Source: Minisyncoccota bacterium | GTDB taxonomy: Bacteria; Patescibacteriota; Minisyncoccia; Phycocordibacterales; SBAW01 | Reading direction: 5' to 3' | Assembly (NCBI GenBank): GCA_035546575.1 | Contig: DASZWN010000001.1 | Span: forward strand, 49,082-113,081 | DNA length: 64,000 nucleotides | In this document: positions 1 through 64,000 of the stretch, one piece after another | Layout of the letters: the number at the start of each line of letters is the position of its first letter | Position numbering within the stretch: position 1 is the first letter of the stretch | Program-made: the position numbers and the translations under genes | Notes under the pieces: generated by a model | Told to the model about the DNA's origin: nothing | What the model saw: only the letters and a program-made list of their open reading frames with translations | Database searches by the model: none

Positions 1-337
1 TGGCAGCCCGTACCTCAGGAGACAAGCGGTCGCGCTGGCCAATAAAACGTACGCGCACTTTCTCTTCTATGAGGCGATGCATTTGTTCTTTTGCGGCTTG
101 GAGTATCAAACCCATGAGATGTGAGACTTCCTCCTGAGAACGGCTCCAGTTTTCTGTTGAAAATGCATACACCACTAGGTGTTGTACGCCAGCCTCTCGC
201 ACCCACCTGACTGTGCGCTCAAGGTTATTAAGCCCCTCGGTATGACCCTGGAGCGCCGGAACATTGTGCGCCGAAGCCCAGCGGCGGTTGCCGTCTAAGA
301 TAATACCGATGCATGTCGGGCTTTTTTGTTCTTGCAT
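1..337 (-). CDS. uppS: Undecaprenyl-diphosphate synthase (isoprenyl transferase), N-terminal part; gene runs off the window start
   Basis: Minus-strand ATG at 337..335. My translation reads MQEQKSPTCIGIILDGNRRWASAHNVPALQGHTEGLNNLERTVRWVREAGVQHLVVYAFSTENWSRSQEEVSHLMGLILQAAKEQM..., with the UppS hallmarks DGNRRWA and YAFSTENW. It is absent from the ORF table because no stop codon falls in the window. Confidence 0.7.
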   Translation of the reverse strand, partial: MQEQKSPTCIGIILDGNRRWASAHNVPALQGHTEGLNNLERTVRWVREAGVQHLVVYAFSTENWSRSQEEVSHLMGLILQAAKEQMHRLIEEKVRVRFIGQRDRLSPEVRAA

Positions 338-348
338 AGTATGTAGAA

Positions 349-1098
349 CTACTTCTCGTGTTTGTTAGTCTCACGCGAGACTGCCGTCCGAGTAAATTGA
401 ATCCTGTGGATAAATTTATGGAGTATTCCGATTGCGGCTCCCGCAGAGAATCCCCATACGAGTTCGGTGAGCGGTATCCCTACGAAACGGGCCCCAAACG
501 GCGTGCCATACAGGAGCCAGATGCTGCGACACCACTCTTCGCTGTTGGCGACTCCATGAACAATAATGAAATAAAAACAAAACATAATGCACGCAGACAG
601 CGCGCCGCTCGCAAGCGCAGGCACGAGCAAGTCGCGCCGGACATATACGATCGTTGCCACCACAGTAAGCGCGCCGAGAGCCGTGGCATAAATAGAGTTA
701 AGACCCGCCGATAGGAGGAGTATGGTAACGGCAATAAAGACGCCTAGTACAATTGCGCGTCGTTGCCACACTCTTTCTATATGTGCAGGTGTAGAGCTCT
801 GTTTTGAGACAACCTGGTATATCACGGCAGCTATGCCTGCAAACGCACCGCCAAAGAGCATCGACTCCGGATATATGGAAAAGACGCCGATGTGAAGAGG
901 CGCAATGCTTTGGGGCCTCCAGTAGTCGTTAAAGTACAAGAAGCTGTCGGCAATAACGCCAACCGCGACAAATATGGCGCTTAGGCGAAGCTGCTCTTTG
1001 CGCGTGTGTGGAGACCAGAGATACAGTGCTGCCCAAAGAAGCGCGAACGGTATCGCAATCGCTATATAGGCAAACCGTGGATCAATGGGGCCTATCAT
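349..1098 (-). CDS. Polytopic integral membrane protein of unknown function
   Basis: 249-aa ORF with at least 6 hydrophobic helices, co-directional with and immediately upstream of uppS. I see no recognisable catalytic motif. Confidence 0.45.
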   Translation of the reverse strand: MIGPIDPRFAYIAIAIPFALLWAALYLWSPHTRKEQLRLSAIFVAVGVIADSFLYFNDYWRPQSIAPLHIGVFSIYPESMLFGGAFAGIAAVIYQVVSKQSSTPAHIERVWQRRAIVLGVFIAVTILLLSAGLNSIYATALGALTVVATIVYVRRDLLVPALASGALSACIMFCFYFIIVHGVANSEEWCRSIWLLYGTPFGARFVGIPLTELVWGFSAGAAIGILHKFIHRIQFTRTAVSRETNKHEK

Positions 1099-1102
1099 TG
1101 TG

Positions 1103-1175
1103 TGGGCGATACAGGACTCGAACCTGTGACCTTCTCTGTGTAAAAGAGTTGCTCTACCAACTGAGCTAATCGCCC
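1103..1175 (-). tRNA. tRNA-Val (anticodon TAC)
   Basis: The reverse complement GGGCGATTAGCTCAGTTGGTAGAGCAACTCTTTTACACAGAGAAGGTCACAGGTTCGAGTCCTGTATCGCCCA folds as a cloverleaf. It has a GTTCGAGTC T-loop, anticodon loop TTTACAC with U33 and A37, and no encoded CCA. Confidence 0.8.
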
Positions 1176-1213
1176 GTGCCTTCTATTTATACGCGTTTTT
1201 ATACAAAAGTCAC

Positions 1214-1288
1214 TGGTGCCCCCGCGAGGAATCGAACCTCGATAGCCGGCTTAGAAGTCCGGAGTTTTATCCATTAAACTACAGGGGC
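1214..1288 (-). tRNA. tRNA-Arg (anticodon TCT)
   Basis: The reverse complement GCCCCTGTAGTTTAATGGATAAAACTCCGGACTTCTAAGCCGGCTATCGAGGTTCGATTCCTCGCGGGGGCACCA has anticodon loop CTTCTAA, identical to the E. coli tRNA-Arg(UCU) loop. The D-loop AATGGATA carries A20 and CCA is encoded. One A31-G39 mismatch sits in the anticodon stem. Confidence 0.75.
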
Positions 1289-1887
1289 AATATACGGAAG
1301 TGCACAATAACATAATACGCTACCCCACACAGCAGCAGCACTGTTGCTACAAGAAAATATCTCTGTATGAGCAGGAGCACATTACCGCCAAAACGTTTTG
1401 TGAGATACCCGATGATCGCAAGACGTATCGCACGTCCGACAAAAAACCCGCCGAGACATGGCAGAAACGGCGCACCGAGGAAGCCGGCTGCAAGTACAAA
1501 TACCTTCTCCGGAATAAGCTGGAACGCAACGAGTATCATCCCAAGAAACACGCCGCCCTGGATAAGGTCCTGCGCCTGCACGAATGCATGTTCCAGATGA
1601 TAGAACTGCAGCAGCGGCATTCCAAACTGATGGAACAAAACGGCCCCAACAGCATAGCCAAGCGCCGCACCCACAACCGAGCACACGATACTAATTGCAA
1701 GATAAGTTTTAAATCGCGCCGGATGCGCCAAGATAAGCGCAGCCAAATACGCCTCGGGCGGGATAGGAAAAAAGATTGGGTCTGTTATAGCACAGACTCC
1801 CAGCCAAAACAGTGCGTGCGGGCCTTGAGCAAGCACGATAAACTTCTGCCACACCTCGTCTTTCCATACATGGAATTTCTCCAGCAT
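1279..1887 (-). CDS. DedA/SNARE-associated family membrane protein
   Basis: 202-aa polytopic ORF with a DPIFFPIPPEA-type motif typical of the DedA/YqaA family. Its 3' end overlaps the tRNA-Arg by about 10 nt. Confidence 0.55.
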   Translation of the reverse strand: MLEKFHVWKDEVWQKFIVLAQGPHALFWLGVCAITDPIFFPIPPEAYLAALILAHPARFKTYLAISIVCSVVGAALGYAVGAVLFHQFGMPLLQFYHLEHAFVQAQDLIQGGVFLGMILVAFQLIPEKVFVLAAGFLGAPFLPCLGGFFVGRAIRLAIIGYLTKRFGGNVLLLIQRYFLVATVLLLCGVAYYVIVHFRILPL

Positions 1888-1892
1888 GAAAG

Positions 1893-2225
1893 TTAGCGCA
1901 CAAGCGCGCCTGGGGCGCCCGCTGTTTCAAACAAAGCAAACGGGGTCTCGCCATCTCCGCCGGTTGCAAGAATCATTGCCTGGCTCTCGAGCCCCATCAT
2001 CATACGGGGTGCCAGGTTAGTCACAAACGGGCACTTCTTCCCCACCAAGTCCTGCGGGTTTGGAAAATACGCCGAGATCCCAGAGAGTACTTGGCGCTCC
2101 TCTATGCCAAAATTTACTTTCAGCTTCAAGAGCTTGTCACTGCCCTCGATCTTTTCAGCGCTTACAATCTCGCCAATGCGGATCTCTACCTTTTTGAAGT
2201 CGTCTATTGCTATAGGTTCAGACAT
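1893..2225 (-). CDS. tRNA-binding domain protein (CsaA/EMAP-like, Trbp111 fold)
   Basis: 110 aa reading ...IDDFKKVEIRIGEIVSAEKIEGSDKLLKLKVNFG...MILATGGDG..., the OB-fold tRNA-binding domain found at MetRS C-termini and in CsaA. Confidence 0.7.
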   Translation of the reverse strand: MSEPIAIDDFKKVEIRIGEIVSAEKIEGSDKLLKLKVNFGIEERQVLSGISAYFPNPQDLVGKKCPFVTNLAPRMMMGLESQAMILATGGDGETPFALFETAGAPGALVR

Positions 2226-2234
2226 AAAAAAATC

Positions 2235-2672
2235 TTAGCTTGTTTTGCGGTTGCGGTCGAGATAGCCCTGCAAAATGAGGGCCGCTGCCGAGGCGTCCAG
2301 CTTTGCCTGCGAGGGGGCCTCTTTGCGCGAGCCCTGCCTACCGGCAGGCAGGCGTCCGGGCGTAAATTGGCGTGCCGCCTGCGTACTGGTCATAAACTCA
2401 CGCTCATATTCAACCGGCAGACCGGTTAATTCCGCAATATCATTTTTAAACTGCTCGATATCTTCCATCACCGGGTTTGGCTCGTTTTGGAAGTTGCGCG
2501 ACTCACCTATCACAATTGTTTCCACATTATTTTCTTTTATAAGCGCAATCGTGGCATCTAATGCTCCCCTGTCGCTGGCGATTGTAGTCAGCGGAAAGGC
2601 GACCGAGCCAGTATCATCCGATACTGCCACTCCGATGCGTTTGGTGCCGTAATCAATACCGAGACATTTCAC
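2235..2672 (-). CDS. ruvX: Holliday-junction resolvase-like RNase YqgF/RuvX
   Basis: The C-terminal 146 aa of the 297-aa table ORF read VKCLGIDYGTKRIGVAVSDDTGSVAFPLTTI...ETIVIGESRNFQNEPNPVMEDIEQFKNDI...LDASAAALILQGYLDR, which is the YqgF fold. The longer ORF would overlap tRNA-Ser on the other strand, so I place the start at a GTG (2672..2670). The gene contains an in-frame copy of the palindromic repeat (LPAGRQG). Confidence 0.7.
   Translation of the reverse strand: MKCLGIDYGTKRIGVAVSDDTGSVAFPLTTIASDRGALDATIALIKENNVETIVIGESRNFQNEPNPVMEDIEQFKNDIAELTGLPVEYEREFMTSTQAARQFTPGRLPAGRQGSRKEAPSQAKLDASAAALILQGYLDRNRKTS
2333..2352. repeat. GC-rich palindromic repeat copy (CCTGCCTACCGGCAGGCAGG) inside ruvX
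   Basis: 20-bp near-perfect palindrome matching the family seen at 5967, 20016, 45131, 45992, 55326 and 60599. It reads in frame as LPAGRQ. Confidence 0.8.
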
Positions 2673-2714
2673 CCTTTGAGCATAACGGATAAACAGTGTA
2701 TTGTCTTCTATATT

Positions 2715-2799
2715 GGAGAGGTGGCAGAGTGGTCTATCGCACCTGTCTTGAAAACAGGAGTACCGCAAGGTACCGTGAGTTCGAATCTCACCCTCTCCG
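2715..2799 (+). tRNA. tRNA-Ser (anticodon TGA)
   Basis: 85-nt class II tRNA GGAGAGGTGGCAGAGTGGTCTATCGCACCTGTCTTGAAAACAGG...GTGAGTTCGAATCTCACCCTCTCCG. It has a long variable arm and anticodon loop CTTGAAA. Confidence 0.85.
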
Positions 2800-2858
2800 C
2801 ATTGATTAATAGCGAATAGTTTGTATAGTATCCTCGCATCTAACACGGAGGTATTTCG

Positions 2859-3167
2859 ATGCGCACAAGTTTGATCGCCCTTTCCTTGCTTGCGGCTAGC
2901 ACCCTTACCGCACACGCCGACGATGGCAAGCTGCTCTGGAAGAGCACTGAGCCGACCGGTTACGTGACCAACGGCGAGCGTTGCTACGCTACCTTGACCA
3001 AGCTCGGGAAGCACACGTTCTACAACCCGATGGACTGCAAGACGCCGCACATTCGCAACTACTTCAGCATGAGCTGGACTGTCGACGAGCCGCCGATCAA
3101 CATGAAGGGCGTTGCTGAGGCTCACCACGTCAAGGTCTTGCCGAACGGCAACATCAGCCTCTACTGA
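2859..3167 (+). CDS. Small secreted cysteine-containing protein, unknown function
   Basis: 102 aa with a signal peptide MRTSLIALSLLAASTLTAHA. A GGAGG ribosome-binding site sits 7 nt upstream. Codon usage is almost exclusively C-ending. Confidence 0.5.
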   Translation: MRTSLIALSLLAASTLTAHADDGKLLWKSTEPTGYVTNGERCYATLTKLGKHTFYNPMDCKTPHIRNYFSMSWTVDEPPINMKGVAEAHHVKVLPNGNISLY

Positions 3168-3234
3168 AGATCAACCGAGCGTCGGGATACTCCCGGCGCT
3201 TCTTTTTTTGTTCAACTTTCTATATGCTGGGCCG

Positions 3235-3894
3235 ATGGCAACGCTACGCAAACAGCCGGATTTTTCCGAATCTTACAAGGCGCTCAGGCGCGACAAAAAG
3301 CTCGCTGCGGTTATGCGTATGCATGGGCCCATGGACCTTACCCGATATCATTCAGACTCTCCCGGGATATTTGCTGCACTCCTGCGATCTGTCGTATCGC
3401 AACAGATCTCCGGAAAAGCTGCGGCCTCGATACTTGCTCGCGTACAGGCTCTCTACCCAAAAAACAAACCGACACCTGAGTTGGTGGCAAAAACACCCGC
3501 ACCAAAACTGCGCAAAGCAGGGCTTTCTGCCGCAAAAGTTTTGTACGTAAAAGATCTCGCCAAAAAATATCTTGACGGCACGATACGCGAAAAGAATTTT
3601 CCGAAAATGAGTTCGCAAGAAATTATCGACCACTTGGTGCAAGTAAAAGGCATCGGCGAGTGGACCGCGCATATGGTACTGATATTTACGCTCTACCGCT
3701 CGGACATTCTGCCCGTTGGCGACCTCGCTATTCGTAAGGGATTTCAGGCGGTGTACGGACTGCGCGAGCTCCCAACCAAAAAACAGATGGAGGTACTTGC
3801 AAAGCCTTGGCGGGCGCATGCCACCGCCGCCTCGTGGTACCTGTGGCGTGTAGCCGACCAGGCAAAACCCCAGCCCCGCAAGAGAAAAGTTTGA
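3235..3894 (+). CDS. DNA-3-methyladenine glycosylase II-like HhH-GPD base-excision repair protein
   Basis: The HhH-GPD motif reads QVKGIGEWTAHMVLIFTLYRSDILPVGDLAIRKG. I take the internal Met (MATLRKQ...) as the likely start, inside the 3112..3894 table ORF. Confidence 0.7.
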   Translation: MATLRKQPDFSESYKALRRDKKLAAVMRMHGPMDLTRYHSDSPGIFAALLRSVVSQQISGKAAASILARVQALYPKNKPTPELVAKTPAPKLRKAGLSAAKVLYVKDLAKKYLDGTIREKNFPKMSSQEIIDHLVQVKGIGEWTAHMVLIFTLYRSDILPVGDLAIRKGFQAVYGLRELPTKKQMEVLAKPWRAHATAASWYLWRVADQAKPQPRKRKV

Positions 3895-3913
3895 TTTTGT
3901 ATACTAGCCATCT

Positions 3914-4597
3914 ATGGCTAGGGATACATTTGCTAAGTGGAATGGCACCGCGGCCTCCGCAATTGCCATACAAAAACAGCTACGCTCAGAAATAAAACTC
4001 ATTCCTCTCACTAAAATACCGAAACTTATCGGGGGCTGCGACGTGAGCATGAACATGTTCGCAAAAGACGGCTTTGCAGGATTTGTCGTACTCTCCTACC
4101 CCGAGCTGCACATGGTTGATCATGCGGTTGTTAAAGACACGATCGGCTTCCCCTATATTCCAGGACTGCTTTCATTCCGCGAAATACCTATGCTTATGAA
4201 AGCGTGGAAGAACCTGAAGCAGAAACCCGATGTAATTGTGGTAGACGGCGTTGGCATCGCGCATCCGCGGCGCATGGGTATCGCGACGCACTTAGGATTA
4301 GCACTCAATGTGCCAACAATCGGCTGCGCCAAGAGCGTGCTCACGGGAGTATATAAGGAACCGGAAAATAAAGTTGGCGCAGTCTCTTATATGTACGACC
4401 GCTACAATAAAACAGAAGTTATCGGCGCCGCACTGCGCACTAAGGTTGGCGTAAAGCCTGTCTATGTTTCTCCAGGTCACTTGATTACACTTCAAGAGTC
4501 GATAGAACTCGTTAAAAATTGCGTTATTGCGCATCGCCTCCCCGAGCCAACGCGCTTCGCACACAATACGGTTAATGAGTATCGGGTATGCGGCTAG
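3914..4597 (+). CDS. nfi: Endonuclease V
   Basis: 227 aa with the Endonuclease V signature GGCDVS...VVDGVGIAHPRRMGIATHLG. Confidence 0.85.
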   Translation: MARDTFAKWNGTAASAIAIQKQLRSEIKLIPLTKIPKLIGGCDVSMNMFAKDGFAGFVVLSYPELHMVDHAVVKDTIGFPYIPGLLSFREIPMLMKAWKNLKQKPDVIVVDGVGIAHPRRMGIATHLGLALNVPTIGCAKSVLTGVYKEPENKVGAVSYMYDRYNKTEVIGAALRTKVGVKPVYVSPGHLITLQESIELVKNCVIAHRLPEPTRFAHNTVNEYRVCG

Positions 4598-5409
4598 TAA
4601 TCGAAGTCGCCGAATGATGGGTTATTAACCCGATTACCTTGCGGCAGCGAATCGATGCGCGCCAAATCTGCCTCCTCGATAGTAAAGCCGAGCGACTCTA
4701 GATTTTCTGTAATGCGTTCTGGCTTAGTGCTCTTGGGGATCGCTATCATGCCGCGCGCAACAATCCAGTTAAGCACCACTTGGGCTGGGGACATGCCGTA
4801 TTTGTTTGCAAGCTCAATAATAAGGGGTAGTTCTGTCTCGCCTCCCTTGAGGCTCGAGTATGCGGTAATCGAAATATTTTTTGAGGCGCAGTAATCGCGA
4901 AGCGCTTTTTGATTGAACGAGGGGCGCACCTCTACCTGATTGTTGGTGATCTCAACCCCCGCTTTGAGTGCATCCTCGAGATGATGCGGCGTAAAGTTGG
5001 AGACGCCGATAGCTTTAATCGTACCTTCGCTCTTGAGTTCGCTCATTGCTTTGAGCGTTTCTGCAAACGGCACTTCCCTATTGGGCCAATGGATAAGGAG
5101 CAGGTCGATGTAGGGAGTGTCGAGCTCTTTCAAAAAGCGCTCTCCGTCGGCACGCACTGCCGCAGCAGTGTAGCCATTCGGATATGCAAGTTTAGTGGTA
5201 ATAAAAAAATTCTCGCGCGATATACCCGAGTCCTTGATGCCTTGCGCCACTTGTCTGTGGTTGCCGTACCCGTCAGCTGTGTCTATGTGGGTATAACCGT
5301 TCTTGAGCGCATACTCCACGCCTCGCACACAGTCATCGCCTGTTAGTTGCCACGTACCGAGCCCAAGCACGGGTATACGCGCCTGCGCGTTTAATGCTAT
5401 TGATTTCAT
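4594..5409 (-). CDS. Aldo/keto reductase family oxidoreductase
   Basis: The AKR N-terminal signature reads IPVLGLGTWQL...GYTHIDTADGYGNH. The start is placed at MKSIALN. Confidence 0.85.
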   Translation of the reverse strand: MKSIALNAQARIPVLGLGTWQLTGDDCVRGVEYALKNGYTHIDTADGYGNHRQVAQGIKDSGISRENFFITTKLAYPNGYTAAAVRADGERFLKELDTPYIDLLLIHWPNREVPFAETLKAMSELKSEGTIKAIGVSNFTPHHLEDALKAGVEITNNQVEVRPSFNQKALRDYCASKNISITAYSSLKGGETELPLIIELANKYGMSPAQVVLNWIVARGMIAIPKSTKPERITENLESLGFTIEEADLARIDSLPQGNRVNNPSFGDFDY

Positions 5410-5453
5410 ATACAAAGAGTATATCAACAGCATGGTGGTATACTGAAATAACT

Positions 5454-5924
5454 ATGCCTGGGGATACGCATGACATGTCCTGGAGCGTTACGACGCACGA
5501 GCATCGCGAACGCTCAACAGATTGGTATTGGACGCTGGGTGTTGTGGCGCTTGCAGGAGTTGGTGCCTCGATATTCTTCGGTAACTTTTTGTTTGCGGTG
5601 ATTATCGCGCTTGGCGCATTCTCAATCGGGTTCTTAGCCGTGCGTGGTCCCCGCGAGCACTTGGTACGGATCGACGACCGCGGCATCTCCATCGACGGCA
5701 CGCGCTACCCTTTTTCTGCAGTGCACTCGTACTGGGTCGAGCATGATGTTGAGGACCCGAGACTCTTTATGACGATGCGTGGCATACTTTCTCCGCACTT
5801 CTCACTGGTGCTTGATAATCAGGCGCAGGGCGACCTTGTACGCGATCATTTAAAGCAGCATGTAAACGAAGAGGAGCAGGGTCCGCACGCAGGCGAACAT
5901 TTGGCGCAGATCTTCGGCCTCTAG
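5454..5924 (+). CDS. Hypothetical membrane protein
   Basis: The ORF has two central hydrophobic helices. The start is uncertain: the table ORF begins at 5394 and overlaps the aldo/keto reductase start on the opposite strand. Confidence 0.35.
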   Translation: MPGDTHDMSWSVTTHEHRERSTDWYWTLGVVALAGVGASIFFGNFLFAVIIALGAFSIGFLAVRGPREHLVRIDDRGISIDGTRYPFSAVHSYWVEHDVEDPRLFMTMRGILSPHFSLVLDNQAQGDLVRDHLKQHVNEEEQGPHAGEHLAQIFGL

Positions 5925-5966
5925 AAAAAAACATCGTTTGGTTGTAAGCTCAAAGGGTTTGAAGCG

Positions 5967-5986
5967 CCTGCCTGTCGGCAGACAGG
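5967..5986. repeat. Palindromic repeat copy (CCTGCCTGTCGGCAGACAGG) abutting the tRNA-Arg 5' end
   Basis: A member of the GC-rich palindrome family. It overlaps the first nucleotide of tRNA-Arg(GCG). Confidence 0.75.
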
Positions 5987-6057
5987 CTCTCGTCGTTCAA
6001 TGGATAGGACGGCAGCTTGCGGAGCTGCTGATGTAGGTTCGATTCCTACCGAGAGCA
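5986..6057 (+). tRNA. tRNA-Arg (anticodon GCG)
   Basis: GCTCTCGTCGTTCAATGGATAGGACGGCAGCTTGCGGAGCTGCTGATGTAGGTTCGATTCCTACCGAGAGCA has a perfect acceptor stem, T-arm and D-arm. The anticodon stem is GCAGC/GCTGC with loop TTGCGGA, giving anticodon GCG and G37. The D-arm is identical to that of tRNA-Arg(CCG), including the Arg identity base A20. Confidence 0.7.
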
Positions 6058-6064
6058 CCCGTTT

Positions 6065-9000
6065 TTATATCTCCTGATAATTCGGTATAAGTTGCACGGT
6101 TATGCTTCTGGTGCTGGGCGGATCCTGGTTATTAGTACACGTCAGCGTGTATTTGGTCGGCTGCGTGATAGGCTGCGTCGTGGCTGTGCCGGTAAATGGA
6201 TTGCTGGAGCCGTTCCATAAGCTTGTAATATCGCCGCCTGCAGTTCCGCTTGCGGGAGTCGGCGAAATACTACAGCTTATGCCGTTTGCCATGCCCGGTA
6301 TGTTCCAAGACAGCGTCGATGAGCCACCCAGGCGCACGCGGGTCGCGGTGAAGGAGTTGGCGCTGAGCGTCGGTACCGATGGAGTTGACGGGACGCATGC
6401 GGAGCCATTGAACGCGTAGCCGCTCGGGACGCTGCAGGTATTGTCCGGATTGCCTGTGCATCCCGAAGGTACCGTGGTCTGAAAGCCTGGAAGATTGGTG
6501 CACATATCCGGAACACATCCGCCGTTGCCATCGGACGCCTGGCCAACTGCACACACCTTCACTTGCACGGTAGCGTAGCCGTTATAGTTGATGTAGTTAA
6601 AAGTTTTTGCCTGTGCGGAAAATACAAACGCCTTTCCCGCGTCTGCTGATGCCGGCGTAAAAGTATACGTTTTTGTCGCATCGGGTTTCTGCCAACAATT
6701 TGGATCAGAAGCCGCTGGCGGATTCGGAGGAGCAACAAGATTACAGTTAACAGTATTACCGTCCTGTGAATCGCATCCCGAGTCGCAATTGATAGCGGTA
6801 GCCTCAAGAGGGTCGCCGGTTGAGGTATATTTGATTACGATAATGCCCTGGGCCCCGACTCCTTCATTGCTCTGGCTGCCTCCGCCGGAGCCGCCACCGC
6901 CGCCATACAAACCACCGTTACCGCCCGGAGCGGCAATCGAGGAACGACACCCGCCGCCTCCGCCGGAGCCGGCCGTCGGCGTCGCGCCCGTGTATGCAGA
7001 ACCGTTCCACACGTTGGTAGCAATCCACTCGGCACCATTACCACCAGCCGCAGGCGGGTTGCCGCAACCGCTGCCCGCGCCGCCAAGCCCCGCATCCCCT
7101 GCGCCGCCGCTGTCTCCCGCTTGACCATTCCCGTTGGGACCTCCTGCGCCGCCGCCGTTGCCGGAATTGTTATTATCGCCGTAAGCGCCGGCGCCGCCCG
7201 CATACTTAACAGTGCCGACGCCGCCGCTGACAGCGCCTCCAGCTCCACCATTGTTGCCATTGCCGCTGTTGCCGCCCTTAGCACATACCGAAACCGTATC
7301 GACGCAGGTATTTGAGGAACCGGCAGTCCTATTAAAGAAAGTGTCGCCGCCCGGACTGGCCGGATTCCCTTGAGCCGCGCCTTGTCCTACCCTGTACGCC
7401 ACGGATGCGCCGTGGGTGAGAGAAACATTAGTCTTTTTTGAATATGCGCCGCCTCCGCCTCCGCCGCCCCGACCTCCTGTAAAAGCCGAGGTGCCGCCGC
7501 CGCCTATAACTTCGATGCTGTTATTGGCGCTGTTCCAATCGCTTGGCACGGTCCATACGCCAGAACCTGCGGCAGTAATAAAGACGGTTTTTTGAGTTTG
7601 ATTGGTACTGCCAGCATATGTGGCGGCTACAGTTACTTGCTGTCCCACCCCAACTGAAACTAATTTTCCGTTCTTGTTGCCGCTGCTGTCTGCCGCTTGA
7701 AAACCGGCGTTATTGGCTTGGATAGTAGCGGTCGGGGGCGGATACAAAACGCAGGTGTTACCCGAACGATAACTACCCGAAGTAACCGTGTTGCAGGGCA
7801 CACAAACCCCGCCCTGTACGATAGCGGTAGGATCCGAGCATGTCTGTACGTCAACTTGTATTTGCGGCTGTCGATAGGAAGGATTCTGCATACCGTATAT
7901 CGTGTAGCTGCCTCCAGTAGGAGCAGTGCCGGAGGATGCAGCTGGCGGAGAACCGCCGTTTGCGGGAATCCCTTCTTGAGGCTGATAGCCGCCGCATTGG
8001 AGCGTAACGCTCTGCGAATTGCTGAACGTCTGCGTAGAACTGTCGATAAGGTTCGCCGTTTCAGTGCCCTTGTACCACGCTCGATCCGCTGTCTGGACAT
8101 TGAGATCGCCATCGGTAACAAGCGTCCAGCTAAGACAGCTAATAATGTAAGCGCCTTGGCATGCGGCGCCAAACCAAACATAATTCTGGTTCGGCAAACA
8201 TTGATAAGAGAACTGGACCGGGGTGTATTTAGGGACCTTAAGCGTGGCGGCGGGCGTATTTTGTGTCGGCGCAGTAGCGTACGCCCAATGCGTTGTTGAA
8301 GTGTTACAAGGATTTGTTTTTTTGACATTCGTGAGATCGAGACCGACATTAACCGGAGCAATGCCTGCAGTCTGCGCTACTGCTTGCAGGACCGCAACAC
8401 GCGTACCCGCAACGGTAGTAGAAAAATTAGGACCCATGCATACGCCCTGCGCCGTGTCGCTCGGGAGCGATATGCCGGCCGTACCGCCATTAGTGCCGCA
8501 TAGTTGGGGCGAAGGGCTATTGGTGATCCAGGCATTAAGAATGCTTGTGGGAGTGGCAAATTGGTTTGTGTAGCCCCATCCGCCATCTTGGTGGTAAATA
8601 TAGCCATTATAGGGCAATGGGTAAGCAGCAAAAGGAGCGATCGCGTAGGGCGAGACTGTCTCAATCGCCGGAGTCCCGTTGTTAATGGTTATTGTGGCGC
8701 TCGCCGGCGTACCGACGGAATAGGCCGAGGATGCGGCTATAGTCGCCTTGAGCGTAGTGCTGCCGCCCGATGTTTTTTGAAGCGCAGTAATAGGAACCAC
8801 TACCGACATAGTGTTCGCCGGAATAGTAACCGTTGCGGGAGCGGCGGAGTAGTCTGTCCCCACCACCGCAGTACTCCCGCTTCCGCCGTATACAAGGTCC
8901 ACCGACACCGCAGGCCAGGTTGCTGGCCCGTTGCGGGTAACAGTAAATGCTCCCGGAGTACCGATGCAGGAATTACCGCTGTTGGTCGGCGCGGTGATGG

Positions 9001-9901
9001 AAACGGTGAGAGGTGCGCTGTAATTAATTACAATAAGCCCGGGAGCGCCGGCTCCTCCGCGGCGGAGGGTGCCGGACGATGGAGCAAAAGCTCCGCCGCC
9101 GCCCGCGCCGTATGTGCCTCCCGCTCCTGCGTCTGCTGCGTATCCAGAACCGCCGCCTCCGCCGCCGGACCCGTACGCGGGTGAGGAAGAAAATTCAGTT
9201 CCTGCGTTTCCTGGGAAGGCGGCCCTGATGCCGCTTGTGATCCCGCCGGTGCCGCCTGCAGTGCCATCCCCTTGCCCGCCATTGGTGCTATTACCTGCCA
9301 CACCGGCGGCGCTTGGGCCGCCGGCACCGCCCCCTCCGCCGCCGGAAATAACCATGCCTGCCCCGCCTGCGCCACCGCTATTTTTTATTGAGCCGGTGCC
9401 TGACGCGACTCCTCCTGTAGCCGATCCTCCTGCTCCCGCGGCGCCCCCCCCGCCGCCTGTACCTGCGCCCCCCGCCCCTCCGCCTTTCGCACAGACGGAG
9501 GCAGCCGCGCAGGCGGCGCCGTTAAACCACGCATCTCCTCCTGCGGTTGCCCCGGAAGTTCCGCCGCCCGTGCCTCCGGCGGGAAGAAAATATGTCGCCG
9601 TCGATCCGCTGAGCGTTATGTTTACCGATTTTGAATATCCACCGCCGCCACCACCACCGCCCCTTCCCGTCGTGTTGCTGGCGACTCCGCCGCCGCCTCC
9701 TCCAGCCGCAATAACCTGCACCGTGTTGCTCGCATTGTTCCAGTCAGAAGGCACGGGCCAGGTTTGGTTTGACGCGCTTGTCGTAGTGAGATAGATCGGC
9801 CCCACTGGAAACGTAGGGGCGGCCATGACAAAGGGTGCGGGGCCTGCAAAAAATACCAAAAGCGCGAAATAGAAAAGAAACTTTTTAACGTAACTGTTCA
9901 T
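6065..9901 (-). CDS. Giant glycine-rich secreted surface protein (1278 aa) with an internal duplication, Calx-beta-like and Cys-rich Ig-like modules
   Basis: There is a signal peptide (MNSYVKKFLFYFALLVFFAGPAPFVMA) followed by two homologous modules. Module 1 begins near aa 48 (WPVPSDWNNASNTVQVIAAGGGGGG...GGGGGGGGYSKSVNITLSGSTATY) and module 2 near aa 760 (WTVPSDWNSANNSIEVIGGGG...GGGGGGGAYSKKTNVSLTHGASVAY). A VVGTDYSAAPATVTIPANTMSVVVPITAL segment is Calx-beta-like. The C-terminal region is Cys-rich. Confidence 0.8.
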   Translation of the reverse strand: MNSYVKKFLFYFALLVFFAGPAPFVMAAPTFPVGPIYLTTTSASNQTWPVPSDWNNASNTVQVIAAGGGGGGVASNTTGRGGGGGGGGYSKSVNITLSGSTATYFLPAGGTGGGTSGATAGGDAWFNGAACAAASVCAKGGGAGGAGTGGGGGAAGAGGSATGGVASGTGSIKNSGGAGGAGMVISGGGGGGAGGPSAAGVAGNSTNGGQGDGTAGGTGGITSGIRAAFPGNAGTEFSSSPAYGSGGGGGGSGYAADAGAGGTYGAGGGGAFAPSSGTLRRGGAGAPGLIVINYSAPLTVSITAPTNSGNSCIGTPGAFTVTRNGPATWPAVSVDLVYGGSGSTAVVGTDYSAAPATVTIPANTMSVVVPITALQKTSGGSTTLKATIAASSAYSVGTPASATITINNGTPAIETVSPYAIAPFAAYPLPYNGYIYHQDGGWGYTNQFATPTSILNAWITNSPSPQLCGTNGGTAGISLPSDTAQGVCMGPNFSTTVAGTRVAVLQAVAQTAGIAPVNVGLDLTNVKKTNPCNTSTTHWAYATAPTQNTPAATLKVPKYTPVQFSYQCLPNQNYVWFGAACQGAYIISCLSWTLVTDGDLNVQTADRAWYKGTETANLIDSSTQTFSNSQSVTLQCGGYQPQEGIPANGGSPPAASSGTAPTGGSYTIYGMQNPSYRQPQIQVDVQTCSDPTAIVQGGVCVPCNTVTSGSYRSGNTCVLYPPPTATIQANNAGFQAADSSGNKNGKLVSVGVGQQVTVAATYAGSTNQTQKTVFITAAGSGVWTVPSDWNSANNSIEVIGGGGTSAFTGGRGGGGGGGAYSKKTNVSLTHGASVAYRVGQGAAQGNPASPGGDTFFNRTAGSSNTCVDTVSVCAKGGNSGNGNNGGAGGAVSGGVGTVKYAGGAGAYGDNNNSGNGGGAGGPNGNGQAGDSGGAGDAGLGGAGSGCGNPPAAGGNGAEWIATNVWNGSAYTGATPTAGSGGGGGCRSSIAAPGGNGGLYGGGGGSGGGSQSNEGVGAQGIIVIKYTSTGDPLEATAINCDSGCDSQDGNTVNCNLVAPPNPPAASDPNCWQKPDATKTYTFTPASADAGKAFVFSAQAKTFNYINYNGYATVQVKVCAVGQASDGNGGCVPDMCTNLPGFQTTVPSGCTGNPDNTCSVPSGYAFNGSACVPSTPSVPTLSANSFTATRVRLGGSSTLSWNIPGMANGISCSISPTPASGTAGGDITSLWNGSSNPFTGTATTQPITQPTKYTLTCTNNQDPPSTRSITVQLIPNYQEI

Positions 9902-9939
9902 GAGAAAATAGCTACTCCCCTATTGTACACTCCTTTTGT

Positions 9940-10500
9940 GTGCCCCCGCCTATTGTTTCCACACGGAGACAGTATACTTGTGCGGTGATCCTTACTCTTG
10001 CAGCACTCTCGGGTTTTCTGCTGATGCTGGCATTGCCGCCTTTTTCCGCTCCCCTTTTCTCCCTTATGGCGTTCGCGCCGATGGTCTTTGTCGCCGCGCG
10101 AAGGGCCCCCATCCCCGCAAAACACCTCTTCGTCGCGGGTTTTATTGCCGGCGCCCTGCCCGGCGGATCGCTCTCGTACTATATGTTAAGCGACTTCCCC
10201 TGGCCGGGGGACGCGCCGCTCGTGCTGGCATTCATCCACTGGAGCCCGGTGCTGTAGACGCTCCTTTTTTGGAGGAGTGGGCGGCACCACGCTCGTTTTG
10301 TACAATAAATTTCGTTTCAATTCTCCGGCCCTGAATGCGGCGCTCTTTGCGGGGATGTACCTGGTGTGCGAGCAGCTCGTACAACTGCTGTCGGGTCACT
10401 ATTGCCGTCGCAAAAGTCTGTCTGGGCACCGCCTCGCGGCCCTGCAAGTGCAGGGCATCGCTCCGGCGTTCGATTCCTGTCGTGCGTCACTCAGGTGACA
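9940..10500 (+). pseudogene. Possible decayed remnant of apolipoprotein N-acyltransferase (lnt-like N-terminus, frameshifted and truncated)
   Basis: ORF 9940..10257 reads AALSGFLLMLALPPFSAPLFSLMAFAPMVFVAARRAPIPAKHLFVAGFIAGAL, which resembles the first Lnt transmembrane segments. Similarity continues in a shifted frame (…ALFAGMYLV…). Only about 190 codon-equivalents remain before tRNA-Arg(CCG). Confidence 0.3.
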
Positions 10501-10530
10501 CACTCCAAGAGACAAAAACTTCGTTTTTTG

Positions 10531-10602
10531 TCCTCTTGGCAGGAATCGAACCTGCATCGCCTCCTTCGGAGGGAGGCATCCTATCCATTGAACGACAAGA
10601 GG
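10531..10602 (-). tRNA. tRNA-Arg (anticodon CCG)
   Basis: The reverse complement is CCTCTTGTCGTTCAATGGATAGGATGCCTCCCTCCGAAGGAGGCGATGCAGGTTCGATTCCTGCCAAGAGGA. The anticodon stem is CCTCC/GGAGG with loop CTCCGAA, and the first acceptor pair is C1-G72. Confidence 0.75.
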
Positions 10603-10615
10603 AGGCTAAGAGAGC

Positions 10616-10858
10616 TTAGGCCTTGAGTGCCCGCGCAACTTTTGCTTTGCGGCGAGCAGCAGTGTTTTTCTTGAGGAGGCCGTTTTTTGCAGCCTTGTCG
10701 ATTGCCTTGTAGGCAGCAGCGAGCGCTTTTGCATCGCCCTTCCCTGCCGAGCGTACAGCCTTAAGCGCGCCGCGGAGTGCGGTGCGTCGCGTGTCGTTGA
10801 ATGCCTTGCGGCGGCGTGACTGGCGGTGCGCCTTTTTTGCCGACTTCGTAATTGCCAT
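10616..10858 (-). CDS. rpsT: 30S ribosomal protein S20
   Basis: MAITKSAKKAHRQSRRRKAFNDTRRTALRGALKAV... is the classic S20 sequence. The start is taken at the internal Met. Confidence 0.85.
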   Translation of the reverse strand: MAITKSAKKAHRQSRRRKAFNDTRRTALRGALKAVRSAGKGDAKALAAAYKAIDKAAKNGLLKKNTAARRKAKVARALKA

Positions 10859-10880
10859 GTGCGAGAGATAATAACCCGTA

Positions 10881-10916
10881 ATTTGCATATATGCAAATCT
10901 GTCTCGGCGCCGAGAC
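10881..10916. promoter_or_regulatory. Two adjacent perfect palindromes in the rpsT/ruvA divergent promoter region (candidate operators)
   Basis: ATTTGCATATATGCAAAT (10881..10898, 18 bp, perfect) and GTCTCGGCGCCGAGAC (10901..10916, 16 bp, perfect) lie 40-75 bp upstream of ruvA. Confidence 0.4.
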
Positions 10917-10955
10917 GGGTGGCGCCTTTTTCGCTACCCATCTATAGTTAGAGTA

Positions 10956-11546
10956 ATGATCGGCAAGCTTAGGGGCACATTCGCAGGCACGACGCACGAT
11001 GGCATGTGCATCATCGAGGTTGGCGGAGTGGGCTACGCGGTGCGGGTGCCCATTGCCTTCCTTGCAAACATGCGTGGGCAGAGTGGCGAGGTTTCTCTAT
11101 ATATACATACTGCCGTCAAAGAAGACGCAATTGACCTGTACGGCTTTTCCGATGGTGATGACCTTATATTCTTTAGACAACTCACCAGCGTCACCGGCAT
11201 TGGCCCTAAATCGGCGCTTAACGTGCTCAACCTTGCAGATGCAAAAACACTGAAGCGCTCTATTGCGAGCGGCGATACCTCCATGCTTACTAAAGTCTTT
11301 GGTATCGGCAAAAAGAGCGCCGAGCGCATCGTGGTTGAGCTGCGCGACAAGCTGCTGGAGGAGAGCACCTCGCGCGGCGAAACGGTTGGCGGTGGAGAGG
11401 ACGGCGAGGTTATCGAGGCGTTGATGGCGCTCGGTTACAGCGCTGGGGAGAGCCGAAAAGCAGTAAAAGAAATTCCTCCAGCCACTAAAAGCCTGCAGGA
11501 GCGGCTATCTGCAGCACTCAAATATTTGGGTTCAAACAACAAATAA
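10956..11546 (+). CDS. ruvA: Holliday junction DNA helicase RuvA
   Basis: 196 aa. It reads MIGKLRGT...GVGYAVRVP..., then the HhH segment LTSVTGIGPKSALNVL, and a C-terminal RuvB-binding domain. Confidence 0.9.
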   Translation: MIGKLRGTFAGTTHDGMCIIEVGGVGYAVRVPIAFLANMRGQSGEVSLYIHTAVKEDAIDLYGFSDGDDLIFFRQLTSVTGIGPKSALNVLNLADAKTLKRSIASGDTSMLTKVFGIGKKSAERIVVELRDKLLEESTSRGETVGGGEDGEVIEALMALGYSAGESRKAVKEIPPATKSLQERLSAALKYLGSNNK

Positions 11547-11551
11547 ACAAG

Positions 11552-12799
11552 ATGAAAAAACTTCTGCGCAAATTACTCCCTGCTCCCCTGCTAGACGCGT
11601 ACCACCATACGTTGGCCGTAGGGGGCAGCCTGGTCTACCGTTTCCCCAGCAAAAAATTATTCGTGATCGCGGTAACCGGTACCAAAGGCAAGTCGAGCAC
11701 GGTTGAGCTTATCCGCAGCATACTTGTGGAGGCCGGGTACAATACTGCAGCTGCAAGCACGATTAGATTTTCAATAGGCAAAGAATCCGAGCCAAACCTG
11801 TTTAAAATGACCATGCCGGGGCGCTTTTTTCTGCAGCATTTTTTGCGCCGCGCCGTCGATGCCGGAGCCTCGCACGCGGTTATCGAGATGACGTCGGAGG
11901 GGGCGCGGCAATTTAGACATAAAGGTATCGAGTTGAACGCGCTCGTGTTTACTAACCTGCAGCCCGAGCACATTGAGAGCCATGGCAGTTTTGAAAAGTA
12001 TGCGGAGGCAAAACTCTCGCTTGCAAAACATCTCGAGGACTCGCCTAAGCGCCCTCGCTACATTGTTGCTAATGCCGACGATGCCTACGGAAAAAAGTTT
12101 CTTGATATCAATGTTGAGGTCAAAAAAACCTTTTCGCTTAAGGACGCCGAGCCCTATAGTGTCGACGATGCATCAGTGCGATTTGTATGGAAGCGCGAGT
12201 TATTAGGAGCTCCGCTGCCCGGTCTCTTTAATCTGCGCAATATCCTGGCGGCAGTAACACTTGCCGATGCGATGGAGGTTCCTATGCCGGTTATAAAGCG
12301 GGCACTTGCACATCATGCTCCTATTTCCGGCCGCGCGGAGCGAGTGGTAGCCGGACAGCCGTATGTAGTAGTAGTTGATTACGCACACACCCCGGACTCC
12401 CTCAAGGCATTGTACGAAACATACAGAGATCGACGCATTATTGCGGTACTCGGCTCAACCGGAGGCGGTAGAGACGCGTGGAAGCGAATCGAGATGGGCC
12501 GTATTGCCGACGAGTATGCGCATGTTGCAATCCTGACCAACGAAGACCCCTACGACGAGGACCCGCAGAACATAGTCGACGAGCTTGCAAAAGGATTCAC
12601 AAAAAAACGCCCCTTTGTTATTCTCGATCGTCGCAAAGCTATTCGTGAGGCGCTTCGCGAGGCCAAACCGACCGATGCGGTGCTTATCACAGGCAAAGGC
12701 ACCGACCCATACATCATGGGCCCACATGGCACTAAAGAGGTGTGGAGCGATAAAAAAGTTGCCGAAGAAGAACTCTCAAAGCTCGGCTACAAGGAGTGA
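11552..12799 (+). CDS. Mur ligase family protein (MurT/MurE-like)
   Basis: 415 aa with a Mur ligase P-loop VIAVTGTKGKSST, a middle domain, and a DYAHTPDS motif. The length fits MurT-like ligases better than MurE. I see no gatD partner nearby. Confidence 0.55.
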   Translation: MKKLLRKLLPAPLLDAYHHTLAVGGSLVYRFPSKKLFVIAVTGTKGKSSTVELIRSILVEAGYNTAAASTIRFSIGKESEPNLFKMTMPGRFFLQHFLRRAVDAGASHAVIEMTSEGARQFRHKGIELNALVFTNLQPEHIESHGSFEKYAEAKLSLAKHLEDSPKRPRYIVANADDAYGKKFLDINVEVKKTFSLKDAEPYSVDDASVRFVWKRELLGAPLPGLFNLRNILAAVTLADAMEVPMPVIKRALAHHAPISGRAERVVAGQPYVVVVDYAHTPDSLKALYETYRDRRIIAVLGSTGGGRDAWKRIEMGRIADEYAHVAILTNEDPYDEDPQNIVDELAKGFTKKRPFVILDRRKAIREALREAKPTDAVLITGKGTDPYIMGPHGTKEVWSDKKVAEEELSKLGYKE

Positions 12800-13037
12800 T
12801 AGAATGGAGATATGGCAGATGACGAATCAAAAGGCAGCCCGACAAAACTCTTATTCGAAATCTTAGGCGTGGTAGGAATTCTTGTCTTTCTTTGGTTTGC
12901 GACCGGCGCATATAAACATGCAGACTTGCGCGGCGTATTCCTTTCACCCCCGGCGCCGCTTGGCCCTGGCGGCTCATATGGGCCACAGGTAGGACAGCCG
13001 AACCCCAATTACACAAACACTAATCAAAACTAATACT

Positions 13038-13436
13038 ATGCTTACCACATTCCCCGCTCTGCTTACCTACAGTTTCTTTGCTCCAACAATCTTGCGCTTT
13101 GCCGCGGCATTAGTGCTCGCTTATTTGGCGTACTACCACTACACACACAAGGAGGCGGTCGCTCGTACGCGCTTCCCTATCATGGGCGAGGGTATGTGGA
13201 TCGCTTGGCTTGCAATACTCGTTGAGGGGATCGTGGCACTGGGATTGTTACTGGGATATCACACGCAGATCAGCGCTATCATCGGCGCACTCATAGCTCT
13301 CAAGATTGCATTCTGGAGTGGCACATATCCAACCTTCTTTGTATTCTCGCGCAGCACTGGTTTTCTCCTTTTGGTTATTTGTCTTTCGCTTCTTATAAGC
13401 GGAGGCGGCGCACTTGCGTTTGATCTACCACTTTAG
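13038..13436 (+). CDS. Small polytopic membrane protein (DoxX-like)
   Basis: 132 aa with 4 predicted transmembrane helices. Confidence 0.4.
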   Translation: MLTTFPALLTYSFFAPTILRFAAALVLAYLAYYHYTHKEAVARTRFPIMGEGMWIAWLAILVEGIVALGLLLGYHTQISAIIGALIALKIAFWSGTYPTFFVFSRSTGFLLLVICLSLLISGGGALAFDLPL

Positions 13437-13448
13437 TAGTACAGGAGT

Positions 13449-13916
13449 ATGAGCGCGCTCATACTCCACAATATTCGGAGTGTTCATAATGTTGGAAGCA
13501 TATTCCGCACCGCAGATGCCGCGGGTGTATCTAAGATTATTCTCTCGGGCTACACACCTACACCGCTGGATCGCTTTAACTTGCCCCGCAAAGACTTTAG
13601 CAAAGTGTCGCTCGGCGCCGAGAAGACTATCCCGTGGTCGCAAACAAAAACACTCGCCGCAGCTATTAAGCAGCTCAAAAAAGAAAATTATTTTATTGCC
13701 GCAGTAGAACAGGCAAAAAACTCCACTCCCCTATTCGATTTCAAAAAGCCAAAAGATAAACCCGTTGCTCTAGTACTAGGCAACGAGGTGCGCGGTATCT
13801 CAAAACAAGGTCTCAACATGTGCGATGCAATCCTAGAAATCCCAATGCACGGCAAAAAAGAATCCCTTAATGTTGCTGTCACTGCCGGGGTAGCGATGTT
13901 TACGCTGCTGCGCTAA
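13449..13916 (+). CDS. SpoU/TrmH-family RNA 2'-O-methyltransferase (TrmL-like)
   Basis: 155 aa with SPOUT motifs: HNVGSIFRTADAAGV and LVLGNEVRGIS...LEIPMHG...SLNVAV. Confidence 0.8.
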   Translation: MSALILHNIRSVHNVGSIFRTADAAGVSKIILSGYTPTPLDRFNLPRKDFSKVSLGAEKTIPWSQTKTLAAAIKQLKKENYFIAAVEQAKNSTPLFDFKKPKDKPVALVLGNEVRGISKQGLNMCDAILEIPMHGKKESLNVAVTAGVAMFTLLR

Positions 13917-14325
13917 GGCGCTTAACTAGATCGGCCACTTTTACTTGTATAACGTCCATTATCTTTTCGTGGAACTCTAGGTCGGTGTCGGCCGCGTCGG
14001 GCACATTCCACACTTCCAACTTCTGGTCAGCTGCTAATAGGTAGTCAGGCAATTCCTCGCGTGTGTGGAGCGCAATTACTTTGTCGGCCCATAGGACCAT
14101 CTCGGGGGTGATCTGGTGCATCTGCTTTTGCGTCATATCAATGCCAACCTCCCCCATCGCGCGCACCACGGTTTTAGTGCGCAAGGTTATAGGCTTGCCC
14201 TCAAACTCGGGCGGCACATGCGTGCCAGCGCCGCGAGTCTCAATTTGTGGAGCGAGTACATTACAAAAAGCCTCGGCCATCTGGCTGCGCCCCACATTCG
14301 CCCGGCAGATAAAAAGCACATTCAT
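13900..14325 (-). CDS. Low-molecular-weight protein-tyrosine phosphatase / ArsC-family
   Basis: The N-terminus reads MNVLFICRANVGRSQMAEA, which is the C(X)5R P-loop of LMW-PTP. Confidence 0.8.
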   Translation of the reverse strand: MNVLFICRANVGRSQMAEAFCNVLAPQIETRGAGTHVPPEFEGKPITLRTKTVVRAMGEVGIDMTQKQMHQITPEMVLWADKVIALHTREELPDYLLAADQKLEVWNVPDAADTDLEFHEKIMDVIQVKVADLVKRLSAAA

Positions 14326-14428
14326 GTGTACTTAGTATTGCAATATTAGGACGGGCTTACAAATAAAAGCTTTAAATAGTAGGACTATTTTGCTATAGTG
14401 CTGTCAAACGCCCCTTGGGGTGTGATAT

Positions 14429-14501
14429 GCGCCCATAGCTCAGTCGGTAGAGCGGCTCCCTTTTAAGGAGAAGGTCGATGGTTCGAATCCATCTGGGCGC
14501 A
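14429..14501 (+). tRNA. tRNA-Lys (anticodon TTT)
   Basis: GCGCCCATAGCTCAGTCGGTAGAGCGGCTCCCTTTTAAGGAGAAGGTCGATGGTTCGAATCCATCTGGGCGCA has anticodon loop CTTTTAA. Confidence 0.85.
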
Positions 14502-15059
14502 CTAGAGTTTTAGCGCAAAACGCTCAAGCAATAATTCAAGGTCTCCGGCTCCGCGGTGGCTGTCGTGATACATAAAGACAATTTGGCGACTGAGGTTAGT
14601 GTCCTTCATCTGTCGCGCCTTCCAAGCGAGGAGTCCTGCAAGCGCCTCCGGCTTTTCACCGGCGCGCAGCGCTTGTGTGAGACCGAGCCACAGCTTTTTT
14701 TTGTCTCGTGCGCCGAGCGCAAAGGTTACACCAAACGGGTCGAACCCCCATTCTTTTTTAGCAGTCTCAACTTTCTCAATCTTGCCGCCGGCTTTTGTAA
14801 CAATCTCTGTCTCGCGTTTGAGCAATTTTTCTTCTTCAAAGACAAACGTATGCTCCGACTCTGCGAGCGTCTCTGCCATATCTAGAAACTCGTCTGCTCT
14901 ATCGCCTGCTAATGCGCCCACAAACACAAACGTGCGCACCCCGCCAAACAGCGCCGGGGTTGAGGCAAGCGTGAGCATCTCCTCGACAGAGATACTCTCC
15001 CAGGCAAGATCCTCCGCACCCTTTTTCTTTTTTGCCTTTCCTACAGTAACAACAAGCAT
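14502..15059 (-). CDS. Hypothetical protein, possibly DNA polymerase III delta-like (HolA C-terminal-like)
   Basis: 185 aa. The weak resemblance is alpha-helical and alanine-rich. Its position beside polA is suggestive. Low confidence. Confidence 0.3.
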   Translation of the reverse strand: MLVVTVGKAKKKKGAEDLAWESISVEEMLTLASTPALFGGVRTFVFVGALAGDRADEFLDMAETLAESEHTFVFEEEKLLKRETEIVTKAGGKIEKVETAKKEWGFDPFGVTFALGARDKKKLWLGLTQALRAGEKPEALAGLLAWKARQMKDTNLSRQIVFMYHDSHRGAGDLELLLERFALKL

Positions 15060-15063
15060 AGGT

Positions 15064-17439
15064 TTATAGTTTTTCCATCTCGCCCCAATTTTTCCCTACT
15101 CGACCTTCTGCCAAAAACGGAATATGGCGGCGCTCCTCGGGCGCGACGATATTTTCCATAATGCCTTTTATTTTTGGAGCGAGTGCAGCCACTCTTCCCT
15201 CCTCTATCTCAAACACCAGCTCGTCGTGTACCTGGAGGAGCAAGTGTGCACCGTCATGCGCCTCTACATCTTTAAAATATTTAGTGATCTCAACCATTGC
15301 GAGTTTTACGATGTCGGCTTGGGTACCTTGCATGGGCGCATTAATGGCCATGCGCTCCGCTGCTGCGCGCACATACGGTATCGGCGACTTAATACCGTCA
15401 AAATATCTCCGGCGGCCAAAGAATGTTGTTACATAGCCCTGTTTTGCAGCAGTGGTTTTTATCTCATCAATATATTGAGCAAGCCGCGGAAACGCCTCAA
15501 AGTATTGGTTGTAGAACTCCTGCGCTTCGCTCCGTGTGGTACCGAGCGCCTGCTGCAAGGCTGTAACACCCATGCCGTAGAGAATTCCGAAGTTGATTAC
15601 CTTAGCGCGGCGGCGCTGTTCGTAGGAGACATCTTCTGCCCGCACATGGAACACGCGCGAGGCAACCTCGGTGTGCACGTCGCGGCCATCGATAAATGTT
15701 TGTGTCAGACCCTCATCTCCCGAGAGCCACGCCGCAATACGCAGTTCAATCTGACTGTAATCAAACGCTACTAACGTATAGCCTGTATCGGCGACAAACG
15801 CTTTGCGGATAGCGCGGCCAAGCTCGGTTTTGATAGGGATATTCTGGAGGCCCGGATTTTTAGTAGCGAGCCTGCCGGTTGCAGCGCCCATCTGGATAAA
15901 GGTGGTGTGTACCCGATCGTGCTCGTCGAGCAATGTCGGCAGGTTGTCGATATAGGTGCCGAGCAGTTTTGAGAGTTCGCGGTGAGCTAAGATATCGACC
16001 ACGATCGGGTGTTGCGCACGCATTTTCTCGAGTTCGCTCTCGCGGGTCGAGCGTGCGCCTGTTGCTGTCTTTTTTTGCTTTTCGGGCTTGAGACCGAGCT
16101 TGTCAAACAGTATTTCGCCCAGCTGTTTTGGCGAGTTGATATTAAACTCGACACCAGCCGCTTTATAAATACGTGTGGCAATTTTATTGAGCTCGGTGTG
16201 GTACTCCTTAGAAAGCTCCCTCAAAAACTTCTTGTCGATCTTTACACCGCGGCGCTCCATCGCGCGCAACACGGGCATCAGCGGCAGCTCTATCGCCTCG
16301 TACACAAAGGTCAGCTCTTTTTCTTTGATCTCTTTAAGGATTGTCTCTTTTGCTTCCTCAAACTTGCGGGCGCGGCCTGCACGATAGATATCCTCGAGCG
16401 TAGGCTCCGCAATATTGGAGTCGAGCACCGAGGTGGCAAGCGCAATCTTATTAAACTCGTCGTCGGGCACCTGCTCGATGTCTTCCATAAACAGCTCGTC
16501 CCCCGGGACAGGTTCGTCTTTGCTGCCACTGCCCGAAAAGAGCTCGCGCACGCGAGGAACCAGCGAGCGGAACTCAAACCGCGCAAGCAGATCGGAAATT
16601 CGCTTTTCGTCGAGACTTTCCCGCCAGGTCTTTTTAGGGAGAGTAAAATCTATGGGTGCCGCGCAATGAATGGTCGCGAGCTCTTTTGAAAACAGCGCGT
16701 CGTCTCTGCCGTTTTGGATCTTCTCGAGCATTGCGCCTTTTATGCCCGCTTCGGTAATTTTCTCTGGATATTTGTCGAGTGTTTTATACATCTGCTCTAC
16801 GGTGCCAAAGGTGCCCACCAGCGTCATCGCAGTCTTCTCCCCCACTCCTTTGATACCTGGAATATTATCGGACGGGTCGCCACGCAAACCCTTGTAGTCT
16901 GGGATCAGTTCTGGCCCAAAACCAAAGCGTTTGCGTACAGCCTCTTCGTCATAGAGCACAACGTCGGTCAAACCTGTGCGCATCGTAAACACCTGTACTT
17001 GTTCTCCGCGCACCAACTGGAGCGTGTCCATATCGCCCGATGCAATAACTATCTCAATATTTTTTTTCTTCTCGAGTTTTTTCGCAATAGTGCCCAAAAT
17101 ATCATCAGCCTCAAACCCCGAGAGCTCGTAGCGCGGGATCGCGAACGCATCGAGCACGTCGCGTGACTGGATAATCTGCGCAACCAGATCGTCGTCTGTC
17201 TTTTGCCTCGTCGCCTTGTACTGGTCGTACGCCAAATGACGATGTGTGGGGTCCGGCAGATCAAACGCCGCGATAATATAGTCCGGCTCAAGGTCGTTGA
17301 CTATCCTCAGCAAGATAGAAATAAGGCCGTAGAGTGCTCCTGTTGGTTCCCCCTTACTCGATGCAAAGTCCGGAATAGCGTGATACGCGCGATGCAAAAT
17401 GGCATGGGTGTCGAGTATCACAACGCGCTTTTTATCCAT
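15064..17439 (-). CDS. polA: DNA polymerase I
   Basis: 791 aa. The 5'-3' exonuclease N-domain reads ILDTHAILHRAYHA...GFEADDILGT. Polymerase motifs follow: motif A DYSQIELR, motif B RRRAKVINFGILYG and motif C LQVHDELVFE. Confidence 0.9.
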   Translation of the reverse strand: MDKKRVVILDTHAILHRAYHAIPDFASSKGEPTGALYGLISILLRIVNDLEPDYIIAAFDLPDPTHRHLAYDQYKATRQKTDDDLVAQIIQSRDVLDAFAIPRYELSGFEADDILGTIAKKLEKKKNIEIVIASGDMDTLQLVRGEQVQVFTMRTGLTDVVLYDEEAVRKRFGFGPELIPDYKGLRGDPSDNIPGIKGVGEKTAMTLVGTFGTVEQMYKTLDKYPEKITEAGIKGAMLEKIQNGRDDALFSKELATIHCAAPIDFTLPKKTWRESLDEKRISDLLARFEFRSLVPRVRELFSGSGSKDEPVPGDELFMEDIEQVPDDEFNKIALATSVLDSNIAEPTLEDIYRAGRARKFEEAKETILKEIKEKELTFVYEAIELPLMPVLRAMERRGVKIDKKFLRELSKEYHTELNKIATRIYKAAGVEFNINSPKQLGEILFDKLGLKPEKQKKTATGARSTRESELEKMRAQHPIVVDILAHRELSKLLGTYIDNLPTLLDEHDRVHTTFIQMGAATGRLATKNPGLQNIPIKTELGRAIRKAFVADTGYTLVAFDYSQIELRIAAWLSGDEGLTQTFIDGRDVHTEVASRVFHVRAEDVSYEQRRRAKVINFGILYGMGVTALQQALGTTRSEAQEFYNQYFEAFPRLAQYIDEIKTTAAKQGYVTTFFGRRRYFDGIKSPIPYVRAAAERMAINAPMQGTQADIVKLAMVEITKYFKDVEAHDGAHLLLQVHDELVFEIEEGRVAALAPKIKGIMENIVAPEERRHIPFLAEGRVGKNWGEMEKL

Positions 17440-17773
17440 GAGTGGATTTTAGCATGCCGGCATTCTTGATTTAGATGTTCTTTTGTGATGATATACCGAT
17501 AGAAACGGATTGGGAGAACCTCATGAACAAAGAAGAGCTGCGCAACGTTGCAAGTGCCACCCTATCGGCGTTGGGCTTTATTGTCGGGTTTACGTGGGGC
17601 AACGCTATAACCCAGCACTGGAGTCTCGACCCGGTACTCGATTTTTTGTACGGACCGCGAGACACCGTGGCGGAGGTATACCAAAAACTCGAGAAGTACA
17701 GCCAGAATCCTTGCGCTCTACAAAGCTGCATCAACACCTCCAATTTTATTTGGCCGTAACCAGCGCCCTCGGG

Positions 17774-18220
17774 TTAATCCCGAGGGTTCTCTATTGTTAC
17801 CCCTCGCTCCCCTTCTCCTGCATTGTCTGAAGAAAAGGTAATGAGCATGTCTGGCTTGGATAGCATACCTCGGACTTTTTCGGGCCATTCGATACACACC
17901 AAAGCCTTTGGGTCATTAAGAAAAGTTTCGGGCTTGAGTGTGGCAAACTCTTTTGGATCATCGAGTCGATATGCGTCTATGTGTACGAGTTTTTCGAAGC
18001 CTTTGTAGATTATTGGGTACGACTTCATAAGTACGTAGGTTGGGCTTTGCACGGTCTCCTCAACACCAATCGCTTTCGCGAGCGCCTGAGTAAATGTGGT
18101 TTTGCCTGCGCCTAGGTCTCCTGAGAGCGCAATAACCACTGCAGCGTCTTGCTTAGGAGATAGGCTGCCAAGTATTTGTTGCGCAAATGCGGGGAGTTCT
18201 GCGAGCGTAATTTTCTGCAT
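17774..18220 (-). CDS. tsaE: tRNA threonylcarbamoyladenosine biosynthesis protein TsaE
   Basis: 148 aa with the P-loop LSGDLGAGKTTFTQALAKA of the YjeE family. Confidence 0.8.
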   Translation of the reverse strand: MQKITLAELPAFAQQILGSLSPKQDAAVVIALSGDLGAGKTTFTQALAKAIGVEETVQSPTYVLMKSYPIIYKGFEKLVHIDAYRLDDPKEFATLKPETFLNDPKALVCIEWPEKVRGMLSKPDMLITFSSDNAGEGERGVTIENPRD

Positions 18221-18228
18221 ACTAGGTA

Positions 18229-19929
18229 GTGTACAATATATGCATCATGGTGGTCTTTAACGATACCGAAAACGATAAGCGCGTAGACTTTTTGCGCCGC
18301 CGCGAGGAAGAGGAGCTCGCACAAATGCTTGCACCTAAATATGGGGTCGACTATGTCGATCTCTCGCTTGTTGCTGTTAACACCGATGCGCTCCGGCTCA
18401 TTACCGAGGACGAGGCGCGCGATGCAGAAGTGGCTGTGTTCGGCCGCGTCGGGAAGCGCGTTTCAGTAGCAGCACGCGCGCCAGAAAACCCGAAGGTAAA
18501 AGCGATTGTGAGTAAGTTGGCTGATACTGGCTATGAGGTTACGCTTTTTATCACTTCACAGGAGAGTCTTAAGCGGGCATTTACACGCTATGCCGACCTC
18601 TCGTACGCGACTGAGACAAAAGCCGGGGTGTTTGAACTCTCAAACCAGGAGCTCGAAGAGCTGCTTTCAAAGGTAAAGAATCTGAGCGACATCAGCGCAC
18701 TCGTTAAAGAGGCTATCGATCTTAAAAAAGCCTATCGCACGACGCGCATCTTGGAGGTTATCTTAGCAGGCGGCCTTTCAACCGGCGCGTCCGACGTGCA
18801 CTTCGAGCCGGAGGAGGCACAAGTGCGTTTGCGCTACCGCCTCGATGGCGTGCTTGTCGATGTCCTCTCTTTCGATCACGAAACATATCGCCAGGTGCTT
18901 TCTCGCCTCAAACTCCTCTCAGGGCTCAAACTCAATATTAACAACGAGGCGCAAGACGGCCGCTTCTCGATAAAAATTAAAGGCGACGAAATAGAGCTGC
19001 GCACCTCGATCCTCCCCGGCAATTATTCAGAGACTTTGGTGCTCCGCATTCTTAACCCAAAGTCGATCGGCGTACCGCTTGAGGAGCTTGGCCTCGAACC
19101 CGAGCTGCGCGCACGGATCGAGAAAGAAATCGAGAAGCCAAATGGCATGATCCTCAATACCGGTCCGACTGGCTCGGGTAAAACAACCACGCTCTATGCC
19201 TTTTTGCGTAAAGTTAACGCTCCCGGCACAAAGATCATCACTATCGAAGACCCGATTGAATATCACCTACCCGGCATCGTCCAAACCCAGGTAGATAAAA
19301 AGAACTATACGTTCGCGAGCGGCCTGCGCTCAACCCTGCGCCAAGACCCCGACATCATCATGATCGGCGAGATCCGCGACGGGGAGGTTGCCGACACCGC
19401 TATCAACGCGGCGCTTACCGGCCACCTCGTGTTCTCGACCCTGCACACCAACAACGCAGCAGGCACGTTCCCCCGCCTGATCGACCTCGGCGTATCGGAA
19501 AAAATATTGTCCTCCGCAGTAAATGTAGCAATGGCACAGCGCCTCTTGCGCAAGCTGTGTACTGCGTGTCGCAAACAGCGGCCCGCAAATGATATCGAGC
19601 AGAAGGTAATCGACCGTATTTTAGGCGATGTCGTCAACCGGGCATTGATTCCGGCTGAAACGCATGTCATGTATACCGCTTCTCCCGAGGGATGCCCCGA
19701 GTGCGGCGGCCGCGGTTACAAAGGCAGAATCGGTATATATGAAGCCATATTTATGGACTCTGCTATTGAGAAAATATTGCGCGAAAGGCCCTCCGAGCGC
19801 GAGATTGCCGCCGCCGCAAAACCGCAAGGCATACCCACCCTGCAGCAGGACGGAATACTCAAAATGTTGCGGGGTATAACTTCGCTTGACGAACTAAGAC
19901 GCGTCGTCGATATCGACCAAGTGAATTGA
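18229..19929 (+). CDS. pilB: Type IV pilus / type II secretion assembly ATPase (PilB/GspE family)
   Basis: There is a GSPII_E N-domain, Walker [15 protein letters not shown], Asp/His boxes, and a tetracysteine motif CTACRK...[17 protein letters not shown]. Confidence 0.85.
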
Positions 19930-19943
19930 ATCTATTTAAATTG

Positions 19944-19963
19944 CAAATCGGCGCGCCGATTTG
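19944..19963 (+). terminator. Hairpin downstream of pilB (CAAATCGGCGCGCCGATTTG)
   Basis: Perfect 20-bp palindrome 15 nt after the pilB stop. The downstream T-run is weak. Confidence 0.45.
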
Positions 19964-20015
19964 TTGCACGCGTCAACATTGTGCGTGGCTTCTTCGGTAG
20001 TACAATTGAGTGAGA

Positions 20016-20035
20016 CCTGCCTATCGGCAGACAGG
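20016..20035. repeat. Palindromic repeat copy (CCTGCCTATCGGCAGACAGG) in the pilB-ruvB intergenic region
   Basis: A member of the GC-rich palindrome family, closest to the copy at 5967. Confidence 0.75.
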
Positions 20036-20270
20036 GTTCGAGGGAGAGTATCTCTAAGCAATAAACAATTCGAGCATGTCGAAAGGCGGACACCGCCTCT
20101 GAGGATAACTTCCGTACGCTGGCCCGGAGGCCTGCAACCAAAGTGTCCTTAAAACGGCTCCAAAAACCGGTGAAGGTTTATATTGCTTAGAGATACACTC
20201 ACCCGAACGTATAAAAAGAAAACTCCCGAGTACGGAAGTTCTATCTAGAGCCTATCATACTATTGTTTAT

Positions 20271-21326
20271 ATGTCAAGCAACCCCACACAACCCGAAAAA
20301 GAGGACGAGGGCTCTGTTGATGTAGCCCCCGGGGGGGCTAAGACAGAAGACTTTCTCGACCAGACGCTCCGGCCGGCTTCTTGGAGCGAGTATATCGGAC
20401 AAGAAGCGGTCAAAAATAACCTTCATATTTTAATTTCTGCCGCAAAAGAGCGCGGCAATCCGCCCGAACATATCCTTTTTTATGGGCCGCCCGGCCTCGG
20501 CAAGACAACCCTCGCACATTTGATAGCGCGAGAGCTCGGAGGCACGTTGCGCTCGACCTCGGGCCCTGCAATCGAGCGCGTCGGTGACCTGGCGTCGCTG
20601 CTCACCAATCTGCAGCCGGGAGATATTTTATTTATCGACGAGATCCACCGCCTCTCGCATGCGATTGAAGAGGTGCTCTACCCCGCGATGGAGTCGGGCA
20701 TGCTCAACATTATTATCGGCAAGGGGCCGAGCGCTCGCACGCTGGAGCTCCCGCTGCCGCCATTTACGCTCGTCGCTGCCACGACGCGCGTCGCAGATCT
20801 CTCGGCGCCACTGCGCTCGCGCTTTAGTGGCGGCGTCTTTCGTCTGGAATTTTATTCCGATGATGACATTGCCAAGATTGTCGAGCGTTCGGCTAAGATA
20901 CTTGGTGTCGATGTGGAGGAGAGCGGCGTTAAGGAAATCGCAAAGCGCTCGCGCGCAACACCGCGCACCGCCAACTACCTGCTCAAGCGCGCACGCGACT
21001 ACGCACAGCTCAAGCGCACCCCACTCTCAAGCAAAGCGGTTTCCGCGGCGCTTGGCATGCTCGAGGTAGATGAGCTCGGCCTCTCTGCACTCGACCGCAA
21101 GTTACTTACCGTGCTTATCGAGCGCTTTAACGGCGGTCCAGCCGGTGTGAATGCACTCGCTGCAGCACTCGCGGAGGAACCAAACACTATTTCAGAAGTG
21201 CACGAGCCGTTTCTCTTGCAGCTGGGCCTTATTGAGCGCACGCAGCGCGGCCGCGTAGCAACAGCCAAAGCCTACGAGCACCTAGGCTTTGATGTGCCTC
21301 TCAATTTGAATCAGAAGCTGTTGTAA
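20271..21326 (+). CDS. ruvB: Holliday junction branch-migration ATPase RuvB
   Basis: The AAA+ Walker A reads LFYGPPGLGKTTLA and Walker B reads ILFIDEIHRL. A RuvB C-terminal winged helix follows. Confidence 0.9.
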   Translation: MSSNPTQPEKEDEGSVDVAPGGAKTEDFLDQTLRPASWSEYIGQEAVKNNLHILISAAKERGNPPEHILFYGPPGLGKTTLAHLIARELGGTLRSTSGPAIERVGDLASLLTNLQPGDILFIDEIHRLSHAIEEVLYPAMESGMLNIIIGKGPSARTLELPLPPFTLVAATTRVADLSAPLRSRFSGGVFRLEFYSDDDIAKIVERSAKILGVDVEESGVKEIAKRSRATPRTANYLLKRARDYAQLKRTPLSSKAVSAALGMLEVDELGLSALDRKLLTVLIERFNGGPAGVNALAAALAEEPNTISEVHEPFLLQLGLIERTQRGRVATAKAYEHLGFDVPLNLNQKLL

Positions 21327-21474
21327 CTATGCGGATAAAAGTATTTTTTGCTTGGTATGATTTTTGGGTCGGGTGGTTCTGGGATCGGAACGAAAAAATC
21401 CTATATATCTGTCCTATCCCAATGTGTGTTATTAAAATCTGGAAGGAGGAGTAATTGTATAGTAAGGTACTGAC

Positions 21475-22002
21475 ATGGCAGGACACTCTAAATGGGCCAA
21501 ATTAAAACACGTTAAGGGTAAGAGCGACGCACAAAAGGCAAAACTTTTCTCTAAACTCGTGCGCTTTATTTCTATCGAGGCAAAAAAGGCTAAGGGCGAC
21601 CGCACTGCGCCCGGCGTGCGCACTGCTATCGAGAAGGCACGCGCCGCCAATATGCCGGCTGACAATATCGAGCGAGCGCTCGAGAAGGCCTCCCAGAGCG
21701 GCGAGCTTGAGCCGGTTGTGTACGAGTCGTACGGCCCGGGAGGCACCGCGCTGATTATCGAGGGCTATACCGACTCCCGCAACCGCACTGCGCAGGAAAT
21801 AAAAAAGATATTGAGCGACCATGGCACCGCGCTCGCCAACCCGGGCGCCGCATCATGGGCATTCGCTAAAAATGCCGAGGGCAAGCTTGAGCCAATTACC
21901 ACAGTAGAAATATCTGAAGAAGACGGTGGCAAGCTTGAGGCGCTTATTGACGCGCTCGAGGATCATGACGACGTTAACGAAGTCTACACAAACGCTGCTT
22001 AG
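21475..22002 (+). CDS. yebC: YebC/PmpR family DNA-binding transcriptional regulator
   Basis: The N-terminus reads MAGHSKWAKLKHVKGKSDAQKAKLFSKL. It has the conserved position upstream of ruvC. Confidence 0.85.
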   Translation: MAGHSKWAKLKHVKGKSDAQKAKLFSKLVRFISIEAKKAKGDRTAPGVRTAIEKARAANMPADNIERALEKASQSGELEPVVYESYGPGGTALIIEGYTDSRNRTAQEIKKILSDHGTALANPGAASWAFAKNAEGKLEPITTVEISEEDGGKLEALIDALEDHDDVNEVYTNAA

Positions 22003-22005
22003 CGT

Positions 22006-22476
22006 ATGCGAGTCTTAGCATTTGACCCTGGCTACGAGCGGCTCGGCGCCGCAGTGCTCCAAAAGCAAAACGGAAAAGAGATACTTTTATATTCCGACTG
22101 CATTCGCACACCGGGCAAACTCCCCTTCCCCGAGCGGCTCAAGCTCCTAGGCGCCGCCGTACAAGTAATGATCGAGGAGTATAAGCCAACCGAGGTGGCA
22201 CTTGAGGAAGTGTATTTCGAAAAAAATGCAAAAACCGCCATGCAGATAGCCGAAGTGCGCGGCATGCTCACCTACATAGCCGCATCGCACGGCCTTGTGG
22301 TACACCAATACACGCCGCTTGAGGTCAAGGTTGCCATTACCGGCTACGGTAAGAGCGACAAGTCGGGGGTTGCCATGATGGTGCCTCGACTGATATCGCT
22401 TCCCCAGAAAAAACGCCTCGACGACGAGCTCGATGCCATCGCCGTAGGGCTCACCTGCCTGGCCTCAGTGCGTTGA
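22006..22476 (+). CDS. ruvC: Crossover junction endodeoxyribonuclease RuvC
   Basis: The N-terminus MRVLAFDPGYERLGAAV carries the RNase H-fold catalytic Asp. The C-terminus reads ...DELDAIAVGLTC. Confidence 0.85.
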   Translation: MRVLAFDPGYERLGAAVLQKQNGKEILLYSDCIRTPGKLPFPERLKLLGAAVQVMIEEYKPTEVALEEVYFEKNAKTAMQIAEVRGMLTYIAASHGLVVHQYTPLEVKVAITGYGKSDKSGVAMMVPRLISLPQKKRLDDELDAIAVGLTCLASVR

Positions 22477-22614
22477 TTGCCTAGGAAGTGCAGCCTTTTC
22501 AGGATATCCACACACTCCCTGGATACAATAGGTTGCAAAGATCTCCGCGGGTTGGTACAAATCTCGTATTGGAGAAATTAACCAATTATTAGCAGATTAG
22601 AGTATATAGAAGCC

Positions 22615-22782
22615 ATGCATACAGAGTTTGCGTACGATGAGCACATGATGGAGGAGGATAAGGAGGACACAGAAATCGGTACATTCCTGGCCGGAGACGA
22701 GGAAGAGACTGACGACCTTGAAGACACAGATGGAGACGAGGAAGAAGAGGAAACTGAGGGAGAAGACGAAGAAGAAATATAA
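22615..22782 (+). CDS. Candidate 55-aa hyper-acidic peptide (MHTEFAYDEHMMEEDKEDTEIGTFLAGDEEETDDLEDTDGDEEEEETEGEDEEEI)
   Basis: The ORF (ATG 22615 to TAA 22780..22782) is below the table's length cutoff. It has about 60% Asp/Glu and is followed immediately by a strong bidirectional terminator. No clear Shine-Dalgarno sequence is present. Confidence 0.3.
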   Translation: MHTEFAYDEHMMEEDKEDTEIGTFLAGDEEETDDLEDTDGDEEEEETEGEDEEEI

Positions 22783-22783
22783 C

Positions 22784-22824
22784 AAAAAACCCGCCCAAGT
22801 TATTTCAACCTGTGCGGGTTTTTT
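22784..22824. terminator. Bidirectional rho-independent terminator between the acidic-peptide ORF and tyrS
   Basis: AAAAAACCCGC-(19 nt)-GCGGGTTTTTT forms a GC stem flanked by A6 on one side and T6 on the other. Confidence 0.65.
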
Positions 22825-22825
22825 G

Positions 22826-24040
22826 TTACCTTACTTTTATAAACCGGTTCTTCCCTATTTTGATCGTCGTATTTTTTACTTCCGTATCGATGCTTGGTAT
22901 CTTTTCGCCACTCTCCACGTACGACACGGCACCAGCATCTACCAAGCGACGCAACTCGCTTGTCGATACGCCCGTAACCACCTCGCGCAATTTTCCCGCA
23001 GGTACGCTTGGCATATCCACCGGAGCCTTCCCTGCAAAGAGCGCTTCGGACGCTTCCTTTGCCTTTTGTGCCTCGGCTACTCCATGTACAAGAGCGGTTA
23101 CTTCAAAGGCGAGCTTTTTTTGCGCCGCACGTGTCGATGGGTTTTGGCGCTGCTCTTCCATTGTTTTTTCTATCTCGGCTTTTGCCACGAGCGTCATCTT
23201 TAAGAGGTACTGCTCTACATCTTCATCATGGGTGTTAATCCAAAACTGATATAGCTGAAATGGCGATGTCTTTTTGGGGTCGAGCCATACTGCGTTGCCT
23301 TCGGACTTACCAAACTTTTTGCCATCACGCGTTGTCAGGAGCGGCCACGAAAGCGCATAGGCTGTATCGCCAGTCTTTTTACGAATAAGCTCTGCGCCAG
23401 AAACAATATTCCCCCACTGGTCGGAGCCGCCCACCTGCAAGTCACATCCGTACTTAGTGTGCAGATACAAGTAGTCGTAAGCCTGCAGCAGCATGTAGGA
23501 AAACTCCGTGTACGAAATGCTCGCGTCGGGAGTCTCGAGGCGCGGGCGTACGGAGTCGCGCTTTATCATTTCGTTGACCGTAAAATGCTTGCCGATGTCG
23601 CGCAAAAACTCCATGTAGTTGAGAGAGCGCAGCCAGTCGGCGTTATTAACCATGGTAAACCTGAGCCCGCCCAGGAGCTGGGTAAACTGCTTTTTGAGCG
23701 CGGCCGCATTGGCATCTACCACACTGTCACTCAACAAGTTCCTCTCCGCAGACTTACCGCCCGGGTCTCCAACCATGCCGGTACCGGCACCAACAATGAT
23801 GATGAGCTTGTGTCCGTCTTCAAGGAAGCGGCGCAGCACTAAGATGCCCTGTAGCTGGCCCACGTGCATCGAGTCGGCTGTCGGGTCGACGCCTAGATAC
23901 AGCGTGCGTTTCTTGCCGTCGGTTATCTCCTCAAGCGGCGCAGAGTGCTGATACACGTAACCACGCTCTCGCAATATCTGCGAAAGTGGCCCAGATGTAT
24001 GCGTGGGTAAAGCCTTAGGCGTACGGGAAAAGAAACCCAT
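22826..24040 (-). CDS. tyrS: Tyrosine--tRNA ligase
   Basis: The start is at the internal Met (MGFFSRTP...) of the table ORF. The HIGH-like motif reads DPTADSMHVGQL, the KMSKS motif reads KFGKS, and a C-terminal S4 domain is present. Confidence 0.85.
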   Translation of the reverse strand: MGFFSRTPKALPTHTSGPLSQILRERGYVYQHSAPLEEITDGKKRTLYLGVDPTADSMHVGQLQGILVLRRFLEDGHKLIIIVGAGTGMVGDPGGKSAERNLLSDSVVDANAAALKKQFTQLLGGLRFTMVNNADWLRSLNYMEFLRDIGKHFTVNEMIKRDSVRPRLETPDASISYTEFSYMLLQAYDYLYLHTKYGCDLQVGGSDQWGNIVSGAELIRKKTGDTAYALSWPLLTTRDGKKFGKSEGNAVWLDPKKTSPFQLYQFWINTHDEDVEQYLLKMTLVAKAEIEKTMEEQRQNPSTRAAQKKLAFEVTALVHGVAEAQKAKEASEALFAGKAPVDMPSVPAGKLREVVTGVSTSELRRLVDAGAVSYVESGEKIPSIDTEVKNTTIKIGKNRFIKVR

Positions 24041-24086
24041 ATATGGAAATACTGTAGCACACGGCGAGGCGTGATAGAATTGCTGA

Positions 24087-26333
24087 ATGCAGGCTATGCT
24101 CCGTTCGTTTGGTCGCTTTACTAAGCGCCATCTCAAGTCCGCACGCCGCCATTGGCGCGCAATTATGGTATGGGGGTTCGGAGGTCTCTTCCTTTTCTCC
24201 GGCCTATTCCTACTGTGGGCTGCAACGCTCCAGATACCCGATCTGCAGTCGCTTGCAAACCGCAAAGTTGAGCAGTCGCTTAAGATGTACGACCGTACCG
24301 GAACTGTCCTTTTGTACGACCTCCACAACAACCAGCAGCGCACCATTGTTCCCGTTGCTGAAATTTCTCCCAATATTAGTCATGCGGTCATTGCAATAGA
24401 AGACCCGGGGTTCTATCAGCATGGTGGTATCGACCCAAAGGCGATTTTGCGCGCAGTTATCTCGCAGCTCACAGGCGGTCTTTTGCTCACGCGCTCGGGA
24501 GGCTCAACCATTACGCAGCAGGTCGTAAAAGGCTCGATACTCACTAACGACCAGACCATTTCTCGCAAATTTAAAGAGTGGATTCTTGCTATCAAGATGG
24601 AGCAAGTATTCTCGAAAGATCAGATACTCGAGCTCTACCTTAACCAGGTTCCCTTTGGTGGCAGCGTTTACGGAGTTGAGGAAGCTTCGCAAACATTTTT
24701 TGGCAAGCATGCGAGCGACCTCACGCTCCCCGAGTCGGCCTATCTTGCTGCGGTACTCCCCGCCCCCACCTATTACTCGCCATTTGGCAACCATAAAGCA
24801 GCGCTTGATGCGCGTAAAAACCTAGTGCTCGAGAAAATGCACGAGCACGGCTACATTACCGAGAGTGAGATGACTGAAGCCGAGAGTGCACAGGTTACGT
24901 TTGTCACGCCGCCAGACTCCTCAATACAAGCGCCGCACTTTGTATTTTACGTACAACAGTACTTGGAAGATAAATATGGTAGCGACGCGCTTGAGTCTGG
25001 TGGTTGGAAGATTACGACTACGCTTGATGCGGACCTCCAGGTAAAAGCCGAGGAGATTGTAAAGCGCAACGCACTGCTTAACACCGACAAATTTAATGCT
25101 TCGAACGCAGCACTTATTGCGCTCGACCCGCAAAACGGCCAGATACTCTCGATGGTAGGCTCGCGCAACTACTTTGATACGCAAATAGACGGCGCATATA
25201 ACGCTGCGGTTACCGCCCCGGGCCGCCAGCCAGGTTCGGCCTTTAAACCGTTTGCGTATGCAGAGGCGTTTGAAAAGGGTTATACGCCGGATACGGTGCT
25301 GTTTGACGTGCGCACACAATTCTCTACCTCATGCGCAGAAAGCGATATGAGCAATGTGTACCCGTGCTACTCGCCGGTTAACTACGACGACGAGTTCCGC
25401 GGGCCTATGACGCTACGCGACGCCCTTGCCCAATCAATCAATGTACCTGCGGTTAAGGTGCTCTATCTTGCCGGACTTAACGACACGCTCGAGCTCGCAA
25501 AATCGATGGGCATTTCTACTCTCACCGACTCAAACCGCTATGGACTCACCCTAGTGCTCGGAGGCGGCGAGGTGACGCTGCTCGACATGTCGAGTGCCTA
25601 CGGCGTTTTTGCCCAGGACGGCGTTAAGTATCAGCCGGTCTCGGTGCTCAAGATTGAGGACGGCCAAGGCAACGTGATAGAAGACAACTCCGAGCCGGCA
25701 GGAACGCAGATCGTACCAAAGCCAGTCGCCGAGGAGATCAATGATATTCTCTCCGACCCGGTTGCGCGTGCGCCGCTTGGCGAGAATAGTCTCGTGAGCT
25801 TCCCTGGCCGCGACGTTGCGGTAAAAACCGGTACTACCAACGACTACAAAGATGCCTGGACGATCGGTTATACACCAAACTTGGTAGTGGGCGTATGGGC
25901 AGGCAACAACGACAATACGTCGATGGTTAAAAAAGTGTCCGGATTTATCGTGGGCCCTATGTGGCATGAGGTCATGCAATACGAACTCGCTCGTATACCA
26001 AACCAATCATTCAGCCGCAGTGACCAGGGAGGCGGCTATCTCAAGCCAGTACTGCGCGGCATATGGCAAGGAGATGTTTCAACTTTCCAAAACGGCATCG
26101 AGTACGTTAACCAGTCGGTCCACGAGATCCTCAACTGGGTAGACAAAGACAACCCAAACGGCCCGATCCCGGCCGATCCTACGCAAGACTCGCAATACAG
26201 CCGCTGGGAGTATCCTGTGCGCATCTGGGCGCAACAAAACGGCTACGTAGACGGCGTACAAGTGCCCGTCGGCAATGCACCGTCTCAAACCCCTCCACAA
26301 ACAACCCCTACTGCTACTACAACAGGGTTCTAA
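24087..26333 (+). CDS. Bifunctional class A penicillin-binding protein (glycosyltransferase + transpeptidase)
   Basis: There is an N-terminal membrane anchor. The GT51 motifs read EDPGFYQHGGID and GGSTITQQ. The transpeptidase motifs are SAFKP, SxN and KTGT. Confidence 0.85.
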   Translation: MQAMLRSFGRFTKRHLKSARRHWRAIMVWGFGGLFLFSGLFLLWAATLQIPDLQSLANRKVEQSLKMYDRTGTVLLYDLHNNQQRTIVPVAEISPNISHAVIAIEDPGFYQHGGIDPKAILRAVISQLTGGLLLTRSGGSTITQQVVKGSILTNDQTISRKFKEWILAIKMEQVFSKDQILELYLNQVPFGGSVYGVEEASQTFFGKHASDLTLPESAYLAAVLPAPTYYSPFGNHKAALDARKNLVLEKMHEHGYITESEMTEAESAQVTFVTPPDSSIQAPHFVFYVQQYLEDKYGSDALESGGWKITTTLDADLQVKAEEIVKRNALLNTDKFNASNAALIALDPQNGQILSMVGSRNYFDTQIDGAYNAAVTAPGRQPGSAFKPFAYAEAFEKGYTPDTVLFDVRTQFSTSCAESDMSNVYPCYSPVNYDDEFRGPMTLRDALAQSINVPAVKVLYLAGLNDTLELAKSMGISTLTDSNRYGLTLVLGGGEVTLLDMSSAYGVFAQDGVKYQPVSVLKIEDGQGNVIEDNSEPAGTQIVPKPVAEEINDILSDPVARAPLGENSLVSFPGRDVAVKTGTTNDYKDAWTIGYTPNLVVGVWAGNNDNTSMVKKVSGFIVGPMWHEVMQYELARIPNQSFSRSDQGGGYLKPVLRGIWQGDVSTFQNGIEYVNQSVHEILNWVDKDNPNGPIPADPTQDSQYSRWEYPVRIWAQQNGYVDGVQVPVGNAPSQTPPQTTPTATTTGF

Positions 26334-26383
26334 CACTTGGCTTCTTGACCGACATTGGTTGAGAATGTATCGTGCTTTAGCTG

Positions 26384-26764
26384 TTGGATAACCCGAAAGC
26401 TCATGTCGTTCTTTATGCTCGATGTGATTGTTCTTCTCAAACTCTGGAGGTCTTTATGGCCCTTCCTGAATTACATATCACCAATGGCCCTGGTCAACGG
26501 GATTTAGAGCTGGCGTTCCTCGGTCGCAACTTGGGCGCGCAGGTTAAGTTCACTATCTTCACTGATGGTCATGGTCCCCTCGTTGTTGCTTTGGGTATCT
26601 ACAACCTTGACTTCACCACCTGTCAGGGTCCGGTCTACAGACTCGGTGGACAATTGTCGATTGGCGCTGAAGAAAAGAAGAAGCTGCCGCCCTTCAATTG
26701 GGTTTTCCTCGACTACAACGCCGAGACAAAGCGGGGACTAATGAGGTTCTCTAACGCAGAGTAA
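26384..26764 (+). CDS. Hypothetical protein with atypical (T-rich third-position) codon usage
   Basis: 126-aa ORF (or 102 aa from MALPELH...). It has no recognisable domain, and its codon usage differs from the neighbouring genes. A textbook terminator follows. Confidence 0.35.
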   Translation: MDNPKAHVVLYARCDCSSQTLEVFMALPELHITNGPGQRDLELAFLGRNLGAQVKFTIFTDGHGPLVVALGIYNLDFTTCQGPVYRLGGQLSIGAEEKKKLPPFNWVFLDYNAETKRGLMRFSNAE

Positions 26765-26778
26765 GCATGCGATGTAAA

Positions 26779-26805
26779 CCGTCCACCGAAAGGTGGGCGG
26801 TTTTT
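26779..26805 (+). terminator. Rho-independent terminator (CCGTCCACC-GAAA-GGTGGGCGG-TTTTT)
   Basis: 9-bp stem (one T·G pair) with a GAAA tetraloop and T5, directly after the ORF at 26384..26764. Confidence 0.75.
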
Positions 26806-26864
26806 GTATATACTTCAAATTCCGAATCTATCTCAAACTGACTAACTTCACTAAAAAAACAATC

Positions 26865-27962
26865 TTATCGGTTCATTGGCATTGCTAGATAGAAGAAGGA
26901 GTCTTCTGCCGCGTCTTTTACCAAAAGAGGTTTGCCAGGGCCATTGGCGCTCATACGAACACTCTCCCCTGTTATCGCCTGGAGGCTGTCGGCCAAATAG
27001 CGGCCGTTAAAGTTCATCGCCGTTTCCTCGCCCGACACAGTCGCTCGCAGGGTTGAGGTTTGCTCGCCCACGTCTGGGTTGCGAGAGGAGAGCGTTACTA
27101 TTTTTTTGGATGGATCTACTGCAACCGACACCTGTGCAAATTTATCGGCGAATATAGAGAGCGACTTAAGCGCCTGGGCCATATCCTCGCGCAAGACCAC
27201 CGCCTCCGTTATAAACGATTTTGGAACGATCTGGCGGTAGTTTGGGAACGCACCATCGATAAGCCGGCTCGTGTAGTAGACCGAGCCTACATGCGTCGAT
27301 AGCTGATGCTCGTTGTAATACACCTCAACGTCTCCTGTTGCGGTTTCAAGAATGCGATTGAGTTCAACCGCATTACGCGCAGGCAAGAGCATTTGCGGCA
27401 CATTCCCCTGCGAGCGTAGCGGTACCGATTTTTCAGCCAAGCGGAACGAGTCGGTTGCGGCTGCTATAAGTTTGCCCGACTCGGCGTAGAGCAGGATGCT
27501 TTGGAGCTCCGGTTTTATTGCCGATGTGGAGGCACAGTACGCAACACTGCGTATGAGGCGGGCCATATCCGCCGACTTAACTGAAAACGAGGTTGATGCG
27601 GAGACTTGCGGCAATATAGGAAAATCTTCGTGCGGCACAGCTTTTATCGATGCCGCAGCGCGCTCGGTCTCGATCTTGAGCACTCCTCCTGCGAGTGTTG
27701 CAGAAACTGACTTACCGCGCGCGTTTCCTAAAAAGCCCGCGAGTACCGAGCCTGGTATAGCAACTATCCCCTCTTGTGATACTTTTGCCGCAACAGAAAT
27801 CTCTACGCCACACTCAAGATTGGTGGCACGCAGTGTAAGGCGGCCGTTTTCTGCCGCAATCAAAATACTCGCGAGTACCGGAAGGTTTGCTCGCTTCTCC
27901 ACAAAACGCACTGCCAGCGTTACTGCAGTGAAAAGTTGTTCTGTTGTGGATTCGAATTTCAT
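26865..27962 (-). CDS. dnaN: DNA polymerase III beta sliding clamp
   Basis: 365 aa. The N-terminus reads MKFESTTEQLFTAVTLAVRFVEKRANLPVLASILI..., a three-domain DnaN. It lies immediately downstream of dnaA. Confidence 0.9.
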   Translation of the reverse strand: MKFESTTEQLFTAVTLAVRFVEKRANLPVLASILIAAENGRLTLRATNLECGVEISVAAKVSQEGIVAIPGSVLAGFLGNARGKSVSATLAGGVLKIETERAAASIKAVPHEDFPILPQVSASTSFSVKSADMARLIRSVAYCASTSAIKPELQSILLYAESGKLIAAATDSFRLAEKSVPLRSQGNVPQMLLPARNAVELNRILETATGDVEVYYNEHQLSTHVGSVYYTSRLIDGAFPNYRQIVPKSFITEAVVLREDMAQALKSLSIFADKFAQVSVAVDPSKKIVTLSSRNPDVGEQTSTLRATVSGEETAMNFNGRYLADSLQAITGESVRMSANGPGKPLLVKDAAEDSFFYLAMPMNR

Positions 27963-28158
27963 ATTCTTTATAAATACTTATTACTATTACTAGTGGTGTG
28001 GATTGCTCGGATAACTCTTTTTTATGTTGTAGGAAAAGGTTGGAATGTTGATTTTAAAAAAGGATAACCTGGTTGCAGTAGTATTCTTGGTGTTCATAGT
28101 ATTTTTGTAGTTCTATTTTGGTTGATTTTCTCCCCAGTGATATCCCAAGTAATCCCCA
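27963..28158. promoter_or_regulatory. Probable oriC DNA-unwinding region (dnaA-dnaN intergenic, AT-rich, with degenerate DnaA boxes)
   Basis: 196 bp that are markedly AT-rich relative to the ~55% GC flanks. Box-like elements are TGTGGATTG, GGATAACTC and GGATAACCT. The layout rpmH/rnpA/yidC/jag diverging from dnaA-dnaN matches the Firmicute oriC layout. Confidence 0.6.
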
Positions 28159-29493
28159 TCATTTCAACATCATACGAATCTGGTGGATCTCTTGGCTCAA
28201 GATACTGTCAGTTAAGATGTCGTTTTTTACTTTGTCACATGAGTGGATCACGGTAGTGTGATCACGGCCGCCAAGCTTTTCTCCAATGGTTGGGAACGAA
28301 ATGTGAAAGTCCTCGCGCAAAAGATACATGATCACTTGTCGAGGGCGCACTACCTCCTTGCGGCGAGTTTTTTCATAAATACTTGCCTCTTCTATGCCGT
28401 AAAAGTTGGCAATCGTTTTGACCACCTCTTGTACCGAAACAGCCTTTTTAGCGCTGCTCCCTGAGCCACGCAACAGCAGTTTTGCATCGGCGAGCGTAAT
28501 CGGCTTACCGCGCATCTCAAACTGGATTAAAAGTGTATTGAGTGCTCCCTCGAGCTCTCGCACGTTACCCTCTACGGTAGAAGCGAGATATTCCATCACA
28601 TCGTCGGCGACGATAAAGTTATGTTGCGCCGCCTTTGCTTGCACTATCGCAAGCCGAGACTCGTGGTCGGGAGTAGTAACCGAGACGATCATGCCTGCGT
28701 TAAGGCGCGACTTGATGCGGTCCTCCAGGTTTTGGATCATGTTGGGGTGCTGGTCGCTCGAAAACACGAGCTGTTTGTTGCTGTCATGCAAAAAGTTAAA
28801 GAGATGAAAGAACTCCTCCTTTGTTTTTTCCATTTTTGCCAAAAACTGGACGTCGTCCATGATCAGTACGTCGTATTGGCGATATTTTTCTTTAAAAAAC
28901 TGCACTTTCCCGGAGCCAAGCGAGGCAACATAATCCATCGCAAATTTTTCCGAGGTCATGTATTGCACTTTACGCTCAGGGGCATTAACGCGGAAATGAT
29001 TCCCTATCGCCTGGATCAAATGTGTTTTACCTAGGCCGGTCGGCCCCCAGACTAGAAGCGGATTATAGGCGATACCCGGCTTGCGGATCACGGCTTGCGC
29101 GGCCGCATGCGCGAGTTCGTTAAATGGCCCAACCACAAGAGAATTTAGGGTAAAACGCGGATTAAGATTGGTCTTTTGATGCACATTCTCAAGCGGAAGC
29201 TCCGTTGGTGCTGCTGCGCGTACCTCCTCTACAGGTTTTTTTGAGCCGCGGGAAATCACGTACTCGACGGTGCGGATATTTTCCGAGAGTCCGCGCAGTG
29301 AATGGAGGATATCCTTGTGGAATTTGGTAGAGAGCCAGTCGCGAGCAAACTGGCTGGGCACTCCTAAGTGCGCCACACCCTCCTCTACGCGTATCAGGTG
29401 TGTATCTTTAAACCACGTGTTGAAATTTGGGCGAGAGATCGCAAGTTCGAGTTCTACAAGAGCGTTTTCCCAAATTTCTTTTGTGGTTGTCAT
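28159..29493 (-). CDS. dnaA: Chromosomal replication initiator DnaA
   Basis: The start is taken at [16 protein letters not shown]. The AAA+ Walker A reads [14 protein letters not shown], and a C-terminal HTH DNA-binding domain is present. Confidence 0.9.
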
Positions 29494-29598
29494 AGTCTGC
29501 ACGGTCACACAACAATACGCTCCGCCCACCCCCGAGTCAAAACAGTACTTTTGTGTACAAAGGTGTGGAGAAACTGGGGATATGCTATAGTCTCCTGT

Positions 29599-29733
29599 AT
29601 GTCACAAACATACCAGCCTAAAAAGCGGAAACGCGCCCGTGCCCACGGCTTTTTAAAGCGCACCAGCACCCCGGGAGGTAAAAAGACGCTTTTGCGCCGA
29701 CGCCGTAAAGGCCGCGCAAAGACGAATGTATAA
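29599..29733 (+). CDS. rpmH: 50S ribosomal protein L34
   Basis: [44 protein letters not shown] is a canonical 44-aa L34. It sits inside the longer table ORF 29368..29733. Confidence 0.9.
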
Positions 29734-29741
29734 TAGGGTTT

Positions 29742-30065
29742 ATGCTGCCTAAGCGCAGGCGCCTTACCAGTGCCGAGGTTAGCGAGGTTATCACTCAGGG
29801 CAAGCCATTGCGGGGTGCTATGCTCTCCATAAAGCATCTCCCCTCTCCCGGTGGCCTTAAAGCAGCTGTGGTAGCACCAAAGTCGCTCGTCCCTAGGGCG
29901 GTAGATCGCAATCGCCTCCGTCGCGCCCTTTATGCGGCACTAAAAACCCTTCCAGGAGAGTCATTTAAGGGCTCAAAAGCAGTGTTTTTTGTCCGCACTA
30001 TCCCTCCAGCGCCCCTTACTTCTGCGTTTCGCGAGGAGCTTACCCTATTAGCAAAAAAGATATAA
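29742..30065 (+). CDS. rnpA: Ribonuclease P protein component
   Basis: 107 aa, basic, with the RNR-like motif RNRLRRAL. It has the canonical position after rpmH. Confidence 0.85.
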   Translation: MLPKRRRLTSAEVSEVITQGKPLRGAMLSIKHLPSPGGLKAAVVAPKSLVPRAVDRNRLRRALYAALKTLPGESFKGSKAVFFVRTIPPAPLTSAFREELTLLAKKI

Positions 30066-30068
30066 CTC

Positions 30069-30806
30069 ATGTTTGAAACACTGCTCGTTAAGCCTCTCTA
30101 CAACGGTTTTATATTTTTGATAGGCGTTATGCCGGGTGGCGACGTGGGGTTTGCCATCATCGTGCTCACGCTTATTATCCGCGTCCTGTTCTACCCCGCC
30201 TTTGCAGCGTCGATCAGGACCCAGATGGGCATGCAAGCAGCGCAGGCCGAATTAGACGAGATCAATAAGAAATACAAGGACGATTCGACCGCCAAGGCGC
30301 AGCATACCCTCGCACTCTATAAAGAGAAGAATATCCGCCCGTTTGCAGGTTTTGTCGCTCTGTTAGTCCAAATCCCGGTATTTCTTGCACTCTACTTCGC
30401 ATTTTTCCGAGAGGGGCTCCCGCATATCGCCGAAAACCTTCTTTATTCGTTCGTCCATGTGCCTGCTATGGTTAATCTCGACTTCCTGGGCTTTGTTAAC
30501 CTACTTGAGGCGCACAACATAGTGCTTGCTGTTATCGTGGCCGGGCTCCAGTACCTGGTCGCCTATTTCTCTATGGCTCGTACTAATACCGCGCTTGCTG
30601 CTATGCCTAAAGAGCGTCAGGCTGCGCAACGTATGCAGCAGCAGATGATGCTCTACTTTCTCCCCGCTATTATGGCTTTTGCCGCCTACAGCCTCCCGGC
30701 TGCGGTAGGCCTTTACTTTGCTGCAGGCAATGTTGTTTCTCTTGCGCAGGAGTGGGTAATCCGCAAACAGCTCGCCAAAAAAGCCAATACAGTAGGCACA
30801 ACATAG
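30069..30806 (+). CDS. yidC: Membrane protein insertase YidC (short monoderm form)
   Basis: 245 aa with 5 transmembrane helices. A conserved region reads GFVALLVQIPVFLALY. It sits after rnpA and before jag. Confidence 0.85.
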   Translation: MFETLLVKPLYNGFIFLIGVMPGGDVGFAIIVLTLIIRVLFYPAFAASIRTQMGMQAAQAELDEINKKYKDDSTAKAQHTLALYKEKNIRPFAGFVALLVQIPVFLALYFAFFREGLPHIAENLLYSFVHVPAMVNLDFLGFVNLLEAHNIVLAVIVAGLQYLVAYFSMARTNTALAAMPKERQAAQRMQQQMMLYFLPAIMAFAAYSLPAAVGLYFAAGNVVSLAQEWVIRKQLAKKANTVGTT

Positions 30807-30849
30807 CAGCTTGTTGCGCGGGGTATCCCCCTTGGGGTATTGTGTCTTT

Positions 30850-31296
30850 ATGGACGCCACTCTCCTCCAAAAATTTGTTCAGACTACGCTTTCTCTATTA
30901 GGCATTGAAGCGGAAAGCGTCTCAGTCTCAACCGGGCATCGCACCGTGGTTGCTATAAAAACCAAAGAGTCAAAAGAGTTGATAGGTCCCGGAGGCGACC
31001 ACTTGCGAGCGCTCAACACCATTGCGCGCCGGCTTATAGAAACAAAATATGGCGAGGACGCCGCAAACTTTTTAATCGACGTAAACGATTTTTATGAGTC
31101 AAAGATGGAAGGCGTGCGTGCGCAGGCAAAAATGCTTGCACAACGCGCACGACTTTTTAAACATGACGTTGAGATGACTCCAATGAGCGCTTACGAGCGC
31201 CTTGTGGTACACGAGCTTTTTTCAGACGATCCGGAAATCAAGACTGAGTCGCAGGGCGAAGGGAAATTCCGCCACATCGTGCTCAAATATAAATAA
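30850..31296 (+). CDS. jag: Jag/KhpB RNA-binding protein (KH + R3H)
   Basis: The R3H motif reads YERLVVHELF. It has the canonical position after yidC. The start is taken at MDATLLQKF. Confidence 0.75.
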   Translation: MDATLLQKFVQTTLSLLGIEAESVSVSTGHRTVVAIKTKESKELIGPGGDHLRALNTIARRLIETKYGEDAANFLIDVNDFYESKMEGVRAQAKMLAQRARLFKHDVEMTPMSAYERLVVHELFSDDPEIKTESQGEGKFRHIVLKYK

Positions 31297-31326
31297 AAGC
31301 TATTGCGTGAGGCGTACCCGTCTCGA

Positions 31327-32577
31327 CTACTGCGTCGAGCCGAGGCGGACTCCCCAGAGCGAATGATCGCCTTTTTTAATAAACAATAAGTAGTGCTCGT
31401 CCGGCGAGACTGCAATCTCGGTAATATCTGACGCAGCTCCCCCGTCCTCGCCACCTGGCAAAGCAATAATATCGCTTTTATTCGCACTCACATTAAACGA
31501 GAATAGTGCGTCCGGCAGTGTTGCAGCACCCTGATGCCACAAATCGAGGTATCCCGGCGGCACATACTGGAGTGGCGCTGCGCAGTACATGGTAGAAGTG
31601 GAAACACTGCTCCACACGCACTTCTCCGGGATCGGGTCAAACGAGAGCCCGGATTCTTTACCTGTTTTGACCTCGTGGACGTACGTTGACGCAGCACCGT
31701 TTACTCCCGATGATGTTTGGTATACCACGCGGCTGAAGCTCTTGTCTGCGGTTGCAGTTACGCCAGACGCAGAGAGCAGTGTGGAAACGGCGCCCGTAGC
31801 TGCCGAGATAGAAAATACCATACCCGGGTACCCTGCGGCGCTTTTTGTTTGTGCAAGAATCGTATTTTGCGCCGGCCACAAGAGTACTATCTGTGAGAGC
31901 GGCAGCGAAAAGAGTTTTTTGCCGTTTGTACCATCCGGTTTGGATATGTATCCGTCGCTGCCCACAGCGGTGGTAAGCAGATATACGATACTTTTACCGT
32001 CCGGAGAGGCTGCAACACTTATCACATTGTCCGGGAGAAATTGCACGCGCACCGGGCGGCTTGCAGCGGAAGTGGTAGTGGCTGCAGGCAGTCCCAGGTA
32101 AACCGTTTTTATCACAGTGGCATCAAGATATTGGAGTACCACCCCTGCACCGCCGTCGGTCCAGACACCCTGAACCGAGCCTGGAATAGTGGTGTTTGAT
32201 ACTGCGCGCGGTACCGCGCCCGCATTGTCGAGTGTCAGGTCAAACACATGGCCGTTTTCTTGGAGTACAAAGCGGGCAATAGTGGTTGTAGGGTGGAATG
32301 TTTGTATAAAGCTGGCGCTTGTTACTGGCGAGTCGGTTATTTTAAAGATTTTTTGTTGCGTTTGTTGAGTCGTGCTCACAATCTGGTTGTCGGTATCCGC
32401 AGAAGACGCACTACCAAGAGGTACGGTAACCGTGCGATTGTCCCCTACTCCAAACTCAGGGCCACCCGCTGAGGGAGTCTGTGTCGAGTCAGATCGGAAA
32501 AAGACAAACCAAGCAGTCCCAAAAAGGAGTACTAGTACTCCCACTCCCGCCGCAATTGGTTTCCAATCAAAGTTCAT
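31327..32577 (-). CDS. Membrane-anchored PD40/TolB-like beta-propeller protein (last gene of the T4SS-like operon)
   Basis: There is an N-terminal transmembrane helix. Repeated SPDG/SPDE blades occur (SPDGKSIVY, SPDEHYLLFIKKGDHSLWGV). It overlaps the upstream gene by 1 nt. Confidence 0.5.
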   Translation of the reverse strand: MNFDWKPIAAGVGVLVLLFGTAWFVFFRSDSTQTPSAGGPEFGVGDNRTVTVPLGSASSADTDNQIVSTTQQTQQKIFKITDSPVTSASFIQTFHPTTTIARFVLQENGHVFDLTLDNAGAVPRAVSNTTIPGSVQGVWTDGGAGVVLQYLDATVIKTVYLGLPAATTTSAASRPVRVQFLPDNVISVAASPDGKSIVYLLTTAVGSDGYISKPDGTNGKKLFSLPLSQIVLLWPAQNTILAQTKSAAGYPGMVFSISAATGAVSTLLSASGVTATADKSFSRVVYQTSSGVNGAASTYVHEVKTGKESGLSFDPIPEKCVWSSVSTSTMYCAAPLQYVPPGYLDLWHQGAATLPDALFSFNVSANKSDIIALPGGEDGGAASDITEIAVSPDEHYLLFIKKGDHSLWGVRLGSTQ

Positions 32578-32578
32578 A

Positions 32579-33532
32579 TTAATTTGATCCTATCCCGCCC
32601 GCCGAAGCTTTTACGCAACTGTACGATCCATCAGGGCCTATCTTATAGTTTCCGTACAGTGCTTCACAACTGTCATGATCCCCTTTGTCGTACGATCCTA
32701 CATTACGCACCGATTGCTGTTGTGCTGCGGGCGTGTTGTTCGAGCCCGGAACAACCAGATTAAATTTTAGAAGATCAGGATTGATGGTGTAGAGAATAAG
32801 CCATGAGCCAGCCAAAAGGAGTAACCCATAGATAGAGGAAGTCATCCATCGCTTAGCGTCTCCCTTTGTTTCCATCACCTCGGAGGTCATGTACATAATG
32901 CCTCCCACAACCAACCTTCCTACAGCGAGCAATGCGCCTACAGAAAGAAAGAGCTTAAACATAAGGTTTAAGTATGCGCCAAAGTCAGAAGCAATATTGG
33001 CAGGAGCATCGGGAAGCAACGGCTCAAGCGGAGTGTAGGAAATATTTCCGTTTGAGTTGCTGGAGCCTCTATTTGTATTTCCAGAACTGCTTTGAGTTGT
33101 TGCAGAGGTCGGAGATACTGATGTAGGCGAAGCGGTTGAAGAGGTAGTAACCGTATAGCCAGAGGGAGCTGCGGTACAGTGCATTCCTCCGCCAGAAGAA
33201 GAGCAGCCGCTCGGGAGCCTTCCAGATACAGGGATCGGGCAGTCGTATCCGCCTGAGGCTGCGGTGCATACGGCTGGTGTAAGATCGCATGTGTGTGCCG
33301 TGCCACTACCGGAACACGTATATCCGTTTGGTTCGCCGCTGCATTTGAGCTGCGTTGCTCCAAACAGGTCGCAATTGCCAGGTTTCTCCATTTCGCCGGT
33401 TATGTCGCAGACATACTGCACTTGTGACCCGGCCTGCTGCTCGCTACAGCTGATATCGGCTCCCTGTACAGATAAAGGAGCTAAAAAGCTAAGAACAAGC
33501 ACTATAGGGAAAAGGAGTCCGATTTTTTTCAT
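32579..33532 (-). CDS. Cys-rich secreted protein with a C-terminal two-helix hydrophobic hairpin (TrbC/VirB2-like pilin candidate)
   Basis: A signal peptide is followed by a domain with 14 Cys, then an S/T-rich linker. Two hydrophobic helices follow (FKLFLSVGALLAVGRLVVGGIMYM and IYGLLLLAGSWLILYTI) separated by a short charged loop, which is the VirB2/TrbC topology. Confidence 0.4.
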   Translation of the reverse strand: MKKIGLLFPIVLVLSFLAPLSVQGADISCSEQQAGSQVQYVCDITGEMEKPGNCDLFGATQLKCSGEPNGYTCSGSGTAHTCDLTPAVCTAASGGYDCPIPVSGRLPSGCSSSGGGMHCTAAPSGYTVTTSSTASPTSVSPTSATTQSSSGNTNRGSSNSNGNISYTPLEPLLPDAPANIASDFGAYLNLMFKLFLSVGALLAVGRLVVGGIMYMTSEVMETKGDAKRWMTSSIYGLLLLAGSWLILYTINPDLLKFNLVVPGSNNTPAAQQQSVRNVGSYDKGDHDSCEALYGNYKIGPDGSYSCVKASAGGIGSN

Positions 33533-34569
33533 AATCCAAATGCTGATAATGCGGTGTCTGTTTGCCCTCCAAACATAATTCTCAAAGCAGCTTGTGCGTC
33601 CTGTACAAACTTTTTAGGGTCGGTATTTTGTACCTCCACACTAACATCTGCTTGTCCGGCCCCGTTCCCTGCCTGCCTTAATGTGAGTATGCCACTGTCT
33701 GAATTCGGGCCAGACGTGCTGTCCCCGTTAAGCGTCCATGCAAAAGATGCGGTGCCGCCTCTAAGGCTCTCATTCGCAAAATAATAGGGCGCAGCCAGAA
33801 GCGTGATCTCTTTCCCGACAAGCGTTATAGTCGATGGAAATGCCTGGTCGTACAGAACGCCTCGCAACGGGTCTTTATTATAAAAAAGCACTCCTGGGTT
33901 AACTGCAGGGATAAATACCGATGCTTGCCCCACGAGCGAGCTCCCAAAGTAGATATCTACATCAACCTGCTCACCGCTGCGCAACTGGCTCCCTTGGAAT
34001 GTAAAGGTATTGTGGCCTTTGCCCGAGGCTACAGTAACCGGGTCGCCATTGAGTTTCCACTGGAACGAGAGGTTGTTTGCGGTGACTGTTCCCCCACTCA
34101 ACACTACCTGCGGGAATGCAACCACTTTTATGCTCGATCCTGCGGTATATAACGCTTTGCCGCGATAGAGTGGCGGCACCGAAGTATCTGCTTCCCAGAA
34201 CAAAGCTGTGCGAGTTGGAGTAAATACAAAATCGTTGGTGATCGTCCCCTGTATGGAGGAATTTATAACTACGTGGACTCGCGTAGTGACTCCGAGGTCG
34301 CCTGTAGTAAACGAGAATGTCTTTTGTCCTACCCCCGACAAAACAGTCTTTCCATTGACTTGCCATGTGATAGTAGCGTCACCCAGAAAAGTCCCCACAC
34401 CTTGTACCTCCATGGTCGTAAGCTGGTTTGGGCCAGGGACGTCGGGGTTAGTGATATAGCGCACAGGGTCCACACCTAGACTTTGTGCACGTACAAAGCT
34501 TCCGGTAAGGAAAATAAGTCCAAGCAGTATGATGATTTTAAAATTATGCCGCATATGCTGTACGTCCAC
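33529..34569 (-). CDS. Secreted protein with three tandem Ig-like repeats
   Basis: It has a signal peptide and three repeats of about 100 aa (ATITWQVNGKTV, NLSFQWKLNGDPV, SFAWTLNGDS). It overlaps both neighbours by 4 and 26 nt. Confidence 0.5.
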   Translation of the reverse strand: MDVQHMRHNFKIIILLGLIFLTGSFVRAQSLGVDPVRYITNPDVPGPNQLTTMEVQGVGTFLGDATITWQVNGKTVLSGVGQKTFSFTTGDLGVTTRVHVVINSSIQGTITNDFVFTPTRTALFWEADTSVPPLYRGKALYTAGSSIKVVAFPQVVLSGGTVTANNLSFQWKLNGDPVTVASGKGHNTFTFQGSQLRSGEQVDVDIYFGSSLVGQASVFIPAVNPGVLFYNKDPLRGVLYDQAFPSTITLVGKEITLLAAPYYFANESLRGGTASFAWTLNGDSTSGPNSDSGILTLRQAGNGAGQADVSVEVQNTDPKKFVQDAQAALRIMFGGQTDTALSAFGL

Positions 34570-35290
34570 GCCCGCCCTCTATATCCTTAAGAGTATCATT
34601 TGCAGCGCGAGGAATCTTGAGATTATCATTTGCAACTGTGGGCTGTTTCGGCGGCTTAATGTCGCTGTCTACTCCCCTTCCAAGCTGCAGGGCCGGCGTT
34701 CTCTCCGGCGTTTCTACACGCACAGGGCCTTCTTGTTCTTGTTGAGATATTTGTTGCGACTGGTCCTGCGAAGGTCCCCTGTTTACTCCCCCCGCAATCG
34801 TAGCGACTGTTGCTCCCGGAGAAGTTGCTGAAGTTGTCAGATTGCCAGCTATTGAGAGAACACCAGTTCCCTCCTCTGCATTCTTTTTTAAGACACAAAG
34901 AATAGTAAGCGTTGTCCAGAAGGGGATTATATTAAGGCCCGGAATGAGCTCCCCGCCTCCCCAGATCAGGTATTTTGGGTACAAGATTCCGTTAAACCCC
35001 ATAAGGGCAATTAAAAAGACCCCGAGCGTGGCACTAATGCAAAAGCCCAATGCTATGCCCATACCCATGCTGATAGGCAGTGTTGCAACCGCAAGTATCC
35101 CATTAACGAAGGGTAACCCTCCGATGGCACCGAGTACTTTGCAGCCAATGTCACCTGCAATTTGAGTTCCCACAAAACAGCCGCCGATAGGACCTGGTAA
35201 AGCCCCCACTGCAAATAATGCAACAGACATAAAAGCCTGAAAGCCGTCTATCAAAAGTCCAAGCAATATAAATAATACCCCTTTACTCAT
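34544..35290 (-). CDS. Gly-rich polytopic membrane protein
   Basis: 248 aa with 4 transmembrane helices and a C-terminal S/T/Q-rich tail. It overlaps VirB4 by 4 nt. Confidence 0.45.
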   Translation of the reverse strand: MSKGVLFILLGLLIDGFQAFMSVALFAVGALPGPIGGCFVGTQIAGDIGCKVLGAIGGLPFVNGILAVATLPISMGMGIALGFCISATLGVFLIALMGFNGILYPKYLIWGGGELIPGLNIIPFWTTLTILCVLKKNAEEGTGVLSIAGNLTTSATSPGATVATIAGGVNRGPSQDQSQQISQQEQEGPVRVETPERTPALQLGRGVDSDIKPPKQPTVANDNLKIPRAANDTLKDIEGGRGRTAYAA

Positions 35291-37125
35291 GATGTAGTTG
35301 GAGCAGAGCTCGACGCAGTGTTGGCAGCATCGGACCGTTGTTTGCGCAGTGCGAGCACCTGACTTGGATCAGAGGTAATGATCTGATCCTCGGTATACGA
35401 AGCAATTATTTTAATAGCAACGTGTTTGAGGCCGGCAAAAAAGATTCCCTCCCCCACATCAGACTCAAGAAGCAGGAACTTTTCCTCATCGGAAAGGTTG
35501 AATGTCTTTTGGAGGTTATCAATCGTAGTCGGCGATTGCTTGAGCAAAAGCTGAATCGACGAGTTAGTGATCATCGGGAGGCCATAAGGCGACTTAAGGA
35601 AGTCGTCCACATCTTGCGTAATAGTCGCGAGCCCCAAATAGTATTTGCGGCCGCGCTTTGCCATACCGTAGAGGAACGAGGCGGTGTCCTCCGACTTCAT
35701 CATCCACCACGCTTCGTCGATCACGAGCAGGCGCTTCTTTAGATTTTTGCGCACCGTGTTCCAGATGTAGTGCGTAATCAGGTACATCGCGACCGGCTTA
35801 AGGTCGTCCTCCATGTCGCGCACCGAAAATACGACGAACTTTTTGTTGATGTCGACGTTTGTTGCCTGGTTGATAAATCCGGCCCAAGTTCCTTTGGTAT
35901 ATTTGGAGAGGCGCTGCACTAATGACTCGCTTCCCTCCATACCTGCAAGCACCAGTTCAAAGTCGCTTAGGAGCGGCGGCTCAATCTGGCTGAAGTCGGA
36001 GTCAACCGTAATGTCTTTAAGCGCATACGTTTCGGTAATAGCGCGGTCCATAATCGCGTCCTCCTCCGGCGTGAGGCCGCCCATCATAAGGCGGAACATG
36101 CCCACAAGGGCTACGATATTGCTGCGCAGCACATCGGCCGGCGACTCGTCCTCGCGTGGAGGGGCCAGATCAAACGGGTTGATGTGGTGCTCGGAGTTGA
36201 GAGAAATATTGAAGTAGCGCCCCCCTACCGCCTGGGAGAGGAACTCGTACTCGCGCTCCGGGTCGATCACGATAACCTCGGTATCAAACATGAGCGTGCG
36301 CAAAATTTCGAGTTTGGTTGCATACGATTTGCCGGAGCCCGATTTTGCGAATATCACCGAGTTGTAGTTCTCCAGAGAAAAGCGGTCAAACAGCACGAGC
36401 GATGCGTTGTGGCGGTTAACGCCATATAAAATCCCTTTGTCGGAGGTGAGATCAAACGAGACGAATGGGAAAATTGATGAAAGCGGCGAGGAATTTAATT
36501 TTGAGTTTACGTTAAGCGCGTCTTCTCCCAGCGGCAGCACCGATTTAAACCCCTGCTCTTGCTGAAAGAGTGCCGGTTTAACGTACACCAGGCGCGACTC
36601 AAGCATCGACTTGATCTCGCTCTCTGCCTTGTCGAGTTCCTCCACTGTTGCGCCGTAGATCGTAATGTATACGCCAACGTCAAAGATGCGCTCCTGTGCC
36701 TGCTGGAGCTGGTCGCGCAGGTCTTCCAGGTCGCGGTACGCGGTGTCGAGTATCGGGTCGCGCACCAGGCCTTTTTGCTCGCGAGTCATAATCTGCGACT
36801 GCACCTCAGCCACCTTTTTTTGGAACTTTTTAAGAATCTCGGCCGAGTCTATCGGGTGGATAAAGATAGACACATCAAGCACTCGGTCTAGGTTGATAAC
36901 CGGGGCAAACCAAGAGTCGGTAAGCGTGCGCGGATATGACATCACAAAGAAAGTACGTGCTATTTTGTCGCCCAAGTTAAGCTCGCGCGGAGTTATCTTA
37001 AGTGCCGAGGGGGCAATAACGTCTTGGAGCTCGAGTATGCCCTGTTTGTAGATCTGTTCAGGCAAAATCGGCGCCATCGGTGCCGGAGCAGACTGCTTTT
37101 GTTTTAGAAAGTCGAGTAAAGCCAT
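35287..37125 (-). CDS. virB4: VirB4/TrbE/CagE-family T4SS ATPase, C-terminal two-thirds
   Basis: It has a CagE_TrbE_VirB region (NLGDKIARTFFVMSYPRTL) and Walker A IFAKSGSGKSYATK. A DEAWWMM motif and the C-terminal ATPase domain follow. The likely ATG at 37125 sits 1 nt after the stop of the upstream N-domain ORF. Confidence 0.8.
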   Translation of the reverse strand: MALLDFLKQKQSAPAPMAPILPEQIYKQGILELQDVIAPSALKITPRELNLGDKIARTFFVMSYPRTLTDSWFAPVINLDRVLDVSIFIHPIDSAEILKKFQKKVAEVQSQIMTREQKGLVRDPILDTAYRDLEDLRDQLQQAQERIFDVGVYITIYGATVEELDKAESEIKSMLESRLVYVKPALFQQEQGFKSVLPLGEDALNVNSKLNSSPLSSIFPFVSFDLTSDKGILYGVNRHNASLVLFDRFSLENYNSVIFAKSGSGKSYATKLEILRTLMFDTEVIVIDPEREYEFLSQAVGGRYFNISLNSEHHINPFDLAPPREDESPADVLRSNIVALVGMFRLMMGGLTPEEDAIMDRAITETYALKDITVDSDFSQIEPPLLSDFELVLAGMEGSESLVQRLSKYTKGTWAGFINQATNVDINKKFVVFSVRDMEDDLKPVAMYLITHYIWNTVRKNLKKRLLVIDEAWWMMKSEDTASFLYGMAKRGRKYYLGLATITQDVDDFLKSPYGLPMITNSSIQLLLKQSPTTIDNLQKTFNLSDEEKFLLLESDVGEGIFFAGLKHVAIKIIASYTEDQIITSDPSQVLALRKQRSDAANTASSSAPTTS

Positions 37126-37126
37126 A

Positions 37127-37795
37127 CTATTTTTGTGCTGCCATATTGGTAACCTGGAGCGGCTTTTCAAGTTCGCCGGGGTTAAACAGCTTGTAGAAGA
37201 GCTCGATCACCTCCTCGGTACCAAGTTTGACCACGCGCACAGAGGTGCGTACCAACCCTTGTTCCACAACCGAGATTCGCTGCTCGAGCTGCGTGCGATA
37301 TTGCTCGAACTGCTCGTCGGTCAAAGAGTTGGATGCATTTTTGCCTGTCGGCAGCAAATTGCCGAGCGCCGAGATGCCTCCGCCCCGAGCAATAAGCGCC
37401 GGGTCGTACGGCACAACGATAAAAAAGTTCTTGGCCATGATATTGGCACGCTCAGTAAAGTCTTTGATAAAAACGATGTACTCCCGGATCTGGATCTTCA
37501 TCAGGTCGTCGAGCTCAAGCGCATAGCGCTCCTCAAGGAGGGCAATATATGGCCGCACATCCAGGTCTCGGCTCTCAATAAAAAACTGCACCGAGAATTC
37601 GAGCGAATTGAGAAAGTTTTGGAACTGCCCGATAATCGCCTGCTGCTCGTCACTGCTCTTGAGTGCCAAGTTAATAGACGAGGCCATCAGGAGCGCGCGC
37701 AGCGAGCCGTCTTTAAGAATAATAACGCCGTCGCGCACCTCTTTAATGGGTACGAATTCCTGTGTTGCTTGAGCTTTTACTTTTTGGTCAGGCAT
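37127..37795 (-). CDS. VirB4-family N-terminal domain encoded as a separate ORF
   Basis: It reads VPIKEVRDGVIILKDGSLRALLMASSINLALKSSDEQQAIIGQFQNFLNSLEFSVQF, which is the typical PrgJ/TcpF/VirB4 N-terminus. An A5 run at the junction means a 1-nt indel would fuse it to the downstream ATPase ORF. Confidence 0.7.
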   Translation of the reverse strand: MPDQKVKAQATQEFVPIKEVRDGVIILKDGSLRALLMASSINLALKSSDEQQAIIGQFQNFLNSLEFSVQFFIESRDLDVRPYIALLEERYALELDDLMKIQIREYIVFIKDFTERANIMAKNFFIVVPYDPALIARGGGISALGNLLPTGKNASNSLTDEQFEQYRTQLEQRISVVEQGLVRTSVRVVKLGTEEVIELFYKLFNPGELEKPLQVTNMAAQK

Positions 37796-37800
37796 AGGAT

Positions 37801-38247
37801 TTAAATCTCAAAGCCGGTACGCGCAGTGGTGTCCGCCACTCCCATCTTAGCCCGATCTTTTATATTGAGTGACCAAGCCAAATCCTTGAGTTTGCTTTCG
37901 GAAAGTTTTGGCACTCCGGATACTGTCGCAACAGCTGTAGGTGCAACAGCTGCCTCGGGAGTTTTTGCCTCGTGTTGTTTCCAGAGATACAGCTTATGAC
38001 CCAGGATATAGCTGAACGCATGTTCGATCACCACAATAAGTGGCCGGCCGTTAACCTGGTAGAACGCAAGACCTGCCGAGAGTGCAATCACCGGTATGGC
38101 TAGAATAACGGTGAGATAAAGAGGCAAGAGCGAAAAGAAGATAAGACACAGCCCTCCCCCGCCCGCCAAGTAGATAAACTGTTTTAAGGTCAGCGGACCA
38201 AAAATCTTGTCTTCTATCTCGATAAACTGAGGAACCTGATAGCGCAT
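37801..38247 (-). CDS. PrgI-family (VirB3-like) small membrane protein
   Basis: It has the PrgI N-terminal signature MRYQVPQFIEIEDKIFGPLTLKQFIYL followed by two transmembrane helices. It lies immediately upstream of VirB4, as in Gram-positive T4SSs. Confidence 0.7.
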   Translation of the reverse strand: MRYQVPQFIEIEDKIFGPLTLKQFIYLAGGGGLCLIFFSLLPLYLTVILAIPVIALSAGLAFYQVNGRPLIVVIEHAFSYILGHKLYLWKQHEAKTPEAAVAPTAVATVSGVPKLSESKLKDLAWSLNIKDRAKMGVADTTARTGFEI

Positions 38248-38271
38248 CGCTATCTAGTATATCGCATTATT

Positions 38272-38895
38272 TCACTCCGGAGGTTCGCGATACGGGTCAG
38301 TTTTATAGGCAGCGGGTTTAGGTGCCTCTGGTTTTGGCGGTTGCACAGGCGGCGGAGCCACTTGTACCGTCTTTTCAGTCAGCATAACCTCGGCCGGGTG
38401 CATCTCCGGCGGTTTGACTGGCATAGTCGGTTTAGGAACAGCAGGTGTTGGAGTACTGGAAGCTGATGCTGCAGGCGTTGAGGATATAGACGGAGGCGAT
38501 ACGGTAGGTTTTGGAGCCGCAGTGGCTGCCGAGGGCATAACAACAGATTTTTCTGGAGTAGATACAGTCGTAGAAGCTGCAGGCCCAGTCTTCATAGACT
38601 CGCGGATAGAGAGAAGTATCTGCGAGTTCACCTCCCCAGCTATCTTGTCGGCCTCCTCTTTTGATATACCAACCTCATTTACAAGGTTAGAGGGAAAATT
38701 ATTCGCGTCAGTAAACCCGAGCATGAGCATGAGCGTCTCGCTGCCCAGCTTTTCTGTCTGGTCAATATGTAGATGGTGGGCTTGAGCAATAGCTGCCACC
38801 TTCTGCTCCCAGTTGTTGGAGAGGATTGCTTCCTGAACATCTTCGGGTAACTCTGCAAGCTTCGCTTCTATTTCTTTGGTAAAATCTTCAGCCAT
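38272..38895 (-). CDS. Pro/Ala/Thr-rich protein of unknown function
   Basis: 207 aa with an alpha-helical N-domain and then a low-complexity P/T/A/S-rich segment (…PKPTVSPPSISSTPAASASSTPTPAVPKPTMPVKPP…). Confidence 0.45.
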   Translation of the reverse strand: MAEDFTKEIEAKLAELPEDVQEAILSNNWEQKVAAIAQAHHLHIDQTEKLGSETLMLMLGFTDANNFPSNLVNEVGISKEEADKIAGEVNSQILLSIRESMKTGPAASTTVSTPEKSVVMPSAATAAPKPTVSPPSISSTPAASASSTPTPAVPKPTMPVKPPEMHPAEVMLTEKTVQVAPPPVQPPKPEAPKPAAYKTDPYREPPE

Positions 38896-38924
38896 AATAT
38901 TTTAGTTAGTATATCATTTGGCAA

Positions 38925-41075
38925 CTAGTGGGCTGGTTTTGAATGTCCAAAAGCATCATGTCCATCTGATTTTTTAGAGTCATCGTTATTTGGAGAATGA
39001 GATTCTTTATCGTGTCCTTCTTCTTTGTCATGATCTTCTTCACCCCCACCCTCTTCTTCGTGATGATCTTTTTCAAATTGTTTTACCGCTTTCAAAAGGT
39101 TATCGTGTGCGCCTCCTCCCTTCGCCATCTTAAGTACTTTTTCTGCACCTAGTGTTTGAGCACGTGAAAGACGACTATTAAGCCGCGCTGCCAACTTCTC
39201 GAGATTCTCCTTCTGTCGTAGAGAAACTCTGCTGCTACCGACTTCAGTCAGAGACTTAATTTCCTTCTCCTTGTCTTCAGCAAGTTTCTTGCTTACTTTC
39301 GCACTTTCTCTATAGCTATCTGCCGTTGCACCAGTTGATTTTGCTGCAAGAGCTGCAAATTTTATAGCATCACGTCGGGCTTCTTTTAATTCGTCTTTCA
39401 GTCCACCAACTTTTTTCTCATATTCGCCTCGGCCATTTTCCTCGTCATACTCTCTTTCAAACCTTCTTTGTTCACGAGCAACATCTACCGCATCGCCTTT
39501 GTAAGCCTCAGCCTGCTTTTGGTAACCCTTAGCAGCCTCATCAATGGCTTTTGCAATACCACCTTTGCCGCCCGCTTTGCCAAATTCTGTTAACCCGACT
39601 TTTCCTAAAGGATTTCGGAGATCGAGACTGCCTTTCCCAATTCTGTTTGTGTAATCAAATATTCTACCGATAGTACGCGGATTAGATGTAGCGACGCCCT
39701 GGAATCTTTCTGAACGGGAAGCTTCATATGCAACTCTGCCAACGGTATTTCTGTAGAATCGTGCCGGAATAGCAAATCCGACTTTGCCCCCTGCCCAGTT
39801 TCCTGCTTGGGCGCCTATAGCACCCATACCATCGGCGGCTTTCATACCCAGGAAGAGCATTACGATAATGAACCCCAATCGTATAGATATATCAGCAATC
39901 AGTGCAGCTATACCAAGTAGACCATTAGTTGCTCCAGCCACTCCTGTTGCAGCTCCTGTGGGCTGTTGTATGTATGTGACAAATGCCTGGCTTATATTAA
40001 GATCGCCAGCGAACTGCACAATAAGCCAGAAAATAAAGAGAAACACAGCGGGATAGAATGCATGGCTAATAAGTGTTTCTTGCCATTGGTCGTAGTATTT
40101 TTCAAAGCGATGCGAAGCCTTGGCTATAAAAGCCAGGGGTGATGCAACGATAATAAGCCACAGCACTGCAATACGCACAATAAATCGTATGCCTACCGAC
40201 ACAAAGGCGGCGGCAAGGATGAAATATATAACGCCCATAAATATGTAAATGATCAGGAGCGTTATGAATTCGGTAACACCATTGGTATTGTCTTGGAACT
40301 TGCCAAACGAATCCGTACCAAGTATTTTCTGCACGCCTACCGCATTCATAATGCTCGCGGTAAGATCTTTGGTGCCATTTACCGTCGCAGGTTGCCCATT
40401 AACAATCACAGTGGGTACGGCATTATAAAACTGTGCCGCAACAATATTGCCGGCATCTATTACGACTCGAGTAAAGAAAAAGCTGAAGTTGATGATAAGC
40501 GCAATAAATATTACGAAAGCGAGCGTCTGCATCGTGTGGCCTGTGTCCGCTGAGAGTATGATTGTGATCGCAATATAGATAAGTATGAGAATGAACCCCA
40601 TATTAGCTATGTCGCGAGCCGTTTCCCACCCATGGGTGACAAACGTTAGGCCATACGCGGTGCTGTTTATCGATAACTGGGTTGCTACGTTAAAAATGTA
40701 AGCTGCAACATATGCTACAAAACTTCCGAACCCAACCGTGAAGGCATATACAGGTAAAAGAAGACAAGAGCTTATCGAGTTACAAAGAGGGGCAGTATTA
40801 GTAGTTACAGAATTTGCAGATAAACCATGGGCTTCAGCTGCTTGTTTTTCACAGGCTGCCTGATTACCTCCATTGTTGACACATGCTTGTGCTTCAGAAT
40901 TTGCTTGATTACGAGCATTGATAGCATCAATTTGTGCCTGGGTTATGACAGATGCTCCTTGGGCTTTTGGTGTTGCTCCAATCGATGAAAACACAAGTAG
41001 CAGCGTCGCAAGGCACAATAAAGCTTTTGCAGTGCTGCTTAGAAATTTATTTTTTATGCTACTGCCCCAGCGCAT
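38925..41075 (-). CDS. VirB6/TrbL-like polytopic membrane protein with charged coiled-coil C-terminal tail
   Basis: 716 aa with a signal or N-terminal transmembrane segment, then at least 7 transmembrane helices. The last ~250 aa are highly charged (KE/KD-rich) and His/Glu-rich. It sits upstream of PrgI and VirB4, matching the Gram-positive T4SS order. Confidence 0.55.
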   Translation of the reverse strand: MRWGSSIKNKFLSSTAKALLCLATLLLVFSSIGATPKAQGASVITQAQIDAINARNQANSEAQACVNNGGNQAACEKQAAEAHGLSANSVTTNTAPLCNSISSCLLLPVYAFTVGFGSFVAYVAAYIFNVATQLSINSTAYGLTFVTHGWETARDIANMGFILILIYIAITIILSADTGHTMQTLAFVIFIALIINFSFFFTRVVIDAGNIVAAQFYNAVPTVIVNGQPATVNGTKDLTASIMNAVGVQKILGTDSFGKFQDNTNGVTEFITLLIIYIFMGVIYFILAAAFVSVGIRFIVRIAVLWLIIVASPLAFIAKASHRFEKYYDQWQETLISHAFYPAVFLFIFWLIVQFAGDLNISQAFVTYIQQPTGAATGVAGATNGLLGIAALIADISIRLGFIIVMLFLGMKAADGMGAIGAQAGNWAGGKVGFAIPARFYRNTVGRVAYEASRSERFQGVATSNPRTIGRIFDYTNRIGKGSLDLRNPLGKVGLTEFGKAGGKGGIAKAIDEAAKGYQKQAEAYKGDAVDVAREQRRFEREYDEENGRGEYEKKVGGLKDELKEARRDAIKFAALAAKSTGATADSYRESAKVSKKLAEDKEKEIKSLTEVGSSRVSLRQKENLEKLAARLNSRLSRAQTLGAEKVLKMAKGGGAHDNLLKAVKQFEKDHHEEEGGGEEDHDKEEGHDKESHSPNNDDSKKSDGHDAFGHSKPAH

Positions 41076-42867
41076 AGCATTGATTGAGTTTGGTACTGGT
41101 GTCGGAGTTGAGCGCGTTCATCTGTGCCTGGAGCGTGGTGCGGTCTTGCTGGGCGGACGTGATATCGGTCGAGTCGTATACACTTCCAGAGTTTTTAAGC
41201 TGAGCATATGAGGCTGCTGCAGCACGGACCTCAAGCAATGTGGTTGCCGAGAGAACTTGCGTCTGGACAGCTTGGATATCAGCAATATCTTGATTAGCTG
41301 CAGTTATTTTGTTGTTGTACAGCGTAACTTGGCCTTCAAGCTCGGCTATTTTGTCGGCAGTACTCTGGGCCAAGTCAGTTTTATTTGCGGCAGTCCAGCA
41401 ATTGCCAAGCGTAGTAAGGTTTGCCTGAGCATTTTGTATGTCGCTAATATCGCCCTGCTCTACTGCGCCGTACTGTTGGGCGTATTGTACCGAGGTCTGC
41501 ATCTCATCAAGCAGGTCATTTGCCTCGCCTTCTGCTTGCAAATCCTCTGTGCTCAATGATGCGCCGTAGCCATTTTGGCCGTTGCCAAGGTTGGAGAGAC
41601 CCTTATTAAACATCTTAGTGATAAGAGCATTAGTTAGTGCTCCGATGATCTCATCGATGCTTTGGGCAAGATTAAGCTCATTAAGTGTCGACTGCACATT
41701 GGCGTTGAATGCGCCTAGTATTGCGCTGCCTGGCGTTACACAGTTTCCGTCTTTATCTTTTGCGCATAGGAATCCTTGCCCATTGTTGAGCTCTTGCGTA
41801 CTTGCCAGTACTGCACTCCCCCGTGCGCCTTCTATAGCTACCTGCCCGTACATATATGCGCCGAAAGGATTGTTCGTTGGCATGGTGGTAAATGATATGA
41901 GCCCCGGCCACCCGCCTTGCGAGAAGTCACCGCCTGCAAACTTTTCTATGTTGCCGACAACGCCCGAGAGCGTACACGATGGGGCGTTATTGCGCCGCGC
42001 ATAACTCTGTGCAATGGCGATGCGAACTTTAAGCTGGAACGGGCTGCAGAGGAACGCCAGGTTGCTGCCCTCGATCACGCTGCCTGCTGCTTGGTCGGCA
42101 ACATCGTTAAAGAATTTATTGTAGTCTTGCACAAAGGCAGGTTTGCCCTCAAATCCCGAGTTGATCCAGTTGACGGTGTCGTTGGTGATTTTATCTATCG
42201 CAATACGAGCAAGTGCCATCGTGACGCACTTCAAAATGCTATCGGTTTGTTGGTTTGCATGGGTCGAGCTGTCGTTTACATTCACTTGTCCAGATAGTGC
42301 ACCAAAAATAGAGCCGAGTGCTGTGCCCGCTAGCTGGCTTGCGGCAAATTTTGCCAAACAGGCGGCTGCAACACCCGCCAAGCCTGCGCCAAAATTATTG
42401 CCACCCCCGCTCGATACGGTTGCAGGGTCTACGCCAATATACGAAGTACCATACACACTCGTGTTAGTAACCTGGTTGATCGGCGTCGGGTTAAAGAGGC
42501 TCCCTGCTCCACGCAGCGTAAGCGACCCTGAGCCGCTGCTTGAAGTGACGCTTGAACCGTCGAGCCATGTAGCCCCGCTCGGGTTTGCAGAACCCAGATC
42601 GACGTATGAGATAGTGCCGTCGGAGTACCCCCCGCCCGAGCCTTGTCCGCTTACTCCGGTACCCGCGTTCGAGCCAACGGGCACTTGCCCGTTTACATCG
42701 GAGCCGATCGTGCCGGTCGAAGTGTTATTGCGGTCGCCGCCCGTGCCGAGCGTGCCGGTGTCAGTTACCTTTGCTCCCCCACCCGAGAATAGCCAGAACC
42801 ATAGCCCAACGATGAGCGCTAAAATAACGAGCGCTCCGATGATTATATAAAGTATCCTTCTGGTCAT
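41059..42867 (-). CDS. Membrane-anchored large extracellular protein (Gly/Ser-rich N-region, helical C-region)
   Basis: 602 aa with an N-terminal transmembrane helix and a G/S/T-rich linker. The C-terminal half is alpha-helical and rich in Q/N/A. It could be a VirB5-like or tip protein, but there is no firm homology. Confidence 0.45.
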   Translation of the reverse strand: MTRRILYIIIGALVILALIVGLWFWLFSGGGAKVTDTGTLGTGGDRNNTSTGTIGSDVNGQVPVGSNAGTGVSGQGSGGGYSDGTISYVDLGSANPSGATWLDGSSVTSSSGSGSLTLRGAGSLFNPTPINQVTNTSVYGTSYIGVDPATVSSGGGNNFGAGLAGVAAACLAKFAASQLAGTALGSIFGALSGQVNVNDSSTHANQQTDSILKCVTMALARIAIDKITNDTVNWINSGFEGKPAFVQDYNKFFNDVADQAAGSVIEGSNLAFLCSPFQLKVRIAIAQSYARRNNAPSCTLSGVVGNIEKFAGGDFSQGGWPGLISFTTMPTNNPFGAYMYGQVAIEGARGSAVLASTQELNNGQGFLCAKDKDGNCVTPGSAILGAFNANVQSTLNELNLAQSIDEIIGALTNALITKMFNKGLSNLGNGQNGYGASLSTEDLQAEGEANDLLDEMQTSVQYAQQYGAVEQGDISDIQNAQANLTTLGNCWTAANKTDLAQSTADKIAELEGQVTLYNNKITAANQDIADIQAVQTQVLSATTLLEVRAAAASYAQLKNSGSVYDSTDITSAQQDRTTLQAQMNALNSDTSTKLNQCYALGQ

Positions 42868-42869
42868 AG

Positions 42870-43763
42870 TTATTGCAAAGAAAGAAGCGTAGCCCAGGCG
42901 CTTCCGGGCTCGTCCTTAGTAAAAAGTATACCGTTTTGTTTAAGTATCTGCGCAATGTTTATAAACACACGCGTCGTCTCGTCTACAAGTGACTGATAGG
43001 TCTGGAGGCCGGCTATGCTGCGCAATGGGTCGCTTACCGCAACCTCCATATCCGAGTATGCTCCCGCGGCGTATGAAAGGTTGTTTAGGATCTGTAGATG
43101 GAGCGGCGCAAGCGTAGGCGGTACGGGCACTTTAGCTAAGTCGCGTACGAGCGCTCGGTACTCTTTTTGTATATTTGCGAGCTTTGCCACTTGCGCTGGG
43201 TCGTTAGAATCGGTTAGATACCCCAACGCAAAAAGCGTGTCGTTGTAATTTGCACCTGGGTGCGCAGCCATCGCAGTCATAACAGCGTTGCCGTATGCCT
43301 TAAGGGCAATAGGCGTCTGGGTTGAGAGGGTTAGGTCGCTTGAAGCGTACGCTGGGGGGTCCTTCTCGCCTTGTATCTGCGCCGTTGCTTGTGCAATAAG
43401 TTGGTTTTGGGTCGGAATATCACTGCCAAGACCCTGTGATTTGGCATCAAATAGGTTGACCAGCAGGCTCTGAGCCACCGTGGTGGTCAAATTAGTACTT
43501 TTTGTGGCGTCTAAGAGTGTGTCTACTGTAGAGCTTGCAACCGCAGCAGTGATAGCGCTCTTGCCTTGTATGGCAAGGAGTGTCTGCTCCCAATTTGGAT
43601 CAACACGTGATAGATCTCTCGGCGCCGTAGTTGCAGTGAGAGTCGAGGGCAAACCTCGCGGTGCTCCCGTTAAATATTGCGCTGCGAGCACAAGTGCGCC
43701 TGACGCGGCAATTGAGCCGACAATAAGCACAAACTGCGCGCTAGGGAGAAAGCGGCTAGGCAT
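42870..43763 (-). CDS. Bitopic membrane protein (first gene of the T4SS-like operon; VirB8-like topology)
   Basis: 297 aa with a single N-terminal transmembrane helix and then a soluble domain. This topology is compatible with VirB8/PrgL-type proteins. Assignment is by topology only. Confidence 0.4.
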   Translation of the reverse strand: MPSRFLPSAQFVLIVGSIAASGALVLAAQYLTGAPRGLPSTLTATTAPRDLSRVDPNWEQTLLAIQGKSAITAAVASSTVDTLLDATKSTNLTTTVAQSLLVNLFDAKSQGLGSDIPTQNQLIAQATAQIQGEKDPPAYASSDLTLSTQTPIALKAYGNAVMTAMAAHPGANYNDTLFALGYLTDSNDPAQVAKLANIQKEYRALVRDLAKVPVPPTLAPLHLQILNNLSYAAGAYSDMEVAVSDPLRSIAGLQTYQSLVDETTRVFINIAQILKQNGILFTKDEPGSAWATLLSLQ

Positions 43764-43805
43764 TGCTACTAGTATAGCAGTACTTTTTACGCGCTATACT
43801 GTATA

Positions 43806-44313
43806 TATGCGCACACTTCTAACATCTGCACTGCTCGCTACACTCCTCCTACCATCTATTGGCTTCGCGCAGTCATCTACAAGCACTGCCACAACTACTT
43901 CGCAATCGAGTAACTCGAGTAGCGGTGCTGGTACTGCCCTGTTGATTGGGGCGGGTGTCACTGCAGGTGTAGTAGCAGCTAAGGCGCTCTCGTCAGGCAT
44001 CTCTGGTCCTCCGGGGATTTCTTTCGGTGGTCGAGTATTGACTGCCCTTCCATGCATTAGTCCGCTTGGACCCTCGCTCGCCATTACTATCAAACCTGCA
44101 GGTGTCTTTCCGATCAATTACATTTGGACTCCAGCAACCCTGACTAAGCCAACGCAGCTTTCTGTGCCTACCCCGGGTGGGCAAGTACTCGGTATTGCCG
44201 ATATCCCCTACGCTTGTTGGAACCCTATTAAAGGCGGCCTCTTCGGACTCTTTACGTTCTTGAGCTACTCGTACGGTCTGCGCATGCAGATTGTCGGTAC
44301 TAGCCCTTATTGA
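43806..44313 (+). CDS. Small secreted S/T-rich protein with a central hydrophobic segment
   Basis: It has a signal peptide MRTLLTSALLATLLLPSIGFA. The mature part has an S/T-rich stretch and then LLIGAGVTAGVVAAKAL. It diverges from the T4SS-like operon. Confidence 0.4.
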
Positions 44314-45086
44314 TGCCGGCTTAGCGCAAGCCAAGTTTCAAGCGGCATATCTTCTGCACGCGCGTTTTCGGTTACTCCAATATTCTGCAGAATACCAGAA
44401 TATTCTTTCCCCAACAGAGGCTCTAAGTTGCGTCCAAGCAATTTGCGTTTGTGGGCAAAGCCAGCATGTACGATTTCAAAAAATCTTTTTTCTTGATTTG
44501 CATTCGCAAAATTCTTGCGTGAGATATTCGTGATACTCAGTATCGCAGAGTCTACTTTGGGCGGCGGAGAAAATGCGCCAGCCGGAACGGTATGCATATA
44601 TATTGGAGTGCCGTACGCTTTAACCGAGAGTGAGAGAATGCTTTCTTTTTTTTCGCGCGCAATACGCTCAGCGACTTCTTTTTGTACCAAAAGTGTCATT
44701 GCACTTGGTTGTACACCTGATGACAAAAATTTTTCCATAATCGCACCCGTGATGTAGTACGGAATATTTGCAACAAGTTTATATGCACGGTCTTTGAGCT
44801 CAAGCGTCTCTGCGCCAACCTCCAATGCGTCACCCTCGATCAGCGAAAGTTTTTTCTCGCGAATATCCTCGGCAAATGTTTTTTGTAGTATCGGAATTAG
44901 CCGCGAATCTTTTTCGATTGCAACAACTTCTGCGCCGCGCGCGATAAGTGCGGCGGTGAGCGCGCCGTCTCCAGGCCCGATTTCGAGTACGCGCTCCCCC
45001 GGCTTAATGTCGGCCGCATCGACGATCATGTTCAGATAATGCGTCGAGTGTAAAAAATGCTGCCCGAGAGATTTTTTCTGAAACAT
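44307..45086 (-). CDS. rsmA: 16S rRNA (adenine1518/1519-N6)-dimethyltransferase
   Basis: It reads MFQKKSLGQHFL..., has SAM motif I VLEIGPGDGALT, and an NIPY motif. Confidence 0.9.
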   Translation of the reverse strand: MFQKKSLGQHFLHSTHYLNMIVDAADIKPGERVLEIGPGDGALTAALIARGAEVVAIEKDSRLIPILQKTFAEDIREKKLSLIEGDALEVGAETLELKDRAYKLVANIPYYITGAIMEKFLSSGVQPSAMTLLVQKEVAERIAREKKESILSLSVKAYGTPIYMHTVPAGAFSPPPKVDSAILSITNISRKNFANANQEKRFFEIVHAGFAHKRKLLGRNLEPLLGKEYSGILQNIGVTENARAEDMPLETWLALSRHQ

Positions 45087-45101
45087 AGCAATCAGTCGTG
45101 T

Positions 45102-47054
45102 TTAGTCTAGATAGATAGTTCGACGTGCGCCCTGCCTGCCGGCAGGCAGGTCCGGCGCCTCATTGGTAATCAGGTCCTCTGGGATGTCAGAGAGAAACTG
45201 CGATGGAATGGTTGCATTTTTGGAGCCAAACACGGTGCGGTAGGCCGCAAAACTCAAGTACAACTTCTCTTTTGCGCGTGTGATAGCAACGTACATTAAG
45301 CGTCGCTCCTCCTCCCTATCAGACTCACTGCCTTCGTCGCGCTCATACGGAAAAAGACCTTCTTCTAAGCCCGTAATAAACACGTGCGGGTACTCAAGCC
45401 CTTTGGCAGCGTGCACGGTCATGAGTCTAACCGAGTTTGCCTCGTCTTTAAGCTCGTCCTGATCAGATGCAAGTGCGGCAGACTCCAAAAACTTCTCGAG
45501 TGCCTCTAAAGGGGTTGCCTCGCTGTTGTCGTAGCGAGCAGCGAGCGTAACTAGCTCGCGCACGTTCTCAAGGCGCTCAGCGCCCTCAAGCTTGTCTGCT
45601 TTGTACATGCGGTCCATGCCGCTCTCTTCCATCACAAACTGCAGCAGCTTTGACGGCTGTAATTCCTGTGCGGTATTTTTTATTTTTTCGAGTAATAGGC
45701 GGAAGAGTTTTACTTTGACACCGACAGCTCCGCCGAGCTCTGCTTCTCCACCCCCGAGCATTTTTAAGAGCGTTACTTTGCCGATGCCGCGCGGCGGCAC
45801 GTTAGCGACGCGCGCAATGTCGGGCGCGGTGCCGTATACTGATGCGCGCACAAACGAGATGACGTCTTTAACCTCCTTGCGCTCGAAAAATTTCGTTCCC
45901 AGCACTTGGTACGGGATATCAGAAGAGAGCAAAGCTTCTTCTATCGCGCGTGACTGAAAATTTGCGCGGTAGAGTACGCAGAAATCGCGCGCCTGCCTGC
46001 CGGCAGGCAGGGCGCTTATCAACTCTTTTATTTTGCGCGCGATAAACATGCCCTCGTCGAGCTCATCAAATGCCTGGTAGAGCGAGAGCATCTCGCCGTC
46101 GGTGTTTTTTGTAAACAGATTCTTTTCTCGGCGGTACACATTTTTAGCAATTACCTCGTTTGCCGCAGCAAGTATATTTTTGGTCGAGCGGTAGTTCTCC
46201 TCAAGTATCACAATTTTGCCTCCAGGAAACTGTTTCTCAAACGACAGTATGTTTGCAATTTGGGCGCCGCGCCAGCCGTAGATTGTCTGGTCGATATCCC
46301 CCACCGCGCAGATATTCTTGGCAGGACCAACAAGAAGCTCCACCATCTCGGCTTGGATCCCGTTGGTGTCCTGATACTCGTCTATATGTATATACGGCCA
46401 TCGAGCCTGATACATCGCACGACGCTCCGGGTTCTCGCGCAAAAATCGCACCGAGCGCAGCAATAGGTCGTCGAAGTCGAGCGCCTGGTCTGCCGCAAGC
46501 GCGTGTTCGTAGGTCATCCAGACCGAGGCGAGCGCCCGCTCGCGCGGATTTTTGGTTGCCTCGATATACTCGCCTGCCGTCCTGCCCTCCCCCTTGTTGC
46601 GGGAGATCATACCGAGCGCCGCACGAGGCTCGATATCCTCAAGCCCAAGCGACTTAAGCGCCTCTTTTACCGCCCGCATCGAGTCGTTGCGGTCGTAGAT
46701 TGCCGGCGTACGCTTATAGCCCATGGATTTTGCGTTCTCCTTGATGATTGTGAGTCCGAGTGAGTGGAAGGTCGAGATAAACGGCGGTCGCAATCGCTCA
46801 GACACTGGTCTATTAATGATTTTATCTTCCAAAAGCAGCTTAATCGTCCGCTCGCGCATCTCGCTTGCCGCCTTATTGGTAAATGTAATGGCAAGAATCT
46901 TCTCGGGAGCGACTCCTTTGTGCACGATCTCGAGTATCCGGTGCGTGATCACGCGAGTTTTGCCGGCTCCGGCACCCGCGAGCACCAAAAGCGGGCCCTC
47001 GGTGCATAACACCGCTTCTTTTTGTGCGTCATTTAACCCTTGTAGATGCTCCAC
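45102..47054 (-). CDS. pcrA: ATP-dependent DNA helicase PcrA/UvrD
   Basis: Walker A reads LAGAGAGKTRVITHRI. Other motifs include TFTNKAA, DEYQDTN and VHAAKGLEYP. Two in-frame palindromic repeat copies are embedded, encoding LPAGRQ at an internal site and at the C-terminus. Confidence 0.9.
   Translation of the reverse strand: MEHLQGLNDAQKEAVLCTEGPLLVLAGAGAGKTRVITHRILEIVHKGVAPEKILAITFTNKAASEMRERTIKLLLEDKIINRPVSERLRPPFISTFHSLGLTIIKENAKSMGYKRTPAIYDRNDSMRAVKEALKSLGLEDIEPRAALGMISRNKGEGRTAGEYIEATKNPRERALASVWMTYEHALAADQALDFDDLLLRSVRFLRENPERRAMYQARWPYIHIDEYQDTNGIQAEMVELLVGPAKNICAVGDIDQTIYGWRGAQIANILSFEKQFPGGKIVILEENYRSTKNILAAANEVIAKNVYRREKNLFTKNTDGEMLSLYQAFDELDEGMFIARKIKELISALPAGRQARDFCVLYRANFQSRAIEEALLSSDIPYQVLGTKFFERKEVKDVISFVRASVYGTAPDIARVANVPPRGIGKVTLLKMLGGGEAELGGAVGVKVKLFRLLLEKIKNTAQELQPSKLLQFVMEESGMDRMYKADKLEGAERLENVRELVTLAARYDNSEATPLEALEKFLESAALASDQDELKDEANSVRLMTVHAAKGLEYPHVFITGLEEGLFPYERDEGSESDREEERRLMYVAITRAKEKLYLSFAAYRTVFGSKNATIPSQFLSDIPEDLITNEAPDLPAGRQGARRTIYLD
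45131..45150. repeat. Perfect 20-bp palindrome CCTGCCTGCCGGCAGGCAGG at the pcrA 3' end, in frame as LPAGRQ
   Basis: The exact palindrome is flanked by GCGCC/GGCGC. It is identical to the copy at 45992..46011. Confidence 0.85.
45992..46011. repeat. Perfect 20-bp palindrome CCTGCCTGCCGGCAGGCAGG internal to pcrA, in frame as LPAGRQ
   Basis: Exact copy, flanked by GCGCG and GCGC. Confidence 0.85.
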
Positions 47055-47196
47055 CCATCATGTATACCACCCGATTTAGTTATCCACAGCCCTTTTGTAG
47101 CTATATTGACCCTCCCCCTCACTCCGGTATAGTGGGTAAGCGCAGGGTGAACGGATGATTAAGTGGCTCAACAGAGCCATTTATTGACGGAGTACG

Positions 47197-48348
47197 GTGA
47201 AATTGCGGTTAAATAGGCTTATAGCTTCTCACAAAACAGTCCCTTCTTCGGTGGTTGAGCCATATTCTGCGAAGAAGGCAAAAAAAGCGTTATTTATCAA
47301 GCTTTCTATAGGTTTGGCTTCCCTCGTAGTACTTATTGTGCCCCTCGCTGCCCAGGCGGGGGTTCTTTCTATCTTCACGCTTCTATTTGAAAAATCGGCG
47401 GCGGTTACGAGCGCGCAGGGTGTTTCGCTCAATTCTCAGACAATCCCCCTTCTCCAGCCAGCTATTAACCTCGACCCGAACCCTGCCAAGGGTGGCGGCG
47501 ACATTACCGTGGTAGACGGCGCAGCCCTTGTTGCGCTCGATGGGCCCTCCGGCACGCCAGCCGACACGAGCGAGAAGCCGCAATCTTCGCAGATTAGCGT
47601 ATACACGGTGCGCTCTGGCGACACGCTCTCGGGTATTGCCGAGATGTTTGATGTTACGGTCAACACGATCATCTGGGCCAACGACATTAAGGGCCGTGTG
47701 ATCCACCCAGGGGACATGCTCATTATTTTGCCGGTTACCGGGTTGCGCCACACCGTAGCTAAAGGCGAGACGCTCGCCTCAATTGCCAAGACCTACAAGG
47801 GCGATGCGGCTGAGATCGCAAGCTACAACGAACTCGCTGGCGATGCTGCGCTTACGGTCGGTAGTGTCGTGATTATCCCGAATGGTGAAGCGGTTGCAGT
47901 TACCGCGTCGGCATCAGCGCCAAGCAAAATCATCGCCTCGATTCCGAAAACAGGCACGACCGCAAAACTCCACGACGCAGGTGGTCCCGACCTCGACTCC
48001 GACTACGTATGGCCGCTTGATGGCGGAGTGATCACGCAAGGTCTCCATGGATACAACGCGGTGGACATTGGCGCACCAAAAGGTACTCCAATATTTGCAG
48101 CGGCAGCCGGCACCGTGATCATCGCAAAAGACAACGGCGCGTGGAACGGCGGCTACGGCAACTACATCGTGATCCAACACAGCAACGGCACGCAGACGCT
48201 CTATGCACACGCAAGCTCAATCTCAGTCTCGCCAGGCGACCAAGTAGCGCAAGGGCAGACCATCGGCCGTGTCGGCCGCACCGGTGAGGCAACGGGCTAC
48301 CACCTCCACTTCGAGGTCCGCGGAGCAAAAAACCCGTTCGGTAAATAA
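47197..48348 (+). CDS. LysM-domain M23 family metallopeptidase
   Basis: There is a signal or transmembrane segment, then two LysM repeats (YTVRSGDTLSGIAEMF and HTVAKGETLASIAKTY). The M23 motifs are HGYNAVDIGA and GYHLHFEVR. Confidence 0.8.
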   Translation: MKLRLNRLIASHKTVPSSVVEPYSAKKAKKALFIKLSIGLASLVVLIVPLAAQAGVLSIFTLLFEKSAAVTSAQGVSLNSQTIPLLQPAINLDPNPAKGGGDITVVDGAALVALDGPSGTPADTSEKPQSSQISVYTVRSGDTLSGIAEMFDVTVNTIIWANDIKGRVIHPGDMLIILPVTGLRHTVAKGETLASIAKTYKGDAAEIASYNELAGDAALTVGSVVIIPNGEAVAVTASASAPSKIIASIPKTGTTAKLHDAGGPDLDSDYVWPLDGGVITQGLHGYNAVDIGAPKGTPIFAAAAGTVIIAKDNGAWNGGYGNYIVIQHSNGTQTLYAHASSISVSPGDQVAQGQTIGRVGRTGEATGYHLHFEVRGAKNPFGK

Positions 48349-48362
48349 AAATATAAATAGAA

Positions 48363-48398
48363 AAAACCGCGGCAACGTATCGCCGCGGTTTTTATTTT
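48363..48398. terminator. Bidirectional rho-independent terminator (AAAAAACCGCGGC-AACGTAT-CGCCGCGGTTTTTATTTT)
   Basis: It lies between the convergent M23 peptidase gene and the membrane-protein gene. It has an 11-bp GC stem with an A-run on one side and a T-run on the other. Confidence 0.75.
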
Positions 48399-48401
48399 AA
48401 T

Positions 48402-48965
48402 TTAAATCTTCCTTCTGGACAGAATGATACTAACTACCACAGCATTCATAACAAGAAGGGCTGCTGGGTAGATATATGTAGCTACGGCAAAGCTCGCAAG
48501 AGCTAATATTGCTAGTCCATGTCGGAAGAGATTTAAAATCCAAGAAATAAGAGTTTCGCTCGAAGGATCTTTAAATGTTTTTCGGATTGTTGGGAAGAAT
48601 GCGCACACATCTACAAAAGTCGCAATTACGACCGAGAGTGTTGGATCGCTCGTAAGAAACCAGGGAATTATTGCAATAAGAGCTGCTACTAAAAATATAA
48701 TATCCAATCTTGTTACGTCATTTGTGCCGTATTTAAAACAGAGAATTAATACAACAATTGTAAGAATGGCCATAACTCCGGTAGTCCAGGCGCCAGGTCC
48801 AGCACCTGCAGCTTGCTGCCCAAAAAATGCTAACGCTGTGACGATTGCCCAAATAAGATAAGTAAAAAGATGTGGTTTAGTTTTTCCTTTTATGGTGTCG
48901 CGGATATATGGGATGAATCCAACAACGCTCAACACTACTGTAATGACGCCCAGGAGTTCTTTCAC
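48402..48965 (-). CDS. Polytopic membrane protein, unknown function
   Basis: 187 aa with 5-6 transmembrane helices. Confidence 0.45.
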   Translation of the reverse strand: MKELLGVITVVLSVVGFIPYIRDTIKGKTKPHLFTYLIWAIVTALAFFGQQAAGAGPGAWTTGVMAILTIVVLILCFKYGTNDVTRLDIIFLVAALIAIIPWFLTSDPTLSVVIATFVDVCAFFPTIRKTFKDPSSETLISWILNLFRHGLAILALASFAVATYIYPAALLVMNAVVVSIILSRRKI

Positions 48966-49029
48966 AAGACAATTATAGCAGGAGTACCTTTCTTGATCGT
49001 GTGAAACAAATTTGTGTATGAAACCCGTT

Positions 49030-50580
49030 TCAGGCTTTCTTTTGGCGGTATTGTAGCGCCTCTAGGATATGACTCTCCTCTACGTGCTCGCTCCCGTCGA
49101 GGTCGGCAATGGTACGCGCAACTTTTATAACGCGATGAAACGCTCTTGGCGAAAGATTTAAGCGCTCGCCCGCTCTCTCGAGCGTGGTACGCACATACGG
49201 TGTGAGCGGCACCAAGTCGTCAAGCTCTCTTGGAGAAAGCTCGCTGTTCGTTTTGCCCTTTTTGCCAAAGCGCCGCTCTTGCGCCGCGCGTGCGCGCAGC
49301 ACCGCTTGGCGCGCTGCCGCTGTCTCAGTCCCCTCTTTGCTTCTCTTGCCCAATTCACCTAGTTCAACCGGACCCATGGTCATCCAGAGGTCGACGCGGT
49401 CTGCAATGGGCCCCGAAATTTTGCGGCGATAGCGCTCCAGGCTGATCGGCGTGCAGGTGCATGCAATCTCCGGGTGGCCATAGTTGCCGCACGGGCATGG
49501 GTTCATGGCGGCAACAAGCGTAAAGCGCGCGGGGAAAAGTGCGGTGCCGCGTGCGCGTGAGATCGAGATCACGCGGTCCTCCATAGGTTGGCGCAGCGCC
49601 TCGATTACGCGCCGCTCAAACTCCGGAAATTCGTCCAAAAATAGTACACCGCGATGAGCAAGCGTCGCTTCGCCGGGGCGCGGGTTAGCGCCGCCGCCCA
49701 CAATCGATACATAGGACGCAGTGTGATGCGGGCTGCGCATCGGCGGCATCGTCATCAGCTTGCCATGGAGCACTCCTGCAACCGAGTGAATGCTGTTGAC
49801 CTCAAGCATTTCGTCAAACGAAAGGGCCGGTAACACCGACGCAAGTGCGCGGGCGAGCATGGTCTTACCGGTCCCTGGCGGGCCAGATAGGCCAAGATTG
49901 TGACCGCCCGCGGCTGCAATAATTGCCGCGCGCTTTGCGCTCTCCTGTCCGCGGATATCCTCGAATGCAAATTTAGATTCGTCGTATTCGGGCTCAAGTT
50001 TTGTTTGCGGAGTCGGCGTAATTTTTGCGGTTGATCGTTTTTTCTTAGAATCTTTTTCTTGTTTGGTGTTTAGGTGCGCGATAACCTCGTCTAAAGTTTT
50101 TGCGCCATATACTTCTATTCCTGGCACAAGCGCGGCCTCCTCCTCGTTTTCTTTTGGTACAAAAATTGCGCGCTTGCCCTGTTTCTTTGCTTCGGCGACA
50201 AGCGGCAAGATACCGCGCACACCGCGCAGCTGTCCGTCGAGTGAAAGCTCGCCGATAAAAAGATATGGCTCGGGGTCAAACCTAATATCGTCGCTCGCGA
50301 GCAAATACGAAAGCGCAATCGGCAGGTCAAACATCGGGCCCTCCTTTTTTAAATCGGCCGGTGCGAGCGAGATGACAATTTTTTGGTTGCGCGATTTTGG
50401 CGACTCAAAACCCGAGTGCTTGATTGCGGCGGCAACGCGATCGCGCGACTCTTCGACCGCCTTGTCAGGAAGCCCGACGACAGTAAACGAATGCAGGCCA
50501 CGCGAGAGGTCGGTCTCAACCGAAACAATATACGGAGAAAGGAGCGAGGTCTGTGCGCCGTATACGCGAGCATATTGCAT
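49030..50580 (-). CDS. comM: Mg-chelatase-like AAA+ ATPase YifB/ComM
   Basis: It has a Lon-like N-domain, Walker A LSGPPGTGKTML and Walker B VLFLDEFPEF. A C-terminal ChlI domain is present. Confidence 0.85.
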   Translation of the reverse strand: MQYARVYGAQTSLLSPYIVSVETDLSRGLHSFTVVGLPDKAVEESRDRVAAAIKHSGFESPKSRNQKIVISLAPADLKKEGPMFDLPIALSYLLASDDIRFDPEPYLFIGELSLDGQLRGVRGILPLVAEAKKQGKRAIFVPKENEEEAALVPGIEVYGAKTLDEVIAHLNTKQEKDSKKKRSTAKITPTPQTKLEPEYDESKFAFEDIRGQESAKRAAIIAAAGGHNLGLSGPPGTGKTMLARALASVLPALSFDEMLEVNSIHSVAGVLHGKLMTMPPMRSPHHTASYVSIVGGGANPRPGEATLAHRGVLFLDEFPEFERRVIEALRQPMEDRVISISRARGTALFPARFTLVAAMNPCPCGNYGHPEIACTCTPISLERYRRKISGPIADRVDLWMTMGPVELGELGKRSKEGTETAAARQAVLRARAAQERRFGKKGKTNSELSPRELDDLVPLTPYVRTTLERAGERLNLSPRAFHRVIKVARTIADLDGSEHVEESHILEALQYRQKKA

Positions 50581-50606
50581 CGCGATATACTACGCGCGCG
50601 AGTGTT

Positions 50607-50984
50607 TTATGCAAGTGTACTTTCTTCTGTCATGTGGTCTTTGCAGGTGCGTGCTGCCGGGTTTGCCTCCAAGCGATCCTCTTCAATAGTCTCCCCTCCT
50701 ATCTCGCATATGCCGTAGGTGCCGTCCGTAATTTTGCCGAGTGCGCGCTTGATGTTGTTGTAGCGGATCTCGAGCGTGTCGTTGATGGCGCGATTTTCGC
50801 CATACTCCTCCATTTTGTCGGCAGCCTCGTTCTCGTCGGCTGGCGAGGGCATGGTGTCCATGTCTACCTCTTTCGCTTCCCAGTCGGCCGGATTATGCGG
50901 GTTTTGTACGCCTACGGTCTTGAGTTCTGCCTCAACGGTCTTCAATTCTGCCTCGAGCATGCCCTTAAAGTGTGCTGTATTCAT
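50607..50984 (-). CDS. DksA/TraR-family C4 zinc-finger protein
   Basis: It has a coiled-coil N-region and a C-terminal CxxC...CxxH-type finger (GICEIGGETIEEDRLEANPAARTCKDH). Confidence 0.65.
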   Translation of the reverse strand: MNTAHFKGMLEAELKTVEAELKTVGVQNPHNPADWEAKEVDMDTMPSPADENEAADKMEEYGENRAINDTLEIRYNNIKRALGKITDGTYGICEIGGETIEEDRLEANPAARTCKDHMTEESTLA

Positions 50985-51025
50985 GGATATATACTAACAA
51001 TTCTTTTAAAGATACAAAATCAGCT

Positions 51026-52276
51026 CTACGGAAGCGGGGTGATAGGCGGATTTTTAAGGCGCGAGATTATCTCGCGCAACGTTACCTCGTTGGTGGTGAT
51101 AACCAGTGTTTTGCGGTCGAGGAACGACCACAAAAGCAAAATATTGCCTGCACTGTCTTGTATCACGCGCGCGTCATGATTTTCGACGATACGGTCAATA
51201 AATGTTGTCGATGCCGTGTAATTTGGAACAGGCGGTGTAGTAGTTGTCGTTGCAGTTGAGGTCGCAGTGCTCTGTGTAGTAGTTGCGTTTGGTTGAGTGG
51301 CCATAATTTGGAGCCGCGGAGTGCGAGCAAACAAGGGTGCCAGATCTTTTTGCATGTATGGCTCCCAATTGAGAATCGCGGCATAGGCTTGTTCGTACGA
51401 GTCGGCCTTAAGGATCAAGAACGGCTGATTTTCTTCGTATACGTGTATGCCAAGCACAAACTCGCTAGGATCAATGGTCCGCGTAAGCGTGTCCGGCACG
51501 TTGGGAGAGAGAAACTGGAGCACTTCTTGAGCGCTAAGCGGGTCGATCGCTTGTTCACCGCTCGCAGTGGTCGAAGAGTAAGCCATGTATAAACGCTCAA
51601 TAAGGCCAAGTGGAAGTTTAACCGCTTTGCGCTCGTCGTTGAGCGCGTTTACCACGTCGGCGTGCGTAAGCTTTTTGTCCGGAGCAATCGTGAGCACCTT
51701 GGTGCCATCGATAGTGATAAACGGCGCCGCTACTGCAGAAGGTACATTCACCGTCTTGGGCGGCTGGAGTACAAAAAGGATAAGACCAATCGCAGCAACA
51801 ACAAGCACTGCGCCGCCTGCCAGCATGCCGGTACGCTTGAGCACCCCTAGCCAATCAAAAGGTGCTGCGGGCGGTGGTTCTTCTCCCAAACTGGTAACTT
51901 CCCGCCGCGCCGCCTCTGCAGCAGCAATAGACACCACCGACATATTTTTGTTCTGGACCAGCTTCTCGATATCGCCCTGATATGTCTCGACCGGTTTTAC
52001 AAAGGCATCTTCTTTTTTTTGCTCTGGCGCAGGCGTTATTGGTGCGGGAGCCGGTTGCTTGGGCAGCGTCGCAGTTTGCTCTTGGGCTACAAGCGCGCCG
52101 GCACTGACGCGCTGTGCACTATCCACCGTTTTTCCGGGCGCGTCTTTTTTTGGTAGAAGTATTTTACTGAGGTCGACGCCGCCAGCTCCTGATTGCGGCA
52201 CGGGCACGGGAGGTGCCGGCGGAGTATTAGAACTCCCTCCTTGGGGGTCTTGGGGAACGATCGGATTGAGATCCAT
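51026..52276 (-). CDS. Membrane-anchored hypothetical protein (Pro-rich N-terminus, one transmembrane helix, extracytoplasmic domain)
   Basis: 416 aa. A central transmembrane helix reads MLAGGAVLVVAAIGLILFVL. A T-rich linker sits near the C-terminus. The annotated start overlaps the pnp 3' end by 50 nt, so a later start is possible. Confidence 0.45.
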   Translation of the reverse strand: MDLNPIVPQDPQGGSSNTPPAPPVPVPQSGAGGVDLSKILLPKKDAPGKTVDSAQRVSAGALVAQEQTATLPKQPAPAPITPAPEQKKEDAFVKPVETYQGDIEKLVQNKNMSVVSIAAAEAARREVTSLGEEPPPAAPFDWLGVLKRTGMLAGGAVLVVAAIGLILFVLQPPKTVNVPSAVAAPFITIDGTKVLTIAPDKKLTHADVVNALNDERKAVKLPLGLIERLYMAYSSTTASGEQAIDPLSAQEVLQFLSPNVPDTLTRTIDPSEFVLGIHVYEENQPFLILKADSYEQAYAAILNWEPYMQKDLAPLFARTPRLQIMATQPNATTTQSTATSTATTTTTPPVPNYTASTTFIDRIVENHDARVIQDSAGNILLLWSFLDRKTLVITTNEVTLREIISRLKNPPITPLP

Positions 52277-54419
52277 TAGGATTGGTTGACGGCACTAAGC
52301 CCTTTCGAGACGCAAAGTCCGGATCAACAGCCTTAATTGAGAGATTGATGCGGCCCTTCTCGTCTATCTCCTTTATCATAACCCGAACTTTGTCCCCTAC
52401 CGCTACCGCACTTGATATTTTGTCGATACGAAACGGCGCAACTTCAGACACATGCACAAGACCCTCGGCGTCTTTGCCTGGGCCGATGCGTACGAATGCA
52501 CCAAAGTCCATGAGGCGTGTAACTTCGCCTTCATAAATCTCTCCGGCTTTATACTCTTTAACAAGCGCTTCGATCATTGCCTTGGCCATCTGGGCTGCGC
52601 CGTTTTTGCCGGTGATAAATACCGAGCCATCGTCTTCTATCGTAATGTCATCCACCTCGGACATATCGCGGATGTTGTTGATAGTCTTGCCGCCGCCGCC
52701 GATTACCAAGCCGATCTGATCAGGCTTGACCTTCATGGTTACAATTTCCGGTGCGCGGGCAGATATGGTTGCGCGAGGTGCGGCGATCTCCTTCTCAATC
52801 GTGTCGAGAATCTGAAGCCGTGCTTTTTTAGCACCGTCGAGCGCCTCGACAAGGATCGGCACCGGAATGCCGTCGAGCTTAATGTCGAGCTGGATTGCAG
52901 TGATGCCCTCGCGGGTGCCAGCCACTTTAAAATCCATGCCGCCAAATTCGTCCTCGGGTCCTTGAATGTCGGTGAGCACGCGGTTCTCTCCGTTGTGCGT
53001 CATGAGACCCATCGCGATGCCGGCAACCGGAGCCTTAATCGGCACGCCGCCGTCCATGAGCGCGAGCGTCGAGGCGCAGACAGAGCCCATCGAGGTCGAT
53101 CCGTTTGATGCAAAACACTCAGAAACGAGGCGGATCGTGTATGGAAAGGTCGCAGCATCTGGTATCACCGCTTCGAGCGCTTTCTCCGCAAGAGCGCCGT
53201 GGCCTATTGCGCGGCGGTTGATGCCGCCCATGCGGCCCGTCTCTCCAGCGGAGAACGGCGGGAAGTTGTAGTGATGCATGAATCGCTTTTTAACATCATG
53301 TTCCTCCATCGTGTCGACAAGCTGGCTGTCGCCGGGGCCGCCGAGCGTGAGCGCGGTGAATACGTGTGTGCCTCCGCGATAAAAGATACCGCTGCCGTGA
53401 AGTATCGGCGAAATGCCGCCGGCTTTAGCAAACAATGGGCGGATCTGGTCGAACGGACGGTTGTCAGGGCGCTTGTTGTCCTCGATAGCGCCGCGATGGA
53501 TCTCCTCGTCAACCTTGTCCTCCATAAACCGCTTTACCAAACCTGACTTAATTTCTTTAAGCGCCTCATCAGCGGCAACTGCATCCATCCACTCATGCTG
53601 TACCTCGTGTATTGCGTCTTTGCCGGCAATACCGCAGAAGACAGCATCGCGGACCTTAGTAGCAAACTGTGCCTCGTAGAGTGCCGTGAGTGCTGCCGGG
53701 ATCTCCGGCTTTGCGGCATCGGTTTTTGCCTTGCCGACCTCGGCAATAATCTTTTTCTGCCAATCTAAAATTTTGTTGTGCTCCTCTACCGAGAGTGCAA
53801 AGCCCGCGGCAACATCCGCCTCGCTTGCCTCCTGCCCTGCGACCTCGATCATGTTAATAGTGCCGTCTTTGCCGCATGCCAAAATGTCGAGTGTCGTTTC
53901 TGCCGCATCGCGCTGCGCGTACGTTGGGTTGACGATAAAGTCTCCGCTCCCCTGCTTGCCGATGCGCACTGCGGCAACAGGCCCGCCCCACGGAATTTGT
54001 GAGGTTGCGAGCGCGAGGCTGGCTGCATTGACTGCAACCACGTCAGGATCCTCCTCGTCGAGCGCGAGCACCGTAATAACTACCTGGATCTCGTTGCGGA
54101 TATGCGATGGGAACAGCGGACGGATCGTGCGGTCTACCACGCGGCCCGAGAGTGTTGCTTGCTCGCTTGGCCTGCCTTCGCGCTTGATAAAGCGGCTGCC
54201 GAGGATTTTGCCTGCTGCGTAAAAGCGTTCCTCATAGTCGACCGTAAGCGGAAAGTAATCGATATCGTCGCGCGTCTTCTGCGACATGACTGCGGTTGCG
54301 AGTACTGCGGTGTTGCCGTAGCGCAAGATAACCGAGCCGCTTGCCTGCTCTGCCAGGTCGGTAAACTCGGCAATCATCTTCTTGCCGCCCACCTCTGTCT
54401 CAAATGTTTTGCTTTGCAT
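52227..54419 (-). CDS. pnp: Polyribonucleotide nucleotidyltransferase (PNPase)
   Basis: 730 aa. It has two RNase PH domains, a KH domain and a C-terminal S1 domain (GEIYEGEVTRLMDFGAFV), plus a basic tail. Confidence 0.9.
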   Translation of the reverse strand: MQSKTFETEVGGKKMIAEFTDLAEQASGSVILRYGNTAVLATAVMSQKTRDDIDYFPLTVDYEERFYAAGKILGSRFIKREGRPSEQATLSGRVVDRTIRPLFPSHIRNEIQVVITVLALDEEDPDVVAVNAASLALATSQIPWGGPVAAVRIGKQGSGDFIVNPTYAQRDAAETTLDILACGKDGTINMIEVAGQEASEADVAAGFALSVEEHNKILDWQKKIIAEVGKAKTDAAKPEIPAALTALYEAQFATKVRDAVFCGIAGKDAIHEVQHEWMDAVAADEALKEIKSGLVKRFMEDKVDEEIHRGAIEDNKRPDNRPFDQIRPLFAKAGGISPILHGSGIFYRGGTHVFTALTLGGPGDSQLVDTMEEHDVKKRFMHHYNFPPFSAGETGRMGGINRRAIGHGALAEKALEAVIPDAATFPYTIRLVSECFASNGSTSMGSVCASTLALMDGGVPIKAPVAGIAMGLMTHNGENRVLTDIQGPEDEFGGMDFKVAGTREGITAIQLDIKLDGIPVPILVEALDGAKKARLQILDTIEKEIAAPRATISARAPEIVTMKVKPDQIGLVIGGGGKTINNIRDMSEVDDITIEDDGSVFITGKNGAAQMAKAMIEALVKEYKAGEIYEGEVTRLMDFGAFVRIGPGKDAEGLVHVSEVAPFRIDKISSAVAVGDKVRVMIKEIDEKGRINLSIKAVDPDFASRKGLVPSTNPNGSQSDRSPRPPRREF

Positions 54420-54516
54420 TCGCTTGGTAAGCGAAGAGGGTGAATTTTAGGTCTCAAGCGGTCTTGAGAATCTACCTATCCACCCGCTTCGCGATTACTT
54501 ATATATAGAGACTGTA
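54420..54516 (-). promoter_or_regulatory. pnp 5' leader with stem-loop (TCTCAAG-CGGT-CTTGAGA)
   Basis: About 100-nt untranslated leader between the upstream terminator and the pnp ATG. It contains a 7-bp hairpin, consistent with an RNase III / PNPase autoregulatory leader. This is inferred by analogy with E. coli pnp. Confidence 0.35.
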
Positions 54517-54551
54517 GCAAAAAAGCTCCGCTGTTTCCAGCGGAGCTTTTT
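54517..54551 (-). terminator. Rho-independent terminator after the NYN-domain gene
   Basis: Minus-strand reading: AAAAAGCTCCGCTG-GAAA-CAGCGGAGC followed by TTTTTTGC. Confidence 0.75.
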
Positions 54552-54558
54552 GATGCTG

Positions 54559-55209
54559 TTATTCCCCAGACATTTTTATTGCCGGATCTTCCCCTTCAAA
54601 GTCATCGGGAGCCTCGGTGTTTTCTGGGCTGGTGTCAGCATTCTGTGCGCGATCGTCGGAACCGGAGGTAAAGCCCGGTATCCACCCGCGGTTACTGCCG
54701 CGGTAGCCTATCAAGTAGTTGCGCGGGTCGTCGCACATGTCGATAAACTCATCCGCCACTTCGCGCAGCTGGCCCGATGACGACTTGCCGAACGCGATGA
54801 CCTCAACCTGGCAGCCGTGCGCATAGCGCAGATACTCTACGAGCGGGACAAAGTCGCCGTCGCCGGTTGCAAGGATGATAGTGTCGAGCTTTTGCGCCAT
54901 CGCAACGATGTCGATAGTCGTGCCCAGGTCCCAGTCGGCCTTTTTAGCGCCGCCTGCAAACACGCGGATGTCTTTGACCTTGGTTTCGATGCCGAGCTTG
55001 TTAAGCGCCTCAAAGAAGCCTTTTTCGTCCTCCGACTCGGTGCGGATAACGTAGGCTACTGCTCTAATGAGCTGGCGCCCGGCAAGCGCTTCTTTAACTA
55101 CATTGCCAAAGTTTACCTTTGCGCGATAGAGATTTTTAGCGGAGTGGTAGAGATTTTGCGTGTCTATAAAAATGCCGACACGCTGGCTTTTATGCTTAAT
55201 GATTGCCAT
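54559..55209 (-). CDS. NYN/LabA-like domain protein (predicted RNase) between rpsO and pnp
   Basis: It reads MAIIKHKSQRVGIFIDTQNLYHSAKNLY...ILATGDGDFVPLVEYL, the NYN (DUF88/LabA) signature with conserved Asp residues. The C-terminal tail is acidic. Confidence 0.75.
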   Translation of the reverse strand: MAIIKHKSQRVGIFIDTQNLYHSAKNLYRAKVNFGNVVKEALAGRQLIRAVAYVIRTESEDEKGFFEALNKLGIETKVKDIRVFAGGAKKADWDLGTTIDIVAMAQKLDTIILATGDGDFVPLVEYLRYAHGCQVEVIAFGKSSSGQLREVADEFIDMCDDPRNYLIGYRGSNRGWIPGFTSGSDDRAQNADTSPENTEAPDDFEGEDPAIKMSGE

Positions 55210-55310
55210 AGAAATATGTAGAACTAACTAACGTAAATAAAGAGTGAACACTTCAGGAACAAAATAGGGAATATAAAAATCGACCTTCCCTACCCATATA
55301 CTACACCCGA

Positions 55311-55347
55311 GCGAGAAAAAAATTTCCTGCCTACCGCAGGCAGGCGC
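55311..55347 (-). terminator. rpsO terminator formed by a palindrome-family copy (CCTGCCTGCGGTAGGCAGG + T7 on the minus strand)
   Basis: Just 3' of the rpsO stop, the minus strand reads CCTGCCT-GCGGT-AGGCAGG then AAATTTTTTT. This is the 19-bp (1-nt shorter) variant of the repeat family. Confidence 0.7.
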
Positions 55348-55353
55348 TACTTC

Positions 55354-55620
55354 TTATTTCTTCAAACCCAATTTCTTAACAAGTGCGTTGTAGCGCTTCT
55401 TGTTTGAGCCTTCGAGATACTTCAAATGTGTGCGGCGGTCTGCAACCATCTGGAGGAGGCCGCGGCGCGAGTGCTTATCTTTATCGTGTTTGCGCAAATG
55501 CGAGGTAAGCTCGTCGATTTTCTTAGACAAAAGGGCTACCTGTACCTCAGGCGAGCCTGTATCGGTGTCATGAATCGCCGCCTCCTTTATTACTTTAGTC
55601 TTTTTCTGCTTGGTGAGCAT
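55354..55620 (-). CDS. rpsO: 30S ribosomal protein S15
   Basis: 88 aa. A conserved region reads ...GSPEVQVALLSKKIDELTSHLRKHDKDKHSRRGLLQMVADRRTHLKYL. Confidence 0.9.
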   Translation of the reverse strand: MLTKQKKTKVIKEAAIHDTDTGSPEVQVALLSKKIDELTSHLRKHDKDKHSRRGLLQMVADRRTHLKYLEGSNKKRYNALVKKLGLKK

Positions 55621-55662
55621 GAAGACATACTATCACAAGGTGTCAATTTACGCAAGCCCCGT

Positions 55663-55706
55663 CTATATATAAAAGAATCCGCCGCCTCTCGAGTGAGAGG
55701 CGGCGG
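55663..55706 (-). terminator. Rho-independent terminator after the SleB-like hydrolase gene
   Basis: Minus-strand reading: CCGCCGCCTCTC-ACTC-GAGAGGCGGCGG followed by ATTCTTTTATATAT. Confidence 0.7.
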
Positions 55707-55714
55707 AGAAGTTA

Positions 55715-56284
55715 CTAACTTGTGAGTTCAGGCGGCTCCACACTGACGAACTTTCCGCACTTGAACCGAGGCGGGACAAGCCACGCCGGATCCTGAGAAT
55801 AGAAATAGTGGTTCCCCACTATCCCCGCTTGCCGGAAGGTCGTTGCCATCCAGCACCGGTTCTCCGGGTCGCTCGTATCCGGGTTCATGTAATACCGGGC
55901 ATTCTTGAGCAACTCGCCAGGAGGTTCAAAGAATCCGAGCGCTACCCACGTAGCAATGGCTTTCGCCTTTTCCCACGCAAGCCCCGACGGAGCCTTTTGT
56001 TTGATCTTGGGGTCGCACGTCCACGAGAACTGGCAACCTTTAAAGACCACACCCTTGATCGTCTTGCCGCCCCATTGCTTGCGGTTGTCTGCCGCTCGCA
56101 TCAAGGTAACGTAGGCGATCATGTATTGGCCCAACTCGGGCTCCCCGCGGCCTTCGTGATACACGTTGAGGGCCATCGGGATAATCTGCGAGCGATAGAA
56201 GGCCTCTTCGCTCGTTTGATCTGATCTCGCCTCCCCTGCCGCACACATCGCAAGCAGAAAGGCAAGTACGCACAGATACCGCAT
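55715..56284 (-). CDS. SleB/CwlJ-family (Hydrolase_2) cell-wall hydrolase
   Basis: It has a signal peptide (MRYLCVLAFLLAMCAAGEA). The family signature reads ALNVYHEGRGEPELGQYMIAYVTLMRA...VVFKGCQFSW. The start is taken at the internal Met. Confidence 0.65.
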   Translation of the reverse strand: MRYLCVLAFLLAMCAAGEARSDQTSEEAFYRSQIIPMALNVYHEGRGEPELGQYMIAYVTLMRAADNRKQWGGKTIKGVVFKGCQFSWTCDPKIKQKAPSGLAWEKAKAIATWVALGFFEPPGELLKNARYYMNPDTSDPENRCWMATTFRQAGIVGNHYFYSQDPAWLVPPRFKCGKFVSVEPPELTS

Positions 56285-56395
56285 TTTCAAGCTCCGTTCG
56301 ATGGTTGTAGCCATCGACCCCCGGAACACTAACCGATATCAAGTATAGCATACTACAACACATTTGTCAAGCATTAGGGAAACCATGATAAAATT

Positions 56396-57316
56396 GTGCG
56401 ACGCATGGCCTCTAGCGATTTAAAAACACTAAAAGTCGAGTTTCTGGAGTACTTAGAGATAGAGAAAGGCCGCTCTATAAAGACGGTCGAGAATTACGAC
56501 CGCTACCTCTCCCGCTATCTCGCGTTTGCTAAAGTCTCCTCCCCTGCCGCCATTACTGAGCGCTCGGTACGCGAGTTCCGCATCCACCTCAACCGCCAGC
56601 AAGGTATATCCGGCACGATGAAGCACAAGACCCAGAACTACTACATGATTTCTCTGCGCGCGTTCCTTAAGTTTTTGCGCAAGCGCGAGATAGAGTCGCT
56701 CAACCCCGAGCGCATCGAGCTAGCCAAGATCGGTGCTCGCGACCTCGACCTAATATCGAGCGAGGAGCTCAACCGGCTTATCAATGGCCCCAAAGGCGAC
56801 TCGCTCACCGCGCTGCGCGACAAAGCTATCATGGAGCTTTTTTTCTCGACCGGTTTGCGCGTATCGGAGCTCACCGGCCTTAATCGCGATCTCGACCTCT
56901 CGCGCGACGAGTTTAGCGTGCGCGGCAAGGGCGAGAAGGTCCGGGTGGTGTTTCTCTCCCCCGCTGCCAAGGCTGCGATAAAAAAATATCTCGACAAGCG
57001 CGGCGACATAGACGACGCGCTCTTTATACAAATGGGCAAAGCATCCAAAACTGCTAAACAATTGCGGCTTACTCCCCGCTCGGTGGAGCGCATGATCAAG
57101 CAGTATGCAACCAAGGCCGGCATCACCCGCAAAGTAACCCCGCATGTGATCCGCCACTCTTTTGCGACCGACCTGCTAGAGAGCGGCGCCGATCTGCGCT
57201 CAGTGCAGGCGCTCTTGGGCCATGCAAACATTGCGACAACCCAGGTCTATACGCACATCACCGACAAACACCTGAGAGAAATCCATAAAAAATTCCACGG
57301 CCAGCGGAGGAAGTAA
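56396..57316 (+). CDS. Tyrosine recombinase, XerC/XerD family
   Basis: 306 aa. It has a core-binding domain and a catalytic domain with R...HxxR...Y (RHSFATDLLESGADLRSVQALLGHANIATTQVYTHI). Confidence 0.85.
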   Translation: MRRMASSDLKTLKVEFLEYLEIEKGRSIKTVENYDRYLSRYLAFAKVSSPAAITERSVREFRIHLNRQQGISGTMKHKTQNYYMISLRAFLKFLRKREIESLNPERIELAKIGARDLDLISSEELNRLINGPKGDSLTALRDKAIMELFFSTGLRVSELTGLNRDLDLSRDEFSVRGKGEKVRVVFLSPAAKAAIKKYLDKRGDIDDALFIQMGKASKTAKQLRLTPRSVERMIKQYATKAGITRKVTPHVIRHSFATDLLESGADLRSVQALLGHANIATTQVYTHITDKHLREIHKKFHGQRRK

Positions 57317-57320
57317 AAAC

Positions 57321-57353
57321 AAAAGCCGCCCCGATCATTGATGTCGGGGCGGG
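57321..57353. terminator. Hairpin terminator between the recombinase and the convergent hypothetical gene (GCCGCCCCGA-tcattgatg-TCGGGGCGG)
   Basis: 9-bp GC stem with an A-run on the plus side and a T-run on the minus side. Confidence 0.6.
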
Positions 57354-57371
57354 TAGAACTATGGGGCGCGT

Positions 57372-57746
57372 CTAGTGCGCGGGGGAAAGATCAAAGAACA
57401 GGTCTGCACCTATTTGGCTATGCCGGACGGCGCGGATAGTGTTCCGTTTTCCGCTCGTAATCTCTTCCCTGAGAAGTAATTCAGCACACTCGCCATTGCT
57501 GAACTCTTGCTCAAGAAGACGGCAGAGATCCTGCTGACCTTCACGGCTCATTGCGCCGATGAAAAGGTGCACGTCCTTCGAAGTGGTGCCAAGCACCCAG
57601 TTGGCACCAAGCCGATCGTTCTTTACGTACGTTCGGTACACTCGCGCTCCTTGGGAGGCAATTCGCGCAAGATCAGTTACGACCTTGTTGAGGTAAACAT
57701 ATTCAGGGTGGTCACCATTGGGCCGTGCCACTTGAACTACACGCAT
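57372..57746 (-). CDS. Hypothetical protein
   Basis: ORF 57372..57812 with the start likely at MRVVQVARPNG. It has no recognisable motif. Confidence 0.3.
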   Translation of the reverse strand: MRVVQVARPNGDHPEYVYLNKVVTDLARIASQGARVYRTYVKNDRLGANWVLGTTSKDVHLFIGAMSREGQQDLCRLLEQEFSNGECAELLLREEITSGKRNTIRAVRHSQIGADLFFDLSPAH

Positions 57747-57873
57747 TGCAGATTCTCCTTTTTCGTAGGATCCGCGGTAGCGTCGAACCCGCATACCTAT
57801 CGAGAGGAACAAACGACGCTACCTACAGATTACCAGTAAAAATCAGATATGTCAATTATGGTATTCTGAGGCC

Positions 57874-58665
57874 ATGAAACTCATCTCCTGGAATGTTAAT
57901 GGGATACGGGCTGTGCATAATAAAGGCTTATTTCTGGCTTTTATTGCCAAATACAAGCCGGATATCCTCTGTTTGCAGGAGACAAAGGCCTTGCCTGGCC
58001 AGGCGGAGATCGACCTGCCCGAGTACGAGGAGTACTGGAATTCGGCCGAGAAAAAGGGCTACAGCGGCACTGCAATTTTTACCAAAATAAAGCCTCTGAG
58101 CATCCGGTTGGGCTTCCCAAGCGAGATAGCCAAGAAATACAAGCTAAAAGACGATTACGGCGACACCGGGACCGAGGGCCGTATCATTGCGGCGGAGTTT
58201 AAAGACTTTTGGGTAGTAACCGTCTACACCCCCAACTCTAAGCCTGATCTCTCGCGGCTCGCTATGCGCCATCAGCACTGGGACCCTGCTTTTTTGGCCT
58301 ATGTAAAGCAGCTCGAGAAGGAGAAACCTGTTATATTCTGCGGCGACCTGAATGCTGCCCATACGGCCGAGGACCTCGCCAACCCCAAGGCCAACGAAGG
58401 CGAGCACGGCTTCACCCCCGAGGAGCGCGAGGGCATAGGGCAGATCATTAAAGCGGGGTTTGTAGACTCCTTCCGGCATTTTACCCCCACTGGCAATGGC
58501 CACTACACCTGGTGGACCCACTGGGCCAACTCTCGGGCGCGCAATGTGGGTTGGCGCATAGACTATTTCTTTGTATCTAAAAAACTGGCCTCAAAGCTCA
58601 AAAAAGCGGAGATTTTGGCCGAGGTTATGGGCTCAGACCACTGCCCTGTTTCCATCGAGTTCTAA
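57874..58665 (+). CDS. xth: Exodeoxyribonuclease III (AP endonuclease)
   Basis: It reads MKLISWNVNGIRA...ILCLQETK...GDLNAAH...SDHCPV, the EEP-family catalytic motifs. Confidence 0.9.
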   Translation: MKLISWNVNGIRAVHNKGLFLAFIAKYKPDILCLQETKALPGQAEIDLPEYEEYWNSAEKKGYSGTAIFTKIKPLSIRLGFPSEIAKKYKLKDDYGDTGTEGRIIAAEFKDFWVVTVYTPNSKPDLSRLAMRHQHWDPAFLAYVKQLEKEKPVIFCGDLNAAHTAEDLANPKANEGEHGFTPEEREGIGQIIKAGFVDSFRHFTPTGNGHYTWWTHWANSRARNVGWRIDYFFVSKKLASKLKKAEILAEVMGSDHCPVSIEF

Positions 58666-59000
58666 TACAAAACTCCGCCCTTGGAGTAGTGGGCGGAGTG
58701 CGGGCAATATCATAAAGTTGGAAGCAAACGAACTTGTGCTTCTATCGATCGTTTGGCGTTAGAAATCCAAATTTTTTAGAACCAAGTTTAGGGGATTCTT
58801 ACGCTATAGCGACCGAACGACAATGACTATGTGATAGTGCCCAATGCGTGTACATCGCATTAGGGACAGAGCAACCTTTTATCTACCCAGGGTTTAAATA
58901 GAAAAAGGAATTTTTTATTTGTATCCGATATTGATAATATGTCCTTTAGAAAAAGTGTAAAGGACATAAAAGACAAATCTGTGGACAACTGCCGAAATCG

Positions 59001-60473
59001 CTAATCTACGAAGTGTTTTTTGCGGATTTCTTGTATATCAGCCTCCTCTGCGGCATCTTTTTTCTCCTTTCCCTCTTCACCAAGTGTTCGAAGTTTTGTA
59101 TCTGAAAGCTTAGCCAGCTCCAGAGTTTTCTTTTCCAGAAACTCTTTTGTGTTTAGGTCCGGGTCATCGAGCACAAGTTCAAGGAGGGCATGGAGTATCC
59201 ACCCAATGCGCGGGCCGGGGCTTTCACGTGTAACATCCATCACCCCTTTGCCATCGATCTTGAGCATGCTGACTGAAATCGGGTCTCGGAGTGCCTGGTC
59301 TATCATGGCTTGATACTTGCGTAGCCGGAATGGCTGCTCCTTGGGCCTCCCTGTCCCTATCCGATCACAGATACGCAATTGGACCAGCTCCTCGATGTTT
59401 TCACGGGAAACATTGGTGATAACCCGGCGTACTGCCGAAAGGGTTACCTTGTCTGGGTCGGAAAAGAACATATGCCACCGTACCAGCTTCTCTGTCTTAT
59501 CAATAGTTTCACGTGAAAAATGGAGATCCTCAAGCGCCTTTTTGGTGATACGGGCCCCTACTACATCGTGGCCATGGAACGTCCAGTCCCCCTTCTCCTC
59601 GGACCATCGTCGGGCCTTTGGCTTCCCCACGTCATGAAACAGCGCTGCTAGGCGTACCTCAAAGCTCCACCCCTTATCGGCGGCATGCTGGAGCGAGCGC
59701 ATATTGTGCTCAAAAACGTCGTACGAGTGGGCCTGGTTCTGCTCTACTCCAATCCCTGCTTCTATGTCAGGTGCTATGTAGCGCAAAACCCCTATGCTGT
59801 GGGCCAAAACAAGTGCTTTCATAGGCTTTGTAGAGTTAAGTATCCGGACAAACTCATCGCGAATGCGCTCTCTGGATATTTTGGCCAACTGAGAGGCATT
59901 TTTAGCCATGGCTGCCCGAGTTTCCTCCTCGATAGTGAAGTTGAGTTCTGCAGATATCCGGATAGCTCGCAGGATGCGCAGGGCGTCCTCCGCAAAGCGC
60001 TCGTTAGGATCTCCTACCGCGCGGATCAGATTGTCCTTTATGTCCTTTATACCCTCGTAAAGGTCAACCAGCTCGTTCTTGCTCGGGCTATAGGCCAACG
60101 CATTGATAGTAAAGTCGCGACGTTTAAGATCGTCCTCGAGCTTTTGGCTAAACTGCACACTGTCGGGTCGACGAGCGTCGCTATACTTACCTTCTAGCCT
60201 ATATGGGGTCGCCTCTATCACTTGTAAGGTCTCATCTGTTGTCTCAGTGACTATGCCTACGGTGCCAAAATCGTTGGTATAGAAAGTATTTTCAAATAAC
60301 CCTTGGATTTGCTCAGGATTGGCGTTTGTAGTGATATCCCAGTCCTTAGGGCGCTTCCCTATCAGTAGGTCGCGTATGCAGCCGCCCACCACCCAAGCCT
60401 CAAAGCCAGCATTTTCAAGCTTTTTTGTTACTTTAAGCACTTCTTCAGGGATTTGGCTTTGCCGCACTTGCAT
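59001..60473 (-). CDS. cca: CCA-adding tRNA nucleotidyltransferase with HD domain
   Basis: The head domain reads AWVVGGCIRDLLIGKRPKDWDITT (GG...D.D) and matches PolyA_pol. A C-terminal HD motif (HD(x)GK) is present. Confidence 0.85.
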   Translation of the reverse strand: MQVRQSQIPEEVLKVTKKLENAGFEAWVVGGCIRDLLIGKRPKDWDITTNANPEQIQGLFENTFYTNDFGTVGIVTETTDETLQVIEATPYRLEGKYSDARRPDSVQFSQKLEDDLKRRDFTINALAYSPSKNELVDLYEGIKDIKDNLIRAVGDPNERFAEDALRILRAIRISAELNFTIEEETRAAMAKNASQLAKISRERIRDEFVRILNSTKPMKALVLAHSIGVLRYIAPDIEAGIGVEQNQAHSYDVFEHNMRSLQHAADKGWSFEVRLAALFHDVGKPKARRWSEEKGDWTFHGHDVVGARITKKALEDLHFSRETIDKTEKLVRWHMFFSDPDKVTLSAVRRVITNVSRENIEELVQLRICDRIGTGRPKEQPFRLRKYQAMIDQALRDPISVSMLKIDGKGVMDVTRESPGPRIGWILHALLELVLDDPDLNTKEFLEKKTLELAKLSDTKLRTLGEEGKEKKDAAEEADIQEIRKKHFVD

Positions 60474-60510
60474 GGCACAATTCTAGCACGCCCACCTTGG
60501 GCCTATCTTT

Positions 60511-60582
60511 GCGTCCGTGGTGAAATGGATATCATCGCTGCCTTCGAAGCAGTTGTTGTGGGTTCGAATCCTGCCGGACGCA
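60511..60582 (+). tRNA. tRNA-Arg (anticodon TCG)
   Basis: GCGTCCGTGGTGAAATGGATATCATCGCTGCCTTCGAAGCAGTTGTTGTGGGTTCGAATCCTGCCGGACGCA has anticodon stem GCTGC/GCAGT with loop CTTCGAA. The D-loop AATGGATA is shared with the other Arg tRNAs. The T-stem has two G·U pairs. Confidence 0.65.
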
Positions 60583-60796
60583 CAAAAGACACAACAAACT
60601 GCCCTGCGGCAGGTTTTGTGCTTTTGGGCGAGACGGAGCGTTGTTTTGCAATGGCAAAACCGCGAGTCGGAGTCGTCGAGCGATTTTGCTGACGAGCAAA
60701 ATCGACATGTGACCACTTGCGTAGGCAGAACCTGTGACCGAATCCCCTGCCGGACGCACATGTTTGTGATATAGTGTTTTCGTAGAATTGAAATAC

Positions 60797-60867
60797 GCGG
60801 ATATTGTTTAATGGTAGGACGCGTCCTTGCCAAGGACGAGGTGGGAGTTCGATTCTCCCTATCCGCA
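60797..60867 (+). tRNA. tRNA-Gly (anticodon GCC)
   Basis: GCGGATATTGTTTAATGGTAGGACGCGTCCTTGCCAAGGACGAGGTGGGAGTTCGATTCTCCCTATCCGCA has anticodon loop TTGCCAA. Confidence 0.85.
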
Positions 60868-60923
60868 CTGGTTTTGTTTGTTCTAGCTCCCTCTTTGCAA
60901 TAGAAAATAAAAGACATCCATTT

Positions 60924-60978
60924 TGTGGATAATCGAAAGACCTAAGAATAAGGGTTTTTTGAGAAAAGCTGTGGATAA
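60924..60978 (+). promoter_or_regulatory. Two perfect consensus DnaA boxes (TGTGGATAA) in direct orientation 37 bp apart, upstream of yraN
   Basis: The boxes are at 60924..60932 and 60970..60978. A third perfect box (TTATCCACA) lies at 47080..47088, upstream of pcrA. Confidence 0.4.
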
Positions 60979-61085
60979 AGGTGGGGAAATGTGCATAAAG
61001 GACGTCTTTAAAGATGGCCTAGAAGGCCTTAATACTGTTTCATATGTAACGTTTCCCGTGAAATTTGCTTAAAATACCCTTATTT

Positions 61086-61478
61086 ATGGCCAAAACTGAA
61101 AAAAGACGGGTCGGAGATGTGGGCGAAGCGATAGTCTGCACCTATTTAGAGGGTAAGGGGTACAAAGTCATCGACCGTAACTACCTTAAGCCGTGGGGAG
61201 AGATAGACATCGTGGCCGAAAAGGGCGATTTGACCATATTTATAGAGGTAAAATCCGTATCGAGGCCTTTAAAAGAGGGGATTTCACGGGAAACGTATCG
61301 TCCAGAGGACAATATGCACCCAGCTAAGATAAAAAGGCTCCATCGGGCTATCCAGACCTACCTTCTTGAAAAGAAAATCCCGGAAAATAGGGAATGGCAG
61401 CTCCATTTGGCGTGTGCCTATTTGGATTTTACTACCCATAAAGCAAGGGTAGAGCTCTTGGAGAATGTGGTGTTGTAA
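61086..61478 (+). CDS. yraN: YraN-family (UPF0102) predicted endonuclease
   Basis: It reads VGDVGEAIVCTYLEGKGYKVIDRNY...GEIDIVAEKGDLTIFIEVKS, a PD-(D/E)xK fold. Confidence 0.75.
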   Translation: MAKTEKRRVGDVGEAIVCTYLEGKGYKVIDRNYLKPWGEIDIVAEKGDLTIFIEVKSVSRPLKEGISRETYRPEDNMHPAKIKRLHRAIQTYLLEKKIPENREWQLHLACAYLDFTTHKARVELLENVVL

Positions 61479-61554
61479 TGCTATTCTCAGTCAGTCACAG
61501 TCTAACCCTGGCGTCTTATACCGATAGTCGCTTGAGTGGGGTCAAACACTGAGT

Positions 61555-61625
61555 CGGGGCGTCGTATATCGGTAGTACGCTTGCTTTGGGAGCAAGATGG
61601 CCCAGTTCGATTCTGGGCGCCCCGA
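61555..61625 (+). tRNA. tRNA-Pro (anticodon TGG), embedded in a 22-bp extended inverted repeat
   Basis: CGGGGCGTCGTATATCGGTAGTACGCTTGCTTTGGGAGCAAGATGGCCCAGTTCGATTCTGGGCGCCCCGA has a C1-G72 first pair (Pro-specific). The anticodon stem is CTTGC/GCAAG with loop TTTGGGA and G37. The flanks GGTCAAACACTGAGT and ACTCAGTGTTTGACC extend the acceptor helix. Confidence 0.7.
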
Positions 61626-61675
61626 CTCAGTGTTTGACCGGATGTGCGGGGCACATCCGTGGCTCCGAAGGAGAA

Positions 61676-61706
61676 GATGGCCCAGTTCGATTCTGGGCGC
61701 CCCGAA
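61676..61706 (+). repeat. 31-bp perfect direct repeat of the tRNA-Pro 3' end (variable loop + T-arm + acceptor 3' strand)
   Basis: AGATGGCCCAGTTCGATTCTGGGCGCCCCGA occurs at 61596..61626 inside the tRNA and again at 61676..61706. This is an att-site-like duplication. Confidence 0.8.
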
Positions 61707-61712
61707 CGTAAC

Positions 61713-62585
61713 ATGGAAAGAGTCACTTTGATCACAAGGCCATCGGTAGGATACGAGCTCCTCGACTCCGGTGGGGAAGAGAAGCTGGAGCGATTTGGAA
61801 ATGTCATACTAAGGCGGCCCGACCCGCAAGCCTTATGGGAAAAGGGTTCAAACCACGAAGTCTGGGGCAAGGCGGAGGGGACATTCGTGAGAGAGGGTGG
61901 GGAAGGGAAGTGGACCCTCAAGAGCAGTGTTCCTAAAGAGTGGTTGATCAAACTAGACGGTTTGTCGTTTTTAATACGCCCGACTTCTTTTAAACATACC
62001 GGCGTATTTCCGGAACAACTTTCTAACTGGGAGTGGACAAAAGAAACAATACACAACGCGGGTAGGGAAGTCTCGGTATTAAATTTGTTTGGTTACACCG
62101 GAGGTGCCACGCTTGCCGCAGCGCAAGCAGGCGCCTCGGTCACGCACGTTGATGCGTCAAAGACAGCGGTGGCATGGGCGCGAGAAAATGCTGCGGCGTC
62201 GGGTCTTGCAGACAAACCCATACGCTGGATCACCGAAGACGTGCTTGTATTTGTAAAACGAGAAATCAAGCGCGGCACCAAGTACGACGCTATCATTATG
62301 GACCCGCCGGCGTTTGGGCATGGCCCGGGAGGCGAGTTGTGGAAGATAGAAGATGATCTACTGCCCTTGATAGAGCTTTGCTCGCACCTACTTTCGGACA
62401 AGCCGTTGTTCATCGTGATGAACGGATATGCGGCAGGGTACTCGCCGCTTGCGTTTGCCTACAATCTTGAACCATTTACCAGAAAGCTCGGTGGAGAGAT
62501 TGAGTACGGCGACCTCATGATACAAGAAGCAAAAGGCGAGCGGAGCTTGCCGTGCGGTATTTTTGCGCGTTGGAGGGCGAGCTAG
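61713..62585 (+). CDS. Class I SAM-dependent rRNA methyltransferase (RlmI/RlmK-like)
   Basis: It has SAM motif I NLFGYTGGATLAAAQAGA and a DAIIMDPPAF motif. The start is at the third Met of the table ORF; earlier in-frame Mets lie inside the tRNA-derived repeat. Confidence 0.75.
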   Translation: MERVTLITRPSVGYELLDSGGEEKLERFGNVILRRPDPQALWEKGSNHEVWGKAEGTFVREGGEGKWTLKSSVPKEWLIKLDGLSFLIRPTSFKHTGVFPEQLSNWEWTKETIHNAGREVSVLNLFGYTGGATLAAAQAGASVTHVDASKTAVAWARENAAASGLADKPIRWITEDVLVFVKREIKRGTKYDAIIMDPPAFGHGPGGELWKIEDDLLPLIELCSHLLSDKPLFIVMNGYAAGYSPLAFAYNLEPFTRKLGGEIEYGDLMIQEAKGERSLPCGIFARWRAS

Positions 62586-63736
62586 CGGTGCTCGATTACT
62601 TTTACTAACGTAGCTTTTTCTGCCGGGGCAACATTTTTTGCAAAGTTAGCGGATGCAGTTGCGGTGTTTTGTAACAAAAGTTCCGCAATGCCGCCTTCGC
62701 CGTTGGCCTTGAGGCTGCGGTTTATGTGAGCGAGTGTGATTGCTCTAAGATCACGTTGTGCGGTGGTGTCGGCTGCAGTGTCAGTCGCAATAATCCCTTC
62801 TAGCTGGCCATCTTTTGTACGTACTACGGCACCACCCGAGGAGCCACCTTGCGAGACGATCGTGCCGCCGATTGAGATCAGGTCGATAGAGCGTGCGGTA
62901 CCAAAAGTAAAAAGTTCTTTTACTGTTGCATATGCGGAAGCGACGTAGAGATTCTTTACAATATTTTGCCCGTCAAGAAAGCCAGCCGGATATGCTGCAA
63001 GAAAGGTGCTGTCACCCAAGTCCGGTTCCGTCGATGTCATCGAGAGTGTGGGGAACGTTGCAGGAAGCGATCCTGAGAGTGCGCTGGTCACCACTAAGAA
63101 TGCATAGTCGTTTTCGCCCGTGCCTTTTGCCTGCTCGGCAATAAGCTGCGATGCGTTGTCATTGATCCACACGGGCGGCAAGTAGAGCAGTGTTGCCCGA
63201 TACATCGCCGTGGCCGGACTTCCGGTGCGCACCAAACAATTAACGCTACCTGTCTCGGGGTAGTCGGCAAGCAAGAAAAATTGCCCCACATGCGCATTGG
63301 TGAGTATCACTCCGCGGCTGTCGATAAATACGCCGCTTGCAGATATAGGGTGCACGAGGTTGGTGTTGGTGGTGCACAAAATATTTACGAGCGCTCCGCG
63401 CGTCTGAGTATTGAGTACATCGGCGGCAATGTCTGGAGTAGCAGGAGTAGTTACAACTGGCCCGGTTGGTTGTGGCAGCGAGACTGCCGGTTTTTTAGGA
63501 GCGGTAGTCTTTGGTGGTGTTGAGGTTGCAAGAGTAGACGTAGCCTGTGTGGTTGTGGCAGCAGGTACACGTGCCGTTGTGGTTGCGTAGTCCTGTAGCG
63601 GGTCGATATGTATTGGTGGAGTAGAGACAACGCTGCCGCCTAGGAGTGAGAATAGGGGAGAGAGTGCCATCAGTACTCCAGTAACAACTGAGGCAACGAT
63701 AGCAGAGAGTGCGTGTACAAGTTCCATAAAGTCCAT
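62582..63736 (-). CDS. Membrane-anchored trypsin-like (S1 family) serine protease
   Basis: It has an N-terminal transmembrane helix. The catalytic region reads GVILTNAHVG...GGSSGGAVV. Confidence 0.7.
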   Translation of the reverse strand: MDFMELVHALSAIVASVVTGVLMALSPLFSLLGGSVVSTPPIHIDPLQDYATTTARVPAATTTQATSTLATSTPPKTTAPKKPAVSLPQPTGPVVTTPATPDIAADVLNTQTRGALVNILCTTNTNLVHPISASGVFIDSRGVILTNAHVGQFFLLADYPETGSVNCLVRTGSPATAMYRATLLYLPPVWINDNASQLIAEQAKGTGENDYAFLVVTSALSGSLPATFPTLSMTSTEPDLGDSTFLAAYPAGFLDGQNIVKNLYVASAYATVKELFTFGTARSIDLISIGGTIVSQGGSSGGAVVRTKDGQLEGIIATDTAADTTAQRDLRAITLAHINRSLKANGEGGIAELLLQNTATASANFAKNVAPAEKATLVKVIEHR

Positions 63737-63773
63737 ATCTGAGATATATATAGTATACGCGCGAGATTGAAAC

Positions 63774-63844
63774 GCGGGATTAGTTTAGTGGTAAAACGAC
63801 AGTTTTCCAAACTGTAGTTGGGAGTCCGATTCTCCCATCCCGCA
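63774..63844 (+). tRNA. tRNA-Gly (anticodon TCC)
   Basis: GCGGGATTAGTTTAGTGGTAAAACGACAGTTTTCCAAACTGTAGTTGGGAGTCCGATTCTCCCATCCCGCA has anticodon loop TTTCCAA. Confidence 0.85.
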
Positions 63845-63875
63845 CCGGATGAATTATTAACCACCTTTTAGAGTC

Positions 63876-64000
63876 ATGAATCGCACATCTATCGTCAGTA
63901 TTGTAGCACTCCTCGTTATTGCGGCTGCATTTGGCGTCTGGGTTTGGTACGCCAAACCTATTGTTAAGGGGCCAGCCTTTCAGCACCCGCTCGCGGGCGA
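63876..64000 (+). CDS. Hypothetical membrane protein, 5' fragment running off the window end
   Basis: ATG at 63876 gives MNRTSIVSIVALLVIAAAFGVWVWYAKPIVKGPAF..., an N-terminal transmembrane helix. Confidence 0.3.
   Translation, partial: MNRTSIVSIVALLVIAAAFGVWVWYAKPIVKGPAFQHPLAG

Follow-up and report, generated by a model that had tools for sequence, protein, structure and literature searches.

In most bacteria, the CGN arginine codons are read by tRNA-Arg(ACG), the anticodon of which is converted to ICG by TadA, together with tRNA-Arg(CCG). In Archaea, four-codon boxes are decoded by tRNAs with G34, U34 and C34. Deeply branching bacteria that do without inosine are reportedly covered in work by Rafels-Ybern from 2019. 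For the DNA studied here, a 64-kb stretch that is called the window as a whole, the original prediction was that the CGN box is read by G34, U34 and C34 tRNAs without inosine, that this is a rare state for a bacterium, and that tadA would have been lost. The locus raises the question of whether the arginine codons are indeed decoded in this manner, and whether such decoding is unusual for the lineage to which the DNA belongs.

Arginine tRNA genes of the window

ARAGORN and the Rfam tRNA model agree on four tRNA-Arg genes (Table 1), and the anticodons UCU, GCG, CCG and UCG, as well as the positions of the genes, are those predicted originally. The original description did not mention that the UCU and CCG genes are encoded on the minus strand. 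The Rfam E-values range from 1e-11 to 6e-10, and all the scores can be compared with the gathering score of the model, 29. In the covariance-model alignment, the predicted GCG and UCG triplets are located at positions 34–36 of canonical 7-nt loops. The CCG triplet is located likewise, and none of these three genes is reassigned. The UCU anticodon is based on the ARAGORN call and a full-length match to the Rfam model.

Table 1. Positions of the tRNA-Arg genes and the evidence for each
Gene	Position	Strand	Anticodon loop	Evidence
tRNA-Arg(UCU)	1214-1288	-		ARAGORN; Rfam tRNA model, 64.0 bits
tRNA-Arg(GCG)	5986-6059	+	UUGCGGA	ARAGORN; Rfam, 63.6 bits; covariance-model alignment
tRNA-Arg(CCG)	10530-10602	-	CUCCGAA	ARAGORN; Rfam, 60.0 bits; covariance-model alignment
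tRNA-Arg(UCG)	60511-60583	+	CUUCGAA	ARAGORN; Rfam, 58.2 bits; covariance-model alignment

The identity elements of bacterial tRNA-Arg comprise A20 of the D-loop, the anticodon bases C35 and G36 (or U36), and a purine discriminator (A73 or G73). The D-loop AATGGATA, which had been noticed with its identity base A20, is present in all four genes and corresponds to G18, G19, A20, U20a and A21. C35 and the discriminator A73 are also found in all four tRNAs. Residue 36 is G in the GCG, CCG and UCG tRNAs, and U in the UCU tRNA. The four genes therefore carry the bacterial arginine identity elements.

According to ARAGORN, the window contains six other tRNAs (Val-tac, Ser-tga, Lys-ttt, Gly-gcc, Pro-tgg and Gly-tcc). 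The tRNA-Val(UAC) gene is located 38 nt downstream of tRNA-Arg(UCU), which is the only tRNA of the window with an encoded CCA. No tRNA-Arg(ACG) gene, on which canonical ICG decoding depends, was detected by ARAGORN within the 64-kb window. The three genes that characterize inosine-free CGN decoding in the Candidate Phyla Radiation (CPR), tRNA-Arg(GCG), tRNA-Arg(UCG) and tRNA-Arg(CCG), are all present.

A structured, strongly covarying element, present twice in the window, was observed on the 3' side of tRNA genes. Elsewhere, many of its copies carry the 3' part of the adjacent tRNA in antisense and sense orientation. An apparent specificity for tRNA-Arg was an artefact of loci fetched by tRNA-Arg(GCG), and in a sample picked by the element itself it trails tRNAs of at least 15 isotypes. 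It has no match in viral contigs, which were searched for a phage origin, and no Rfam family at E≤10; no usable pair was found that would give an empty site, namely an orthologous locus without the element. The element appears to be undescribed, and it is more likely to be new than the arginine tRNA finding.

Host lineage

The window represents part of the chromosome of a CPR bacterium (Patescibacteria/Minisyncoccota). RuvB, Pol I and EndoV are 100% identical to HVV38774.1, HVV38770.1 and HVV38757.1, respectively, which are encoded on a 287,233-bp contig of a metagenome-assembled genome (MAG) labelled 'Candidatus Paceibacterota bacterium' at NCBI. A taxonomy look-up places Candidatus Paceibacterota in the phylum Minisyncoccota. 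A locus labelled Saccharibacteria is syntenic with the window. The bacterial genes found are those for Pol I, PBP1A, RuvA/B, PNPase, PcrA, Mur ligase, PilB and the CCA-adding enzyme; peptidoglycan genes (PBP1A and Mur ligase), Pol I, RuvAB and PNPase are not what an archaeon would carry. The GC content is 52%.

Distribution of tRNA-Arg(GCG) and absence of tRNA-Arg(ACG)

A degenerate tRNA-Arg(GCG) pattern was found by genome scan in at least 120 species genomes, and about 99 of the matches listed are labelled CPR. Among the tRNA-Arg(GCG) genes from the matches listed, 104 of 119 have the same UUGCGGA loop as the window. The anticodons of Arg tRNAs were counted with ARAGORN in two sets of loci. 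The first set, 851 kb around the matches listed, was chosen by the tRNA-Arg(GCG) pattern and contains gcg (119), ccg (11), tct (9), cct (1) and acg (0). The second set, 695 kb from metagenomes, was chosen independently of tRNA-Arg and contains gcg (7), tct (7), ccg (6), tcg (4), cct (1) and acg (0). If ACG had its usual share of one in four or five, its absence from the 695-kb sample would have a probability of about 0.001–0.004. Altogether, the two sets of related loci amount to 1.55 Mb with 165 Arg tRNAs, none of which is tRNA-Arg(ACG).

Searches for TadA were carried out with a hand-written query sequence. Neither a TadA-like match to this query nor a CDA zinc motif was found in the window or the related genome loci, and no TadA was found in the 1.55 Mb of related loci, which are tRNA-rich fragments of many genomes. 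A weak TadA-like tblastn match in one metagenome locus was rejected as a generic CDA-fold deaminase, as it scores 16.7 bits and the TadA cut-off is 150 bits. In the literature search, the statement of Shulgina & Eddy on ACG was found, and no explicit report of the absence of tadA in Saccharibacteria, Patescibacteria or CPR was found.

Decoding of the CGN box

By standard wobble rules, we infer the following codon assignment. The G34 of tRNA-Arg(GCG) would read CGC by Watson–Crick pairing and CGU by G·U wobble, and this tRNA would replace the tRNA-Arg(ACG) that is converted to ICG in most bacteria. tRNA-Arg(UCG) would read CGA and CGG; with an unmodified U34, it might read the entire CGN box. 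tRNA-Arg(CCG) would read CGG, and tRNA-Arg(UCU) would read AGA and probably AGG. The genome probably contains tRNA-Arg(CCU) as a fifth gene at another location. All six arginine codons are used in the window. CGC is favoured (49%), as expected from a G34 decoder.

TGA is the stop codon in 13 of the 63 ORFs of the window. As the UCG and CCG tRNAs retain the arginine identity bases A20 and A73, and TGA serves as a stop, the standard code applies. Absconditabacteria differ from the window in this respect.

The CPR host, the literature and the sampling (ACG in 0 of 165 Arg tRNAs in related DNA) support the central part of the original prediction, that CGN is read by G34, U34 and C34 tRNAs without inosine. 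The window is very probably best explained as CPR chromosomal DNA in which the CGN box is decoded in the same way as across the lineage. We also infer that the rest of the genome contains neither tRNA-Arg(ACG) nor tadA.

Alternative explanations

A conventional tRNA-Arg(ACG) and tadA may be located outside the window, with tRNA-Arg(GCG) as an extra, redundant isoacceptor. The window covers only about 6–10% of a CPR genome of roughly 0.7–1 Mb, which leaves space for such genes. However, no ACG is present in the sampled 1.55 Mb, CPR are published as having no ACG (PMC8629427), and GCG, UCG and CCG together leave no CGN codon unread. Furthermore, complete Patescibacteria genomes have just 4–5 Arg tRNA genes (supplement of PMC13011429), so that there is no room for a redundant ACG beside GCG, UCG, CCG, UCU and CCU. 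A redundant tRNA-Arg(GCG) is thus very unlikely.

tRNA-Arg(GCG) may instead be peculiar to this organism, having arisen recently by transfer or by a point mutation of A34 to G34, comparable to the stepwise path proposed for Mollicutes. A change from ACG to GCG after the loss of tadA is documented in the Pneumoniae group of Mollicutes (PMC3711424). However, at least 119 species genomes of many CPR classes contain the gene, with its conserved UUGCGGA loop, at 64–95% identity. These features point to an old GCG gene shared across the lineage, and a recent origin is highly improbable.

It is hardly conceivable that the Arg tRNA set is simply archaeal because the DNA comes from an archaeon or from a contig that is chimeric or mis-binned. 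The anticodon set is identical to that of Archaea, and 4 of the 120 pattern matches listed have DPANN or uncultured-archaeon labels. However, genes for PBP1A, Mur ligase, Pol I, RuvAB, PNPase and PcrA are interspersed with the tRNAs along the whole window, proteins of the window show 100% identity to those of a bacterial MAG, and its tRNA-Arg(GCG) is 90–95% identical to the genes of CPR MAGs versus 64–75% to archaeon-labelled ones.

Comparison with known decoding systems

Inosine-free arginine decoding by a CPR bacterium is an already known, lineage-wide trait. CPR bacteria lack tRNA-Arg(ACG) and use GCG for CGU and CGC, and UCG and CCG for CGA and CGG (Shulgina & Eddy, eLife 2021; PMC8629427). 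The window shares the lineage and the tRNA set with this system, and nothing substantive differs. A similar state without tadA is found in the Pneumoniae group of Mollicutes (Yokobori et al., 2013, NAR; PMC3711424). Thus, the description as a rare bacterial state does not hold, since the trait is normal and published in a very large lineage. The observation itself is correct but ordinary, because the DNA originates from CPR, where this decoding is the documented norm.

These Mollicutes, which lack TadA, resemble the window in that tRNA-Arg(GCG) and tRNA-Arg(UCG) take the place of ACG/ICG. However, they are unrelated to the CPR lineage of the window, and tRNA-Arg(CCG), which was lost there before tadA, is kept here. 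The Mollicutes state is late and results from genome reduction in an AT-rich genome, whereas the CPR state is phylum-wide, here in a genome with 52% GC.

Archaea likewise use GCG, UCG and CCG for CGN, with no A34 or I34, whereas the host of the window is bacterial and the bodies of its tRNAs most resemble those of other CPR bacteria. Canonical bacteria have the CCG and UCU isoacceptors and the arginine identity elements in common with the window. In the window, however, there is no ACG gene, and the three codons of that tRNA would be taken by the G34 and U34 tRNAs.

The absence of tRNA-Arg(ACG) and inosine-34 may be ancestral in CPR rather than a loss. In that case, TadA and ICG would be an innovation of other bacteria that postdates the divergence of CPR, and CPR would keep a scheme shared with Archaea. 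This is a tentative and rather doubtful proposal; the age and lineage-wide spread of the GCG gene leave the ancestral and derived states unpolarized.

For the window itself, the Arg tRNA finding has little weight, as it correctly describes what is published for the whole CPR. The Arg tRNA set is useful as a lineage marker: a bacterial contig with tRNA-Arg(GCG) and without ACG is very likely to come from CPR or from a Mollicute of the Pneumoniae group. Annotation and codon-adaptation models built on ICG decoding are unsuitable for CPR genomes.

Arginine tRNA genes and decoding

Ten tRNA genes were detected in the window using ARAGORN, and four of them are tRNA-Arg genes; tRNA-Arg(ACG) was not found within the 64 kb. 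The original prediction had listed the same four genes with their anticodons and coordinates and had no ACG in the set, and it is correct throughout according to ARAGORN and Rfam. The strand had been left out, and two of the four genes (UCU and CCG) are located on the minus strand. The Rfam tRNA covariance model gives a full-length match to each of the four genes with 58–64 bits (gathering score, 29). In the alignments, the anticodons GCG, CCG and UCG are located at positions 34–36 in ordinary 7-base loops, and the anticodon calls of the genes at 5986 (GCG) and 60511 (UCG) are thus borne out. The D-loop AATGGATA (G18 G19 A20 U20a A21), proposed as common to these genes, and the discriminator A73 are present in all four.

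Coordinates of the features in the window and of one metagenome gene
Feature	Position	Strand	Evidence or remark
tRNA-Arg(UCU)	1214–1288	-	ARAGORN
tRNA-Arg(GCG)	5986–6059	+	ARAGORN
tRNA-Arg(CCG)	10530–10602	-	ARAGORN
tRNA-Arg(UCG)	60511–60583	+	ARAGORN
Trailing element, UCG copy	60584–60760	+	R1 (our model of the element), 91.9 bits; directly 3' of tRNA-Arg(UCG)
Core of UCG copy	60618–60721	+	about 100 nt, two domains
Terminator-like hairpin of UCG copy	60599–60612	+	between tRNA-Arg(UCG) and core
Trailing element, CCG copy	10387–10479	-	R1, 69.3 bits; more divergent; 3' of tRNA-Arg(CCG)
Endonuclease V (nfi)	3914–4597	+	
1278-aa ORF	6065–9901	-	between tRNA-Arg(GCG) and tRNA-Arg(CCG)
Run of same-strand genes	31327–43763	-	
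VirB4-like conjugal-transfer ATPase	35287–37170	-	CD1110 family; within the run
Two large proteins	38925–41075, 41059–42867	-	no NCBIfam match; within the run
CDA-fold deaminase, 159 aa	L133:2250–2729	-	Pfam dCMP_cyt_deam_1, 36 bits

According to the wobble rules, G34 of tRNA-Arg(GCG) would pair with CGC and wobble with CGU, tRNA-Arg(UCG) would read CGA and CGG via U34, tRNA-Arg(CCG) would read CGG via C34, and tRNA-Arg(UCU) would read AGA and probably AGG. All six arginine codons are used in the 63 ORFs of the window (CGC 49%, CGU 14%, CGG 13%, CGA 10%, AGG 8% and AGA 7%). CGC outnumbers CGU by a factor of 3.6, the highest C-over-U preference among the four-codon boxes of these ORFs, and this preference fits a G34 decoder. 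TGA serves as a stop codon in the window ORFs, and the arginine identity is retained in the UCG and CCG tRNAs. Therefore, the codon reassignments known in Absconditabacteria, from which the window differs in these two respects, are not applicable here.

Origin and distribution

The window codes for DNA polymerase I, a class A penicillin-binding protein, a Mur ligase, RuvA, RuvB, PNPase and PcrA, as well as PilB, the VirB4-like ATPase, the CCA-adding enzyme and endonuclease V. RuvB, DNA polymerase I and endonuclease V are 100% identical to HVV38774.1, HVV38770.1 and HVV38757.1, respectively, of a "Candidatus Paceibacterota bacterium" metagenome-assembled genome (MAG), and the next-best relatives of RuvB belong to Paceibacterota, Adlerbacteria, Kaiserbacteria and Parcubacteria. 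In the NCBI taxonomy, Candidatus Paceibacterota is placed in the phylum Minisyncoccota (Patescibacteria, or Candidate Phyla Radiation, CPR). The bacterial origin assumed originally is correct.

A degenerate pattern of tRNA-Arg(GCG) (D-loop AATGGATA, loop YTGCGRA, T-loop GGTTCGAWTCC) was scanned against 185,579 species genomes, and at least 120 loci were matched. Among the matches listed, 31 are labelled Saccharibacteria and about 68 have other CPR names (Parcubacteria, Paceibacterota, Microgenomates, Gracilibacteria and many "-bacteria" candidate phyla); the remaining labels are 10 unclassified bacteria, 6 Gammaproteobacteria, 1 Elusimicrobia and 4 DPANN or uncultured archaea. The six CPR-type genes labelled 'uncultured Gammaproteobacteria' (L002, L030, L056, L059, L069 and L103) are in third-party MAGs, and these labels may be mis-assignments. 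The archaeal labels belong to L041, L060, L075 and L099. Among the matches listed, the window gene shows 90–95% identity to the best CPR copies (median, 81%), and its UUGCGGA loop is common to 104 of the 119 copies.

In 851 kb of the pattern-matched genome loci listed, ARAGORN detected the arginine anticodons GCG (119), CCG (11), TCT (9) and CCT (1), and no ACG. The selection of the second set, 120 listed metagenome loci (695 kb), was based on an unrelated element rather than on tRNA-Arg, and this set contains 25 arginine tRNAs (GCG 7, TCT 7, CCG 6, TCG 4, CCT 1), again with no ACG. In ordinary bacteria, ACG accounts for one in four or five arginine tRNAs; with this share, the probability of zero among 25 is about 0.001–0.004. 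Across both sets, A34 is present in only one of 441 tRNAs, a doubtful Ser(ACT).

TadA was searched by tblastn with the E. coli sequence and by the zinc motif H/C-A-E...P-C-x-x-C. No match was found in the window or in the 851 kb of genome loci, a weak negative as these are fragments of many genomes. In the metagenome loci, the same searches yielded a cytidine deaminase as well as one protein with a CDA fold (L133), which was rejected as TadA with 16.7 bits against the 150-bit cut-off. The contig of the L133 gene also bears the trailing element described below. For the source MAG beyond the 64-kb window, we infer that both tRNA-Arg(ACG) and tadA are absent.

Shulgina & Eddy (eLife 2021, PMC8629427) describe the CPR as lacking tRNA-Arg(ACG), with the GCG tRNA for CGU and CGC and the UCG and CCG tRNAs for CGA and CGG, and they refer to Rafels-Ybern et al. 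(2019) on the lack of wobble inosine in deeply branching bacteria. The Pneumoniae-group Mollicutes have tRNA-Arg(GCG) and tRNA-Arg(UCG) and no tadA (Yokobori et al., NAR 2013, PMC3711424). According to a supplement of PMC13011429, complete Patescibacteria genomes have 4 or 5 arginine tRNA genes, exactly the number needed for a non-redundant GCG/UCG/CCG/UCU/CCU set. The original interpretation holds in substance, as decoding without ACG, but not as to rarity, since an arginine tRNA set without ACG is the normal CPR state, already known and published.

Other genes in the window

Endonuclease V acts at inosine and deoxyinosine, and nfi is present though the organism apparently has no tRNA inosine; its presence is compatible with an ordinary DNA-repair role. 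The run of same-strand genes including the VirB4-like ATPase could represent a cluster for type IV secretion or DNA uptake. The 1278-aa ORF has no NCBIfam match and a Pfam glycine-rich domain only below threshold, and its product may be a surface protein.

The tRNA-trailing element

A structured element is located 3' of two of the arginine tRNA genes. On both sides of the UCG copy, the same 15 nt from the 3' end of the tRNA are present as a direct repeat (CCTGCCGGACGCACA, 60570–60584 and 60746–60760). In the CCG copy, the core is directly preceded by an 11-nt segment (CAGGAATCGAA), the reverse complement of T54–G64 of the tRNA of this copy (the T-loop and the 3' strand of the T-stem). Domain 1 of the core is GCC-GGA-GCG...hairpin...CGC-GA-GGC, and domain 2 is GGGUCG...hairpin...YUGAC, with a hairpin loop that is often GACG. 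No Rfam match was obtained at E<=10, and no description was found in the literature. The core pattern had no match in viral contigs and at least 120 in metagenomes (L125–L244). The element is also borne by the genome loci L020, L024, L036, L039, L050, L055, L071, L072, L086, L092 and L094. Among the matches listed, up to five copies are found on a single contig. The element is thus a widespread, multi-copy family.

The structure was evaluated using 113 independent copies. Paired cells amount to 92.9%, against 30–43% with slid partners, compensatory changes are observed at 24 of 29 pairs, and G.U is conserved at two positions. For covariation, a score of 0.49 was obtained, compared with 0.14 for the shuffles, none of 500 being as high. 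A same-strand tRNA lies within 150 nt upstream in 79 of 114 evaluable copies. The preceding tRNAs represent at least 15 isotypes, and specificity for tRNA-Arg was rejected; the early impression of it arose because of the way the loci had been fetched. The tRNA-Arg(UCU)/tRNA-Val pair of the window (1102–1288) is in tandem, 38 nt apart, whereas in the Saccharibacteria-labelled relative L072 (7713–8000) the two genes converge and enclose a copy of the element. The two arrangements differ by a rearrangement at a tRNA site that bears the element.

An exact copy of the tRNA's own 3' end follows the element at a fixed offset in 33 of 68 evaluable copies (control, 2 of 68). This sense repeat starts at T-loop C56, is mostly 18–22 nt long, and in some copies extends into the flank or through the whole terminator (54 nt or more in L024). 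Immediately upstream of the core, 28 of 65 copies have an exact 8–12-nt complement of positions 56–67 of the same tRNA (permuted expectation, 1.5). In the four labelled genome loci inspected (L024, L036, L071 and L086), another segment is complementary to the 3' strand of the acceptor, using G.U pairs in two of them. The L024 unit is predicted to fold into a closed, cloverleaf-like structure (-70 kcal/mol, z = -7.4), with an acceptor-like helix of 9 bp and a second helix, similar to a T-stem, in which the conserved core is held. According to this predicted fold, the core can be enclosed in a tRNA-like shape by the antisense segment and the sense repeat acting together. As to its nature, the element may be a small mobile element bearing the 3' end of its cognate tRNA, a companion RNA that mimics tRNA, or a switch on tRNA maturation.

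What the first reader, a model, noticed from the sequence alone, without database searches (positions are those of the whole stretch)
6065..9901. Giant Gly-rich secreted protein with duplicated WxVPSDWN-poly-Gly modules and a Calx-beta-like domain
Two homologous modules of about 250 aa each start with W(P/T)VPSDWN(N/S)A(S/N)N(T/S)(V/I)(Q/E)VI followed by long GGGGGG tracts and the same SK(S/K)xN(I/V)(T/S)L motif. They begin near residues 48 and 760. Between and after them lie beta-rich Ig/Calx-beta-like segments (VVGTDYSAAPATVTIPANTMSVVVPITAL) and a Cys-rich C-terminal region. Antisense ORFs on the + strand encode poly-Pro because of the GGN codons. This architecture, poly-Gly blocks alternating with adhesin-like beta domains, is unusual. 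It may be a flexible surface fibre used for host-cell contact.
Basis: seen in the sequence. Interest (0 to 1): 0.55.

Follow-up and report, generated by a model that had tools for sequence, protein, structure and literature searches.

The report
Cell-surface protein with phage-fibre glycine domains
A 1,278-residue secreted protein of a tiny Candidatus Paceibacterota (CPR) bacterium carries two copies of the compact glycine-lattice binding domain known from phage tail-fibre tips and the ALK receptor, so its glycine runs most likely form a rigid recognition module and not a floppy fibre; the domain family is already catalogued, but this cellular setting and a conserved tail motif are mildly interesting.

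Summary
The ORF (6065-9901, minus strand, 1278 aa) and its duplicated WxVPSDWN/poly-Gly modules are real. The second module starts at aa 771 (Trp 783), not 760. An independent MAG carries a syntenic orthologue under purifying selection (dN/dS 0.20), so the Gly tracts are not artefacts.

The gene has a signal peptide, housekeeping neighbours and no phage genes. It is most likely a surface adhesin of an episymbiotic bacterium (inferred).

It has no known C-terminal sorting signal. It does end in an Ig-like domain with a strictly terminal (L/I/V)(L/I/V)Px(F/Y)QEI motif, shared by many other secreted proteins; the few that carry a source name are patescibacterial. This is a new member of a known kind, of moderate interest.

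The parts
6065..9901 (-). Whole gene, 1278 aa plus stop. It equals NCBI hypothetical protein VHD31_00335 of a Candidatus Paceibacterota MAG, which is annotated from Met26.
9821..9901 (-). Predicted signal peptide, aa 1-27 (MNSYVKKFLFYFALLVFFAGPAPFVMA|AP). It lies upstream of the NCBI start and is preceded by GGGGAG 13 nt before the ATG.
   Evidence: Read directly from the sequence. The same hydrophobic segment and GPAPFVMAAPTF are conserved in frame upstream of the annotated start in the orthologue. tblastn in the orthologue genome matches query residues 5-1278. No signal-peptide predictor was available.
9011..9790 (-). Gly-rich module 1, aa 38-297: TNF-like beta-sandwich with an inserted polyglycine (PPII-type) lattice (Pfam Gly_rich_2).
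8666..9010 (-). Calx-beta-like beta-sandwich, aa 298-412, lacking the acidic Ca2+-binding residues (2 Asp, 0 Glu).
7880..8665 (-). Middle region, aa 413-674, Cys-containing, fold unresolved. It is shared with a Gly-module-less paralogue in related genomes.
   Evidence: pLDDT about 30 for aa 400-542. No Pfam or PDB hit. 29% identity, E 9e-30, to the 603-aa neighbour gene of the orthologous locus.
7592..7879 (-). Small Cys-containing beta unit plus an Ig-like domain, aa 675-770, leading into module 2.
6806..7591 (-). Gly-rich module 2, aa 771-1032. Same fold as module 1.
6392..6805 (-). Beta-sandwich domain and Cys-rich linker, aa 1033-1170 (10 Cys).
6068..6391 (-). C-terminal Ig-like domain (CTD), aa 1171-1278. 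In relatives that carry the terminal motif it sits at the extreme C-terminus.
   Evidence: No Pfam, NCBIfam or PDB sequence match.
6068..6091 (-). Extreme C-terminal tail LIPNYQEI-COOH. The family consensus is V-(G/N/Q)-(L/I)-(V/I/L)-P-x-(F/Y)-Q-E-I.
   Evidence: In the tally of the 261 proteins held, 67 of the 168 with the domain (70 of all 261) end in this motif. None of 782 internal copies of the domain reaches the end of the profile. In model 2 the tail lies after the last long strand, and its block pLDDT is 69.

Best explanation
The gene encodes a Sec-exported, cell-surface multidomain protein of a Candidatus Paceibacterota (Patescibacteria/CPR) bacterium.

Each of its two Gly-rich modules is one compact domain. 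A TNF-like beta-sandwich is formed by the WxVPSDWN..V.VIGGGG, YSKxxNxxL and GxIVIxY strands. Long loops made of glycine-rich motifs project from it and pack as extended polyglycine/PPII-type helices into a hydrogen-bonded lattice. This is the fold of the receptor-binding tip of the cyanophage Pam3 tail fibre gp24, of mycobacteriophage Bxb1 gp33/gp29, and, more distantly, of the ligand-binding glycine-rich domain of ALK/LTK.

Conserved glycine motifs form the scaffold, and the variable segments between them form the exposed surface. Calx-beta-like and Ig-like domains act as spacers that hold the two binding modules away from the cell. By analogy with the phage proteins, the modules bind a surface ligand (glycan, LPS-like polymer or protein) on another cell, most likely the host or partner of this presumably episymbiotic bacterium.

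Shown here: homology, predicted fold, purifying selection, chromosomal non-phage context.
Inferred: export, surface location, the ligand-binding role and the identity of the target.
For: Sequence homology:
- Pfam Gly_rich_2 covers both modules end to end.
- A profile of 47 family members hits PDB 7YFW/7YPX (Pam3 gp24) at E 3e-8, including the WxxP...GGGG start and the GxQGIIIVQY end.

Predicted fold:
- AlphaFold2 model of aa 28-420: pLDDT 87.6, pTM 0.83. The 150 Gly-rich residues are confident but have almost no DSSP helix or strand.

Literature on the fold:
- A gp24 homologue of a Klebsiella phage binds LPS, and host-range mutations map to its glycine-rich domain (PMC12671077).
- These domains are classed as PPII helical bundles (PMC13243192).

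The same module in phages:
- The same WTVPSDWN module occurs in at least 100 ORFs of IMG/VR viral contigs.
- In both contigs examined it lies on a contig that also carries terminase, portal/adaptor, protease and major head genes.

Selection and variation:
- Substitutions between orthologues fall in family-variable positions (mean conservation 0.30 vs 0.46, Mann-Whitney p 3e-4).
- dN/dS is 0.10-0.24 in the modules.

Export and cellular context:
- An N-terminal hydrophobic signal is conserved in the orthologue.
- Neighbours are nfi, aldo-keto reductase, tRNAs, S20, RuvA and a Mur ligase. The order is syntenic in two other genomes.
Against: - No experiment exists on any cellular member of the family.
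- The fold rests on predicted models. I could not read the coordinates, so PPII geometry was not measured directly.
- The whole-protein Pfam score (22.9) and the module 2 score (22.1) are just below the gathering cutoff of 24.3.
- Phage homologues work as trimers held by an N-terminal helical domain and need a chaperone. Neither feature is present here, so the oligomeric state and avidity are unknown.
- The episymbiotic lifestyle of this particular organism is assumed from its phylum.
- The 260-aa middle region is unresolved and could carry a different activity.
Confidence: 0.55

Rival explanations
1. Structural or self-associating envelope protein. The protein is exported, but it serves as an S-layer-like, matrix or cell-cell cohesion component, or binds environmental polysaccharide. 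It would not recognise a specific host cell.
For: Relatives combine the module with LamG, DUF2341, fn3 and SPRY domains, typical of generic surface/carbohydrate-binding proteins. The spacers are Ig-like and Calx-beta-like. Module 2 is highly conserved between orthologues (94.7% id, dN/dS 0.096), which is not what an arms-race receptor binder would show.
Against: Every solved homologue of the module is a receptor- or ligand-binding domain. Module 1 and the CTD vary faster.
Confidence: 0.2
2. Phage gene. The ORF is a tail fibre or receptor-binding protein of a prophage or a degraded phage remnant.
For: The closest solved structures are all phage tail proteins. The module is common in viral contigs. 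The gene is flanked by two tRNA-Arg genes and has raised GC (58-59% against roughly 47-56% in the rest of the window).
Against: No phage genes were seen among the gene's neighbours; those identified are housekeeping genes, and the locus is syntenic in three genomes. There is a signal peptide where a baseplate-docking helix would be. The 1278-aa, two-module architecture with a CTD is absent from all 121 viral ORFs examined. The raised GC is explained by GGN/GCN codons.
Confidence: 0.05
3. Targeting domain of a toxin/effector-type protein. The Gly modules direct an unrecognised effector activity, perhaps in the unresolved middle region, to a target cell, as in polymorphic toxins.
For: Bradyrhizobium RHS repeat toxins carry one or two of these modules at their N-terminus (P0023, P0026, P0031, P0033). 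The middle region has no assigned fold.
Against: No RHS, toxin or enzymatic domain is detected in this protein. The middle region also occurs in a 603-aa paralogue without Gly modules.
Confidence: 0.07
4. First reader's model. The glycine tracts are flexible, disordered linkers that alternate with folded beta domains to give an elastic fibre.
For: Very high Gly content (up to 48% per 50 aa). DSSP assigns almost no regular secondary structure to aa 139-288.
Confidence: 0.03
5. Assembly or annotation artefact of a low-complexity region.
For: MAG origin; low-complexity coding sequence.
Against: An independent MAG has the same gene in the same place, with synonymous divergence (dS 0.37) and an intact frame. 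Gly codons are mixed and there are no long DNA repeats. More than 200 homologues exist.
Confidence: 0.01

Closest known systems
Cyanophage Pam3 tail fibre gp24, TNF-like + glycine-rich domains (PDB 7YFW/7YPX)
   Different: gp24 is a 280-aa virion protein with an N-terminal helical baseplate-docking domain. It is trimeric and needs chaperone gp25. Here the module occurs twice inside a 1278-aa signal-peptide protein, with Ig-like and Calx-like spacers. There is no helical domain and no chaperone gene nearby.
Mycobacteriophage Bxb1 gp33 'wing brush' and gp29 tail spike subdomain (PDB 9D93)
   Different: They are virion components, and their ligand is not established in what I read. The protein here is encoded in a cellular context.
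ALK/LTK extracellular TNF-like + glycine-rich domain (PDB 7LS0, 7NX3, 7LRZ, 7LIR)
   Different: It is a metazoan receptor tyrosine kinase ectodomain that binds a cytokine. It is much more distant, and no sequence-level hit was found.
Salmonella phage S16 gp38 adhesin (PDB 6F45), polyglycine-II sandwich
   Same: The principle is the same: conserved glycine-rich motifs form a PGII scaffold that displays hypervariable receptor-binding loops (PMC9608196, bioRxiv 10.1101/2023.11.25.568672).
Pfam PF21722 Gly_rich_2 ('Glycine-rich domain')
   Same: Both modules match the model end to end. Many relatives carry precomputed PF21722 hits.
   Different: The Pfam entry, as returned by the tool, carries no functional annotation. 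The scores here straddle the gathering cutoff.
Calx-beta domain (PF03160; NCX1 CBD1, CALX CBD1, integrin beta4)
   Different: There is no direct HMM hit. The acidic Ca2+-coordinating residues are missing (2 Asp and 0 Glu in 115 aa).
C-terminal sorting domains (LPXTG, PEP-CTERM and relatives; T9SS CTD)
   Same: Like the T9SS CTD, an Ig-like domain always sits last in otherwise unrelated secreted proteins. Like sorting signals, a short invariant motif has a fixed position relative to the C-terminus.
   Different: No transmembrane helix or basic tail follows the motif. There is no NCBIfam or Pfam match. No processing enzyme has been identified. T9SS belongs to Bacteroidota (from memory; no T9SS genes were searched for here). 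Function is untested.

Membership tests
Pfam PF21722 Gly_rich_2 | HMM score at or above the gathering cutoff (24.3 bits) with full-length coverage | tested here: met
   Module 1 scanned alone: 28.3 bits, profile 2-225 of 226. Module 2: 22.1 bits, same coverage. Whole protein: 22.9 bits. Module 2 is tied to module 1 by BLASTP E 9e-10.
Pam3 gp24-type TNF-like + glycine-rich receptor-binding domain | Sequence homology to the solved protein | tested here: met
   A profile of 47 family members hits 7yfw_a/7ypx_A at E 3e-8. A second stretch reaches the C-terminal strand.
Pam3 gp24-type TNF-like + glycine-rich receptor-binding domain | Same three-dimensional fold (TNF-like sandwich plus glycine lattice) | tested here: met
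Pam3 gp24-type TNF-like + glycine-rich receptor-binding domain | Glycine-rich motifs in extended PPII/polyglycine-II conformation, packed at about 5 A spacing | not testable with these tools
   Model coordinates are not exposed. The only evidence is indirect: confident residues without DSSP helix or strand and the superposition on 7YPX.
Phage tail fibre (virion protein) | N-terminal domain for docking to the baseplate, an adjacent fibre chaperone, and a phage structural gene neighbourhood | tested here: not met
   The N-terminus is a signal peptide. Neighbours are tRNAs, nfi, AKR, S20, RuvA and a Mur ligase, in a syntenic order.
Phage tail fibre (virion protein) | Homotrimeric assembly | not tested
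   No multimer prediction was available.
Calx-beta (PF03160) | Match to the family HMM | tested here: not met
   No PF03160 hit at E <= 5 for aa 297-420. There is only a transitive link through P0094 repeats (Pfam 22.7-32.8 bits; phmmer iE 2.6e-12 to 1e-3).
Calx-beta (PF03160) | Calx-beta sandwich fold | tested here: met
Calx-beta (PF03160) | Cluster of acidic residues that binds Ca2+ | tested here: not met
   aa 298-412 contain 2 Asp and no Glu.
Known C-terminal sorting signals (LPXTG, PEP-CTERM, GlyGly-CTERM and relatives) | Short motif followed by a hydrophobic helix and a basic tail at the C-terminus | tested here: not met
   The protein ends ...TVQLIPNYQEI with no hydrophobic stretch. NCBIfam gives no family for the protein or the CTD.
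T9SS C-terminal domain | Match to Por_Secre_tail-type models, and a T9SS in the organism | tested here: not met
   No NCBIfam or Pfam match for the CTD. The presence of T9SS genes was not examined.
ALK/LTK glycine-rich domain | TNF-like + polyglycine lattice fold in a receptor kinase ectodomain | tested here: inconclusive

The most novel reading that the evidence does not exclude
Two linked readings remain open.

(1) Patescibacteria use the same receptor-recognition cassette as phage tail-fibre tips to find and hold their host cells. The cassette is shuffled between cellular surface proteins and phages. Viral and cellular modules are about equally similar to this protein, at 43-59% identity over the N-terminal ~100 aa. 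A Gly-module-less paralogue sits at the same locus in relatives.

(2) The C-terminal Ig-like domain with its strictly terminal (L/I/V)(L/I/V)-P-x-(F/Y)-Q-E-I-COOH tail is a previously uncatalogued sorting or anchoring tag for surface proteins, so far named only in Patescibacteria. Among the 261 proteins held, 70 end in it (67 of the 168 that carry the domain), and only 9 of the 50 found by the unbiased search have Gly modules. The tail never appears on the 782 internal copies of the same domain.
Probability: 0.3. Interest if true: 0.7.

Novelty: new member of a known kind. Interest (0 to 1): 0.42.

Why it matters
How ultrasmall CPR/Patescibacteria recognise and attach to their hosts is largely unknown beyond type IV pili (bioRxiv 10.1101/2024.11.25.624915, abstract seen).

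A chromosomally encoded, exported protein carrying two copies of a phage-type receptor-binding domain is a concrete candidate for that role, and its modules could be expressed and tested for binding.

It also corrects a common misreading. Long poly-Gly tracts of this type should be annotated as a folded lattice domain, not as disorder.

The terminal QEI motif, if it proves to be a sorting tag, would give a simple sequence handle for listing the surface proteome of these uncultured bacteria.

Tried and rejected
- phmmer of the single protein against PDB sequences found nothing useful. Only the family profile reached Pam3 gp24.
- NCBIfam gave no family for the protein or the CTD.
- PHROGs gave only weak hits to families of unknown function.
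- tblastn of module 2 against 50,697 GenBank phage records gave no match, most likely because of the low-complexity filter, so this is not evidence of absence.
With the single protein it found only the known orthologue, so the taxonomic range of the family in reference genomes was not obtained.
- The middle region aa 413-674 could not be modelled (pLDDT about 30 for aa 400-542) and has no family hit.
- My first dN/dS run was off by one codon and was discarded. One search is the corrected run.
- Literature searches for PF21722, or for a Patescibacteria C-terminal signal, found nothing relevant.
- No other Gly-rich or QEI-ending ORF exists in the 64-kb window.
Full report
**The object**

The window holds a 3,837-nt ORF on the minus strand (6065..9901) encoding 1,278 aa.
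- It is 100% identical to NCBI 'MAG TPA: hypothetical protein VHD31_00335 [Candidatus Paceibacterota bacterium]', which is annotated from Met26.
WPVPSDWN is at aa 48, WTVPSDWN at aa 783, SKSVNITL at aa 90 and SKKTNVSL at aa 821. There are eight runs of 5-8 Gly.
- Glycine is 19% overall and 26-48% per 50-aa block inside the modules.
- The second module starts at about aa 771, not 760.
- The two modules align at 43% identity with E 9e-10 under composition-adjusted BLASTP.
- The antisense poly-Pro ORFs exist. They are a trivial consequence of GGN/GCN codons.

**Not an artefact**

- At DNA level there are only short, weak tandem repeats.
- All four Gly codons are used.
- A second MAG (GCA_035546615.1, Candidatus Paceibacterota SMAG_U6157) carries the orthologue at the same chromosomal position.
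- Against that orthologue dS is 0.37 and dN/dS 0.20 overall. By region, dN/dS is 0.24 in module 1, 0.10 in module 2, 0.13 in the Calx-like domain and 0.26 in the C-terminal domain.
- Read support itself could not be examined.

**What the Gly-rich modules are**

Sequence evidence:
- Pfam PF21722 (Gly_rich_2) covers both modules end to end. Module 1 scores 28.3 bits and module 2 scores 22.1 bits, against a cutoff of 24.3.
- The homologue search returned 207 proteins. Of the 120 retrieved, many carry two to four copies of the module, combined with LamG, DUF2341, fn3, SPRY or RHS domains.
- A profile of 47 family sequences (A1) hits the cyanophage Pam3 tail fibre gp24 (PDB 7YFW/7YPX) at E 3e-8. 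The alignment includes the opening strand and the closing GxQGIIIVQY strand.

Structure evidence:
- An AlphaFold2 model of aa 28-420 has pLDDT 87.6 and pTM 0.83. About 150 Gly-rich residues are confidently placed yet almost free of DSSP helix or strand.

Published descriptions of the fold:
- In gp24 a TNF-like sandwich extends into six loops carrying twelve glycine-rich motifs. These stack into a four-layer lattice, with variable distal tips proposed to bind the host receptor (PMC9608196).
- These domains are classed with S16 gp38 and ALK/LTK as glycine-rich PPII helical bundles (PMC13243192; bioRxiv 10.1101/2023.11.25.568672).
- A gp24 homologue of a Klebsiella phage binds LPS, and its host-range mutations lie in the glycine-rich domain (PMC12671077).

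The poly-Gly tracts are therefore most likely the packed interior of a rigid binding domain. They are not flexible linkers.

**Scaffold and loops**

- Across the family, conserved glycine motifs alternate with variable runs of 5-9 residues. Examples are GGGGGAYSK, AKGG, YSGGxG, GGGGAAGPxGxG, GSGGGGGG and GGxGGxYGGGGG.
- The 33 substitutions between the two orthologues in module 1 fall preferentially at family-variable positions. Mean conservation is 0.30 at substituted positions against 0.46 elsewhere (Mann-Whitney p 3e-4).
- This fits the scaffold-plus-variable-loop logic of phage adhesins. It is only weak evidence for a binding surface.

**The rest of the protein**

- aa 1-27 look like a Sec signal peptide: KK, then a 13-residue hydrophobic core, then VMA|AP. 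GGGGAG lies upstream of the ATG.
- The same segment is conserved in frame upstream of the annotated start of the orthologue. Both database start sites therefore appear too far downstream.
- This segment resembles tandem repeats of P0094 that Pfam calls Calx-beta. It gives no direct PF03160 hit and has only two Asp and no Glu, so a Ca2+ site is unlikely.
- aa 413-674 are unresolved.
- aa 675-770 and aa 1033-1170 are small beta domains with many Cys. aa 1171-1278 form an Ig-like domain.

**Context**

- The gene lies between tRNA-Arg(gcg) and an Lnt remnant plus tRNA-Arg(ccg). Further neighbours are nfi, an aldo-keto reductase, S20, RuvA and a Mur ligase.
- The order Mur ligase-RuvA-S20-(603/607-aa gene)-Lnt-giant gene recurs in two other genomes.
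- No phage genes were seen among the gene's neighbours.
- The 603-aa neighbour in those genomes is a paralogue without Gly modules. It matches aa 418-768 (E 9e-30) and aa 1154-1278 (E 1e-20) of the query.
- At the same locus another relative (P0007, 1,824 aa) adds LamG domains.
- The Gly modules therefore behave as cassettes inserted into a shared scaffold.

**Link to phages**

- 100 of 121 ORFs carrying the pattern contain the module. They are mostly single-copy, with a median length of 528 aa.
- In both contigs examined, the contig also carries terminase, portal/adaptor, protease and major head genes.
- Viral and cellular modules are about equally similar to the query, at 43-59% identity over the first ~100 residues.

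**C-terminal signal**

- No LPXTG-type or other catalogued sorting signal is present.
- The 13 relatives retrieved whose match runs to the query's C-terminus share the last ~110 aa, and all end in (V/I/L)Px(Y/F/V)(Q/K/R)E(I/N/K).
- A profile of this domain finds 4,580 representative proteins at E <= 1e-3 and 834 at E <= 1e-10.
- Among the 261 sequences held, 168 carry the domain and 67 of those end in P-x-hydrophobic-(Q/K/R/E)-E-x. None of the 782 internal copies reaches the end of the profile.
- Of 50 motif-ending proteins found by the unbiased search, only 9 have Gly modules, and 36 have an N-terminal hydrophobic segment.
- One is named as a Patescibacteria LamG protein.
- In the model the tail follows the last long strand of the Ig-like domain.
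- The domain has no Pfam, NCBIfam or PDB sequence match.
- A fixed distance to the free carboxyl end on otherwise unrelated secreted proteins suggests a recognition tag. Its function is untested, and no partner enzyme was looked for.

**Interpretation**

- The best-supported reading is an exported surface protein that presents two phage-fibre-type binding domains on Ig-like and Calx-like spacers. It would act as an adhesin toward another cell's envelope.
- The fold assignment is strong. The export, surface location and binding role are inferences.
- The rivals, in decreasing order, are a non-specific envelope or matrix protein, a targeting part of an effector, a prophage fibre, a flexible fibre and an artefact.

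**Novelty and score**

- The domain family is catalogued in Pfam, and its fold and role are described for phages and ALK/LTK.
- This protein is a new, uncharacterised cellular member with its own architecture.
- I rate it 'new member of a known kind', with interest 0.42.
- The open, more novel reading is host recognition by a phage-type cassette plus a new C-terminal tag. I give it about 0.3 probability.

Noticed in passing
window 6068-6391 (-), especially 6068-6091; also P0020, P0134, P0146, P0172 and others: The C-terminal Ig-like domain ends in a strictly terminal V-(G/N/Q)-(L/I)-(V/I/L)-P-x-(F/Y)-Q-E-I-COOH. It occurs on many otherwise unrelated secreted proteins; the few with source names are patescibacterial. 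782 internal copies of the domain never carry the tail. No Pfam, NCBIfam or PDB sequence match. It may be a sorting or anchoring tag.
   Followed up: partly
window 9940-10257 (+): This 105-aa ORF is the N-terminal fragment (78% identity over 88 aa) of the apolipoprotein N-acyltransferase Lnt, which is intact (520 aa) in the orthologous locus L001. The rest of Lnt and a 603-aa gene are missing here, and tRNA-Arg(ccg) at 10530-10602 (-) lies in the gap. This looks like a lineage-specific deletion or pseudogene.
   Followed up: partly
L001 2288-4099 (+) and L002 6545-8368 (+) (= P0172): In related genomes, a 603/607-aa secreted paralogue of the giant protein without Gly modules or a Calx-like domain sits two genes away and ends IPEYQEI / IPAYQEI. 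This shows that the Gly-rich modules are inserted cassettes.
   Followed up: yes
window 9826-9901 (-); L001 5845-6000 (+): Database start codons appear wrong. The NCBI model starts at Met26, and the orthologue model starts at 'MPSDWNN' inside the first strand of module 1. Both cut off a conserved signal peptide.
   Followed up: yes
window 5986-6059 (+) and 10530-10602 (-): The gene is bracketed by two tRNA-Arg genes (anticodons gcg and ccg). Its GC is 58-59% against roughly 47-56% in the rest of the window. The GC rise is explained by Gly/Ala codons, and no mobile-element genes were seen.
   Followed up: partly
IMG/VR loci L004-L123, e.g. L010 10870-11949 (+), L060 719-1696 (-): At least 100 ORFs on viral contigs carry the same WTVPSDWN glycine-rich module, usually as a single copy in ORFs of about 500 aa. 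In both contigs examined, the contig also carries terminase, portal, protease and major capsid genes.
   Followed up: partly
P0023, P0026, P0031, P0033 (Bradyrhizobium RHS proteins): RHS repeat toxins of Bradyrhizobium carry one or two Gly_rich_2 modules at their N-terminus. This suggests the module also serves as a targeting domain of polymorphic toxins.
   Followed up: no
P0094 aa 842-1814: A 1,869-aa metagenomic protein has at least seven tandem Calx-beta repeats. They are the closest sequence relatives of the query's Calx-like domain and keep the acidic DDD/ExD ends that the query has lost.
   Followed up: partly

Follow-up and report, generated by a model that had tools for sequence, protein, structure and literature searches.

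A chromosomal type IV secretion locus in a Paceibacteria genome, very probably inherited vertically and with a proposed role in host interaction

VirB4 was reported in 2,417 of 3,035 Patescibacteria genomes, and 2,425 of those VirB4 proteins fall in one clade (PMC12102498, Quinonero-Coronel 2025). [quoted passage not shown] Southlakia requires its T4SS genes and pilins to grow as an epibiont, and no coupling protein or relaxase is recognizable in its T4SS (Wang 2023, PMC10633639). Tubular structures reaching the host, possibly T4SS pili, were described in a preprint (10.64898/2026.06.21.733656), and a 2025 review also covers the Patescibacteria T4SS (PMC12857230).

Here, we analyzed a gene cluster in a 64-kb stretch of DNA (the window), for which a preliminary description had proposed a fixed T4SS-like machine of Gram-positive ancestry in an episymbiont rather than a conjugation module. 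This proposal was supported by profile searches, synteny, and the published work. The best 120 VirB4 homologs listed were 90-100% identical to the query, and every taxon-named one among them was from Patescibacteria or Paceibacteria. The cluster lies within the monophyletic "Patescibacteria clade," which is nested in the Gram-positive/archaeal MPF-FATA class. It is already known, its separate TrsD, VirB2-like pilin, missing relaxase, and dnaA/dnaN/ksgA position having been published (PMC10633639, PMC12102498, PMC12857230), and since papers of 2023 to 2025 describe the system, it is ordinary for its lineage, the ultra-small bacteria of the candidate phyla radiation (Patescibacteria), most of which have such a cluster close to the replication genes. 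We conclude with high confidence that it is a vertically inherited chromosomal T4SS of Patescibacteria, here in a Paceibacteria (Parcubacteria) genome, and propose that it is a host-interaction machine.

Gene content and transcription units

All 11 minus-strand ORFs of the preliminary description were confirmed between positions 31327 and 43763 (Table 1). The position given there as the end of the region, 44313, is instead the end of a divergent ORF outside the cluster. The genes are tightly packed, but not throughout by overlaps of 1 to 26 nt as had been claimed. The junctions from gene 1 to gene 11 measure +2, -17, +29, +24, +5, +1, -4, -26, -4, and +1 nt (negative values are overlaps), i.e., true overlaps exist at four junctions only and two gaps span 24-29 nt. 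If gene 9 starts at ATG 34554, its overlap with gene 8 changes from -26 to -11.

Table 1. Features of the cluster and its upstream flank (positions in the window)
Feature	Description	Position	Strand	Profile
Divergent ORF	Outside the cluster	43807-44313	+	
-10-like box, gene 1	TATACT, 7 nt upstream of ATG	43771..43776	-	
Gene 1	297 aa, N-terminal membrane anchor, all-helical ectodomain	42870..43763	-	
Gene 2	602 aa, membrane-anchored, Gly/Ser-rich linker, helical domains	41059..42867	-	
Gene 3	716 aa, VirB6-like polytopic membrane protein, charged tail	38925..41075	-	
-10-like box, gene 4	TATACT, 12 nt upstream of ATG, in 29-nt gap after gene 3	38908..38913	-	
Gene 4	207 aa, Pro-rich tail, predicted cytoplasmic	38272..38895	-	
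-10-like box, prgI	TATACT, 8 nt upstream of ATG	38256..38261	-	
Gene 5	148 aa, PrgI/VirB3 homolog	37801..38247	-	PF12666
Gene 6	222 aa, TrsD, VirB4 N-terminal domain as own ORF	37127..37795	-	NF041427
Gene 7	612 aa, VirB4 ATPase	35287..37125	-	NF045971, PF19044
Gene 8	248 aa, Gly-rich multi-pass membrane protein, hydrophilic tail	34544..35290	-	
Gene 9	346 aa, signal peptide or anchor, three Ig-like beta-sandwich repeats	33529..34569	-	
Gene 10	317 aa, VirB2-like T4SS pilin	32579..33532	-	PF18895
Gene 11	416 aa, membrane-anchored, probable TolB/PD40-type beta-propeller	31327..32577	-	

The tight packing had been read as a single 11-gene operon. However, -10-like boxes conserved before gene 1 (a comparable box in 18/31 orthologs) and before prgI (49/72 orthologs) suggest at least two transcription units. 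Upstream of the tightly coupled genes 2, 3, 7, 10, and 11, in contrast to prgI, such boxes occurred at a rate of 8-19%. The gene 1 box is probably a promoter whose transcript would be leaderless or have a short leader, and the prgI box is probably a conserved internal promoter that serves prgI-trsD-virB4 and what lies downstream. The gene 4 box is less conserved (12/53 orthologs).

For comparison, 80 Paceibacteria species loci were fetched, predominantly from Patescibacteria/Parcubacteria MAGs. The gene 7 product matched NF045971 (CD1110 family) with 391 bits (NCBI cut-off, 325) and PF19044 with an E value of 3e-26. It corresponds to the C-terminal two-thirds of a canonical VirB4, is 100% identical to NCBI protein P0001 (612 aa), and is 75-94% identical to VirB4 across all 80 loci. 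A TTG at 37170 was rejected as the virB4 start in favor of the ATG at 37125. The strict pattern GxxGxGK[ST] found no match in the protein; a Walker A-like SGSGKS was read by eye, and Walker B is LLVIDE. Upstream of virB4, the gene 6 product matched NF041427 (TrsD; E value of 1e-8) and aligned to VirB4_plasma at positions 99-233 and to CD1110 at positions 2-76. The trsD/virB4 junction reads TAG-T-ATG, so a stop codon plus 1 nt separates the ORFs. PrgI scored 42.4 bits with the Pfam profile PF12666 (gathering score, 27) and was present in 75/80 loci with a median identity of 51%. The proposed VirB4 and PrgI homologies were thus confirmed above the cut-offs of NF045971 and PF12666.

The gene 10 product matched the T4SS_pilin profile PF18895 at residues 189-249 with 28.2 bits (gathering score, 26.6), in agreement with its earlier designation as a Cys-rich pilin candidate of VirB2/TrbC topology. 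Besides a signal peptide, two hydrophobic helices, and a Ser/Thr linker, it has an N-terminal extension rich in Cys; its orthologs range from 134 to 462 aa, and it is the sole pilin-type ORF in the 64 kb. The cluster encodes the cytoplasmic-membrane core of a monoderm T4SS, with a VirB4 ATPase composed of two polypeptides (TrsD and VirB4), as well as PrgI/VirB3 and a VirB2-type pilin.

The polytopic topology (seven hydrophobic segments) and the charged C-terminal tail (~250 aa) ascribed to the gene 3 product were found. Its designation as VirB6/TrbL-like comes from its orthologs: 4/29 syntenic ones matched TrbL/VirB6 (PF04610; best E value, 4.7e-5), and the protein from the window itself gave no Pfam match. 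We therefore refer to it as VirB6-like, with the long tail of an "extended VirB6." Like prgH, gene 3 lies upstream of prgI-virB4, and the order VirB6-like, X, VirB3, VirB4 is, as had been pointed out, that of Gram-positive prgH-prgI-prgJ and other MPF-FATA systems. The intervening gene 4 encodes the expected Pro-rich protein (14% Pro), which has a conserved N-terminal part of ~100 aa, a Pro-rich tail, and zero hydrophobic segments. It gave no significant family match in profile searches and was detected in 55/80 loci, at an unchanged position.

Accessory and extracellular proteins

The products of genes 1, 2, and 11 have one N-terminal hydrophobic anchor each. Gene 1 had been described as having VirB8 topology. 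It does share the membrane topology of VirB8, but its predicted fold is a four-helix bundle, and a VirB8 fold was rejected. No VirB8 or VirB1 homolog was identifiable in the cluster. The gene 2 product, an anchored 602-aa protein as first noted, has, besides its linker, a conserved all-helical domain that contains Cys and, at the C terminus, a bundle of helices, and is probably surface exposed. The Gly-rich four-helix membrane protein of the earlier reading is encoded by gene 8 (15% Gly; 4-6 hydrophobic segments; no family match in profile searches). Gene 8 was detected in only 9/80 loci, virB4 elsewhere often directly adjoining gene 9, and is an optional member of the cluster.

The three Ig repeats of the secreted gene 9 protein were verified by hhalign (probabilities of 96, 72, and 96%). 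Its profile matched the Ig domains of phage T4 Hoc (E value of 3e-4), and its orthologs matched BiPBP_C (13/36), Ig_3 (6/36), and also PKD. Present in 76/80 loci, gene 9 is the most conserved accessory gene. Gene 11 was found in 66/80 loci. The anchor of its product (residues 8-26) agrees with the proposed membrane-anchored PD40 beta-propeller. The propeller itself is suggested by weak matches, of the profile to TolB propellers (E value of 1e-3) and of orthologs to PD40 (3/32) and DPPIV_N (2/32), which point to a probable TolB/PD40 type; a Cys pair (C320/C332) is conserved. We infer roles for genes 1, 2, 4, 8, 9, and 11 from co-location, conservation, and predicted extracellular topology.

Neighborhood, inheritance, and function

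The flanks, jag/yidC and ksgA/pcrA, were as first described, and the order pcrA-ksgA-[g1..g11]-jag/yidC-dnaA-dnaN was colinear in 12/12 loci sampled from the 80. This position between housekeeping genes bears out the view that the cluster is chromosomally fixed. In line with the earlier reading, no VirD4/T4CP, relaxase, or VirB11 was detected when the ORFs of 150 aa or longer were scanned across the window, and no integrase, tRNA, or bounding direct repeat adjoins the cluster. The only recombinase, of Xer type, is encoded ~12.6 kb away, and the GC content of the cluster is like that of its flanks. The absence of VirD4 applies to the 64-kb window; a VirD4-like gene may lie elsewhere in the genome, VirD4 homologues being reported in 2,918 Patescibacteria genomes, mostly far from virB4 (PMC12102498).

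A canonical VirB4 is a single protein of ~800 aa, and the two ORFs found here could be taken for a frameshifted pseudogene in a decaying, nonfunctional remnant. We give this practically no chance. In 76/80 species loci, TrsD has its own ORF of about 210-225 aa, it is a recognized separate component of pGO1-type systems (PMC12102498), the Walker A-like motif and an intact Walker B are present, and median identity is 62% for TrsD and 78% for VirB4. The conserved layout and sequences refute decay; what had been called a split VirB4 is indeed two ORFs, yet in an ancestral TrsD plus VirB4 architecture with no frameshift. It is also very improbable that the cluster belongs to an integrative conjugative element as its mating-pair-formation module, with the relaxase, coupling protein, and oriT located outside the window. 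VirB4, PrgI, and TrsD do have homologs among the conjugation proteins that Gram-positive plasmids and such elements encode, and the VirD4-like genes elsewhere in many Patescibacteria genomes would fit. However, the features of an element listed above are all absent next to the cluster, and only 109 relaxases were counted in 3,035 genomes (PMC12102498). Moreover, the constant housekeeping flanks and a VirB4 more conserved than DnaA (median identities within the 80-locus set: VirB4, 78%; DnaA, 54%; DnaN, 39%; PcrA, 51%) are the opposite of a mobile-element pattern; the latter is possibly a new observation. The 80-locus synteny makes it unlikely that a relaxase, T4CP, and oriT lie just outside the window while sister genomes lack the cluster, and largely refutes this reading. 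Because the cluster is chromosomally fixed and relaxase and coupling protein are absent nearby, a role as a conjugation module is very improbable.

The proposed host-interaction machine could work as follows. Docked on PrgI and on the VirB6-like protein, TrsD and VirB4 would power extraction and polymerization of the pilin, and the resulting pilus or conduit would cross the cell wall toward the host cell of the epibiont. The wall-spanning, host-contact part would consist of the Ig-repeat protein, the two anchored helical proteins, and the TolB-like propeller, which would take over the functions of VirB8, VirB1, and an adhesin, all missing here. Pilus formation, cargo, and direction of transport are thus proposed here as parts of a model, in which effector export seems to us less likely than uptake of macromolecules from the host or a conduit for host contact. 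By analogy with Southlakia, one species of Saccharimonadia, the Paceibacteria machine is probably essential.

Dedicated DNA/RNA import, feeding a cell unable to make nucleotides, is a possible though tentative reading. Archaeal Ced and Helicobacter ComB are T4SS-derived uptake systems. VirB4 weakly matched the DNA-import ATPases CedB (E value of 1e-8) and CedD (E value of 3e-3), but these scores are far under the family cut-offs and CD1110 matches better. The nucleic-acid-processing genes nearby (pcrA, comM, and pnp) are ordinary housekeeping genes, and no DNA-binding or nuclease component was identifiable in the cluster. Import was proposed previously (PMC12102498), and feeding on host RNA with co-inheritance of PNPase and VirB4 was reported (preprint 10.64898/2026.06.21.733656). 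We consider it possible, though slightly less likely, that the cluster encodes an effector-export or purely adhesive pilus resembling the T4CP-less Bordetella Ptl and Brucella VirB. Protein-secreting T4SSs without a T4CP are known (PMC12102498, PMC12857230), and protein export or an alternative role was suggested by Wang 2023 (PMC10633639). Furthermore, the pilin bears a large, variable Cys-rich extension, and adhesin-typical modules (lectin, Ig, or PKD) occur in relatives of gene 2. Against this, no candidate effector or chaperone was recognizable in or beside the cluster, and adhesion in the phylum is already attributed to type IV pili (PilB is encoded at 18229-19929).

Comparison with known systems

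With Ced, H. pylori ComB, Bordetella Ptl, and Brucella VirB, the cluster shares a VirB4-centered machine without relaxase and, very probably, a non-conjugative use; the coupling protein is also absent in some of them. There is no specific homology beyond VirB4, and the envelope differs, the epibiont here being monoderm. The MPF-FATA systems (PrgH-PrgI-PrgJ of pCF10, TrsC-TrsD-TrsE of pGO1, and CD1110 of C. difficile CTn2) share the VirB4 family, PrgI, TrsD, and the order VirB6-like, VirB3, VirB4. Unlike these conjugative systems, the cluster is chromosome-fixed and vertically inherited, lacks a relaxase, a T4CP, a VirB1-type hydrolase (PrgK), a VirB8-like protein (PrgL), and a PrgB-type adhesin, and has a VirB2-type pilin, which the Gram-positive systems lack.

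From the described Patescibacteria-clade systems, the cluster differs in that no lysozyme or peptidase gene follows virB4, and its single pilin gene contrasts with the arrays of 2-11 pilin genes common in Saccharimonadia and Microgenomatia. Its Ig-repeat, TolB-like, and anchored helical accessory proteins, a set conserved in Paceibacteria, are not mentioned in the 2025 survey (PMC12102498) and are possibly new. Shared with these systems (Southlakia epibionticum SEML1_0006-0019 and the 2025 survey) are VirB4 and TrsD as separate proteins, PrgI/VirB3, a protein resembling VirB6, and a pilin of VirB2 type (PF18895), as well as the lack of a relaxase or T4CP nearby and the chromosomal location, with the dnaA/dnaN/rnpA/ksgA adjacency reported for Paceibacteria.

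Core components of the T4SS cluster

The ORF listing confirmed eleven consecutive minus-strand genes, and a hydropathy scan reproduced the per-gene topologies given in the preliminary description (see the table). With sensible start codons, the distances at the junctions show that the genes are tightly packed, but the overlaps previously thought to run throughout the cluster were present at only four junctions, and gaps of 24 to 29 nt were found at two.

Features of the cluster and of the window (distance to the next cluster gene in nt, negative values denoting overlaps; occurrence among 80 related Paceibacteria species loci)
Feature	Coordinates	Strand	Length (aa)	Distance to next gene	Loci (of 80)	Description
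Cluster, genes 1 to 11	43763 to 31327	-				eleven consecutive ORFs
Gene 1		-	297	+2	31	single N-terminal anchor
Gene 2		-	602	-17	43	single N-terminal anchor
Gene 3		-	716	+29	60	seven hydrophobic segments, charged tail
Gene 4		-	207	+24	55	Pro rich
Gene 5, prgI		-	148	+5		PrgI/VirB3
Gene 6, trsD		-	222	+1		TrsD
Gene 7, virB4	35287-37125	-	612	-4		VirB4 ATPase
Gene 8		-	248	-26	9	Gly rich, four to six hydrophobic segments
Gene 9		-	346	-4	76	three Ig-like repeats
Gene 10, pilin		-	317	+1	51	Cys rich, signal peptide, two helices
Gene 11		-	416		66	weak TolB similarity, single N-terminal anchor
Divergent ORF	43807-44313	+	168			signal peptide, Ser/Thr-rich region
Palindrome CCTGCCTGCCGGCAGGCAGG	45131-45150, 45992-46011					perfect, 20 nt, within pcrA/uvrD
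LysM and M23 peptidase gene	47197-48348	+				two genes beyond the cluster
Gene for large protein	6065-9901	-	1,278			weak Gly_rich_2 match
PilB-type ATPase gene	18229-19929	+				T2SS/T4P type
dnaA	28159-29529
Xer-type recombinase gene	56396-57316
GC-skew sign change	~60.4-60.6 kb
DnaA boxes TTATCCACA	60924, 60970					AT-rich intergenic stretch
DnaA box TTATGCACA	60990					same stretch
Probable replication origin	60400-61100
TATACT/TATAAT boxes, examples	3914, 38247, 38895, 43763, 43807, 48965, 56329, 63736					~6-15 nt upstream of the starts at these positions

The proposed VirB4 and PrgI homologies were borne out by profile searches. The gene 7 product was identified as VirB4 of the CD1110 family (NF045971; 391 bits, cutoff 325) and also matched PF19044 (E value, 3e-26), and the gene 5 product matched PrgI/VirB3 (PF12666; 42.4 bits, gathering score 27); prgI adjoins the trsD-virB4 pair. 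Since a strict search of VirB4 for the pattern GxxGxGK[ST] gave no match, the Walker A-like motif SGSGKS was read by eye; Walker B is LLVIDE. The protein is an MPF-FATA-type VirB4 ATPase with intact nucleotide-binding motifs.

The ORF directly upstream of virB4 matched TrsD (NF041427; E value, 1e-8, below the full-length cutoff) and, in addition, the N-terminal 75 to 230 residues of VirB4 models. The junction of the two genes reads AAA TAG T ATG GCT, and no reading frame is interrupted by a frameshift. Translation of virB4 truly begins with the ATG at 37125, and the resulting protein is 100% identical to one at NCBI (P0001). Furthermore, TrsD is a separate ORF of approximately 210 to 225 aa in 76 of the 80 related loci. 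A frameshift or pseudogene is therefore rejected as the explanation for a VirB4 split into two ORFs. The two ORFs seen earlier are real and adjoin each other, and their layout is the already described TrsD and VirB4 architecture, the commonest T4SS feature of Patescibacteria (PMC12102498).

The Cys-rich gene 10 product, previously a pilin candidate by its VirB2/TrbC topology, matched T4SS_pilin (PF18895) above threshold (28.2 bits versus a gathering score of 26.6; residues 189 to 249), placing a VirB2-like pilin near virB4. The possibilities that the window encodes further pilin paralogs or that gene 8 is itself a pilin gene were considered and rejected: within the window, the pilin-domain HMM matched gene 10 only. 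For the tentative VirB6/TrbL-like assignment of gene 3, the topology and the position of the gene fit a polytopic membrane protein of this type. The window protein itself gave no match in Pfam, NCBIfam, or PDB searches, and TrbL/VirB6 matches were obtained with 4 of 29 syntenic orthologs (best E value, 4.7e-5).

Accessory and candidate surface proteins

The three Ig repeats ascribed to the gene 9 product were supported: three homologous internal repeats were detected by hhalign (96, 72, and 96%). The Ig-type similarities of these tandem domains were weak (Hoc Ig domains, E value 3e-4; BiPBP_C, Ig_3, and PKD in orthologs), and all were below curated thresholds. Likewise, gene 11 showed weak TolB/PD40 similarity, with a profile match to TolB at an E value of 1e-3; of 32 orthologs, 3 matched PD40 and 2 matched DPPIV_N.

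Genes 1, 2, and 3 gave nothing significant in sequence-profile searches of the PDB. The first gene had been described as encoding a protein of VirB8 topology. Homology to VirB8 was ruled out by fold, as the NTF2-like alpha+beta ectodomain of VirB8, PrgL, and TcpC is absent from its product. For gene 2, neither a VirB1-type hydrolase nor a VirB5/TraI-like component, of the pilus tip or adjacent to VirB6, was supported, with no sequence match in Pfam, NCBIfam, or the PDB; its AlphaFold2 model matched generic helical bundles only. DUF4141, known from TraI, a conjugative-transposon protein of Bacteroides whose gene is next to traJ, was matched by 2 of 36 gene 2 orthologs, and this match was neither localized nor reproduced. 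Orthologs and wider relatives of gene 2 carry added F5/8-type-C, Big_2, PKD, and Ig-like modules, and when 1.84 billion representatives were searched with a profile, a large family emerged (5,659 representatives at 50% clustering), with close relatives only among the matches listed. The swapped-in modules and the family size fit a surface-exposed, possibly host-binding product.

Between the cluster and ksgA lies a divergent ORF that overlaps the ksgA stop codon by 7 nt. Of the related loci, none but the three closest contain it (40 to 59% identity), and a family search with its product gave no match. Elsewhere in the window, the 1,278-aa protein may be a large surface protein. The PilB-type ATPase gene places type IV pilus genes and the T4SS in one window.

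Chromosomal setting, conservation, and transcription

The cluster is flanked by dnaN, dnaA, yidC, and jag on one side and by ksgA, pcrA, the M23/LysM peptidase gene, comM, and pnp on the other. A LysM/M23 peptidase gene was present less than 10 kb from virB4 in only 6 of the 80 related loci; M23/LysM domains are reported for some of the VirB1-like proteins that Paceibacteria encode near virB4 (PMC12102498). The coding sequence of pcrA/uvrD contains a palindrome twice, the copies being 861 nt apart.

We considered whether the cluster belongs to an integrative conjugative element (ICE). In agreement with the preliminary description, neither a VirD4/TcpA coupling protein nor a relaxase nor VirB11 was found when ORFs of 150 aa or longer were scanned across the 64-kb window. 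The only recombinase gene in the window is of the Xer type. ICE boundaries were rejected: there was no integrase at the cluster, no tRNA gene within 12 kb of it, and no bracketing direct repeat, and its GC content is that of the flanks, without a shift. Moreover, instead of being variably present, the cluster occupied the same site in the related loci examined. The view of it as chromosomally fixed therefore stands, with a site beside dnaA, dnaN, yidC, and ksgA and no relaxase nearby.

The suggested comparison of gene order across related genomes gave the order pcrA-ksgA-[genes 1 to 11]-jag/yidC-dnaA-dnaN, colinear in all 12 loci inspected out of the 80. The best 120 VirB4 homologs listed were 90 to 100% identical to the query, and all those with a taxon name were Patescibacteria, Paceibacteria, Adlerbacteria, or Nomurabacteria; by nearest neighbors rather than by a tree, VirB4 groups with Patescibacteria and not with plasmid or ICE proteins. 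Across the 80 species-representative genomes, VirB4 was 75 to 94% identical where DnaA was about 50 to 57% and DnaN about 37 to 42% identical. Median tblastn identities were 78% for VirB4, 62% for TrsD, and 51% for PrgI, compared with 54% for DnaA, 51% for PcrA, 49% for KsgA, and 39% for DnaN. VirB4 thus exceeds the replication initiator in conservation, a pattern that agrees with vertical inheritance and a function under strong constraint and that contradicts a mobile element. Judged by these identities, the constraint is unusually strong for a secretion ATPase. The accessory genes are conserved in position and diverge fast in sequence. In many loci gene 8 was clearly missing, and virB4 and gene 9 are direct neighbors there.

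Scans of the cluster for consensus sigma-70 promoters and terminators gave chance-level results. Gene 1, gene 4, and prgI each have a TATACT box 7 to 12 nt before the ATG; gene 1 heads the cluster, and the other two follow its only gaps of more than 20 nt. Among orthologs, comparable boxes precede prgI in 49 of 72 cases and gene 1 in 18 of 31, compared with only 8 to 19% for the tightly coupled genes. These boxes and their conservation suggest two or more conserved transcription units, genes 1 to 3 (possibly with gene 4) and prgI-trsD-virB4 through gene 11, and their mRNAs are probably leaderless or very short leadered. Similar boxes precede many starts across the window, in which ATATACT occurred 13 times (4.2 expected), and this suggests that leaderless or short-leader mRNAs are widespread there.

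A sign change in GC skew and three DnaA boxes were observed near 60 kb. The replication origin is probably located there rather than beside dnaA, in which case the T4SS cluster would be 17 to 30 kb away and co-directional with the fork.

Proposed function and relation to described T4SSs

In the mechanism that we propose, PrgI and the VirB6-like protein would be the docking partners of TrsD and VirB4, which would power extraction and polymerization of the pilin. The part that spans the wall and contacts the host would be made up of the three-Ig-repeat protein, the propeller, and the anchored helical proteins. The machine would then serve host interaction and not conjugation. Rival roles are import of host macromolecules, export of effectors, and pure adhesion. 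In Southlakia, the T4SS and its pilins are essential for epibiotic growth according to Tn-seq, and a coupling protein or relaxase is not recognizable (Wang 2023, PMC10633639). In a 2026 preprint, tubular structures, possibly T4SS pili, are described at the host interface.

We tentatively put forward a joint reading that we regard as possible rather than probable: in Paceibacteria, the known TrsD-VirB4-PrgI-VirB6-pilin core would be in lasting association with an extracellular module not described before, and VirB4 would be under stronger constraint than DnaA. This module would comprise the three-Ig-repeat protein, the membrane-anchored TolB-like propeller, and a pair of anchored helical proteins. 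One of this pair belongs to a large family, with more than 5,600 clusters, in which lectin, PKD, or Big_2 modules are swapped in. It would replace VirB8, VirB1, and adhesins and form the wall-spanning, host-recognizing part.

The Patescibacteria T4SS, reviewed in PMC12857230, is among the few conserved machines that may account for how ultra-small bacteria live off their hosts. The 80-locus comparison adds testable details, namely, the constant accessory genes, the conservation of VirB4 above that of DnaA, and the promoter-like box of prgI-trsD-virB4, which could help in selecting targets for structural studies or, when manipulation of a Paceibacteria-host pair becomes feasible, for genetics.

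According to the 2025 survey (Quinonero-Coronel 2025, PMC12102498), VirB4 is present in 2,417 of 3,035 Patescibacteria genomes, nearly always in one clade nested in MPF-FATA. Its gene is found near those for TrsD, PrgI/VirB3, VirB6, and VirB2-like pilins (PF18895), and in Paceibacteria near dnaA, dnaN, rnpA, ksgA, and rpmH; relaxases are nearly absent, VirD4 homologs are mostly distant from virB4, and VirB8 is almost undetectable. Ig-like or propeller proteins are not mentioned in this survey. The T4SS interpretation is supported, yet the system is not new, because the published work covers both it and its neighborhood. We conclude that the cluster is already known down to its genomic neighborhood, that the window offers a clean Paceibacteria example of it, and that what is still of interest is the accessory gene set conserved in Paceibacteria, together with the unusual degree to which VirB4 is conserved.
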